A stretch of 42,100 nucleotides of DNA from a virus (taxonomy: Duplodnaviria > Caudoviricetes): positions 1 to 42,100 of the IMG/VR virus record IMGVR_UViG_3300037167_000001; one strand, written 5' to 3'. Shown here piece by piece: positions 1 to 42,100 of the stretch. The notes beneath the pieces are model-generated. The model searched no databases. It was not told where the DNA came from and saw only the letters and a list, made by a program, of their open reading frames with translations. A program made the translations under genes and the position numbers. How positions within the stretch are numbered: the first letter of the stretch is position 1; each line of letters begins with the position of its first letter.

Positions 1-127
1 CCGCGTTGCTGGCAGTGTCTAGAATTGGCACCAGACTATATCGCTACAGGGCGTCATGATGACCGTAAATCTCCTCCTCGAACTAAAAAAGAATCTGAGT
101 TCCGTAAACTAGCAGAAGGTCCTTCTG
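1..127. repeat. Terminal direct repeat identical to 41974-42100 (circular assembly overlap)
   Basis: Exact 127-nt match between the two ends. 127 is a common assembler k-mer, and an ORF continues across the join. Confidence 0.95.
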
Positions 128-149
128 TCTTCTCATTCTAAGGATTAAA

Positions 150-485
150 ATGGCACAGAAAAATGGCAGGCGAACTGGTGCCTCTCAAGAGGTTATGCAG
201 TATCTAACTTCTAACGCAGATCGCCCACTTATCCAAGCGCAAATCGCAAATGAACTTGGTATGGAAAAGTGGCAGGTGTCTAACGCGGTCAATACTCTCG
301 CAGCTAAATTCCCTCAGGTTGAACGTCCTGCTAATGGTATTTATCGTTGGAACTCTAAGGTAGTTGAAAAGCCACAAGAGCCTGAGACTGAACTAATTGT
401 GAAGATTGTGGATAGGAAGGCTGACGGTACACTTCTAGTTACTGACGAGAATTCTGTCTATGTCATGCGAAAGTTGGACTGGTAA
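150..485 (+). CDS. Winged-helix/HTH DNA-binding protein
   Basis: EVMQYL...LIQAQIANELGMEKWQVSNAVNTL is an HTH pattern, followed by a beta-wing (VERPANGIYRW). Confidence 0.65.
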   Translation: MAQKNGRRTGASQEVMQYLTSNADRPLIQAQIANELGMEKWQVSNAVNTLAAKFPQVERPANGIYRWNSKVVEKPQEPETELIVKIVDRKADGTLLVTDENSVYVMRKLDW

Positions 486-655
486 TGCACAACCGAGCAG
501 ACCAAGTAGCGACTCTAATTCAGGAATCTATCAGTGATGCAGGAGCTGACTTAGTTCTCCAGTCTGAGACACCTCCATCATTCACTGTCCTGTGGACAGA
601 TCCTGAAACCGACCTAGACTTTACATACGAGGTCTCAGTTAAGGAGACTGGGTAA
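485..655 (+). CDS. Hypothetical protein, 56 aa (MHNRADQV...)
   Basis: Translated by hand; TAATG stop/start coupling at both ends. Confidence 0.7.
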   Translation: MHNRADQVATLIQESISDAGADLVLQSETPPSFTVLWTDPETDLDFTYEVSVKETG

Positions 656-993
656 TGAGCTGGAGCGGCTGGGGATTTACTGTAGGTGGACGACGTGGTG
701 CTGGTAAAATTACAGGTTCTTATGCAGTCACTGAAATTACTGTCCTTGGAGAAGCTAGTGACTCTGGACAATACTCTGGTACAATTGTTACTGGTGCTAA
801 GGGTGCGAAGACACGTGACAGTCGAGAAGTATATGGACCTCTAGCAGAAATTCTCGAAGCTGCACGTAATGATCACTCAAACGCAGAGAACCATGCTATC
901 TCACGGGATAAGCATGAAGGTCCTTGGACTGCTGGTCCCGGAGGCTATAGCGATCCGGAAGGTTTTGACCCAACAGGTATGGGTGGCGAATAA
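655..993 (+). CDS. Hypothetical protein
   Basis: AAGGAG RBS upstream; coupled to the previous stop codon. Confidence 0.75.
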   Translation: MSWSGWGFTVGGRRGAGKITGSYAVTEITVLGEASDSGQYSGTIVTGAKGAKTRDSREVYGPLAEILEAARNDHSNAENHAISRDKHEGPWTAGPGGYSDPEGFDPTGMGGE

Positions 994-1002
994 CTAAAGA
1001 CT

Positions 1003-1137
1003 CAGTAGGTAGTTTAAGCTGATCGGTGGACGAGCAGCATAAAACATTTCCTAGCTAAGCACACTCGATATGGCGTAGTGTGTTAGGAAAAGATCTGGGA
1101 CTTTCTTCCCCCGTTCGAAATGATTCCCAGCCTACTG
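1003..1137 (+). ncRNA. Putative four-way-junction, tRNA-like structured RNA
   Basis: Closing stem CAGTAGG/CCTACTG encloses three hairpins; it ends 3 nt before tRNA-Asn. Confidence 0.5.
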
Positions 1138-1140
1138 TAA

Positions 1141-1212
1141 TCCCGAGTAATTCAATGGCAGAATAACCGCCTGTTAAGCGGTAGGTTGCTGGTTCGAGTC
1201 CAGCCTCGGGAG
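1141..1212 (+). tRNA. trnN: tRNA-Asn(GTT)
   Basis: Acceptor TCCCGAG/CTCGGGA, anticodon arm ACCGC-CTGTTAA-GCGGT, T arm GCTGG-TTCGAGT-CCAGC, discriminator G; CCA not encoded. Confidence 0.95.
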
Positions 1213-1445
1213 CGGTATATAGACAGGCGCCACGGTAAACACGACACCATGCGTAACCCGTAGAATAACGTCTATATACTAATAACTCTTCGGTGTTGTT
1301 ACACTGACAACTATCGGAGCTTTATAAGGGAGAGATAGGACGGGGTAGTGCCCGGGCCTATCCTGTAGCGCAGCGTTAGCAAATGCGGACAGACAAAACT
1401 GTGAAGCAGACAAAAACTCCCCACTAATATCTTCCGGAGGATATT

Positions 1446-1709
1446 ATGCCTTGGCTTATCCGACCTAAAGGTAAACAGTTTGTTCTGCTTAATCAAGATA
1501 CTGGAGTACAGAAAGGCCCAGAGTTCGCTACACATGATGAAGCCAGAAACTATCAGAAGGCATTATATGCCAATGACCCCTCTGCTGTAGCAGAAGCTAA
1601 GAAAATTGAAGCGGCTGGAAAAGGTGGACAAGAACTCTGGCATCACGCTAAGAGTAATGCAATCAAAAATAAAATAAAGGATACCAATGGACCTCAAGCG
1701 AAACGCTGA
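1446..1709 (+). CDS. Hypothetical protein
   Basis: GGAGG RBS; first gene of an overlapping run. Confidence 0.75.
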   Translation: MPWLIRPKGKQFVLLNQDTGVQKGPEFATHDEARNYQKALYANDPSAVAEAKKIEAAGKGGQELWHHAKSNAIKNKIKDTNGPQAKR

Positions 1710-1923
1710 CGGAACTTATCTCATCATCCCTAATCCTGGTTTTAAATTCATTGTAATTGCTGCAGCAATGTACGAAGAGGGTCGTAAGGTAATTGCACTA
1801 GATGCAGGTGATCGAGTAGGCACCAACGATAAGCCCAAGGTTTACCATGCACTATCTGACTTCCTAAGTGAACGTGCAGAACAACTCGCGGAAGAAGTAA
1901 TCGAGGACGAACATGGCGACTAA
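1687..1923 (+). CDS. Hypothetical protein
   Basis: AAGGA RBS; overlaps both neighbours. Confidence 0.7.
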   Translation: MDLKRNADGTYLIIPNPGFKFIVIAAAMYEEGRKVIALDAGDRVGTNDKPKVYHALSDFLSERAEQLAEEVIEDEHGD

Positions 1924-2161
1924 GGCAAAAGTAATTCTCTTCAAAGGTAGTGGTAAATATTATACAGAGGAAGAGTGGGAAGTTCCGTTAGGAGCTATCC
2001 ATCCTGCCGATATGCTTTGGAGCGAAGACTATCATAGAATTGGTACAGGTGCTGTACTTGTAGTATCCCAAGAACCTTGGGGATTCCCTCATCTATTTCC
2101 ATTCGCAGTATCATATGACGACCAACATCGCGATACTAAACCTAACTGGCTCGAGGAATGA
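1913..2161 (+). CDS. Hypothetical protein
   Basis: GAGGA RBS; tightly packed in the operon. Confidence 0.7.
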   Translation: MATKAKVILFKGSGKYYTEEEWEVPLGAIHPADMLWSEDYHRIGTGAVLVVSQEPWGFPHLFPFAVSYDDQHRDTKPNWLEE

Positions 2162-2164
2162 TGA

Positions 2165-2551
2165 ATGCCCTCAAAGGAGACGTACTCGGGACTTAGTCGC
2201 CGAGACCGTCAATACCTCTCTGTAGCGGTAGAACTTGCCAAAACTTCTACCTGTCGTAATAAGCACGGTGCGTTAGTTGTAGTTGGCGGAAGTGTTATCG
2301 CTACAGGGGTTAATAGAGAACGGAACCCGCCAGGTATCCTATCAGATTTTGATTTGATTCATGGTGGGATTAGCTATCATGCAGAGGCAATGGCACTTAA
2401 GCAACTTAGATTTACAATTCCAAATAGAGCAACCATATATGTAGCAAGGGTTAACAGGGCAGGGATTGAAAGATTATCTCGACCTTGCAATAACTGCTAT
2501 AAGTTGCTACAACAATACGAGATCAAGGAAGTGGTGTATACAATTGACTAG
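2165..2551 (+). CDS. dCMP/cytidine deaminase family protein
   Basis: HAE and PCxxC zinc motifs, plus KHGALVV and IATGVN. Confidence 0.88.
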   Translation: MPSKETYSGLSRRDRQYLSVAVELAKTSTCRNKHGALVVVGGSVIATGVNRERNPPGILSDFDLIHGGISYHAEAMALKQLRFTIPNRATIYVARVNRAGIERLSRPCNNCYKLLQQYEIKEVVYTID

Positions 2552-2783
2552 CCAGACTATGGATAACTTATTCACACAGAATCGTAACCTCTGGTTTGAA
2601 CTTATGGATAGCAAAAGGTTCGATACGATTCTGGATATGTTCCGTGTGTTTGCTCCTCAGGTAGGGAAGGAAACATGGGAGACGACCGGTTTATCTGAGA
2701 CTCCGGTTATTCCTACTTCCATTGAAACTTCTGCTGAGCGAATTGCCCGCCAGAAGAACGGGAAGATTCGTATTAGAAGGTAG
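2466..2783 (+). CDS. Hypothetical protein (true start probably 2544 or 2559)
   Basis: Fills the gap after the deaminase. Confidence 0.55.
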   Translation: MKDYLDLAITAISCYNNTRSRKWCIQLTSQTMDNLFTQNRNLWFELMDSKRFDTILDMFRVFAPQVGKETWETTGLSETPVIPTSIETSAERIARQKNGKIRIRR

Positions 2784-2997
2784 TGTATACCACTTGACAG
2801 AGAATAGATCTGTGCTACAATGGAGTAGTACAACAACGAAATGTACCTGTGGACATTTAGCTAGTGAGGAAGTACACCCGCTCACCAGGCACGAAATCTT
2901 TGAAGGTTCTGTAGATTATATTCGTCCATGTCGCGTACAAATTTGTAAATGCAAGGATCTGGAGATTGATACGACTGGAAAGGCTAAACCTTTATGA
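2722..2997 (+). CDS. Small Cys/His-rich hypothetical protein (start uncertain)
   Basis: CTCGH...H...H...C...CKC pattern; stop overlaps the endolysin ATG. Confidence 0.5.
   Translation: MKLLLSELPARRTGRFVLEGSVYHLTENRSVLQWSSTTTKCTCGHLASEEVHPLTRHEIFEGSVDYIRPCRVQICKCKDLEIDTTGKAKPL
2794..2821 (+). promoter_or_regulatory. Putative SigA/sigma70-type promoter upstream of the endolysin
   Basis: TTGACA-16 nt-TACAAT with an extended -10 TG. Confidence 0.55.
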
Positions 2998-3848
2998 CCA
3001 CAATCTCTTACGATAAACCAGTCGAAGATTTCATTGCTCGATTAGACGCTACAGGGCACGTCACACATACATCATATAAGAAGACGTCAGTTACTCTTCA
3101 TCATAATGGTGGGAAATTATCTCATCAGGGTATTCTTGATGTATGGAAGACTCGTGCAGCATCTGCTCATTTCGATGTTGACAGTTCTGGGGCAGTTGCA
3201 CAGTATGTAAGGGTTGGAGAATACGCATGGGCGGTGGGTAATACCGTAGGTAACGAATCGTCAATTAGTATTGAAATGTGCAATGCAACTCTTGCGCCTA
3301 ATTGGACTGTAAGTGATGTAACCTGGAAGTCTGCAGCTAGACTTGCTGCTTGGCTTTTTGCTCATGTAGTTGGCGCTCGTCCTAGCGCTACTAATCTTCA
3401 TTACCATCACTTCTGGTCATCTACGGACTGCGCTGGTCCGTACATGGATACAATCTACACTAAGGTACTTACAGAAGCACAACATCAATATGATATCTTT
3501 ACAGGTGCAGCAACTCCTACAGTAATTGGAAGTGACATGGATCTTTACCAGGTACCTGACGGCCGATTCTATCTAGTAGGCTCTGGCCGTAACGGTGTAA
3601 AGTTTGCTCGTATCGACGCTATTGGTCAGAATTTAGCAGATGCAGGTAAGCCGGTATATAAGGTAGCTGCTTCCGTACTTACAGCCCTAACTAACACACC
3701 TTATTTCTCTGCCGATAATGTTTCGGATATTGTTGATGCTGTAGTTGCTGCACTTCCTGCTACTAGTGGAGGTGCATCACTCTCTGTGGCGGATGTCCGG
3801 GGAGCTGTAGCAGATGCCCTGACTCACTCAAGTTTTACCGTTAGCTGA
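2994..3848 (+). CDS. Endolysin, N-acetylmuramoyl-L-alanine amidase (Amidase_2-like)
   Basis: VTLHH, SAHFDV, AWAVGN, SISIE and H...TDCAG amidase motifs. Confidence 0.88.
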   Translation: MTTISYDKPVEDFIARLDATGHVTHTSYKKTSVTLHHNGGKLSHQGILDVWKTRAASAHFDVDSSGAVAQYVRVGEYAWAVGNTVGNESSISIEMCNATLAPNWTVSDVTWKSAARLAAWLFAHVVGARPSATNLHYHHFWSSTDCAGPYMDTIYTKVLTEAQHQYDIFTGAATPTVIGSDMDLYQVPDGRFYLVGSGRNGVKFARIDAIGQNLADAGKPVYKVAASVLTALTNTPYFSADNVSDIVDAVVAALPATSGGASLSVADVRGAVADALTHSSFTVS

Positions 3849-3849
3849 C

Positions 3850-3878
3850 TTGCTTCGACTGTCCCGATGTGGCATACT
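3850..3878 (+). promoter_or_regulatory. Putative promoter
   Basis: TTGCTT-17 nt-CATACT followed by GGTCTTAG, which also follows the promoter at 36395. Confidence 0.5.
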
Positions 3879-3884
3879 GGTCTT

Positions 3885-4001
3885 AGAGCCAAGGTGAAGC
3901 GGCGCTAGACAGTAGCCATGGCAACCTATCTACCCTGGTGGGCAGGGTGATAGGAAAGGCCCCGGGACTTGCGGAAACGCAGTCCCGGGGTCTTTTCTTT
4001 T
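3885..4001 (+). ncRNA. Putative small RNA, about 115 nt
   Basis: Intergenic, lies between a promoter and a terminator, and contains three consecutive hairpins. Confidence 0.45.
3958..4001 (+). terminator. Intrinsic terminator
   Basis: GCCCCGGGACT-TGCG-GAAA-CGCA-GTCCCGGGGT stem followed by TTTTCTTTT. Confidence 0.85.
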
Positions 4002-4017
4002 CCCCTATGGAGTTATA

Positions 4018-4563
4018 GTGGATCTTGGAATTAGTCCTTGTATACCCTGCGTAACTGGATTCCATTGGGAATGCCCGTCGCTACAGGGAGATAATTGTTG
4101 CTGTGATAGTTCTGGTCCTCTAGGAATTACTCAGAATAAACGTGGTGGACCTGTAAAATCCGATGAAGATGTGACAGATCCGCAATCTACTGGCCGTAAA
4201 CGTGCGGCAGTAGCTTATCCTCTTGAAGAAGGAATGACCTGTGAGTGGTCTTCACTTAAGTATGCCGGAGGAGGATCTTTCCCTATTATCGGATGTCCTG
4301 GGCACAAAGCTACAAACAGGCATCACGGCCCCGATAAAAATGTCCTTAACAATTCAGAGGGAAACGTCCATCGGATCTGTGCATTCTGTCACAATCGTTG
4401 GCACGCTAGAAACGATCCACTGTACCAGGAAGTTTTTGGAACTGACCAATGGAAGACTCACGATCCAGAGACACGGGCGACTCAAGCCGAAGTCTTAGAG
4501 TCTGAACTATTCTGGCAAACCACACCTGCCCAAAGAATTAAGGTGCTAGACCATGAGCATTAA
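4018..4563 (+). CDS. Cys-rich HNH-like endonuclease
   Basis: RHH...N...NVHRICAFCHNRWH matches the HNH/CxxCH pattern. Confidence 0.65.
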   Translation: MDLGISPCIPCVTGFHWECPSLQGDNCCCDSSGPLGITQNKRGGPVKSDEDVTDPQSTGRKRAAVAYPLEEGMTCEWSSLKYAGGGSFPIIGCPGHKATNRHHGPDKNVLNNSEGNVHRICAFCHNRWHARNDPLYQEVFGTDQWKTHDPETRATQAEVLESELFWQTTPAQRIKVLDHEH

Positions 4564-4801
4564 GCATTCCTGGGGTCCAACTGAGTTTGACGGTGATTAC
4601 GTAAAGAATCGCGGCGTTAAGTATGTGCACAAGCCTGATGGCAATGAAGTATACTTACTCGAAGAGACATTTGATTTCTCTGTAGAAGGTGACCCTACCG
4701 AAGGTAAACCTGGAGATTTCGTAGCATTCTTCCCTAAGTTGAATAGTCTATTTACAATTCCAGCACAAGCCAAGGAAGCAAATTATGACCGAGCCAGTTG
4801 A
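4553..4801 (+). CDS. Hypothetical protein
   Basis: Overlapping operon packing; AAGG RBS. Confidence 0.7.
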   Translation: MSIKHSWGPTEFDGDYVKNRGVKYVHKPDGNEVYLLEETFDFSVEGDPTEGKPGDFVAFFPKLNSLFTIPAQAKEANYDRAS

Positions 4802-5006
4802 TTTTGGTGTAAACTTTTCCAACAACGCTACAGACCCAGCAAACATTCCTGTCGAGATTAACTATCCAATGTTGCGGGATCGTGCAATGCAGTTTGCGGC
4901 TACGATTCCACATGAGGTTATTCTCGACCTCCTAAAGGATACTGATCTCACTGTAGCGTATCTTCTTAATGGCACACTTCCAGAAGATGCACTAGGTCCA
5001 CTATGA
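4785..5006 (+). CDS. Hypothetical protein
   Basis: AAGGA RBS; ATGA coupling to the next gene. Confidence 0.7.
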   Translation: MTEPVDFGVNFSNNATDPANIPVEINYPMLRDRAMQFAATIPHEVILDLLKDTDLTVAYLLNGTLPEDALGPL

Positions 5007-5860
5007 GTTTACCTGTCCTGAGTCACTCAGAAGCAGATGCGTTTGAGCTATGCGAACGTAGACACTATTACGCATTTGGTGAGAAGCTAGCGCGTAAAAC
5101 TGTGTCTAAGTCGTTACAGCGAGGTATCTTAGGCCATGAAGTTCTTCACACGTATTTCAGAGTGTACCAAGAAACTAACTCTCTTAAGGCTGCTGCTGCT
5201 GCTTCTGATCGTCTTCTGGGGAGTATGTTATTTGAAGATGAGAAACGGGATACTGCATTAGAACTTAAACCTCTACTGGATTATTTCTTTAGTGTCTTTG
5301 AGGATAAGTTTGCAGGCTGGCAGATTCAAGGTGTAGAGGAAGTCAATAGACTTGCTTTCCCTGATTTCCAATTTGTATTCCAGGTTGACTTAAGGTATAA
5401 AGAAGGCGGCTTCGAGTATATTCTCGACTGGAAATTTACCTATGATTTCTATTCTGGTGACATGCAAAGTTTGCTCCCACAAGTCCCGCGGTATACTGGA
5501 GCTTTGCGAGCACTTGGCAAAAATATTAGATCCGGTCGCTATGGATTTATTCGATATCGGAATCTCAAATCCACCGACCCATACGATAAATTCGGAATCA
5601 TTCCGATGGACCTCTCGAAGGCCAGAATTGAATCAGCTTTTCGTGACCTCATTTTAACTCAAAAGAAAATCGCAGCTAAAAAGGCAATGCCACTTTCGGA
5701 ATGGAAGGACAATGTTAGCCGCACCGCTAATCAACTAGTATGCAAGAGTTGTTCATTTGCATCTCTCTGTGTAGCGGAGGCAAATGGCTCAGATGGCAAG
5801 GTAATTCGAGCAACTTACTATAAACCTTCCGAATACGGATACTCAGAGGAAGAATCTTAA
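5003..5860 (+). CDS. PD-(D/E)XK (RecB/Cas4-like) exonuclease
   Basis: LSHS...C, GILGH, VDL...ILDWK and C-terminal CxxC...C. Confidence 0.85.
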   Translation: MSLPVLSHSEADAFELCERRHYYAFGEKLARKTVSKSLQRGILGHEVLHTYFRVYQETNSLKAAAAASDRLLGSMLFEDEKRDTALELKPLLDYFFSVFEDKFAGWQIQGVEEVNRLAFPDFQFVFQVDLRYKEGGFEYILDWKFTYDFYSGDMQSLLPQVPRYTGALRALGKNIRSGRYGFIRYRNLKSTDPYDKFGIIPMDLSKARIESAFRDLILTQKKIAAKKAMPLSEWKDNVSRTANQLVCKSCSFASLCVAEANGSDGKVIRATYYKPSEYGYSEEES

Positions 5861-6739
5861 ATGGCAACTAAAGAGCAGATGTACCAAAACTTACTAGACT
5901 CTATGCAAGAATTATCAGATGTTCAGAAGAGACTCAGAGCAATTCTCTATGGCATGTCTGGCGCGGGTAAGACAATCTTCGCAATGATGATTGCACAGGC
6001 AATTACACCACCAGATCAAATCATTCTATACATCGACTTCTCCGAAGGCTTCTTTGTATTTCAGAACCCAGAATGGAAGCACTTAACCCGGCGAGTTAAG
6101 CGTATCCAATATAACACAAGTGAAGGACTTTCACAGCTCGAAGCTATCTCATACGCAGTACAGGCTAAGACTGGTGTTTTCGCTAACGTAGGATGTATCA
6201 TTCTTGATGAAGGTACATCTATGGCAGATGCTGACTTACGTCTAGTACGTGCTATGAACGTAGCAAGAAATCCTGTATTAGATCCAGATGTAGCCGAAGG
6301 TCCTGACTATATTGCTGAACAAAATAGATTTTCTAAGACCTTCAATGTATTAATGGGCGCACCTGTCCACCACATTATTGTCTGTCACCCTAGGGTAGAC
6401 AAGGTTAATAACCTAGCTATTACAGACATTGGATTCTCTCCAAAACTTGGTGCAATTCTTAAGCGTGATCTGCATTTAGTTGGACACTTTACTGCAGACT
6501 TGCCTAGTGCATCTGGCCTGGAGGATCCGGTATACACGCGTTGGGTTCAGGTTCATCCGACGCGAACTATTGAAGCTAAGACTCGTATCACTGGTTTACC
6601 AGTTAAGATCGAGGCATCCAAACTTCTCACCGCTATTACTGAGTTTATTAATGGCAGTCGAGGGGAAGAAGAACCGAAAGAAACACTCCCGATTGAACAG
6701 GCAGAAGATGTATCCGATTTCGCAATCACAGTAGAATGA
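5861..6739 (+). CDS. AAA_24/Sak4-like ATPase (recombination)
   Basis: Walker A GMSGAGKT, Walker B IILDE, and AKTR; sits between the exonuclease and the SSB. Confidence 0.8.
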   Translation: MATKEQMYQNLLDSMQELSDVQKRLRAILYGMSGAGKTIFAMMIAQAITPPDQIILYIDFSEGFFVFQNPEWKHLTRRVKRIQYNTSEGLSQLEAISYAVQAKTGVFANVGCIILDEGTSMADADLRLVRAMNVARNPVLDPDVAEGPDYIAEQNRFSKTFNVLMGAPVHHIIVCHPRVDKVNNLAITDIGFSPKLGAILKRDLHLVGHFTADLPSASGLEDPVYTRWVQVHPTRTIEAKTRITGLPVKIEASKLLTAITEFINGSRGEEEPKETLPIEQAEDVSDFAITVE

Positions 6740-6752
6740 GGTTTAGTTAATC

Positions 6753-7217
6753 ATGGGTCTTTTTGATGGCATTGATGTTGCATCTGCAAATGACGATCCA
6801 TTTAGCGTCCCTGTAGATTCATATGTCTGCACCATTACTCAGGCAGAGGCTAAGGCAACTAAGGCTGGCGATAAGGTTGGCCTGAATCTTACATACACTA
6901 TTTCTGAGGGAGCTTACAAGGGTTCTTCGATCTCAGACTGGAAGGAAATTCCGTCTAAGCCTGAGACTGATGATTCAGATGTTCAGGCAGAGTACATGCG
7001 TAAGCGTTCCTTCCTTAAGCAGCGTATGCTTTCGTTCGGTGTCCCTGAGGGTCGAATTAATGCAATCGAGGCAAGTGATCTCATCGGGACTGACCTCGTA
7101 GTTACTTTGGTTAAGGCTAAGTCGGGCAAGACTGTGATTAAGAATATCCAGCCTGCGAATGGCGCTACAGGGGTTAGCATAACTCCAGGTAATCCGTTCT
7201 TGGTAATCCGTTCTTGA
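6753..7217 (+). CDS. Putative ssDNA-binding protein (DUF669-like)
   Basis: P.D.Y...I..AE.K.TK.G and TISEGAYKG pattern; usual position after a Sak4-like ATPase. Confidence 0.65.
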   Translation: MGLFDGIDVASANDDPFSVPVDSYVCTITQAEAKATKAGDKVGLNLTYTISEGAYKGSSISDWKEIPSKPETDDSDVQAEYMRKRSFLKQRMLSFGVPEGRINAIEASDLIGTDLVVTLVKAKSGKTVIKNIQPANGATGVSITPGNPFLVIRS

Positions 7218-7330
7218 GCTAAATAGGGTAAGGGCCGGATGTCTATCAGACAGGTGCGATTCGTGACTCCGGGAGCGGGAGATATGGTACCCCGCACTTA
7301 ATATATCAATCCCAGAAAAGTTCATCATTA

Positions 7331-7412
7331 GCGGGCATGGCGAAATTGGCAACCGCAACTGATTTAAAATCAGTCGCCTTAGGGCTTCCGGGTTCGAGTC
7401 CCGGTGCCCGCA
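7331..7412 (+). tRNA. trnL: tRNA-Leu(TAA), reads UUA
   Basis: Acceptor GCGGGCA/TGCCCGC, anticodon arm ACTGA-TTTAAAA-TCAGT, long variable arm, T arm CCGGG-TTCGAGT-CCCGG, discriminator A. Confidence 0.95.
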
Positions 7413-7440
7413 CTAACCTTCATTTAGAAAGGCTAAGTAC

Positions 7441-7611
7441 ATGAACAACTATGAAGATGCAGAAAAGAATCTACAGCAGATTATTGATACTGTAGATGAT
7501 GCAGAAGCGGAGGCTTATCCGCCTTGGACATTAGGAGAGAAGGTACAATGTCTATGGATTAGACATCAGGCGTTACAGCAGCTAGCAGAGATTACCTCTA
7601 ACAAAGAGTAG
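7441..7611 (+). CDS. Hypothetical protein, 56 aa (MNNYEDAE...)
   Basis: Translated by hand; GAAAGG RBS. Confidence 0.65.
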   Translation: MNNYEDAEKNLQQIIDTVDDAEAEAYPPWTLGEKVQCLWIRHQALQQLAEITSNKE

Positions 7612-7619
7612 AGGCTTGT

Positions 7620-9434
7620 ATGTCATTCAGTACCGATCCAGTCGAAGGACTAACACAGTTCTTCGATACAATCTGGGGGTCGGTTGATGGATTTGTCTAC
7701 CTGCCCGTCAAGGACCAAACTAATACATGGAAGAAAAACTTCTTTCCATGGCCAAAAGCTAAGCGAAATATTATTGATTACGTCCTTGCTAATGCTGCTC
7801 AGAGCAAGGACGTTTATTTCTCTCCTGCTGTCTGGGAGAAACCAAGTTTAGAGCGATCGAGTATTAAAGGCTCAAATGTTGTCTGGGCTGATTTCGATGG
7901 TTCCTACCCTGACGAGTGGACGACCCCGCGGCCGCAGGCCGGGAGCGAGGCACCAGGGGCCGTTCCGGGGCATCCCAGCGTCACGGTCCAGAGCAGCACT
8001 GAGAGCCACCAGCACGTTTATTGGAAGCTAGACGAATTCAATACTGACCTGGATCGAATTCAGGAAATCAACAGAGCTATTGCTTATACCTATAAGGCCG
8101 ATAGTTCTGGGTGGGACGCAGAACAAATTCTTCGTCCCCCGTTTACCACTAACCACAAGCGTAGTCTGCCTGTACTAATTTCTTCCTTCGACGACACCAC
8201 CTATCCTGTTGACGATTTTAGTCATTTCAAATCTGTAAAACAACTTGTGCGTGAAGCAGTAGATATTGAAAATCTCCCAGACCCTGTAACCGTTATTGGG
8301 AAATATGTCTGGGAACCTGATACCTTAGATCTCATCAATAAACCAAAAGAAGAACTGAATATAGATCGTTCGGCTGGAATGATGCGGATTGCGTACACAG
8401 CCGCTGAAAAAGGTTTATCTGACGCTGAGGCATATAGTATACTTCTCTGGATTGATGATCGCTGGGAGAAGTTTAAGCAACGTGGTGACAGGCAACGCCG
8501 ACTTTTAGATATGATAAATAAAGCCCGTCAGAAGTATCCCCATAAAATCGAGGATCCAACATTTGACGGGCTTCGTGGCAAATTAACACCTGTAGCGGTT
8601 GACATCAAAGTAGTATACAACTTCGGAGAATTCCTCGCTACAGATATTTCAGTAGACTGGGTTGTAAAAGATCTGATTTCTGAGCAATCCATCAATCTTA
8701 TCGCCGGACCGGCAAATGTTGGTAAGACACAGTTAGCAATTAACTTAGCAACGCACGTAGCACTTAGTAAAATGCTAGTAGGATATCAACCACTAGGTAG
8801 GCGTAAGAATCTGTTCCTATCTCTAGAAATGGGACCAGGGCTTCTGCATAGGCTACTTGGTATTATGGCAAAGGGATATACGGATGCAGAACTCCAGGTT
8901 CTATCTAAAAACTTCTTCGTCGCTCCACTCGGGGAATCCATTCCGATACATCGACCTGAGGGTCGGAAATTTGTCGAGTCCGTCATTGAGGAGTATGAAC
9001 CGGAGGGCATTTACATTGACTCTCTTGGGAAAGTACTACTTGGGGACCTTAATAACGACGAAAAGGTACGTGAATTCTTCGCATATCTTAGTGCGCTTAG
9101 GGCAAAGTATGGTACCCATTTCGTCATTGTGCATCACACTAGGAAGCCACAAGAAGGTAATAAGAGACCACGAGAACTGGGTGACATTTACGGTTCACAG
9201 TATATCACGTCCGAACCGGACTCTGTCCTTTCCTTATGGCCTGAGGAAAAGAACATCATTTCAGTCCGAGAAGTAAAGAACCGTATGGCAGAAAAGCAAG
9301 ATACATTTAGTATACAACGAGTAGAGCACTTGGGATTTATGAGATACGACAACACAGAGATGGCTATCGAACAGCATGGACTTTCTACGAGTACCGATCC
9401 ACGGCGCCAGCCAGGAGCAATGTTTGGATTCTGA
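7620..9434 (+). CDS. Primase-helicase (AEP/RepB-type primase fused to an AAA_25/RepA-like helicase)
   Basis: VWADFD, QSS...HVYW and ILRPP primase motifs; GPANVGKT, SLEM, IYIDSL, VHHTRK and DIYGS helicase motifs. Confidence 0.88.
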   Translation: MSFSTDPVEGLTQFFDTIWGSVDGFVYLPVKDQTNTWKKNFFPWPKAKRNIIDYVLANAAQSKDVYFSPAVWEKPSLERSSIKGSNVVWADFDGSYPDEWTTPRPQAGSEAPGAVPGHPSVTVQSSTESHQHVYWKLDEFNTDLDRIQEINRAIAYTYKADSSGWDAEQILRPPFTTNHKRSLPVLISSFDDTTYPVDDFSHFKSVKQLVREAVDIENLPDPVTVIGKYVWEPDTLDLINKPKEELNIDRSAGMMRIAYTAAEKGLSDAEAYSILLWIDDRWEKFKQRGDRQRRLLDMINKARQKYPHKIEDPTFDGLRGKLTPVAVDIKVVYNFGEFLATDISVDWVVKDLISEQSINLIAGPANVGKTQLAINLATHVALSKMLVGYQPLGRRKNLFLSLEMGPGLLHRLLGIMAKGYTDAELQVLSKNFFVAPLGESIPIHRPEGRKFVESVIEEYEPEGIYIDSLGKVLLGDLNNDEKVREFFAYLSALRAKYGTHFVIVHHTRKPQEGNKRPRELGDIYGSQYITSEPDSVLSLWPEEKNIISVREVKNRMAEKQDTFSIQRVEHLGFMRYDNTEMAIEQHGLSTSTDPRRQPGAMFGF

Positions 9435-11169
9435 TAATAGTATTAGTCTGGAGGACTTTCTAGAAAAGGCACGAGTAGTACCAGAAATTGCAGTTGATAC
9501 TGAAACAAATAAACAGGACGTGAGAGATGGAAGAGGATTCGCCACTGGAGTATCAATTGCATACAACTATCCAGGGCTTGGACGTTTATCTCACTATCTA
9601 CCATTCAGACACAAAGTGGGCCAAAGCCTGGAGGGAACCTTCCGACGACAGCTACAGGATATCCTTGAGTTCCGCGCAGCTAATGGACTACCTGTTATTT
9701 ATCATAACTCCAAGTTCGATATCCCATCGCTTGGGACTTTAGGAATTGATTTAACCGGTTCATTCCATTACTGCACAATGCTCATTACACATCTTATTGA
9801 TGAAAACCTTTACAGTGATTCTCTCGACTCTGTAGCGAAACATTTTCTCCATGACCAAGGCAAACTCAAATCAGATCTCTTTAAGAAGATTGAAAAAGCA
9901 TACGGTTGGGAGAACATTCCATCAGAAGTTATGTATGAGTACGCAGCGTATGACGCAGATCTTACGTTAAGGGTATGGGAACATATTAAGCCTATGTTCT
10001 TTGCAGAAAAACTACATGAGTATTGGCCTCATAAGTTACACACAATTGAAGTAGTCACATCCATGGAGCGTCATGGCGTTAAAATTGATGTACCACTTTG
10101 TGAACAAATGTCATTCGCAGCATCGGAGTCCATGCTAGATGTAGTTGAATTACTTGATTTAAATCCCGGTAGTCCTAAAGACTTAAAAACCTTACTACTA
10201 GACAAGCTCGGTTTACCTATACTTAAGCGTAGTCAGAAAACTGGCAACCCTTCATTCGATAAAGAGGTCATGTTAGAATATGATGAAATCCTTGAACGAA
10301 GACAAGATCCTACCAGTAGTCTCATCCTGTCTTACAGAGGATGGCAAAAGTCTAAAAGTAGCAATTACGATCCCTACGTCAAACTTCTATCCCCGGACGG
10401 ACGACTCCGGCCGAATTACAAATTACACGGTACTAAGACTGGAAGATTCAGTTGTGTTGACCCTAACCTTCAACAAATCCCCAAGTCCGGAGTAAAACCT
10501 TGGAATGGTAAAATGAAAAAAGCCTTCATCGAAGATGAAGGCTGGGAGCTATGGGAAGGTGACTATTCACAGCTAGAATTTAGACTAACCGCCGCTGTAG
10601 CGAATGAGACTCATCTCCTTGAAGTATTTGCAGATGATGAGCGCGATGTATTCAATGAGATGGCACAACGTATTGGATTAGTACGACAAGACATCAAGAT
10701 ATTTGTATACGCTACAGGATATGGCGCAGGTATTAATAAGATCCACCATTCACTAGGTGTGACACCACAGCGAGCCCAGCAAGTTAGAAGTCAGTATTGG
10801 GCACAATACCCAGGCATTAAAACAATCTCAGACGCAGCCAGAAATACAGTTATTCGAGATGGCAAGATTCGACTATGGTCTGGCCGCTACAGGCATTTCC
10901 AGTGGCCTAAGACAGAAGGGCATAAGGCACTAAACTCATGGGTTCAAGGTGGAGCAGCAGATATTGTCGAGCGGACGATGTGGCGTTTATACGAAGGTGT
11001 CGAGTCCGAATATTGCCATATGCTTCTGCAGGTTCACGACTCAATTGTTTTTGCCATACGTTCAGATATGAGAGATAAAGTCTTGCCAGAAATCAAGCGA
11101 ATTATGGAGGCAGTTGAACCTGACTTCGGAGTTCGGTTCAAAACAGATATTCATCGTTGGGCGGAGTGA
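9376..11169 (+). CDS. polA: Family A DNA polymerase with 3'-5' exonuclease (start possibly about 9425)
   Basis: DTET, HNSKFD and YAAYDA exonuclease motifs; TGRFS, NLQQIP, DYSQLE, K...Y...YG and QVHDS. Tyr at the position equivalent to E. coli 762. Confidence 0.95.
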   Translation: MDFLRVPIHGASQEQCLDSDNSISLEDFLEKARVVPEIAVDTETNKQDVRDGRGFATGVSIAYNYPGLGRLSHYLPFRHKVGQSLEGTFRRQLQDILEFRAANGLPVIYHNSKFDIPSLGTLGIDLTGSFHYCTMLITHLIDENLYSDSLDSVAKHFLHDQGKLKSDLFKKIEKAYGWENIPSEVMYEYAAYDADLTLRVWEHIKPMFFAEKLHEYWPHKLHTIEVVTSMERHGVKIDVPLCEQMSFAASESMLDVVELLDLNPGSPKDLKTLLLDKLGLPILKRSQKTGNPSFDKEVMLEYDEILERRQDPTSSLILSYRGWQKSKSSNYDPYVKLLSPDGRLRPNYKLHGTKTGRFSCVDPNLQQIPKSGVKPWNGKMKKAFIEDEGWELWEGDYSQLEFRLTAAVANETHLLEVFADDERDVFNEMAQRIGLVRQDIKIFVYATGYGAGINKIHHSLGVTPQRAQQVRSQYWAQYPGIKTISDAARNTVIRDGKIRLWSGRYRHFQWPKTEGHKALNSWVQGGAADIVERTMWRLYEGVESEYCHMLLQVHDSIVFAIRSDMRDKVLPEIKRIMEAVEPDFGVRFKTDIHRWAE

Positions 11170-11634
11170 ATGTCAAATTATCTAGCAGTAGATCCTGGTG
11201 CAGGAAGAACTGATACTATCGGGTATGCAGTATTCGATTTTGAAGGAAGTCTGATTGATTTAGGCCAGCTCACATTTGAAGACTTTAGTGACTGGCTGGA
11301 AGAACACGTTGAAGATGAGTTTGAAAAGATTATTTGTGAAGACTACCGAATTCGACGAGATAAGATTAAATCTCATGTAGGTAGTAGGGTTGAAACAATC
11401 CAGACCATTGGCGTAATTAGAGCATTTGCAAGACGCAAGAAAATCGAGATTGTCTTTCAAGAAGCTAGAATTTTAGGCCCTGCACAACTACATTTCGGCA
11501 TCAAAATTCCTACAGATCACAGTCAATCTCATAGATACTGTGCGCTTCTACACGGTATGGAATACCTACATAGTATTGGCAAGGCTAAGACAGTCCTGGA
11601 GAAGGAATATGAGACACACCATCGGAAGCACTGA
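11170..11634 (+). CDS. RuvC-like Holliday junction resolvase
   Basis: N-terminal YLAVDPG...GYAV and IICED; follows the polymerase. Confidence 0.75.
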   Translation: MSNYLAVDPGAGRTDTIGYAVFDFEGSLIDLGQLTFEDFSDWLEEHVEDEFEKIICEDYRIRRDKIKSHVGSRVETIQTIGVIRAFARRKKIEIVFQEARILGPAQLHFGIKIPTDHSQSHRYCALLHGMEYLHSIGKAKTVLEKEYETHHRKH

Positions 11635-11872
11635 TTGTGTCCAAGTCGAGCATTGTATCTCTCATGACGAAGACGAGAAGATTACCTCTGGTACTTTTAA
11701 AGTTTGCTTCGAGTGTTTTCATGTATTTCCCACCATTAAAGATCTAGTCGACGCCGAAGAAGCAATGCGTAAAGAGATGGCAGATGCGGGGTATGAAACT
11801 TATAAAAAGAATCTCTCTGTTTTTTCTACTCTTGAAATTCGTTCTTGTCCGTTTTGTTCACATGACTGGTGA
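11609..11872 (+). CDS. Hypothetical zinc-binding protein
   Basis: CFECFH and CPFCSHDW; AAGGA just upstream of the ATG at 11609. Confidence 0.65.
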   Translation: MRHTIGSTDCVQVEHCISHDEDEKITSGTFKVCFECFHVFPTIKDLVDAEEAMRKEMADAGYETYKKNLSVFSTLEIRSCPFCSHDW

Positions 11873-11995
11873 GCGATTTATCGAACAACCTAGAGAACTT
11901 AGACAAATAATTTACAGCCTAATTCTTTTAGTTATTATCCTTCTAGCTAGTCGTACGAACTACGCACAATGCCATGACTTGCTCTTAAAGGAGAT

Positions 11996-12556
11996 TTGCA
12001 AGTGAGGCAAGAACTTAAAATTGCAAGGCAGATGCAGAAATTTGCAGCACTTGCAGCTAAAGCAGGACATACTGTTGAACTTCCAAAAGATATCAAAGCC
12101 GCTACAGCGGAGGTTATTGCAGTAAGAAAAACCTTACCTCCACTCTATGAAGCAGAAGCGGTATTACTTGCACTAGAGAAACCAGCTAGATTTGAATACA
12201 AGATATGCAAGCGTGAAGAATGTAAAGAACCTTTTGGAACCAACTATCGCGCTGTTGCTTATTGCTCAGATAACTGTCGAGCTAAAGAACTTGCAAAAAT
12301 TGGAATACACTGGAACCCGTCGAAACCACCTGAACTTCGATGGGGAGGGGAACCTCCACTGATAATTCCACCATCTGTCGTAAAGTTGCTAAGATCTTTG
12401 CTCTCTCAGTTGCCGCCAAACGAAGAATTAATTGAACATGCTCCTCCTGAGATTCCACAGGAAGTCGTCCAGAATAAAACCATCCTTCCCGAACCGCCTC
12501 TTGAATGTATTGTTCAAGAAACTCCAAAGGAAGATTCCGTCTTTCAGTTTTTGTGA
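11996..12556 (+). CDS. Zinc-finger protein with a Pro/Glu-rich tail (start probably GTG 12002)
   Basis: CKREECKEPF...YCSDNC; AAGGAG RBS. Confidence 0.75.
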   Translation: MQVRQELKIARQMQKFAALAAKAGHTVELPKDIKAATAEVIAVRKTLPPLYEAEAVLLALEKPARFEYKICKREECKEPFGTNYRAVAYCSDNCRAKELAKIGIHWNPSKPPELRWGGEPPLIIPPSVVKLLRSLLSQLPPNEELIEHAPPEIPQEVVQNKTILPEPPLECIVQETPKEDSVFQFL

Positions 12557-12749
12557 GCCCTCCCCAAATACCGTACTCATCATGAATAACGCCCTCTTTT
12601 AAACAATCTTGTATAACAGGGCATTGTCCACAAAATCTATGTTTTATATAATAAGAGGGTTTTCCTGGGGCATTAAATCGTCTCCTGGTCTCCTCTGAGG
12701 CAGACAGACAAGCACCCCGTAGGCGCCACTGTCCATGATTTACTGTCAT
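12282..12749 (-). CDS. whiB: WhiB-family transcription factor
   Basis: W...GAC, CGQCPVIQDC and GIWGGLT..ER: four Cys plus the G[IV]WGG signature. Confidence 0.92.
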   Translation of the reverse strand: MTVNHGQWRLRGACLSASEETRRRFNAPGKPSYYIKHRFCGQCPVIQDCLKEGVIHDEYGIWGGLTKTERRNLPLEFLEQYIQEAVREGWFYSGRLPVESQEEHVQLILRLAATERAKILATLRQMVELSVEVPLPIEVQVVSTGSSVFQFLQVL

Positions 12750-12785
12750 GGTTTACAGTGTACTGCCTACGGGGTGCTTTTTGTC
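12706..12785. terminator. Long imperfect hairpin near the convergence of the two arms, spanning the whiB start
   Basis: AAGCACCCCGTAGGC (12710-12724) pairs with GCCTACGGGGTGCTT (12765-12779); inner stems are present and a T-run follows on the + strand. Confidence 0.65.
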
Positions 12786-12990
12786 AAGCGGAGGGAATGT
12801 CTGTTTTGACAGGGCTCTCGACCCGGTAGATCCCGTGATACGGGGTGTAGTGAACACCTAGAACTGTCGCTACAGAGAGAACCGCTCCAACAATTGTACT
12901 ATACGGTTCCGGCAAAATATTGAACGAACTCACTGTAGCGAGCATTCCTAGTGCAGTGATTCCTGCTTTATTTACTGTTTTCCAGTTCAT
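12784..12990 (-). CDS. Holin-like small membrane protein
   Basis: 68 aa with two hydrophobic segments, at the end of the late arm. Confidence 0.6.
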   Translation of the reverse strand: MNWKTVNKAGITALGMLATVSSFNILPEPYSTIVGAVLSVATVLGVHYTPYHGIYRVESPVKTDIPSA

Positions 12991-13319
12991 TGAAAACTCA
13001 CGTTCCCACTCTTAATGATAAGTGCTAAAACAGCCAGGATTACAGCGGTAATGATAACGCCTATATACTTCTTACGATCATCTTCTAAGTCTTTAATACG
13101 CTTGTCTAAAGCTTGTTGAGATGTCTCAAATTGAATTTTAATAGTTTCTTGATAAAGTTTGAATACTTCTTTTGAAACGTATGTCTCAGCTAGCTCTGAT
13201 AGTTTGTCATCTACATGCTTTTTAACATCTTTTACATCGTCTCTTAATTCGTTAAGTCTTGTATTAATTGACTCTAACACTACTGAGGCTACCCCCGTAG
13301 CAGGATCGAGCGGAGTCAC
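12987..13319 (-). CDS. Coiled-coil protein with a C-terminal membrane anchor (lysis-associated?)
   Basis: Heptad-like region followed by YIGVIITAVILAVLALII. Confidence 0.6.
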   Translation of the reverse strand: MTPLDPATGVASVVLESINTRLNELRDDVKDVKKHVDDKLSELAETYVSKEVFKLYQETIKIQFETSQQALDKRIKDLEDDRKKYIGVIITAVILAVLALIIKSGNVSFQ

Positions 13320-14095
13320 TAAATTCTACCCATCTGCTTAAGTAGGGATAAAGCGTATGAGTTTAATTCAGGTGGTGGGGGAGGGCCTTGCGGTTGCATC
13401 ATTTGCTGTTGCTGGGGATTTTGTTGAGAAGGCTGAGGTTGAATTCCTAATGCTTCTGGTGCACCTACAGTCTGACGTAATTTCTCTGCAGCCTGTGGCG
13501 GAACAACCATTTCACCTTGGTGAATCTGTGCTACAGTATCTTGAGGAATATTCCAAGCACCTGTATCAAATGAAGGTAAGAACTTCCGGTAGGAACCGCT
13601 GTTATAAGTAGACCAAGGTTGGAAGTTTTTACCTCCGTTTGAAATAGCGTAAGCAGCTGCAACCTGTTTAGCTAAACCTCCAGACTGTAGGCTGCTGAGA
13701 TTTCTGTTAGGATCTACGCCATTCTTTAGAGTACGTACTTGGAAATACCCATAGCTAGGGCCCCAGGTAGAATTCTCTAACCCTACATCTCCTACAGCAT
13801 CAGGTCTATATCCAGACTCAGCACCAGCAATCCCATACATTGTTCGTGCTGCAGCAGGACTAAAACCCCCTGCAACTAACGCGTCATATAAGCTTTTCCC
13901 AGGTCCACCGCTATAAGTCCCCTGGGACTGGGGCTGAGCAGTACTTGCGCTTCCATATGAATTAGCAAGGGTAGACTGCTGTTGCTGTGCTGCCAAATTT
14001 GCACGTTGAATTGCAGCTTGCTGTGCAGCAGCTAAAGCATCAGTACCCATTGAGCTAATAATTGGAAGTCTATCATTGATTGAAGTGTACCCCAT
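13319..14095 (-). CDS. Virion-associated lytic transglycosylase
   Basis: GIAGAESG, SYGYFQV and GGKNFQPWSTY lysozyme-like motifs, plus an FDTG...HQGEMVVP segment. Confidence 0.82.
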   Translation of the reverse strand: MGYTSINDRLPIISSMGTDALAAAQQAAIQRANLAAQQQQSTLANSYGSASTAQPQSQGTYSGGPGKSLYDALVAGGFSPAAARTMYGIAGAESGYRPDAVGDVGLENSTWGPSYGYFQVRTLKNGVDPNRNLSSLQSGGLAKQVAAAYAISNGGKNFQPWSTYNSGSYRKFLPSFDTGAWNIPQDTVAQIHQGEMVVPPQAAEKLRQTVGAPEALGIQPQPSQQNPQQQQMMQPQGPPPPPELNSYALSLLKQMGRI

Positions 14096-14108
14096 TTTAG
14101 ACCTCCTC

Positions 14109-14657
14109 CTAGTAACTCATACTGATGCCGAAAGCATTCTTATCCCAGCCACCGCTGTTCAAACTTCTAGTCTGAACATCTGCCCCTGTGTGAGGAGATT
14201 CAAGAATTTGACCATTGCCCATATAAAAAGCAATGTGTCCAACCCCAGTATTGCCACCCTCATCCCAACCTACAAGGTCACCAGGTTGAAGACTACTAAT
14301 AGAAGTTCTCTTACCTGCTCTTGCTTGTTCCTGAGACGTACGCGCAATCTTAACTCCGTTTTGACCTAGAACGTATTGCACTAGTCCAGAACAGTCGAAA
14401 CCACTTTGAGGATTAGAACCTCCCCATTGGTAAGGAGTTCCTAGAAATTTCTGCGCATAGCTAAGAATTGCCTGTCGTTGCCCTGTAGCGCTAACAGATG
14501 AAGAATAATTAGGCACTGAAGAATAACTACTACTACTATTTGCTGCTAGATTAGCTTTTTGTACTGCTTGTTGTCTAGCCGCAGTTAAAGCGTCAGTACC
14601 CATTGTATCAATAGCAGGCAGACGATCCAAAATGGAATTATAGCCTGTATTAGCCAC
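14109..14657 (-). CDS. NlpC/P60 peptidoglycan peptidase
   Basis: GTPYQWGG, FDCSGL, PGDLV and GHIAFY; GTG start at 14657 chosen by alignment with the neighbouring gene. Confidence 0.9.
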   Translation of the reverse strand: MANTGYNSILDRLPAIDTMGTDALTAARQQAVQKANLAANSSSSYSSVPNYSSSVSATGQRQAILSYAQKFLGTPYQWGGSNPQSGFDCSGLVQYVLGQNGVKIARTSQEQARAGKRTSISSLQPGDLVGWDEGGNTGVGHIAFYMGNGQILESPHTGADVQTRSLNSGGWDKNAFGISMSY

Positions 14658-17600
14658 CTTGAGCCGCCCTTCTAAGATTATCCTTAAGCTCAAACTGGGC
14701 TGACTTCACGTAATTAGGTTTAGTATAGTTCTTGATACCCATTCCTGTCAACCAGTTTAGAATTGCCTGTTCGTTAGTTCCGGGTGCTTCATTTCCCTTT
14801 TGAACTTGACGGTTCGGTGCAAATCCAGCTAAGGGGTCTGTATTAGTAAATCGACCTGCCTGGGAAATGATTGGGAGTTGCTGTGTCCAATATTCAGAAG
14901 CAGTAGGGATATCAGAACCAGTACCTAGACTCTTAGCATAGTTATTACCGCTACCCATTCCAATTTCCATAGGAATACGAAGGGCAGGCGTTAAACTTCC
15001 TAGAACTTGCTGAGGTCCCTGGGCACCTAGGTAAGAACTACCAAGGTCCGATACAGGATCTCCAGGATTAGCTCCAAAAAGATTCTGCCCAACACTCCAC
15101 TGAGGACCTAAGATATTATCCCTAAGCCATGAAGGAAATAGTCTGTCTGCAGGGAATGGGTCATAGATAGAATTAGGATCAATTCCCATTGTCTGTGCTA
15201 ATTCATACGAAGCCTTGGGAATCGCAACGAACCGGCCGGGCTTCATTACTGCAGCTTCAACAACCAGAGGAATAGCCTTACGGAACCAGGAGTAGAAAGG
15301 AATAAGTCGACGCATTACCTGACGTTCAAACGAAGTTAAGTCTGAACCGTCAGGGTGCCATTTACGAACTACTTTACCTGCTTCATCAAAAGCATGTTCA
15401 ATATTAAGGAAGTTGCCTTTTTCTAAGGCATCAGTGAAGTGAGCCATTCGTACCCAGTGGTCACGCGCCTGTGAAAGGCCGCCAGCGACCTTCTGGACGC
15501 GCCCACCGAAAGGCTTGATTACGTTATCTAGTAGCTGAGACTCACGGAATGCAGTATCTTCCAATACCTGATATCCAGGCAGTAAGCCCTTACGGAAAGC
15601 TCCTCTAAAGACAGCGTCGTACGAAACCTTCTGCTTAACACCCTTCATCATCACCGTGATAGTTTTACTAGAAGGCTTAGTCATTGCTTCCGAGCCTGCC
15701 AGTAATGCCTCAAAACTATCCCAGTCTCTATAAGAAGATGCCCTAGTCCGCATAATCTCAGCTGCTTTTGTGTATACTCTGGGATTGGTAACCCCTGCTA
15801 AGAAGCTAAGACCCATATCCCCAATAATATTACGCACATGGTGAGTAGGGTTGTAGTAGGTTACGGATGCCTTCCACTTGTGTAAAACAGTATCGTACAT
15901 ACGGAGTAAGGCGTCGTCACGGAAAACCTTATTGTTAATGAATCTATCTGCATAAGGAATTTGCTTAATGATTTCATTTGCATAGTAAAGATTTGGGTCC
16001 ATAAACTGGAAGATCGTACTAACGCCCTTTTTATCTACAACCTTACTGAACCCTGGTTTCGCTACAGTGGATACCCAAGGGTGATCTTCTGCAACTCTAG
16101 AAAGATCCCGTCCAACAGTTACATCTACTGTAGCGCGTTGGAATGCAGCATGAATCTTATCCAGAGTATCTAATGGATCGTCCATATTTTCCCAAGTACG
16201 CCAAACATTTGCCTGGTCAATCATAGGCTTACCGCTGGTAAATCTAAAGTCCTTTGGTACACCGTAGAAATCCATGACACTATTCAAATGATCTGCAAAG
16301 AATCCGTTACGCACTGCAAAAGAACCTACTGCGTTCTTTCCACCATTGAACAGAATATCAGTGGACTGCTTCATAGTGTCCATTAATTCTGCCATTGCAG
16401 GGTCTGTAGCGGCAGTTCCTTGCTGCAATAATTTGAATGCCTCTGCTAGCTTCTCTTTAGCTAAGCCAACATTAGGTACACCAGTTCGTAGAGCTTCTTC
16501 TGCCGCAAGTTTATTGGCAGAACTCTGTGCAGCAGACATTAATCCACGATGAAACTGCGAAAAGTTCTGAGTTACATTGTGTGCCTCATGGACCATATAG
16601 TGCATATCTGCATGCTTAAAGGGCGCATAGAAAGCTCGCCCAAACTTATCTGTAAGCGCAAGAAGTTTATTTTCTAACGGTGCATTAGCCCTAAAGATAC
16701 CCTGACTCATCTGGGTAAAGTATAGATCGCTCAGATTAACAGGGTCCATCTCTGCAGGAGTAGCATCTGTGACAGCTTCTAGTGCACGGTCTCTCTGTAG
16801 CGCTACGCCACCAGTACGAATTTCCTCTGGAGTACCAGCAGCCAATTTCTTAGCATGCGCTGCCTCAGACAACGCAGAAGGCACAATACCCTCTGCGTTA
16901 AGCTCACTGTCACCAATAACTTTGGCTAACCCGTTAGCCTCTACAGGTGCCTTAAGTTTGCTGCCAATTGCTTGCATATCGGCCTGGCGAGTTACCAGAT
17001 CACCAAAAGCTTCGCCCATCGAAATGTTAGGATTGGTGAATTTAGTAATGACGTTATGCACAACAGTATCTGTCATGCTCTTTACAGATTCACCGATCTT
17101 AATGCTCTGTTCAGCGTAGTTAGCATTAATTCGTTGTAAAATCTTAGGTAGTGCAAGACGAACTGCCTTATCCATCTCAGCTGCGGTTTTCGCAGCATCA
17201 CCAAGAACTTCACCCTTACCCGCTGTAGAGAACAAAACTAGATTAGCCTCATGTGCCAAGTCCATATTGCCACCATGCAAAGCTGCCTGTGCATAATTAG
17301 CAGCAGCATCTAAGAATTTAGTCACATGAATATTTACCGCGTTACGTCCACGAGTGAAAAGTGCCTTCTTGACTGTACGCTCATCTAGGTTATTGAGAAC
17401 GTCCATGAGACTTAGCATGAGACCTTCATTCTGGTCCCCTGCAATAAACTTGACACCCTCTTGCTTAAACGCAGCCTCAGAGAAATTCATAGCTGCCATT
17501 ACGCGAGAGAACATTAACTGACTACGCAGCTTAAGATGTGCAGATAGAGCCTTGCCAGTTAAACCTGTAGTATAGGTTTCCCTATTAACCTTATTCACCA

Positions 17601-19935
17601 AGGAACGGAACATATCCCCCTGCGAATATTTATTCCATCCCTTAAGATTTCGGTGAACACCCTTACCCGCTACAGCGGATGTGCTCTTAGCCTTCTTAAT
17701 AGGCGTAACCCACGGGTACTTTTTAAGGTCCTGAGGATCTACCAGGTTCTTAATAACTGAATCTGACAGTGTGCCTCGTACGTCACTAATAAGAGTAGGA
17801 GTAACTGCAGGAATTGGGTGTTCTAGGATACTAGTATCACCCTTAGCAGCATCCGCAATAATCTGGTCTACTGGCTTAACACCGTCCCAGACTGTAGGTG
17901 CAGGACCTTTAATACGTTCTAACTGAGCTACTTCATCAGGATTAAGGACTCGTCCAAATTCATTTACAGTCGGTGTTGCGGGTACCTTGGGACCTGTTGC
18001 TTTAAGAATTTCCTGCGAGCGCTTAAGTAAGTCTTCTGAGTCTTTAGCACCCACAGAGGCCAGTAGCTTCTCCCATGCCTTATCTGGAATGAGTCCGTCT
18101 TCATGGGCCTTAACTACCTCCTGTAGCGTCTTGAAATTACCCGCAACAGTTTTAGTAGAGAGTTTCGCTACACGGGCTGTGAAATCCTCAGGAGTCTTAG
18201 CTGCCTTGAGATACGCAATTTCTCTAGGAGTAAGTTTGTCCGTGTGCTGTAATCCCCAGTTAATAATCTCAGCAGGAGACAATTTAGTAGTAGATTTAAC
18301 CTGCTTCTGAACAGTCTCAAAAACAGTCTTAGTTGTGGCGATAGCTTTCGTGGGAGGATTCTTAACGAAGTCAAAAACACTCTCAGTCGGTGCTTTAACT
18401 ACACCCAGGTCCTTTAGGTACTGCTCAACTGGTACAGTTTCACCCTTGGCGTTAGTTAATGTAGAGCTAGCAAAATCTCCAGGTACCTTGCCAGTCTGCA
18501 ACATTTTCACAGTCTGTGCATGAGTAAGACCTAAGTCTTTTCCTGCCGGAGTCTTCACGCCAACTAGTGGAAGCTTGCGTAATTTCCGAGGGTCCTTAGC
18601 AATTGCTACAGTTTCTTTATTAAGGATACGATCAATATTTGCAGCCTGCTCAGGATTTTCCTTCGCTACACGAAGCATATCTCCAACAGTATGACCACCG
18701 GCAACAGTAACTTTATAGGCAGGATTCTGTAGTAGCGCCATCTTAACTGCGCGCTTTTTAGCTAATTCCGGACTTGGTGGTTTAGGTGCTTCCACCACAG
18801 GCGCTTCTGCAGGCACCTGGGTGACCTCAGAAACGGTCTTAGGCACTCGCTCAGATACAGAGCTAGTAGTTTCCTTGAATAGTGGTGCAACTTCAAGATT
18901 CGGGTGTGCAAGTCTAGGAGTCTGCCCAACTAAATCTACAAGAGAACCAGCCTGAGCCTGATTAGCTAATGCTGCTGGGTCTACCTTCGGAGCTTCAATA
19001 AAAGGCTGACTAGCTAAATTCTGCTGTAACTTCTCAGGTGTTTGCGCATATCCTGGAGCTTTAACACCTGTAGCGGGTGCTGCTTCTGCAGCAATTTGTG
19101 CGTCTAATTGTTCCGGAGTCTTGGCCCAAGAACTTACATCAGCAGCAGGTAACTTTGCTAAAAGATCTGTCGCTACAGGGGCTGCTTTTTCTCCTGCTTT
19201 TAATCCCTGAACAAGTTCACCAGTTTTACCTAAGACTTTACCGATACCGCCAGGAGTAACATAGCTAATAGGGTCAGCTACGGTATCCAACATAAGACGT
19301 CCAGCAAACTGCTGTACCTTATCAACAACACCCGTAGGCGTGTTCGTAAAAACAGAATCTGCAGGAGTAACTGTATTATTGAGTGTTGCACCTTGCCAGA
19401 AATCATGGAGAGCGTTACCAGTTAGACCCTTTGTCTTATCTGAAGATAACTGGGTGCCCATTCCTTTCGGGTTTAAATAAAACTTCCAGGCATTAGCAAT
19501 GTCAGGGTTACCTGCTTGTACTGCACCAAGACCGTACAGTGGACGCTCTAGATTCTGAATTACAGTCTTGACAGGACCACTATTTATAGCACTTTTAGCC
19601 AAGTTGATGATCTGAGTATTGGGGTTAAACTGTCCCCAAGGTGTAGGACTGTCAGGCCCTAGCCAATACTTCCAGTCATGCGGAACATCGGGTGTTGAAA
19701 CTTCCCCATTAGGATGATTGAACTGCTGTGCTGAATTATTGGCGTGCATCGCCTCCAGAGCTAATGACTGCGCAGAAGGCGCGCTTACGCCTACTCCTCC
19801 GCCGTTGCGGGAAGCAAGAATATTTTGATATTCCGCGTTAAGTTGCGGTGCCATATTAACGCGGTACTGGAGGACAGCTGCCAACTGCTGCATATAGCTA
19901 TTCAGCATTGACGCTGGAAGCGGTGCTTTCGCCAT
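14650..19935 (-). CDS. Very large internal virion/DNA ejection protein, 1761 aa
   Basis: Size and position after the nozzle and pilot-like genes; C-terminal LTSFERQVMRRLIPFYSW resembles podoviral large internal proteins. Confidence 0.65.
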   Translation of the reverse strand: MAKAPLPASMLNSYMQQLAAVLQYRVNMAPQLNAEYQNILASRNGGGVGVSAPSAQSLALEAMHANNSAQQFNHPNGEVSTPDVPHDWKYWLGPDSPTPWGQFNPNTQIINLAKSAINSGPVKTVIQNLERPLYGLGAVQAGNPDIANAWKFYLNPKGMGTQLSSDKTKGLTGNALHDFWQGATLNNTVTPADSVFTNTPTGVVDKVQQFAGRLMLDTVADPISYVTPGGIGKVLGKTGELVQGLKAGEKAAPVATDLLAKLPAADVSSWAKTPEQLDAQIAAEAAPATGVKAPGYAQTPEKLQQNLASQPFIEAPKVDPAALANQAQAGSLVDLVGQTPRLAHPNLEVAPLFKETTSSVSERVPKTVSEVTQVPAEAPVVEAPKPPSPELAKKRAVKMALLQNPAYKVTVAGGHTVGDMLRVAKENPEQAANIDRILNKETVAIAKDPRKLRKLPLVGVKTPAGKDLGLTHAQTVKMLQTGKVPGDFASSTLTNAKGETVPVEQYLKDLGVVKAPTESVFDFVKNPPTKAIATTKTVFETVQKQVKSTTKLSPAEIINWGLQHTDKLTPREIAYLKAAKTPEDFTARVAKLSTKTVAGNFKTLQEVVKAHEDGLIPDKAWEKLLASVGAKDSEDLLKRSQEILKATGPKVPATPTVNEFGRVLNPDEVAQLERIKGPAPTVWDGVKPVDQIIADAAKGDTSILEHPIPAVTPTLISDVRGTLSDSVIKNLVDPQDLKKYPWVTPIKKAKSTSAVAGKGVHRNLKGWNKYSQGDMFRSLVNKVNRETYTTGLTGKALSAHLKLRSQLMFSRVMAAMNFSEAAFKQEGVKFIAGDQNEGLMLSLMDVLNNLDERTVKKALFTRGRNAVNIHVTKFLDAAANYAQAALHGGNMDLAHEANLVLFSTAGKGEVLGDAAKTAAEMDKAVRLALPKILQRINANYAEQSIKIGESVKSMTDTVVHNVITKFTNPNISMGEAFGDLVTRQADMQAIGSKLKAPVEANGLAKVIGDSELNAEGIVPSALSEAAHAKKLAAGTPEEIRTGGVALQRDRALEAVTDATPAEMDPVNLSDLYFTQMSQGIFRANAPLENKLLALTDKFGRAFYAPFKHADMHYMVHEAHNVTQNFSQFHRGLMSAAQSSANKLAAEEALRTGVPNVGLAKEKLAEAFKLLQQGTAATDPAMAELMDTMKQSTDILFNGGKNAVGSFAVRNGFFADHLNSVMDFYGVPKDFRFTSGKPMIDQANVWRTWENMDDPLDTLDKIHAAFQRATVDVTVGRDLSRVAEDHPWVSTVAKPGFSKVVDKKGVSTIFQFMDPNLYYANEIIKQIPYADRFINNKVFRDDALLRMYDTVLHKWKASVTYYNPTHHVRNIIGDMGLSFLAGVTNPRVYTKAAEIMRTRASSYRDWDSFEALLAGSEAMTKPSSKTITVMMKGVKQKVSYDAVFRGAFRKGLLPGYQVLEDTAFRESQLLDNVIKPFGGRVQKVAGGLSQARDHWVRMAHFTDALEKGNFLNIEHAFDEAGKVVRKWHPDGSDLTSFERQVMRRLIPFYSWFRKAIPLVVEAAVMKPGRFVAIPKASYELAQTMGIDPNSIYDPFPADRLFPSWLRDNILGPQWSVGQNLFGANPGDPVSDLGSSYLGAQGPQQVLGSLTPALRIPMEIGMGSGNNYAKSLGTGSDIPTASEYWTQQLPIISQAGRFTNTDPLAGFAPNRQVQKGNEAPGTNEQAILNWLTGMGIKNYTKPNYVKSAQFELKDNLRRAAQGG

Positions 19936-19937
19936 GG

Positions 19938-21080
19938 TTATTGCCCTTGATATCCGTAGCTATAACCCTGCCCATAGCTGGGCTGAGTCTGAGGCTTCAT
20001 CTCATTAAAAACCTCACTTGCAAGGCTTTGAAGTTCCCCATCAGACAACGACCGAATAGTAGGGTCGGTATTCTGATTCTTTGCAGAAATAACTTTAGAG
20101 ATAAACTGTAGAGGATTCTGAATACTATTAGGGTCGACACTAAGAACTAAGTTAACTGCAGCACTAGCTTTATTAGTATCTGAACCGTACAGCTTACTTG
20201 CTATACCATAAACCTTGTCCATAGGGCTAGACTGTGCATACGCAGAATTCTGCGCAGCTGTATTCCCAGTACCATATCGAAGACCTGCAACTTCAAGCTT
20301 AGTCTGTGAATCGAGCTGATCAGACTGAGCCTTAGCCATCAAATTAGCAAGAGCCTGCTGCTGGCTAACCCAACTACTCTGGTACTGTCCAGCCAATTGC
20401 TGAGCTGCTGCAGCTTGTGCAGACTGCACCTGTAGCGCCTGATTATTAAGGCTATTAAGCGAGCTAGTAAGATTCTGCTGATTCTGCCAGCGATTCTGTG
20501 TACCAGCAGCATTAGATGCGTTGGCTTGTTCAGTATTATAAGTCTGAGCACCTTTTTGTTCTTGACTTGCAGCATTCTGAGCACCAACGTTATTAGCAGC
20601 TAAAACACTCTGCAGAAAAGCACCCTGGTCAGCATTCTGCTGTAACGTACGTGGATCTGAGGCCGCAGCCTGAATGCCAAGTTTCTGCATTAAGCCTGCA
20701 ACTTCGTTATTCGCGTTAGAATAATTGTTTCCGATTTGCTGCTGACCGGTATTATACGCACCAGAAATACTGTTCTTTTCATTGTTATATGCAGTATTAA
20801 TACCGCCAACTTGATTATTAATACCGCCTACTAATGCTCCATACATTGCCTTTAATGCTGCGTCTGCCTGAGCAGACTTGGTAGTTGCCTGAGACTTCAT
20901 ATTGTTAATTGCCTGGTACTGTGGTGCATAAATACTTGCTACTTGACCTGCAGCATTACCAGTAAAATCAGGAGACTGCTGCCCTAAAATAGCAGCAATA
21001 ATAGCGTTAGGGTCTTGAGGCTGCTGTTGCACTTCTAGTTGATTTGCTGCTTGGTTAGAAGCAGAAGGGTTACCAGCCAT
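19938..21080 (-). CDS. Gln/Ala/Asn-rich putative ejection (pilot) protein
   Basis: Low-complexity helical composition and synteny; start MAGNPS at 21080. Confidence 0.6.
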   Translation of the reverse strand: MAGNPSASNQAANQLEVQQQPQDPNAIIAAILGQQSPDFTGNAAGQVASIYAPQYQAINNMKSQATTKSAQADAALKAMYGALVGGINNQVGGINTAYNNEKNSISGAYNTGQQQIGNNYSNANNEVAGLMQKLGIQAAASDPRTLQQNADQGAFLQSVLAANNVGAQNAASQEQKGAQTYNTEQANASNAAGTQNRWQNQQNLTSSLNSLNNQALQVQSAQAAAAQQLAGQYQSSWVSQQQALANLMAKAQSDQLDSQTKLEVAGLRYGTGNTAAQNSAYAQSSPMDKVYGIASKLYGSDTNKASAAVNLVLSVDPNSIQNPLQFISKVISAKNQNTDPTIRSLSDGELQSLASEVFNEMKPQTQPSYGQGYSYGYQGQ

Positions 21081-21081
21081 T

Positions 21082-21759
21082 TTATAGTCCGAACTGAGCT
21101 GCTCGACGCTGAATAGCGTTCTGCTTGGCATTTGTTTCAGTTAACTGCTGCTGATCCTGGAAATTACCACGGTCAGTTGCAAGATTCGCAATGTAGTTAG
21201 ACTTGGCAGTATCCATATCAGACTGACGACGAGCGTAGTCACCAACTAGATTAGACAAGTCTTTACCATAAACACCAGACAAATACATACCCCGAGAAGC
21301 ATAATCGTTGCCTTGGTCCTCAAGACCACGAGTCTTTTGAATACCAAGGTCATTCACACGAGTAGCATAGTCAGTGGTATACTGGTTCTGAGCTACGCCC
21401 TGCTGTGCAATATAGTCAGTAAGAGCTTTCTTTAATGCAGCTTCCTGGCTCTGATAAGTAGAGTCTTGATTAAGCCAGTCATTAATACTCATCGGTGGAG
21501 CTGCAGGAGCTGCTGCGGGCGCAGCATAACTAGAGCCCCCCCCGCCACCGCCACCTCCTGTAGAACCTCCACCGCCTCCTCCACCGCCCCCACCTCCACC
21601 AGAACTAACAGTTCCAGTTTTACTCGTCTGAGTAACAGGCTGCATTGCTGGAGCAGGAGAACCAAAAAGAGAAACTGTCTTAGTTCCTGGCTTATACGGG
21701 CTAGGTAAAGGGGCAGGCACGATTGGCTTCGTGTTACCCTTATCCATGTAGGTAGCCAC
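21082..21759 (-). CDS. Putative internal virion protein with a poly-Gly linker
   Basis: Gly tract at about 21535-21600, followed by a helical domain. Confidence 0.6.
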   Translation of the reverse strand: MATYMDKGNTKPIVPAPLPSPYKPGTKTVSLFGSPAPAMQPVTQTSKTGTVSSGGGGGGGGGGGGSTGGGGGGGGSSYAAPAAAPAAPPMSINDWLNQDSTYQSQEAALKKALTDYIAQQGVAQNQYTTDYATRVNDLGIQKTRGLEDQGNDYASRGMYLSGVYGKDLSNLVGDYARRQSDMDTAKSNYIANLATDRGNFQDQQQLTETNAKQNAIQRRAAQFGL

Positions 21760-21989
21760 TACACAACACTCCTATTCCATGCAGCCGACGCATAGTCTCC
21801 GGACATTCCTGCCTTGAGTCGCTGCAAAATTGCATTTCTACGGGCATTAGCCATCAAATCTCGTTGCGCATAACCAGAGGGATCTACCGAACCAATTGTA
21901 GGCATCGGTCTTCCTCCTCCATATGATTTAGCACCGGCTGCGAACGGATTAAATCCCCCTCCACCGATGTCTACGCCGTTATACATCAT
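21759..21989 (-). CDS. Small hypothetical virion-region protein
   Basis: GGAG RBS; coupled to the next gene. Confidence 0.65.
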   Translation of the reverse strand: MMYNGVDIGGGGFNPFAAGAKSYGGGRPMPTIGSVDPSGYAQRDLMANARRNAILQRLKAGMSGDYASAAWNRSVV

Positions 21990-21998
21990 GGGCGTCTC

Positions 21999-23507
21999 CT
22001 AGTTAACAGTCTTAGGAACTTGTTCCTTCACAGCCACAACAGGTGTAAGGCTATAAACCTTAACCGGATTTAACCAATCAGACACAGTGAAATCAAGAAT
22101 AAAATACACATTCCTGAACCGAATAGACTTCATAATCTTAATGAACTTACGTACAGGTCCTGGTGCAGTAACCTGCTCATGGATTGAAATATCTGTCTCA
22201 GACGGTCTAGCCCATGTATTGGAAGTTACCTGAGCCCACGTAAACGCTGCCATTTGAGCCCAAGTAACAGAAAAGTTATAAATAACAGGAACTACATAAC
22301 AGTCTACAGTTCCATTAAAGAAAGCGTCTGCACCCCACCAGTACAACTTCTTAAACATGTTGGGACTATTTAAATCATAAATCTTAGTTTCTAACCGTGC
22401 ATGAACCCCTGCTTCAGTTCTAGCAGGATCATACCCATCTTTAAAGGTATAAGTATGAACATCCGCTACAGAGTTGGAATTGCACACATAAGTAGCGTCG
22501 GCTCCGGCAATTGCACTATTAGGCTGATAGTAGGGTCTTGCAACCTGTGTAGCGAGTACCCATTTAGACCACGTACGTGTAAATAGATAAAATACATACA
22601 AATTACCATAATAGAAAACAAGGACTCTATTCCCTATTAAAGATACCCATATATCTGTGGAATATGTACCAGAAGAGTTATTTACAATAGATACTCGAAT
22701 ATTCGTCTTATTAAATGTATAGTTAATTAGCTCATAGAGATAATCACCATAAAATAAGTACAAGATATTCTCGTACTGGACAACGCATCTAATACCTGCT
22801 ACACCGATTGTCTTAGACACAGGGTTAATAACACCCTTATTCGGTGCTGAGTCATATTGTAGAACAAACGTTGCGTTCTCTTTGAATAAATAAAGGTTGG
22901 TACTCAATGAATAAATATCAATGAGTTTTTGTCCATCTCCTTTATTTACATCAATGAAGTCAGCACCATTCCAAGTAGTACCGTCTGCAATTGCTGAGAA
23001 GAAAAGTCTTGATCCATTTGTAGTTTCTAAAGGACCTGCCGCAATCCATAATCTTTCTTTGAAGATTGAAATTGCAGAGCCTTTAGGCATTGTAGGAATA
23101 GCTGTAAATCCACCAGATGGACTCCATGAACCTCCAGGATTAGCACTTCCAGGAGGAGCAGGTAGCCACATTTTGTCTAAATATTGAACACCTGCATCAG
23201 GAGCGTAGGTATTTGTAATTAAAGTCCAAGCACCACTAGTTCTATAGTATAGAGCAGAAGTAGTAGCACCTAGCAAGTATGAAGCACCAGTTAAATCTGT
23301 AAAAAATCCGATAAAGTCTACATTTTGACCCGCTACAGGGCCAGTCGTACCATCAACTGTAAATGGAGGACGAGAAATTAGAGTACCATCTACATCGAAA
23401 TCAAAGTTTTGACATACTGCTAATTCCTGGTCTTTAATCGCCGTAGGGTCACTGAAGTTATTAAGACCCCCGGTAAAGGGTCCTAATTTCAGCATATTCC
23501 CTGGCAT
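21999..23507 (-). CDS. Tail nozzle/tubular protein B-like (head stabilisation) protein
   Basis: N-terminal FTGGLN...N.DFD.DG.L..RP, ERLW...RLFFS and beta-rich composition; follows the adaptor. Confidence 0.7.
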   Translation of the reverse strand: MPGNMLKLGPFTGGLNNFSDPTAIKDQELAVCQNFDFDVDGTLISRPPFTVDGTTGPVAGQNVDFIGFFTDLTGASYLLGATTSALYYRTSGAWTLITNTYAPDAGVQYLDKMWLPAPPGSANPGGSWSPSGGFTAIPTMPKGSAISIFKERLWIAAGPLETTNGSRLFFSAIADGTTWNGADFIDVNKGDGQKLIDIYSLSTNLYLFKENATFVLQYDSAPNKGVINPVSKTIGVAGIRCVVQYENILYLFYGDYLYELINYTFNKTNIRVSIVNNSSGTYSTDIWVSLIGNRVLVFYYGNLYVFYLFTRTWSKWVLATQVARPYYQPNSAIAGADATYVCNSNSVADVHTYTFKDGYDPARTEAGVHARLETKIYDLNSPNMFKKLYWWGADAFFNGTVDCYVVPVIYNFSVTWAQMAAFTWAQVTSNTWARPSETDISIHEQVTAPGPVRKFIKIMKSIRFRNVYFILDFTVSDWLNPVKVYSLTPVVAVKEQVPKTVN

Positions 23508-23508
23508 A

Positions 23509-24162
23509 CTACATGTCCTCTTGCATCACAACAACTGTTGGATAATACCGGTCACTTCCATAGTCAGATTCAATCTCACCAAGGTCCGACTTAAGCTGAG
23601 TTCTCTTCTGAGTAACACCCTGCCAGTCATCATCTAATTCATAAGCCTGCTGCATCACGAAATTAAGAAGCGACTGGAAATAGATATCAGGTAATGATAG
23701 CGCATCTGTTAAAGCTGTAACTGTAGCAGGTTGAATAACGCAATAAAGCTTAATTGTATCTCCGCTTGCAGTTGGCGGAGGATATAGAATAACTGCATCG
23801 TCCCAGTCATACCAAAGTACAGGAGTTCCGCCTTGGATAGGCTGTCCAATACCTGTCTTACTGAGAATTAATTCCTGTACTTCATTAAACTGTCGAAGCT
23901 CTAATGGAACACCATTATAAAATAATGCTTCGATACTAATAATATTCACACCAGGAAGATTATAGGTATCCTGGTTCGCTACAGACGGTGTCGTTGTAGT
24001 AGTTTTATTCCACTTCTGCTGACGAGTAAGCTCTAGTTGGCCTAGATTTACCCATCGAATGATATCTGTGTCAGTAATCTGAGCACCAGACTCATCCCCA
24101 AACTGACGCTTAACTGACGTAGCCACATCACTTACTAGTTTAGTGGCAGCCGCAATAGGCAT
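23509..24162 (-). CDS. Head-tail adaptor (tubular protein A-like)
   Basis: TDTDIIRWVN, YNLP and LYPPP pattern; synteny. Confidence 0.7.
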   Translation of the reverse strand: MPIAAATKLVSDVATSVKRQFGDESGAQITDTDIIRWVNLGQLELTRQQKWNKTTTTTPSVANQDTYNLPGVNIISIEALFYNGVPLELRQFNEVQELILSKTGIGQPIQGGTPVLWYDWDDAVILYPPPTASGDTIKLYCVIQPATVTALTDALSLPDIYFQSLLNFVMQQAYELDDDWQGVTQKRTQLKSDLGEIESDYGSDRYYPTVVVMQEDM

Positions 24163-24172
24163 TTAAACCACC

Positions 24173-24610
24173 TTACCGGTAGATGCGACCATTATGCCTA
24201 TAATAGTTCTTTCCCTTAAGAATCGACATAGCCAGATCTCCATTAGCCTCTGCCTGCTCTGCCTGCTTCTTAAGCTTCATTGCTTCTCTAGCATCTTCCA
24301 TAGCCTGAACTCGGCTCAGAACGTCCTTACCTCCACGAGCTTGGTCATTCATCCAAATCCATGCGATAAGATCGGCGTTAACTTCATTCTCTCGAACTTT
24401 ACGAACAATATATTCAGGATGTCCCTCAGGACGATGAAGAATCGCAAATGGAAACTCTTCGTTAAACGCACGCTTATCCGGCGGAATCCATACCAAGAAT
24501 AGCGTAGGTTCATAGTCATTAATTAACTCGGCGACATGCCTATGCTCTTCTGAGATAAAATGACCTACCTCAGAGTCGAGAATATAAGCATTACTTAGAT
24601 CAACACTCAT
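24173..24610 (-). CDS. Hypothetical protein
   Basis: Lies in the structural operon, coupled to the previous gene. Confidence 0.75.
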   Translation of the reverse strand: MSVDLSNAYILDSEVGHFISEEHRHVAELINDYEPTLFLVWIPPDKRAFNEEFPFAILHRPEGHPEYIVRKVRENEVNADLIAWIWMNDQARGGKDVLSRVQAMEDAREAMKLKKQAEQAEANGDLAMSILKGKNYYRHNGRIYR

Positions 24611-24999
24611 TATAGATTATCCATGAATGCGTTAATAGTCGCCACCGCTGTAGTGGGACCACCTGTAGTAATATGCCGAATTCGATGCACACGACCTACT
24701 AATTTGGCAAGCGCTAACCCAGGTCCTACATCAAAAGTCACAATACCTGTAGAAGGAGTCGTGTTTGGAGCAGAAATAGCTGCAGGTGCCGATAACTGAA
24801 CCCAAGTTAGTCCATCAGCAGATAAACGTTCTAAAATAAACTGGACAGTAGGTGCTGCTCCACCGGTCAGTGCTGTAAGAATACAATCAATCGAAACAAT
24901 ATCTGCGTTACGAAAATCCATCTGGAAGTCTACTGCAGGTCCTGCCGCAGATACGTCAATCCCTAATTTGCTGTACGCTGCTTGGGTTTCTAATACCAT
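24610..24999 (-). CDS. Putative virion/capsid decoration protein
   Basis: Beta-rich, Ala/Thr-rich protein directly downstream of the capsid gene. Confidence 0.55.
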   Translation of the reverse strand: MVLETQAAYSKLGIDVSAAGPAVDFQMDFRNADIVSIDCILTALTGGAAPTVQFILERLSADGLTWVQLSAPAAISAPNTTPSTGIVTFDVGPGLALAKLVGRVHRIRHITTGGPTTAVATINAFMDNL

Positions 25000-25023
25000 C
25001 TTAATACCCTCTCAAGGCATAAG

Positions 25024-25059
25024 AAAAGGGGTCGGGCCGCATAGGACCCGGCCCCTTTT
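25024..25059 (-). terminator. Intrinsic terminator after the capsid gene (symmetric)
   Basis: AAAAGGGGTCGGG...CCCGGCCCCTTTT. Confidence 0.8.
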
Positions 25060-25073
25060 CCAAGGACTAGATT

Positions 25074-26270
25074 TTAGCCTTCGGTTAGATCCTGGATTTC
25101 ACCGTGGGTATTACGACGGTGGGTGCCAAGCTCAACATACTGGTACATAGTTGCAGAGTAACCATCTGTGGTAGCACTACGCAGCCACATTCCGCCGTCA
25201 CGATCCATGAAGGACCAGTCAGCATCCTGGTAAATCTTAAGTTCACCCTCATTAATGAACTTAAGAGCGTTAGGACCAGCAAGAGTGTCCACAACCATGG
25301 GAATATCACCCTGGTCAGTGGTGAATGCAAGACCACTGAAACCGCCAGCGAATTCCTGGGTGTTAGTCATACGCCGCTGCTGGCTTAACAGGTTGAAGTA
25401 TGCACGCCGAACACCGAGGTTAGTAAAGAGTGCAGTAACTTTGCCACCACGAAGACGAATGGTGTCGACCATGTTAATCATAAGGCCCTCAGAGAGAGGA
25501 CGGTTAGTACCGCCGTTAGCATCAATATTTGCAGTCCACTGTGCATCTGTAATGTTATACAGTGCACCAGAGGTCTGTAAAATTGCGCCAAAACCCGTGA
25601 TTTCACGCTGAGTCGAGAGAGTGGCAGTACCTACGTTACCAGTACGAACGAGGTAGTCACCAATAGCAGAAGTGACGTTAGCACCAGAATAAGTAACAGT
25701 AGTTGCAGTAACTGCAGTAATCGTACGGGCAGTTGCCCTGTTAGTAACACCAGTAGAGTCGTAGTGGTCTACGATCATACCAATCTGGAGCCAGTAGTTG
25801 TGCTTAATGTTGAACGTTGTTGCAGTTGCAACGTTCGTAATAGTAGCTACTGCACCAGTACCGTTACCGTAAACCTGACGGTTGAAGTCCACAGCAAGGT
25901 CACGCTTAAGACCCTGCATTTCCAGGTCTAGGGCAGAAATGAAAGCCTGCTGATTAGTCTTAGCAAGCTCGAAAGTCTGACCAGAAAGCTGAACTGCACC
26001 GTATAGGTACTTAAGCGCTACACGTGCTGCAAGAGTCGTCTGGTTACCAGCAACAGGAAGAGTTTCAAGTTCCTGACGTGCACCAAGACCAGGGTTACGA
26101 GCAGTCAGAACTGGGAATACAACGTACTTTCCACCGACATCAGAAGTAACACCATCAGAAGTACGAGTAACCCGCTTTACGGTAGTCATCTCGTCATTAA
26201 GCTGCAGCCGAAGACTAGCCTCGTAAATTTCCTTAGTGATTGCACTGATGGTCGTCATAGTGGCGCCCAT
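25074..26270 (-). CDS. Major capsid protein
   Basis: 398 aa after the scaffold; E.ETLP.AG, LKRDLAVDFNRQVYGNG and C-terminal RRNTHG.I.DL; followed by a terminator. Confidence 0.85.
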   Translation of the reverse strand: MGATMTTISAITKEIYEASLRLQLNDEMTTVKRVTRTSDGVTSDVGGKYVVFPVLTARNPGLGARQELETLPVAGNQTTLAARVALKYLYGAVQLSGQTFELAKTNQQAFISALDLEMQGLKRDLAVDFNRQVYGNGTGAVATITNVATATTFNIKHNYWLQIGMIVDHYDSTGVTNRATARTITAVTATTVTYSGANVTSAIGDYLVRTGNVGTATLSTQREITGFGAILQTSGALYNITDAQWTANIDANGGTNRPLSEGLMINMVDTIRLRGGKVTALFTNLGVRRAYFNLLSQQRRMTNTQEFAGGFSGLAFTTDQGDIPMVVDTLAGPNALKFINEGELKIYQDADWSFMDRDGGMWLRSATTDGYSATMYQYVELGTHRRNTHGEIQDLTEG

Positions 26271-26273
26271 TTT

Positions 26274-27188
26274 TTACTCCTTAAAGGCTTGCGTAAGCAT
26301 CTCGCCCATTAACTTCTTGCGATTGCCTTCGCTCAGTTTGGCAGGATCAAAGTTATTCGCAGGCGTCGCACCAGAAGGAGTAAGAACAGGGGGAGCCGAA
26401 CTATTTGCTGTAGGAGTAGCCCGAATACGATTATAAGCCTGCTCGTACATAGCAACCGCTGTACCGAGGGCTTTATCTGGATTTTCTCCAGCATTAATCT
26501 TACTCATCGCTACACCAAGCACATAGTTCGTGTCAAGGTCTTGATTATACTTAGCCTTAAATGTCTGCTGTGCAGTCATTAAAGTAGAATCTAACCAGAC
26601 ATTTGCTGCTCGTTCTGTCTCCTGAACCTGCTGCTGCTGCAACATTTGCACTACTTGCTGCTGACTCTGTGCAAGTGCCTGGAACCTGGGATCTTTCTCC
26701 AGATCAATTCCAGGATCGGCGAATTCGCCTAAATCCTGAGTTCCAGGCTGTTGCTGATTTTGTGGCGCCTGGCCCTGCCCACCTGTATTAATCCCCAAGA
26801 AGTTAGCAAGTTCGTTGTAAAGTCGCTGAGGGTCTGTATTCAGAACCTGGAATAACTGTAGCCCTGCCTGAATCTGATCAGGTGGTACGTTATTCTCAAC
26901 GAACTGCTTATATGGGTTATACTGTGAGTGTACCTGCTCCAATTTCTGACTTACACCCTGGTCCCACTTTTCAAGGGTAGGGCGAACTGCATCATGCAGA
27001 GACTGCGGAACTGCAGAAAGAATTTCATTCCATGCAGGGTGACCGCCAGAAGGTGCCGCCGGGGTAGTATCTACTGGCCCCGAAGTAGGTGGTGCTGAAT
27101 CTAACGTCGGAGCGGAGTTACTATCAACATTTGCAGCATCAAGTGCTGCTTCAAATGCTGCCGACGGTGCAACTGAAGACTCACTCAT
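26274..27188 (-). CDS. Scaffolding protein
   Basis: Pro/Gln-rich helical protein between portal and capsid. Confidence 0.7.
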   Translation of the reverse strand: MSESSVAPSAAFEAALDAANVDSNSAPTLDSAPPTSGPVDTTPAAPSGGHPAWNEILSAVPQSLHDAVRPTLEKWDQGVSQKLEQVHSQYNPYKQFVENNVPPDQIQAGLQLFQVLNTDPQRLYNELANFLGINTGGQGQAPQNQQQPGTQDLGEFADPGIDLEKDPRFQALAQSQQQVVQMLQQQQVQETERAANVWLDSTLMTAQQTFKAKYNQDLDTNYVLGVAMSKINAGENPDKALGTAVAMYEQAYNRIRATPTANSSAPPVLTPSGATPANNFDPAKLSEGNRKKLMGEMLTQAFKE

Positions 27189-27229
27189 TTTTCATTCTTT
27201 CCGCGCTGTACTGTTAAGCCCTGGCGCTA

Positions 27230-27463
27230 TTAACGAATACCTGTTAAGTCATCATTTACGCGCACTGCGTAAATCATATCGTTCTTAGTCATAGCGTCTA
27301 ACCGAGCTGCAGTATATGTAGTACCGCTGATGGCAGTTAAACGTGCACGTAAATCTGTAATAGAGTCGTAGTTATTCTCACCTGCAAGTGGGATCTTTGC
27401 AGTACCACGGGCAAGTCGAGCGTCTACGAAGTCAAAAGTACCTGTTAAATCAGTGTTAGCCAT
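27230..27463 (-). CDS. Small hypothetical protein
   Basis: GGAGG RBS; overlaps the portal stop codon. Confidence 0.7.
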   Translation of the reverse strand: MANTDLTGTFDFVDARLARGTAKIPLAGENNYDSITDLRARLTAISGTTYTAARLDAMTKNDMIYAVRVNDDLTGIR

Positions 27464-29537
27464 TAGGACTTCCTCCCATATCGGGGGGTGCTACTCCTGC
27501 ATTATCTACCGAAGTTGTAGGCATTGGCCCACCAGGAGGAGGACCACCGCTAGGACTAATATTACCAGGTCCTTGTGGTTGTCCACCATTTAGATTGTTA
27601 ACCTGCTGCATTGCCATACCAATAGCCGCAGTATGTGCATTAACATGGTCCTGGAACTGTTGCTTAACCGCAGGATCAAGTAATTCAAATGCCTGAGATT
27701 TACGGAATCTATTATGCACATCAATATGCACCATATGATTATCCCAGTCATTAACTGGAACAGCCGCAGGTGGCGGAATAGGTGCACCCTGCTGATCTAC
27801 TGTATTTGGAGCACCCTGCATTTGCTGCTGCTGGAACTGCATTTGATTCTGCTGAATATCCTGTGGCGTAAGTCGCTTAAGCTTAATATTCTCTCTCTGT
27901 GCCTGAGATTCATCAATCTTAAGCTGCTCATATAGTTTCTGGACTCCACCCATATCTAGAAGCTTCAAGCCATCCTGAGGACTAATGAAGCCCATCTTCA
28001 TCATATCCATAAGGAAAGCCTGACGTGCAGCCTTAGACGTAGGTAGAGCAGATCCACCTTCCATACGAATATCAGTACAAATATCTGCACCAGTTAACTG
28101 TAATACGTCAAAGAAACCTTCTGTGCCTACAACTCGTACAGTTCTCTCAACATCCCAATACTGCTTAGCAAGGTAAAGAGTCTGACGTGCAATAGACTCC
28201 ATGCCCTTTTCTACAGAGAAGTAGGTATGAGAGAGAAGACTATCGTCTTTTTCCTGCAAGAAAGAAATTGCTGTAGCGGCAGTAACACCGGAAGGTGCAT
28301 CTCCACGAGATACCTGATGCTGTCCAGAAATATCTTCAATATCTACAATAGTACGATCTAATTCTTGCAGCACATAAGACGGTAAAGGAGTAAGTGGAAT
28401 TGGCTGAGGTAACCCAAACCCAGGCTTAACTGCAATCATTTGCCCTGGTTCAGTAGTAACCTTAGAAGGATCTAAAGAACCCTGAAAATACACTAATTGG
28501 GGCTTAGCCATCCTATTCTTAGCCTCAACAACCTGAGACCGAGTACGGTTATATTCACGCTGTAAACCGATAAGGTCTGAGACGGTCGATTCAGAATAGA
28601 ACTTACCTGACGGGATATGATCAAATTTAGTAAAGGGAAACTCTCCGTGAGCATACGGAATTTGACTATCCAAGTGAACAATGTTATCTCCAATAACGTG
28701 GACTAATCCACCATTAGGAAGTAACTTATGCGCGCCTGGCTTTGCCCACATCTCCATACATAACACAGAATCCGGTTCAGTTTTAGTGCTTCCAGCTAAA
28801 TCCAGTACAGAGTCATTAATAATCTCTTGTGATGCAATAACATCATTCGCTACAGAGAGGCCCTTAAGCTTATCCCCATAGATAGCCTGTACCTGAGAGA
28901 TAGGTTTAGTATAAATATTAAGAACAAAAGGCTGTTTCTGTAAGTCTACAGTACGAAGATCTGGTACAAATAAGTGATACGGGGTGACACAGCCATATCT
29001 AACGTCACCCTGTTGACCATCTGCATCTACTGCACCGGAATCCCACCACGTCTTAATGAATCCGGTCCCACAAATTAAAGTCCAGAAAGCCGTCTGTAGG
29101 AATTCTGCGTCTAGATGACTGTTATTAGAAATAGATTCCCAGACTTGTTCTGCTGCATAAGCCGCAGCTAAGTCTTCATCTTCACTAGAGGCAGGTACAA
29201 CAGACGCATTAGGCTTCTGTCCAGTAATTCGTGCAATCTCAGTACGAATTACAGGACGAATTCGGTTGGCTACTAGGCGAACACGATATGGAGGTGCCTT
29301 AGGAAGGATGAGTTTTCCACCAACATAAGGTGGAGCTACCTCTAGATATTGCTTACCAAAGTAGAATGCCAGGTTTAAGTTCCACTGAATCTGTAACCGA
29401 CTTCTAGCCGACTTCATTTCTGTGTATTGAGATTTTACCCACGATACTAATTCGCGAGCTTCCTTCATCTGACCAAGTTTAACCAAGTCCATAGTGCTCG
29501 GGTCGGAGGCCGAGGGCTTCAAGGGCGTCACTGTCAT
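27456..29537 (-). CDS. Portal protein
   Basis: NRIRP, GTGFIK..WD, LQREYN, DIEDISG...VSRG and TAATAI motifs; 693 aa, downstream of TerL. Confidence 0.88.
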   Translation of the reverse strand: MTVTPLKPSASDPSTMDLVKLGQMKEARELVSWVKSQYTEMKSARSRLQIQWNLNLAFYFGKQYLEVAPPYVGGKLILPKAPPYRVRLVANRIRPVIRTEIARITGQKPNASVVPASSEDEDLAAAYAAEQVWESISNNSHLDAEFLQTAFWTLICGTGFIKTWWDSGAVDADGQQGDVRYGCVTPYHLFVPDLRTVDLQKQPFVLNIYTKPISQVQAIYGDKLKGLSVANDVIASQEIINDSVLDLAGSTKTEPDSVLCMEMWAKPGAHKLLPNGGLVHVIGDNIVHLDSQIPYAHGEFPFTKFDHIPSGKFYSESTVSDLIGLQREYNRTRSQVVEAKNRMAKPQLVYFQGSLDPSKVTTEPGQMIAVKPGFGLPQPIPLTPLPSYVLQELDRTIVDIEDISGQHQVSRGDAPSGVTAATAISFLQEKDDSLLSHTYFSVEKGMESIARQTLYLAKQYWDVERTVRVVGTEGFFDVLQLTGADICTDIRMEGGSALPTSKAARQAFLMDMMKMGFISPQDGLKLLDMGGVQKLYEQLKIDESQAQRENIKLKRLTPQDIQQNQMQFQQQQMQGAPNTVDQQGAPIPPPAAVPVNDWDNHMVHIDVHNRFRKSQAFELLDPAVKQQFQDHVNAHTAAIGMAMQQVNNLNGGQPQGPGNISPSGGPPPGGPMPTTSVDNAGVAPPDMGGSPNG

Positions 29538-29832
29538 AATCTTCTAGCCTCCCTTCCTTCACTAATCGCTCGTATTCACCTTGGTCTGATGGGTCAACTA
29601 CTGGTTCCTCAGAAATTGAATAACTGTTCATCGCTTGCACGGCTTGAAACGCTAGTGGGTCCTTCGTGGCTAAAAGTGAGACCAGCTTGTCCAACTGGTT
29701 CAGATGATTCTGCTGTAGCGATACTAGTGCTGTCATCTGCTCCCGATTCGTTTTCAGAACCAGGTACACAACGACCATCAAGGTCAGCATCAATAGCACT
29801 ACAAAGAGAATCAACACTAGTATTGAGTTCAT
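29479..29832 (-). CDS. Membrane-anchored hypothetical protein upstream of the portal
   Basis: N-terminal hydrophobic helix followed by a soluble helical region. Confidence 0.6.
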   Translation of the reverse strand: MNSILVLILFVVLLMLTLMVVVYLVLKTNREQMTALVSLQQNHLNQLDKLVSLLATKDPLAFQAVQAMNSYSISEEPVVDPSDQGEYERLVKEGRLEDYDSDALEALGLRPEHYGLG

Positions 29833-30166
29833 TTCTAAATGCCTTAACTCGCTCTAATGCAGCAGTAGTATTATGTGTAGCGAAGTCTAACTTAAGATTA
29901 AGTTCGTCTACCTTGGACTGAGATACATACCCAATTGCACGAGCACCCTCAGCCATACATTCAACACAGAAATAAACTGCACCATGCTCTTCAAGTTCCA
30001 TGCCAAAATCTAAACAAGGCCGATCTACTGTGCCACAAACCATACACTTGCCAGGCCACGCAAAAGGCCGTGGAACAATCTGCATTCGTGCCTGTACTGG
30101 ATTAGTTTCCACCGAAAATCGACTCCGACTTAGCTTCCTGCCCTGCGTCACCGATACTTGTTTCAT
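29609..30166 (-). CDS. Zinc-binding hypothetical protein (start possibly 30085)
   Basis: CMVC and CVEC pairs, a coiled coil, and an acidic tail ending QLFNF. Confidence 0.65.
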   Translation of the reverse strand: MKQVSVTQGRKLSRSRFSVETNPVQARMQIVPRPFAWPGKCMVCGTVDRPCLDFGMELEEHGAVYFCVECMAEGARAIGYVSQSKVDELNLKLDFATHNTTAALERVKAFRNELNTSVDSLCSAIDADLDGRCVPGSENESGADDSTSIATAESSEPVGQAGLTFSHEGPTSVSSRASDEQLFNF

Positions 30167-30539
30167 TATCGGACATAGGGGTTTCAGCTGAAAGATACTC
30201 TTCTGCTACAGGCTCGTCAGGAGAAGGATTTCCAACAACAGAAGGATTAACCAAAGCGTCGCGGGCTTCCATTTCAGCCGCAACTTCATCCCGAAGCTTC
30301 GCAGAATCTTCAGTAAGAGTAATCTCTGGGGTTACAGGCTCAGCCTCTCCTGTAAGCTCTGCATACTCTGCAGGAGTAATAATACCCTCGTTAAGGTCTA
30401 GCCAAGCATTAGAGAAATTCGGCTCACGCTGTTCTCCACGTGCCCGACGAACTTCTGCCTCACAACGCTGAATTTCATCCTGGTACATCTGGCCGGACCG
30501 ACCAACAAAACCAGGATACTGTCCATAGTTCTCAGCCAT
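30102..30539 (-). CDS. Acidic hypothetical protein
   Basis: GAGG RBS before MAENYG. Confidence 0.7.
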   Translation of the reverse strand: MAENYGQYPGFVGRSGQMYQDEIQRCEAEVRRARGEQREPNFSNAWLDLNEGIITPAEYAELTGEAEPVTPEITLTEDSAKLRDEVAAEMEARDALVNPSVVGNPSPDEPVAEEYLSAETPMSDNETSIGDAGQEAKSESIFGGN

Positions 30540-30540
30540 C

Positions 30541-30753
30541 TCAGTTTCCTCTCGCAATTGCAGCATTGGCCCACATTACAACTTCCTCTAGCTTAGTGAT
30601 AGCTAGAGACTTCTCACGACTCTCAGGACAAACATCATTGATATACTGAGCTAATGCAAAACCCGAAGATCGCATAGTTGCATAAGTATCTACCATATCA
30701 GCATTCTTAGGTGCATGATACGTAAATCTATTTTCAAGGTCCGTAAGATCCAT
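30541..30753 (-). CDS. Acb2/Tad1-like hairpin protein (putative anti-defence nucleotide sponge)
   Basis: ENRFTYHAP...CPESREKSLAITKLEEVVMWANAAIAR resembles the Acb2/Tad1 hairpin family as I recall it; not searched. Confidence 0.7.
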   Translation of the reverse strand: MDLTDLENRFTYHAPKNADMVDTYATMRSSGFALAQYINDVCPESREKSLAITKLEEVVMWANAAIARGN

Positions 30754-32279
30754 CAGAAACCATCCCATTCTACAGCGTTAGCTCCGGAGGACCACTCAGT
30801 CCTATTTCTATCGTCTAAGTACATTCGTGCAAGAACCTGGTCGTACCTAAGATTCTCAGAATCTCTTGGCATAAGTTCTGATACTGTTGCTGGGTCAGGT
30901 GCAAGGTCTGGCATAAATGTGAAGAAGTATCTGGCAGAGTCGCAGGCATGGTCATCTTTCTTATGAATCTTTTCGTGTGCATTATTATTGAACTGGGCAG
31001 ACTTAGAAGAATAGGTTTCCCATCTAAGTCTTTCCATCTCACGAATTAGATTCGTACAATTCTCTGTAATCTGCCAATAAGGTTTCCCAGTGCGCGGATT
31101 AATAGATAAATACTTGCTAACCTGATTGACCCCAGTGAGAACATCGTTATTCCCGGGCGCAATCCAAATACCGTTGGCTGCATATTCTCCAACGATACTA
31201 GTTCCTGTGACAGCTTGTCTCTGCTGTGTAGCGGGATCTCCGACACAGAACTCAGGTTCCTTTCCAAGTTCTTTATCCATCTTTAGGACTACTTTTGCAT
31301 GTTCCGCTACAGTCATTTCACTTGCATAATGCTCTGCAAATGTAACAATAGTTCCATCAGCATGGACCGCGTGCCATAGCCAAGCAGTAGGGTTATTAAA
31401 CCCGTGGTCCATACTACGATACCATTCCCAATTCAGCACTGATTTAGGATTGATTGGCGGGATAACATGTGTCGCTACAGAGAAGTTTTTGTAGACTTTG
31501 CCACCAAGTTGAACGAACTGACCTTTTTCGCGTGCCTTTCGTTCATCAGCATCGAGCCCGCCAAGAATACGTTCAATAGCCTCTGGCTTTAGATATGGGT
31601 TCTCATGGATATCTACTTCTACAACATCAATATATTGGTGAAGACCTGTAGACCCTGGCTTATAAATACCATCATAAATCCAGGTCATACCTTCTACAGG
31701 AGTAAGAGTAAGCCAAGTATCACCATCTGTATCGACAAGACGTAGCATGTTCTCATCGTAGATATGTTTCGGTGGTTCCTCGTCAAAGTGTACGAAGTGC
31801 CGACTAGTTCCTGCGTGTGCAGCTAGATCCTGTTCGTACGTAAGAAACTCTAGGGTACTTCCATTAGATAGTGTGAGTTCTTTCTTCTCACTATTATAGC
31901 TACGTTCCCAGGAACCTTTGACGAGTAAAGAAGGCGGAAGCCACTGCTTTAATTTTGGAATAAGAATCTGCTGAATACCATGTGTAAAGTCTACACAGAT
32001 TGCACGTCCTCTAACCGGCGCCTCGGGTACCCTCCTATAGGGGTGCTGTCCGCGCAGGTAGAAGATGTCTTCGACCACTCCACCTACTGTTTTGCCGGAC
32101 CGGTTACCTCCAATGTAGAGTCGTGTCTTAGCCTGAGAACTGTGAAATAACACCTGCTTAGGGTGCGGTTTATAGGCTAAGATATTGGGCTCACGCGCTG
32201 TTAGCTTTAACTTCTCGCCAATAGCACGGAACATTTCCGCTTGGGTAATGTCCTCAGAGGCGGCAACACGTCTAGCCAT
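30753..32279 (-). CDS. terL: Terminase large subunit
   Basis: Q motif HPKQ, Walker A GGNRSGKT, Walker B HFDEE, TLTP, nuclease motifs SMDHG and DDHACD. Confidence 0.95.
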   Translation of the reverse strand: MARRVAASEDITQAEMFRAIGEKLKLTAREPNILAYKPHPKQVLFHSSQAKTRLYIGGNRSGKTVGGVVEDIFYLRGQHPYRRVPEAPVRGRAICVDFTHGIQQILIPKLKQWLPPSLLVKGSWERSYNSEKKELTLSNGSTLEFLTYEQDLAAHAGTSRHFVHFDEEPPKHIYDENMLRLVDTDGDTWLTLTPVEGMTWIYDGIYKPGSTGLHQYIDVVEVDIHENPYLKPEAIERILGGLDADERKAREKGQFVQLGGKVYKNFSVATHVIPPINPKSVLNWEWYRSMDHGFNNPTAWLWHAVHADGTIVTFAEHYASEMTVAEHAKVVLKMDKELGKEPEFCVGDPATQQRQAVTGTSIVGEYAANGIWIAPGNNDVLTGVNQVSKYLSINPRTGKPYWQITENCTNLIREMERLRWETYSSKSAQFNNNAHEKIHKKDDHACDSARYFFTFMPDLAPDPATVSELMPRDSENLRYDQVLARMYLDDRNRTEWSSGANAVEWDGF

Positions 32280-32280
32280 C

Positions 32281-32400
32281 TTAGCACTTATGTCCCGAAG
32301 TCTTCATTGCACCGCAGTTCGGGCACGAATTCGATGGGGCAGAACTACCGGACTTAGTCCCACCGAAACTAGGTGGAGTACCTTTCCTCTTACCCGCCAT
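32281..32400 (-). CDS. Tiny basic Cys-containing protein, 39 aa (MAGKRKG...CPNC)
   Basis: Translated by hand; AAGGAG RBS; fills the gap exactly. Confidence 0.55.
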   Translation of the reverse strand: MAGKRKGTPPSFGGTKSGSSAPSNSCPNCGAMKTSGHKC

Positions 32401-32410
32401 GATAATCTCC

Positions 32411-32743
32411 TTACGCAGTTGTACTATCTGTTGCACCAAGTGCTGTTAATGCAGCACACACAGAAGCAAGAGCAATATTTCCGCCCTTAGCGCCCGTGAG
32501 TGTTACACCTGCTAATAACTGAATACTATCTGAACCACCATGGTTATGATTCCCTGCAGCAATCTGGTTACTCCCAACACCTACAGTATGGTGATGAGAA
32601 TCTTTCGCAACATCTAGATCATCGTTACGGTGAATTTGCGCTACAGTGCGGGGATCAAAGTAATTCTGCCCCTGAACCTTTGGACTAAATGGATCATTAA
32701 TAGTCCGCTCATTTGGATCCTGTGGTGTTCCGGGTTGTGCCAT
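32411..32743 (-). CDS. Putative virion protein
   Basis: HHT.G.G..Q.AAGNHNH and ALTALGATD segments, as seen in fibre-associated proteins. Confidence 0.55.
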   Translation of the reverse strand: MAQPGTPQDPNERTINDPFSPKVQGQNYFDPRTVAQIHRNDDLDVAKDSHHHTVGVGSNQIAAGNHNHGGSDSIQLLAGVTLTGAKGGNIALASVCAALTALGATDSTTA

Positions 32744-33372
32744 TACCAGTACCTATTTACTCGGAACGAAGACTTAGCCTGTCGAATACAGCTGCCTGAT
32801 CCAGAACCACGAAGCAATGTAAATACCATGGTTTTAACACTTGTAGCCGATGCTGCCCAGGCAATATTGAAGTCCTTTTCAACACCAAATGCTGCTGTTC
32901 CAGTACTAAATGCAGATGAGAATATTGAAGCGCCTGCTATGCTATCCTCACGAATACCTAGCAGAAAGTAATCACCAGCAACAGATTGCATCATTTGGCA
33001 GTGAGCTTCAATATTGTAGTATTTACCGTTGATAGCATTAAACGTAATACCTGTGACAGCAGTTTCTACCGTGGTAACAGCAGCACTGTTAGCGCCTTCA
33101 TCAGTCCTGCCTACGTTCTGAACAGCACCTGAGGCAAAAGAAAGTAGTTGCCATTGAGCACCATCCCAAACATACTCAAATAATGTATCTGTTTCGAAAA
33201 TCTGGAGACCAACGAATAATGCTCCGCCACTAGGACGTGTAGTAGAAGAACAAATAAAAGTACCAACGCTTGAATCAATCGTATCAAAGTTATTATTCAG
33301 ATCCGCTGCGACATCTACTGTATCACTACTCGCGGGCTTGAATAACCTTAACCGACTTGTCAGCGTCCCCAT
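32743..33372 (-). CDS. Short tail fibre/receptor-binding-like protein
   Basis: N-terminal T.RL.L.KP...D.V....DLN.NFD.ID and STTRP...G.QIFETDT...VWDG..W, typical of actinophage fibre proteins; GAGGAG RBS. Confidence 0.65.
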   Translation of the reverse strand: MGTLTSRLRLFKPASSDTVDVAADLNNNFDTIDSSVGTFICSSTTRPSGGALFVGLQIFETDTLFEYVWDGAQWQLLSFASGAVQNVGRTDEGANSAAVTTVETAVTGITFNAINGKYYNIEAHCQMMQSVAGDYFLLGIREDSIAGASIFSSAFSTGTAAFGVEKDFNIAWAASATSVKTMVFTLLRGSGSGSCIRQAKSSFRVNRYW

Positions 33373-34099
33373 AATTCTCCTCAAAGGAAAAGACACTTTC
33401 CCCTGAGTCAATTGCCGCTACAGGGGTTGATTGGATAACTCTATTGTTGGGCAATACCCCTAAGGTACTTTGCGCCAACATCTGTACTTCACTACCAATC
33501 TTAGCTAACGTTATAGGATTGTCAACGTGTTTTGTGATAATTTCTACTACTCGCGACAGGACGTTCATTACGTCGATCGCTGCCTTGCTATTTGGATCCC
33601 ACTTACCTGTAATCTCATACGCGAATTTAATCGCGTTCATGTCCCCTTTTTCAGCTGTCTGGATAAGTGCTTGCTGAATAAGAGGCATGTGTTCCTGTAG
33701 AGCGTCTTCCGACATTGTTTGGAATGTCTGTCGGAATTCCGGGTTCTTCTGCCAGGCTGTCCACTTCGCATATCCTATCCCGAGATTCCGAAGTTTCGCC
33801 CGAAGTCCTCCCGGGACAGTTGGGTCCATTACGTGGGATAACGCGTACATTTGTTCCTGGGTAAGGCGTGTGTTAACCCTAATCCACGGAACACCCCTAC
33901 TCAGAACGTAATGCTTAAAGTCCTTGTCGTCAAAGACCACCGCTACAGAGAGTGCGTTATCCAGCTCGTTTTCAAACGCCCTATATACTTCGCCGACACC
34001 AGGACATCTCTTAGTACGTAAATAGTAGTGGTATACCCACTGGGCAATCTCAGTTACAACTTCCCGTGAATATTTGTTCGACTCTGTGTATCTGGGCAA
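33326..34099 (-). CDS. HTH protein, putative terminase small subunit
   Basis: LGIGYAKWTAWQKNPEF and AEKGDMNAIKFAYEITGK; lies upstream of TerL. Confidence 0.6.
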   Translation of the reverse strand: MPRYTESNKYSREVVTEIAQWVYHYYLRTKRCPGVGEVYRAFENELDNALSVAVVFDDKDFKHYVLSRGVPWIRVNTRLTQEQMYALSHVMDPTVPGGLRAKLRNLGIGYAKWTAWQKNPEFRQTFQTMSEDALQEHMPLIQQALIQTAEKGDMNAIKFAYEITGKWDPNSKAAIDVMNVLSRVVEIITKHVDNPITLAKIGSEVQMLAQSTLGVLPNNRVIQSTPVAAIDSGESVFSFEENYGDADKSVKVIQARE

Positions 34100-34577
34100 T
34101 GGTCACCCCACATCCGTTAAGTGCGATTTTCTCTAAAGAAGGAAATACTAATTTGGGTGAAAGTTCATATGCCTGTATAATCGACTGTTGAACCTTCACC
34201 GTCTTACAATAGTCTATGAGAGACTTTCCAACGAGTGTTTCCCTAAATCGGATATGGGGATGACGTTCCGGCGCTACAGAGAACATGTCTGTGTCCTCTA
34301 GATAAAACTCCAGTCTCCTATGGAAGTCTGTGTCTTGTACTTGTCTCCGTTCCTCTGCGATCCAGTCGGAGTAAGCTTCAAGATACTTCTCTGGGTCTCC
34401 ATTCAAATACATGGGGAAGTGTTCTGTTAATATAGTAGCTATTCGAGGAGAAGGAATGTGGTATAACCCTTGCTCTACTCTCAAGATGTAATTACGGCTT
34501 AATTGGGTTTGGGCTGAGAGCTGTTCTTGGGTTAATCCAGACTCCCTTCTCGCATAACGATAAGGATTCTCTGTCAT
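34050..34577 (-). CDS. XRE-family HTH regulator (possibly two HTH domains)
   Basis: RRESGLTQEQLSAQTQLSRNYILRVEQG; second weaker repeat SLIDYCKTVKVQQSIIQAYE. Confidence 0.85.
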   Translation of the reverse strand: MTENPYRYARRESGLTQEQLSAQTQLSRNYILRVEQGLYHIPSPRIATILTEHFPMYLNGDPEKYLEAYSDWIAEERRQVQDTDFHRRLEFYLEDTDMFSVAPERHPHIRFRETLVGKSLIDYCKTVKVQQSIIQAYELSPKLVFPSLEKIALNGCGVTIAQIHRVEQIFTGSCN

Positions 34578-34583
34578 GTATAT

Positions 34584-34611
34584 AGTATAACAGAGAAAGA
34601 CTATGTGTCAA
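34584..34611 (-). promoter_or_regulatory. Leftward promoter, probably leaderless, for the XRE gene
   Basis: Minus-strand TTGACA-16 nt-TATACT, 6 nt before the ATG; no RBS. Confidence 0.7.
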
Positions 34612-34620
34612 GATGATGTA

Positions 34621-34676
34621 GTATACATATCATTATGTAACGTAGTAGGGGATAAGGTATACATATCATTATGTAA
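34621..34676. promoter_or_regulatory. Two identical 20-bp operator-like sites
   Basis: GTATACATATCATTATGTAA at 34621-34640 and 34657-34676, each containing the palindrome TACATA-N4-TATGTA. Confidence 0.75.
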
Positions 34677-34786
34677 TTGAGTAGTTAATAAGGTACCGGT
34701 TTGGAAACAACTGGGGCTGAAATACCCGTACAACATGGTGTGGTAGACTTACGTCAGAAAGTTCGGAACTAGCCAAGGAGCAGACC

Positions 34787-35317
34787 ATGCGCATGATGCG
34801 CATCATCACTAACATCACTGAGTACACCATCTCTGAGACTCGGACTGACAGCGAGATGTTGCACGATTACCTCACTGAGCACGTGGTTAACGACGACTAC
34901 ACCGTGACCTTCACTAACTTGACTCTCGAGGCTGAGCACAAGCGTATGTGTAAGGACTACGACTACGAGATTGCGCATTATGTGCGGAAGTACGAGGACT
35001 TCAAGCGCCTCGCGGAGCGCACTACTGAGAGCCTACGAGAGGAGATCTCTCAGATGCGTCGGGAGTATGAGGACTACAAGAGCAAGACTGCCAAGGTCCA
35101 GGAATTCCTCAACAATGAAATCGCGGAGCTAAAAGCTCAGCGTGACGAACTCATCAACAATGTCACCGACATGACTCACACTAAGGATCATTTCTACTGT
35201 GAGAGCTGTAACGGCACTGGCTTCCGCGCATCTGGCGAGATATGTGAAGATTGTGGAGGATACGGCACTACCTTTAAGTGGTGGGCAGATGACGCGCCAG
35301 GTTTCCTTCATGACTAA
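34787..35317 (+). CDS. Early coiled-coil protein with a C-terminal CxxCxGxG zinc finger
   Basis: AAGGAG RBS; CESCNGTG and CEDCGGYG. Confidence 0.8.
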   Translation: MRMMRIITNITEYTISETRTDSEMLHDYLTEHVVNDDYTVTFTNLTLEAEHKRMCKDYDYEIAHYVRKYEDFKRLAERTTESLREEISQMRREYEDYKSKTAKVQEFLNNEIAELKAQRDELINNVTDMTHTKDHFYCESCNGTGFRASGEICEDCGGYGTTFKWWADDAPGFLHD

Positions 35318-35332
35318 TCTCTCCTGAAAATT

Positions 35333-35356
35333 GGCCATCGAGAGATGGCCTTTTTT
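35333..35356 (+). terminator. Intrinsic terminator
   Basis: GGCCATC-GAGA-GATGGCC-TTTTTT. Confidence 0.85.
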
Positions 35357-35505
35357 CATGGGCGCGCATGGAAACAATGCCGTCGCAAGGCCTGAGATCG
35401 CCTCAGAAAGTCTCACCGACACCGCTACAGAGCTTGCATAATCCTGGCGACTATGGTTTACTGATCCTAGGTCGGCAAGGGGCCGGCAGCCAAGGAGAGA
35501 TTGAA

Positions 35506-36258
35506 ATGACTGAGACCGCACCCGAGCCCACCGTGACGTTCGACCCGTTCGTCGCGATGGCCCGTGAGAAGCTCGCAACGATGATTACAGACAACAACGT
35601 GGTCGCGGAGCGTCTGCGTAGCGTCGGAAACACTCGCGCACTGGTCAAGGAAATTCGCGAGGACAAGCCTACCAAGGACGCCGTTATCCTCGAATTCCGT
35701 CTGAAGATGGAGAAGGCTCAGGCTGAAATGAACAAGTGGGAAGCCGATGTTGACGCGCACATTAAGGCGTCAGGCATGGTTACTACTGGAGATGTGGACG
35801 TCGAGAAGGAAACTGCAGCTTGGAAGGCTGCGCACTCTGCCATTAAGCCAATGCGGGATGTTCTGCAGAATCTCGGTGGCGACGCTGCAGTAGCAGGTCT
35901 TCCTGAGATTAAGGGAATTCCTGGGAAGTCCGGCGGGTCCGCTGCTGGTGCTTCTGGAATCTCTCGTCCGCGTCTGCAGAAGATTCGTTACACTATCGCG
36001 GGCAAGGAGGAATGGGTCGAGGTTTACACCACGGTCGAGGTTGACGGGTCTCCTGTCCAGAAGACTACGCTTACTAACCTCGCCGCTGCTCTCAATAAGT
36101 CCTTCGGTTCCAGTGTCTCGGCGGCTGATATTCAGTCGCCGATGTTCGACGCTGCTGGTACCAAGGATCTCAGCACTCGGAACGGTGAGCCTGTGAGTTT
36201 CGCTTTCACTGCTGGCGAGACCAACGTCATCATCGAGGTTACCCCTCGCGTCGCATAG
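35506..36258 (+). CDS. Early hypothetical protein (start MTETAPE)
   Basis: AAGGAG RBS before ATG 35506; GC-richer codons; has its own terminator. Confidence 0.8.
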   Translation: MTETAPEPTVTFDPFVAMAREKLATMITDNNVVAERLRSVGNTRALVKEIREDKPTKDAVILEFRLKMEKAQAEMNKWEADVDAHIKASGMVTTGDVDVEKETAAWKAAHSAIKPMRDVLQNLGGDAAVAGLPEIKGIPGKSGGSAAGASGISRPRLQKIRYTIAGKEEWVEVYTTVEVDGSPVQKTTLTNLAAALNKSFGSSVSAADIQSPMFDAAGTKDLSTRNGEPVSFAFTAGETNVIIEVTPRVA

Positions 36259-36267
36259 TCCGAAGGA

Positions 36268-36307
36268 TAAAGGGTCGGCCCAGATATTGGGTCGGCCCTT
36301 TATTTTT
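36268..36307 (+). terminator. Intrinsic terminator
   Basis: ATAAAGGGTCGGCCCA...TGGGTCGGCCCTTTAT followed by a T-run. Confidence 0.8.
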
Positions 36308-36394
36308 ACCGGGTCGTTTAACTTTCAACCAAGCCTGCATGGAAACAATGCGGGCGATATGTCTGTTGTATACCATATGTCCAATATGTCATAC

Positions 36395-36423
36395 TTGACA
36401 GGCTCGCTACAGAGGCGTAGCAT
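36395..36423 (+). promoter_or_regulatory. SigA-type promoter with the octamer in its spacer
   Basis: TTGACA-ggctCGCTACAGaggcg (17 nt)-TAGCAT. Confidence 0.65.
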
Positions 36424-36547
36424 TGGTCTTAGTCGTAACCGCCCGGCGGATGAAATCACCGGATGAGTTATTGAACATTCAGAACAGAACATGGAATGAA
36501 CGATATCCCTCTTATATCCAATCGCTATTCACATGAAGGGAATCGTC

Positions 36548-36691
36548 ATGAAGCCAAGAGTTTACAAGGAAAAGATGGCTCTCGAAAATCTCTTTCCTTG
36601 CTGGGTCGTTCTCGATAATACTGGTCGTCCTGCGTATTTCAAGACCTGGAATTTGGCCATGAAATACGCAACTGAATGGGCAATCAACTAA
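36548..36691 (+). CDS. Small hypothetical protein, 47 aa (MKPRVYKE...)
   Basis: Translated by hand; GAAGGG RBS. Confidence 0.55.
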   Translation: MKPRVYKEKMALENLFPCWVVLDNTGRPAYFKTWNLAMKYATEWAIN

Positions 36692-36939
36692 ACATTCTAA
36701 TGACTGGCGTTAGGACTACATAATACTCGAGAGCTGAAGAGTTCTGTTCCGATACAGGGGAAAAGAAAAAGTAATTTCCCATTCATATTCTGTATCCATT
36801 TCGTTTTCGAGAGCCACGTCAAGAAGTAAAAAGAAAAACCAAGAAGAATATAATATCCAAATCATTCAGGAATTTCGAATCGAGCATAATGGCCTCAGAA
36901 AGATGAGGCATATTATAATCGAAAAAATATTGGGGTTAA

Positions 36940-37149
36940 GGTTATTATCATTAGCTATCTCTATCCCTCTGGGAGAGATAGCATGATAATAACCCCAGTC
37001 ATGATCAACAGACTACACGGCGTAACGTGTAAACGGCCTCTGACCTGCAGGTTTGCACTACACGGTGTAGCGTGTACACTCTACATCGGGGACCGTGTAA
37101 TGACCTGTTACGTCCCTACACGCAAGCCGATGTAAGTCATGATCAACAG
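36940..37149. repeat. Hairpin plus a repeat-bounded cluster of TACACG-like motifs (candidate origin or packaging locus)
   Basis: Hairpin at 36940-36994; AGTCATGATCAACAG at 36997-37011 and 37135-37149; several TACACG/CGTGTA copies in between. Confidence 0.6.
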
Positions 37150-37172
37150 GGATTTTATAAATTTCACCCAAT

Positions 37173-37442
37173 ATGCCTCGTCTTTCAGGAGTGATTATGC
37201 TATTCAAAATTAGAATCGGACAGAAGAATGGTGCGTTTACCTTAGGTAGTACAGATGCACCAGAACTAACTATTGTAGACGGACGTGTCACGGGAATATC
37301 GGCTACCTGGGATAAAGGACTAGGCTATCCTCTTTACATTGACTGGACCGATGTTACCTCCGTCTCTGTAGCGGTTATCGAATCTCGTGGTCCTAGCGAA
37401 GAAACTTCTCCCCGTATTTTAGGAGGGATGTTTAACTTCTAA
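37173..37442 (+). CDS. Hypothetical protein (start possibly 37197)
   Basis: AGGAG RBS before MLFKI; TAATG coupling to the next gene. Confidence 0.7.
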   Translation: MPRLSGVIMLFKIRIGQKNGAFTLGSTDAPELTIVDGRVTGISATWDKGLGYPLYIDWTDVTSVSVAVIESRGPSEETSPRILGGMFNF

Positions 37443-37945
37443 TGCCACGTAAACTAATTAACCCAGATGAATTATTCTCACTACTATTCAATGCACCAGA
37501 AGGGCTTACGCCTTCTGAGGTTGAATTCGCATTAGGTCTCACACCTAACACAGTTGACTATCATCTCAAGAAGAAAGCATTCTCCAAGCAGATTACTGGA
37601 AGGTATAAGTTAACATCACGGGATCTAGATGACTTCCGTACACTTGGCGGATACGCATTACCTGCATTAGGTGACAACTCTGTAGCGAAGAAAGACTATC
37701 CATTTAAACTGCGCGACTGGAAATCGCTTGTTAAACCTAGCACATTGTCTGAGGTAATGGACTTCATTAAACTTGGTGCCGAGGAACTCCTCAAAGCCAG
37801 CACTTACACTGATGAAAATAACCTTTCAGGTATACTGATGCTCACAGAGATGTTACAATACTACATCGACTCTGTAGCGTTCGATAAGCGCTATTCCGAT
37901 CCAGAGGCTCGGGAATACATCCTGACGACACCCTTGGAGAAATAA
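37442..37945 (+). CDS. HTH-containing DNA-binding protein
   Basis: GLTPSEVEFALGLTPNTVDYHLKK...GRYKL winged-helix pattern; AGGAGG RBS. Confidence 0.65.
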   Translation: MPRKLINPDELFSLLFNAPEGLTPSEVEFALGLTPNTVDYHLKKKAFSKQITGRYKLTSRDLDDFRTLGGYALPALGDNSVAKKDYPFKLRDWKSLVKPSTLSEVMDFIKLGAEELLKASTYTDENNLSGILMLTEMLQYYIDSVAFDKRYSDPEAREYILTTPLEK

Positions 37946-38122
37946 ATGGACAGGATTAGGACAGTACAAAGCTGGATCATTCTCGGTTTTCTCTTGGGAT
38001 GTATTATCACACTCTCTGTAGCGCTGTCTTTACCCAAGGAGAATCCCCCATTCCATAACCCATTCTTTCAGTCGAACTGTTATGGAACCTCTGCACAATA
38101 CCCGCCCTGTAGCGGAAAGTAG
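37946..38122 (+). CDS. Small membrane protein, 58 aa
   Basis: Translated by hand; hydrophobic WIILGFLLGCIITLSVAL; GGAG RBS. Confidence 0.6.
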   Translation: MDRIRTVQSWIILGFLLGCIITLSVALSLPKENPPFHNPFFQSNCYGTSAQYPPCSGK

Positions 38123-38125
38123 GTT

Positions 38126-38356
38126 TTGATATGGCAACCAGAACTAGTCGGCGTCAGGGAACTAAAACGAAGTTGGCCCGGCGGACTGCATATCTCAAGT
38201 GGCGTGCACAGCATTGCAAGAAAAATGTCCAGACCAGGTAGTTCAGACAGACTAATAATTCTTCTCTGTACCGCTGTCTTGGCGTACATCGCATATAAAA
38301 CATACGGCCCACAAATCCACGAATTCATCCAGCCTTATCTGCCACGAAAGAGGTAA
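38126..38356 (+). CDS. Small membrane-associated hypothetical protein (start uncertain)
   Basis: Hydrophobic segment LIILLCTAVLAYIAY. Confidence 0.45.
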   Translation: MIWQPELVGVRELKRSWPGGLHISSGVHSIARKMSRPGSSDRLIILLCTAVLAYIAYKTYGPQIHEFIQPYLPRKR

Positions 38357-38362
38357 CTTCTA

Positions 38363-38572
38363 ATGCCGACTGGAATTCGACTTGGCATTACCTGTGGTAT
38401 ATGTGGCTCGGGTTATTCTATCACCTGTAGCGAAGAACAGTATCGGCAGTATCAGGCACATGAAAAGAATATCCAGGATATCTTTCCTGAACTATCTGCG
38501 GATATTCGTGAACTATTACTCAGTGGTATCTGCGGCACGTGCTATGACAAACTCTGTGGAGATGAAGACTAG
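38363..38572 (+). CDS. Small zinc-binding protein
   Basis: CGIC and CGTC pairs, and IQDIFPELS...RELLLSGIC. Confidence 0.75.
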   Translation: MPTGIRLGITCGICGSGYSITCSEEQYRQYQAHEKNIQDIFPELSADIRELLLSGICGTCYDKLCGDED

Positions 38573-38767
38573 TGGATCAGAATCTTCAACTAGAAGTTAT
38601 TTACATGGATCATTCGATGCTCTATTATCCTGTTGCAGAAGGTTGGAAGATTGATCCTGCACAACGAGTAATCGTAGTAGGTCGTGGAGTCCCAAGAACT
38701 ATGATTCCTCTAGATAATGTACGAGCATTTTCAATCTGCAGAGTGTAACAAGAAATAGGAGAGTGTA

Positions 38768-40753
38768 ATGTCTGTCTTCGAGTCCATCAACGCCGATATG
38801 AGTGAGTCGGATATAGTTGCCGAGGATATCGTTGCGCTGCAGGATAAGAGGACAGCGCTCAAGGATTCCATTGCCGAAGATGAATTGCGCATTAAAACTC
38901 TCAACGAAGAGATCGAGAGAATTAAGCGTGAAGCACAAGAGGCAATGACTCTACTCGCTACAGAGCGGCAGAATATTACCGAGAAGATTTGGGATACTCG
39001 ACAGGAGATCAAGCGTATCGAAAAGGAAATCCTTAATCTTGAGCAGAAGCTTCGACTGCTATTAGATGCAGAGAAAAAGAAGAAGGAATTCCAGGACGCT
39101 TCTATTCAATTCGATAAGGAAACTGCTGGACTTGCTTGGCGTGAGTGGGCATATGAGCACCAGATCGACGGTGCCCGCTATATGGCTAACGTCAAGAAGA
39201 GTATCCTCGCAGATAAAATGGGACTTGGCAAATCAATGACGGCGCTTATTGCAGCCGACATGCTCAAGTCACAGAGAATTCTAATCGTCTGCCCATCAGA
39301 TGTCGTGCGTAACTTTGAGAAAGAAGTCAAGCATTGGGCGCCGCACCGTAAAATTGTGCTGGCAATGTATAAGATGTCTAAGGCGGAACGCAATGCAGCA
39401 TTCGAGCTATTCCGCCTAGACCCTTATGCAAGTTTCGTGGTCCTCATTAACTATGAAGCGTGGCGTCGGGATGCTTCACTAGTTGATAGGTTAGTTGAAC
39501 TGCGATTCGACACAGTGATTATGGATGAGGCACACACTATCAAGGACACCAATACTTTCGCATTCCGTGGTGTCGAGAAGATTGTGTTTGCTGAGAATTG
39601 CTGCCCGTTCTGTAGCGGCCCAGTGATTAACTATGACATTGATCGCTACACGCATTACATGAGATGTTCTAATCCGGAGTGCGGCTGGAATACTCGCGAT
39701 AACTATGCGTGGGATGCAGGAGATCGGCGTTCTGTTAAGAATGTATTCCCAATGACTGGCACACCAATTCTTAACAGGCCAGATGAACTCTATCCATTGC
39801 TGCATCTCATTCTGCCAGAAGTGTTCTATGATCTCGAAGTATTCCGTGCACTGTATTGTGAGCAGGATCTATATACCGGCAAGTGGACATTCCAGCCTGG
39901 TGCAATGGATAGGCTGGCGAAACATTTGCAGGGTCGCTATGTCATGCGTAATCGTCACGATGCAGGCGTCAAGATTCCTAAGCAGGAGATTGTAATTCAC
40001 GAGATCCCTGTAGCGGAAATGCAGGAGTTCTATCCAACTCAGTTCAAGCTTATGCAGATGCTTACTAAGCACGCTCAGATTGTATTGGAGTCCGGCAAAA
40101 AGCTCACGGCAATGGCAGCTATCACAATCATTCTGCGGAAGCGTCAGATCAATGTATATCCCGCAGGTGTAAACCTTAAGGATGAAAATGGCAACATCGT
40201 ATTCTCCATTGGAGACGAGACAACAGAGAGTATCAAGCTGGATAAAGCGTTCGACCTTCTCACAGAAATTACAGCCGACGGACTTATCTTTGGTGAAAGA
40301 GCTGTTGTATTCTCGCAGTTCAAGCCAGGAATGCACGCGCTTTCTGAACGACTTAAGGCAAGCGGGATATCGGCGGTTGTATTTGATGGCGCAACGCCAG
40401 AGAGTTTACGAGAAGAGATCAAGGCTGACTTCAATAGGTCGATAGACCAGCCAAGGAAGTGGCAAGTTGTACTTGCGAATTACAAGACTGGAGGTGTTGG
40501 ACTTAACTTCACAGACGCCACTCATATCATTGCTCTGGACGAGGAATGGAATCCTGGGAAAAACGAACAGGCTTGGGGTCGTATTGACCGTATCGGTCAG
40601 ACTCAAGAAACTACTGTACACATTCTCAGGATCGCTGGTACTATTGATACTTGGATGGCTCAGCTTAATGACCAGAAGCGTGATATTGTAGAGGGCTTCG
40701 AGGTTAAGGCAATCGACATCTATGAGGCTATGAAGAATGGAGAAGTCTTGTGA
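38768..40753 (+). CDS. SNF2-like (SF2) helicase/ATPase with an N-terminal coiled coil and a zinc-ribbon insert
   Basis: LADKMGLGKS, IVCP, DEAH, MTGTPILN, VVFSQF, GGVGLN and QAWGRIDRIGQ. Confidence 0.92.
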   Translation: MSVFESINADMSESDIVAEDIVALQDKRTALKDSIAEDELRIKTLNEEIERIKREAQEAMTLLATERQNITEKIWDTRQEIKRIEKEILNLEQKLRLLLDAEKKKKEFQDASIQFDKETAGLAWREWAYEHQIDGARYMANVKKSILADKMGLGKSMTALIAADMLKSQRILIVCPSDVVRNFEKEVKHWAPHRKIVLAMYKMSKAERNAAFELFRLDPYASFVVLINYEAWRRDASLVDRLVELRFDTVIMDEAHTIKDTNTFAFRGVEKIVFAENCCPFCSGPVINYDIDRYTHYMRCSNPECGWNTRDNYAWDAGDRRSVKNVFPMTGTPILNRPDELYPLLHLILPEVFYDLEVFRALYCEQDLYTGKWTFQPGAMDRLAKHLQGRYVMRNRHDAGVKIPKQEIVIHEIPVAEMQEFYPTQFKLMQMLTKHAQIVLESGKKLTAMAAITIILRKRQINVYPAGVNLKDENGNIVFSIGDETTESIKLDKAFDLLTEITADGLIFGERAVVFSQFKPGMHALSERLKASGISAVVFDGATPESLREEIKADFNRSIDQPRKWQVVLANYKTGGVGLNFTDATHIIALDEEWNPGKNEQAWGRIDRIGQTQETTVHILRIAGTIDTWMAQLNDQKRDIVEGFEVKAIDIYEAMKNGEVL

Positions 40754-40865
40754 GCGCTAAACATCGACTGGAAAAGATATGCGCTCACTGTAATAAAAAG
40801 ATTCGATGGTATCACGATCCGCACAGTTATTATACTAACGGAGTGCTACAATACTTTCATAGGAA

Positions 40866-41129
40866 GTGTATGTGACTTATATAAGACGAAGGGCATTCAA
40901 TAGTCCAGACTACATAGATAAAATCCCTAAATGGCATATTGGACTAACTGAATCTAAAGCAGAATATCGTTCGATGTGCGGATATAAAATACCCGCTACA
41001 GAGGAGCCACTACGGCGCAGCAAAGTTAGTAAGAATGTGTTGTGTTATCGTTGTCAACAGCAATGGAATTTCCTTCATTATTACGAGTTGGAACAGTCTA
41101 TTGCTAATGGAGATCACTACACTATCTAG
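40866..41129 (+). CDS. Hypothetical protein
   Basis: WH...CG...CYRC pattern. Confidence 0.6.
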   Translation: MYVTYIRRRAFNSPDYIDKIPKWHIGLTESKAEYRSMCGYKIPATEEPLRRSKVSKNVLCYRCQQQWNFLHYYELEQSIANGDHYTI

Positions 41130-41137
41130 GTGAGTAA

Positions 41138-41368
41138 GTGGTAAGGAGAACATACGGAATTGGGCCTAACTTTAAACGGGCTCCATACTGTCATAATCAT
41201 CAGCAATGGTATTATAGTTGTGTGAGTGATCTAAGGAAGCGTATTCACTACGCGGAGAAATACCCATCTCAAAAGAATAAGGAGGCATTGAACGTAGTTC
41301 TTAGTGAAATGGAGAAGATAAAGTCTGATATTAAGGGATGTGTCGAATGTCAGTCTATGATCTCCTAA
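41138..41368 (+). CDS. Hypothetical protein
   Basis: ORF in the early run, containing CxxH and CxxC. Confidence 0.55.
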   Translation: MVRRTYGIGPNFKRAPYCHNHQQWYYSCVSDLRKRIHYAEKYPSQKNKEALNVVLSEMEKIKSDIKGCVECQSMIS

Positions 41369-41483
41369 CTCATGATCAAAGAATCCAACGACAGTATCCA
41401 CCATTCACACTTCCGGATATAGAAGATGACGATAGCACTACTGCTGATGAGTTTGTCCCTGTCTGTAGGAATAGGTACTATAT

Positions 41484-41726
41484 TTGGCTGCAGTTATGTC
41501 TATGGTAGGAGAACCAATGGGCGGCATATATCAAACTTCTACGAAAATCGACGGCGCTTTTTTCGAGAAAGAACTGATCGAACCGTCGACAATTTTAACT
41601 ATGGAGATGATGCGACTATACAACGAGATCCGCCAGATGATGATGAATATGGGAGACTCGTTCGTGGGCAAGGTAGTATTCCTGGAGATGCGAGTTAGGA
41701 CTGCAGATGTTACGGAGAAATCCTGA
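41484..41726 (+). CDS. Hypothetical protein (start uncertain)
   Basis: AGGAG before MGGIY; preferred over the overlapping 41426..41698 frame. Confidence 0.5.
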   Translation: MAAVMSMVGEPMGGIYQTSTKIDGAFFEKELIEPSTILTMEMMRLYNEIRQMMMNMGDSFVGKVVFLEMRVRTADVTEKS

Positions 41727-42100
41727 CGATCCTCACAGTCTCGATGTCTTAATTAACTGGGATGAATTTCCTGCATACTATCTCGGTAAGATCTGTACCT
41801 GTCCACCTAATGTATATGGTCCTTATCCTCCCATTGACATTAAGTGGGATAGGGGATTTATCGCCACCTGTAGCGACTGTCATAAACCGCACGCGCATCT
41901 ACTAGATATATGTAATTGTTGTGATGAAGTTTTTCTCAAGGACTTCAAGCATCCTGGATTCGACTGGAAAGATCCGCGTTGCTGGCAGTGTCTAGAATTG
42001 GCACCAGACTATATCGCTACAGGGCGTCATGATGACCGTAAATCTCCTCCTCGAACTAAAAAAGAATCTGAGTTCCGTAAACTAGCAGAAGGTCCTTCTG
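41707..42100 (+). CDS. Cys-rich protein spanning the circular join (41707..41973 + 1..141, 135 aa)
   Basis: Translated by hand: MLRRNPDD...CTC...CSDC...CNCC...CWQC...GPSVFSF, with the stop at 139-141. Confidence 0.75.
   Translation, partial: MLRRNPDDPHSLDVLINWDEFPAYYLGKICTCPPNVYGPYPPIDIKWDRGFIATCSDCHKPHAHLLDICNCCDEVFLKDFKHPGFDWKDPRCWQCLELAPDYIATGRHDDRKSPPRTKKESEFRKLAEGPS
41974..42100. repeat. Terminal direct repeat identical to 1-127
   Basis: Exact match. Confidence 0.95.

What the first reader, a model, noticed from the sequence alone, without database searches (positions are those of the whole stretch)
42..41875. Genome-wide asymmetric octamer CGCTACAG, about 50-fold over-represented and written through coding sequence
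Seen: 53 exact copies by hand count. On + (CGCTACAG): 42, 2299, 3047, 4079, 4826, 7163, 8636, 10710, 10885, 12100, 12868, 16060, 17668, 19171, 22464, 23331, 23977, 28848, 31305, 31473, 32639, 33416, 33941, 34272, 35423, 36405, 38956, 40994. On - (CTGTAGCG on +): 1363, 2220, 4951, 8590, 9830, 10595, 12933, 14483, 16128, 16404, 16795, 18121, 19068, 20430, 28271, 29713, 37366, 37680, 37872, 38016, 38107, 38425, 39610, 40008, 41868. Base composition predicts roughly one copy. The variant CGCTACAC adds 11 more (1526, 5769, 18166, 18664, 22547, 26016, 26508, 29875, 31226, 37065, 39644), two of them inside the longest exact-match gap (about 24.0-28.3 kb, over capsid and scaffold). The motif is read as Ala-Thr, Val-Ala, Cys-Ser, Leu-Gln and Arg-Tyr in different genes. 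It also occurs between genes and inside polymerase motif B (10710), so the selection appears to act on the DNA, not the peptide. Known comparators: mycobacteriophage stoperators are oriented to transcription, Chi and KOPS are polar, and HIP1 is palindromic; none fits a non-palindromic word on both strands of both arms. Inference: this is a cis-acting address system averaging one site per 0.8 kb (about 1.6 kb per strand). It could serve as priming sites for the RepB-type primase, sites for a phage protein that coats or marks self DNA, or sites for a host nuclease-attenuating or modifying enzyme.
Basis: partly seen in the sequence, partly recalled or inferred. Interest (0 to 1): 0.92.

Follow-up and report, generated by a model that had tools for sequence, protein, structure and literature searches.

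The report
Genome-wide phage primase start signal
An eight-letter DNA word is written 54 times into both strands of this phage genome, related phages carry their own versions of it, and it is likely the signal at which the phage's own primase starts new DNA strands.

Summary
Real. CGCTACAG occurs 54 times (29+, 25-) against 1.2 expected. 47 copies lie in genes, where synonymous-codon shuffles give about 2. The window is a complete podovirus related to Arthrobacter phage Jasmine. It encodes a primase with the RepB' fold fused to a RepA-like helicase (7620-9434).

The word belongs to a family. 15 of 16 named phages carrying this primase domain have a top word ending in ACA, nearly always ACAG or ACAC, as do 61 of 65 IMG/VR loci. 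Two phages of one host strain carry different words, and phages of four host genera share one. CMP1 has the primase but no PolA and still has the word. Two DnaG phages lack it. On the template strand the word starts with CTG or GTG, the triplets such primases are known to read. Likely mechanism: priming sites about every 1.2-1.7 kb per strand (0.75; not shown biochemically).

Against: Pan2 and S-2L lack a word, I found no specificity residue, and the window's minus strand is not evenly spaced. This scan reported the same idea before on other phage DNA. Nine paper searches found no published description.

The parts
42..42022 (.). 54 dispersed copies of CGCTACAG: 29 on + (42, 2299, 3047, 4079, 4826, 7163, 8636, 10710, 10885, 12100, 12868, 16060, 17668, 19171, 22464, 23331, 23977, 28848, 31305, 31473, 32639, 33416, 33941, 34272, 35423, 36405, 38956, 40994, 42015) and 25 on - (1363, 2220, 4951, 8590, 9830, 10595, 12933, 14483, 16128, 16404, 16795, 18121, 19068, 20430, 28271, 29713, 37366, 37680, 37872, 38016, 38107, 38425, 39610, 40008, 41868); likely priming sites
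1526..39651 (.). 11 copies of the variant CGCTACAC (+: 1526, 18166, 18664, 26016, 26508, 39644; -: 5769, 22547, 29875, 31226, 37065); GTG instead of CTG on the template
   Evidence: 11 observed, 1.2 expected
7620..8549 (+). N-terminal part of the primase-helicase: AEP catalytic domain of the RepB' type (about residues 5-206; invariant D93, H132, D161, R172) and a helical bundle (about 222-305); inferred reader of the word
   Evidence: RepB' 3h20, E 3e-11; Z 17.6, rmsd 2.8, 173 aligned; S-2L AEP Z 18.5; pRN1 helix bundle 6gt7 Z 6.0, a middling score; PF16793 weak hits in 12 of 61 relatives
8550..9434 (+). C-terminal RepA-like (superfamily 4) helicase domain of the same protein
   Evidence: AAA_25, E 1e-25; RSF1010 RepA 1nlf/1g8y, target TM 0.8, rmsd about 3
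9376..11169 (+). Family A DNA polymerase, which would extend the primers; carries 4 copies of the word itself, one in motif B (10710)
5003..7217 (+). PD-(D/E)XK exonuclease (5003-5860), Sak4-like annealing ATPase (5861-6739) and SSB (6753-7217): replication and recombination context
1..127 (.). Left terminal repeat (identical to 41974-42100), holding one copy of the word

Best explanation
CGCTACAG is likely the recognition site of this phage's own RepB'-type primase (gene 7620-9434), kept by selection at about one copy per 1.2-1.7 kb on each strand so that new DNA strands would be primed all along the genome. Shown: the enrichment, its writing through synonymous and some amino-acid choices, site turnover between relatives at steady enrichment, the fold of the primase, and the co-occurrence of ACAG/ACAC words with this primase domain across hosts, virion types and helicase partners. 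Inferred: (1) the strand reading 5'-CTGTAGCG-3' is the template, unwound by the fused helicase; (2) the helical bundle holds the CTG/GTG triplet and the 3' bases add lineage-specific contacts; (3) the primer starts with a purine, either just outside the word (5'-RG..., as in pRN1 and NrS-1, which the +1/+2 flank bias favours) or at the T of the triplet (as in RepB'); (4) PolA extends it; (5) because the site is long and so rare by chance, gains that fill gaps are selected, and both strands need sites because forks cross each region in both directions.
For: Counts and nulls. 15 of 16 named genomes with the primase domain have a top 7-mer ending in ACA or holding ACA[G/C]: Shocker CTTTACAG 45/1.8, Jasmine CCACAG 101/30.2, Adat 90/28.4, DS1 CGACAG 116/41.0, ctEqG8 CCTACAG 47/7.6, PMBT14, Serbin, Cozz, Muddy and Triscuit CCACAC (74/21.7, 62/22.6, 71/24.9, 71/24.6, 50/13.8), Schubert GGCCACA 51/7.2, Amigo GCACAC 95/29.6, ctuI7215 CCACAG 72/27.8, Strzyga CCACAGG 29/6.6, CMP1 AGGCACA 25/2.8. 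61 of 65 IMG/VR loci of 9 kb or more do too, where the class covers 612 of 8192 7-mers. CMP1 has no PolA (no profile hit in 50 kb, none annotated in the rest), and Amigo's primase is fused to DUF3987, not to AAA_25, so the AEP part is the shared element. The two PolA+DnaG phages tested (LP-110, ctIqW946) and HTVC023P (another AEP family) have no such word. The word-by-genome table is close to diagonal. Per-strand spacing is more even than random in 14 of 26 strands of 13 genomes against 2-8% of control words, and on both strands of CMP1 and Triscuit. Sites move between relatives: 4 of 39, 2 of 26 and 3 of 23 window sites are shared with L001+L018, L022 and L032, which hold 21, 19 and 32 of their own. 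Known AEPs of this fold read GTG or CCTG and start at or beside it (PMC8567376, PMC8718748, PMC2965215; passages).
Against: No biochemical test. Pan2 carries the primase domain but no word (CCACAC 45/29.1). S-2L, the closest structure to the catalytic domain, has no such word. 4 of 65 IMG/VR loci rank the class 2nd to 11th. No primase residue tracks the word's changes better than columns of control genes. In the window only the + strand is evenly spaced (CV 0.67, P 0.006 with the variant); the - strand is not (CV 1.0, gap 5.8 kb); Shocker, DS1, ctEqG8 and Serbin are even on neither strand. No strand switch marks an origin in the window (P 0.66). Known triplet-reading AEPs need only 3-4 bases, so an 8-base preference here is an extrapolation from NrS-1. 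Me-ZS1, whose AEP my profile does not detect, has a weak TCCACAG (29/8.5), so the word is not strictly confined to this family. The loci are related, several near-identical, and so not independent; an exonuclease and a superfamily 2 helicase also travel with most of them.
Confidence: 0.75

Rival explanations
1. The word is read by another protein of the phage replication-recombination module, such as the PD-(D/E)XK exonuclease (a Chi-like self signal that stops it) or the superfamily 2 helicase (a loading site).
For: These genes occur with the primase in most positive loci (annotations). A non-palindromic word on both strands fits a Chi-like reader. No primase residue tracks the word.
Against: LP-110 (PolA plus a Cas4-like nuclease), ctIqW946 (PolA plus SNF2) and S-2L (PD-(D/E)XK nuclease plus SF2 helicase) have no such word. 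The conserved end of the word is the triplet AEPs read. PolA is excluded as sole reader by CMP1.
Confidence: 0.12
2. The word is a host signal (Chi, uptake sequence or methylation target) that the phage has accumulated.
For: Uptake sequences and Chi are also non-palindromic and written through genes (recalled). The window's host is unknown, and I could not count the word in host genomes.
Against: Same host strain, different words: Jasmine CCACAG 101/30.2 and GCACAC 9/7.7; Amigo GCACAC 95/29.6 and CCACAG 20/24.7. Same word CCACAC in phages of four genera and two phyla. The word follows the primase tree in blocks.
Confidence: 0.04
3. The word is an operator or coating site for a phage HTH, XRE or Lsr2-like protein.
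For: The window encodes three HTH-type proteins (150-485, 34050-34577, 37442-37945), and Jasmine and Adat encode Lsr2-like proteins.
Against: Each HTH gene has detectable homologues in at most two other loci, yet the word class is family-wide. Sites are not tied to gene starts or to the direction of transcription (22 sense, 25 antisense). Their positions turn over.
Confidence: 0.04
4. The word accumulates by a biased process without selection on function, for example primer-derived sequence fixed during repair or recombination.
For: Sites turn over quickly. Extra conservation of silent positions inside sites in 98%-identical relatives is only marginal (53 of 54 against 2152 of 2334).
Against: Even spacing per strand in many genomes points to selection against gaps. 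One-mismatch neighbours are not enriched. Codon shuffles rule out codon bias.
Confidence: 0.05

Closest known systems
RepB' primase of IncQ plasmid RSF1010 with its ssiA/ssiB sites and RepA helicase (PMC8567376, passages)
   Same: Best full-length structural match for the primase part (3h20); the helicase part matches RSF1010 RepA. RepB' starts its primer with dATP at the T of a GTG triplet. D161 and R172 have the 11-residue spacing of RepB' D134 and R145 (spacing only, not aligned).
   Different: RSF1010 has one 40-nt hairpin site per strand and separate genes. Here primase and helicase are fused and there are about 30 short sites per strand, with no excess hairpin beside them (MFE -2.3 against -1.9, sd 1.6).
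NrS-1 primase-polymerase recognition sites, the octamer and GTGG/GTGA (PMC8718748, passages)
   Same: A phage AEP with a helix bundle that reads an 8-nt site and starts at the first base outside it; GTGG is the core of the GTGTGG word of five relatives.
   Different: A different AEP family (6a9w Z 5.2). The passages I read treat the octamer as a possible specific start site and do not report genome-wide enrichment.
pRN1 ORF904 primase, GTG recognition by the helix bundle (PMC2965215, passages)
   Same: GTG triplet read with high specificity, primer started 5' of it with ATP; weak structural match of the bundle (6gt7 Z 6.0).
   Different: A triplet needs no enrichment; archaeal plasmid; superfamily 3 helicase.
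Chi, KOPS, uptake sequences, mycobacteriophage stoperators (recalled, not looked up)
   Same: Non-palindromic words enriched genome-wide and written through genes.
   Different: The first three are read by host proteins and fixed per host, and stoperators follow transcription. This word changes between phage lineages, not between hosts, and shows no polarity.

Membership tests
RepB'-type AEP primase (gene 7620-9434) | AEP catalytic fold like RSF1010 RepB' | tested here: met
   Foldseek 3h20 E 3e-11; VIA Z 17.6, rmsd 2.8, 173 aligned
RepB'-type AEP primase (gene 7620-9434) | Conserved acidic, His and Arg catalytic motifs | tested here: met
   D93, H132, D161, R172 invariant in 61 of 61 rows; DxD at 91-93 seen in the sequence
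RepB'-type AEP primase (gene 7620-9434) | Helix bundle (PriCT-like) domain after the catalytic domain | tested here: inconclusive
   Five helices at 222-305; matches to the pRN1 bundle are weak (Z 6.0; E 0.07); no PriCT Pfam hit
RepB'-type AEP primase (gene 7620-9434) | Pfam PF16793 above its gathering score | tested here: inconclusive
   The window protein has no hit; 12 of 61 relatives hit at E<=0.01; Cozz and PMBT14 homologues pass the cut-off
RSF1010 ssiA/ssiB-type initiation site | One 40-nt site per strand with a hairpin | tested here: not met
   53 unique short sites; flank folding no stronger than random
AEP primase recognition site | Template triplet with central T (GTG or CTG) at the priming end | tested here: met
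   Template reads CTG in 54 and GTG in 11 copies, ATG and TTG in 0; which strand is the template is inferred
AEP primase recognition site | Co-occurrence with the enzyme | tested here: met
   15 of 16 named genomes, 61 of 65 IMG/VR loci; absent in 2 of 2 DnaG phages; exception Pan2
AEP primase recognition site | Sequence-dependent primer synthesis by the purified enzyme | not testable with these tools
   Needs an in vitro assay
Chi/KOPS-type host polar motif | Strand polarity along the replication direction | tested here: not met
   29+/25-, no change point (P 0.66)
Chi/KOPS-type host polar motif | Same word in the host chromosome | not tested
   Host unknown; the genome search draws no relatives for a virus record; indirect evidence against
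Stoperator | Orientation fixed to transcription | tested here: not met
   22 sense, 25 antisense

The most novel reading that the evidence does not exclude
Phages with RepB'-type primase-helicases run a private priming code: each lineage's enzyme reads its own 6-8-base word, the genome rewrites hundreds of codons to keep a spaced grid of that word on both strands, and so the enzyme primes its own genome and largely ignores host and rival-phage DNA. The top genomic word would then give any such primase's specificity without an experiment, and swapping primase genes between lineages would carry a genome-wide cost.
Probability: 0.4. Interest if true: 0.8.

Novelty: new variant of a known kind. 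Interest (0 to 1): 0.62.

Why it matters
If true, a large phage group encodes its priming sites as a genome-wide constraint on codons and even on amino acids. The specificity of uncharacterised primases (annotated as 'RecA-like recombinase' in many GenBank records) could be read from genome words. That bears on a known obstacle: for the structurally related S-2L enzyme no primase activity was seen, perhaps for lack of the right template (PMC8065100, passage), although S-2L itself shows no such word. Cultured phages with different words (Jasmine, Amigo, Shocker, Cozz) make cross-specificity directly testable. It also predicts a barrier to exchange of replication genes and a hidden constraint for recoding these phages.

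Tried and rejected
Codon or peptide bias: rejected. Tandem or longer repeat family: no longer conserved unit beyond a short purine-rich flank. Origin-centred polarity: a run of 8 + sites then 7 - sites around 36.4-37.1 kb looked like a switch, but the change-point test gave P 0.66, and only Shocker and Serbin of 13 genomes gave P<0.02. Hairpin beside the sites: none. Specificity residue: mutual information and no-overlap scans on 56 of 66 tree rows (10 dropped: Pan2 and 9 with weak words) gave no convincing column; R518 in the helicase part separates T from G words, but control genes give as many hits. The tree is the quick version, the careful search did not finish. PolA as reader: rejected by CMP1. 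S-2L as an extension: no word. RSF1010 was not in the collections under two recalled accessions, so ssiA was not compared base by base. Sequence search of the PDB found nothing for the primase part. No near DNA match among cultured phages for bases 1-25000. Scans of metagenome and genome contigs did not run, as the alignments had no stretch conserved enough, so no prophage or host was found. Paper searches showed no report of these words; only listings were seen except for the papers cited. In the Microbacterium phage survey PMC7302621 the strings GGCCAC and GTGGCC do not occur in the main text (supplements not read).
Full report
1. Observation. The word is there as described. Chance gives 1.19 by dinucleotide shuffle (max 5 of 100) and 2.4 by an order-3 Markov model. 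CGCTACAC adds 11 copies (1.2 expected); CGCTACAA and CGCTACAT are absent, and the other one-mismatch neighbours are near expectation. The signal is therefore CGCTACA[G/C], followed by a soft flank: purine at +1 in 42 of 53 and G at +2 in 35 of 53.

2. Selection on the DNA. 47 copies fall in my 51-gene set and 7 outside. Synonymous shuffles give 2.0 to 2.3 (max 8 of 1000). Of 88 places where the peptide permits the word, 47 carry it. The tripeptide [SPTA]VA, the commonest way to write it, occurs 42 times against 22 expected, while the control [SPTA]AV is at 22, so some amino acids have been bent too. In 98%-identical relatives 18 of 20 sites are kept (L003, L004). At 37-59% protein identity the word is the same but the places differ: 4 of 39, 4 of 17, 2 of 22, 2 of 26, 3 of 23, 3 of 12 and 0 of 7 window sites are shared. 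What is conserved is enrichment, not position.

3. The genome. The window is a complete 42.1-kb podovirus with a P22-like portal and SU10-like capsid and adaptor. Its nearest cultured relatives by capsid, primase, PolA and SNF2 helicase are Arthrobacter phages Jasmine and Adat, Microbacterium phage Shocker and Cellulosimicrobium phage DS1, so an actinobacterial host is likely but not shown. No methyltransferase was found among 59 ORFs. Gene 7620-9434 folds (pLDDT 90) into an AEP domain most like RSF1010 RepB' (E 3e-11; Z 17.6) and S-2L PrimPol (Z 18.5), a helical bundle, and a helicase domain like RSF1010 RepA. It is in effect RepB' and RepA in one chain.

4. The word is one of a family. Each podovirus relative has its own top word: Shocker CTTTACAG, Jasmine and Adat CCACAG, DS1 CGACAG, ctEqG8 CCTACAG. 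Phages with other virions that share the primase do too: CCACAC in PMBT14, Serbin, Cozz, Muddy and Triscuit; GGCCACA in Schubert; GCACAC in Amigo; CCACAG in ctuI7215 and Strzyga; AGGCACA(G) in CMP1. That is 15 of the 16 named genomes I fetched out of the 307 and 133 records that matched; five were read over 50 kb only. Pan2 is the miss. I had stated the class (ACA then G or C) before the IMG/VR loci were read. Of 80 loci returned (best 80 of 546), 15 under 9 kb were dropped; in 61 of the other 65 the top 7-mer is of this class, which covers 7.5% of 7-mers. Several of these loci are near-duplicates. On a quick tree of 66 primase domains the words come in blocks, with repeated switches of the base before ACA.

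5. Which gene. The host is not the determinant: Jasmine and Amigo infect the same strain and each is enriched only for its own word, while CCACAC spans four genera. The virion is not either, since podo- and siphoviruses share the class. PolA is not required: CMP1 has the primase, no PolA, and AGGCACA 25 times against 2.8, evenly spaced on both strands (P 0.0004 and 0.02). PolA is not enough: of four phages picked for a PolA like the window's but no hit to my primase profile, LP-110 and ctIqW946 (DnaG) and HTVC023P (another AEP family) lack the class; Me-ZS1, whose primase has an NrS-1-type helix bundle, has a weak TCCACAG. The helicase half is not required, as Amigo's AEP is fused to DUF3987. 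This leaves the AEP-bundle part as the best common factor. The exonuclease and superfamily 2 helicase are not fully excluded.

6. Fit to known biochemistry (passages read, not whole papers). RepB' starts with dATP at the T of a GTG triplet in ssiA (PMC8567376). pRN1 ORF904 primes only on GTG and starts 5' of it (PMC2965215). NrS-1 reads an octamer and GTGG/GTGA and starts at the first base outside; human PrimPol and some microbial ones read CCTG and start inside (PMC8718748). Read on the other strand, the words begin CTG or GTG. In the window both occur, ATG and TTG never, and the bases where an outside primer would begin are mostly purines on the new strand. G is also the commonest next base in 8 of the 9 ACAG relatives listed, though not in Jasmine.

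7. Spacing. I tested spacing after reading this scan's earlier notes. Per strand, gaps are more even than random in 14 of 26 strands, against 2-8% of control 6-mers; Triscuit reaches CV 0.29. Strands alternate more than chance in 6 of 13 genomes. Mean gaps of 0.7-2.8 kb per strand are near the 1-2 kb of bacterial Okazaki fragments (recalled). In the window itself only the + strand is even; the - strand has a 5.8-kb gap, and there is no polarity switch. Sites on both strands everywhere imply forks in both directions, as recombination-started or strand-displacement replication would give. That step is inferred; the exonuclease, Sak4-like and SSB genes fit it.

8. Against. There is no assay. Pan2 and S-2L have related AEPs and no word; both lack a full PolA, but so does CMP1. 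No primase column tracks the word. Four genomes are even on neither strand. Co-occurrence among kin is not independent evidence.

9. Novelty. Sequence-specific AEP priming is known. A lineage-specific long site enriched and spaced genome-wide in RepB'-type phages did not appear in nine searches; the library lacks most subscription papers, and I read no supplements. This scan's earlier notes reach the same reading on other genomes, including a CTGTAG word and GGTGTGGA in this enzyme family. They are unchecked AI notes and add no independent support; my primase reading was recorded before I saw them. Verdict: real, a new variant of a known kind, primase site 0.75, interest 0.62.

Noticed in passing
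window 2972, 5425, 23671, 37714, 38367, 40765, 41961 (+): A second word, CGACTGGAA, occurs 7 times, all on +, against 0.4 expected. One copy lies just before the right terminal repeat and several sit at gene boundaries; it looks like an oriented operator or processing signal.
   Followed up: partly
window 30541-30768 (-): Acb2/Tad1-type anti-defence sponge gene directly after the large terminase (PF24729, E 4e-19).
   Followed up: no
window 1141-1213 and 7331-7413 (+): tRNA-Asn(GTT) and tRNA-Leu(TAA); the second lies just upstream of the primase gene.
   Followed up: no
window, L006, L009 (whole genomes): CCACAC, the word of the siphovirus relatives, is depleted in the window (2/10.7), Jasmine (1/11.0) and Adat (2/9.2); restriction avoidance or avoidance of a rival site are both possible.
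   Followed up: no
L005 (Shocker), 25 copies, clustered at 63-1927 and 44321-45010: A second enriched word TACCCTA(A), mostly at gene boundaries and genome ends; it looks regulatory.
   Followed up: partly
window 34621-34692; 36883-36914 with 37170-37201: A 36-bp tandem pair in the divergent intergenic region, and a 32-nt inverted repeat around 255 bp in the largely non-coding stretch 36.3-37.2 kb; candidate operator and origin features.
   Followed up: no
L082:10435-10905, L096:6561-6950, L068: The primase domain is not in one frame in these loci (split gene, intron or frameshift), yet all three keep a top CGACA word.
   Followed up: no
L100 (ctIqW946): A DnaG-MCM fusion primase with an enriched word CTCGCAG (83/32.9), not evenly spaced.
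   Followed up: partly
L099 (Me-ZS1): A primase with an NrS-1-type helix bundle and TCCACAG 29/8.5, evenly spaced on + (P 0.003), which hints that the rule extends to other AEP families.
   Followed up: partly
window 2994-3848, 13319-14095, 14109-14693: Three cell-wall enzymes: an amidase endolysin placed among early genes, far from the holin-like genes, and SLT and NlpC/P60 domains after the large internal virion protein.
   Followed up: no
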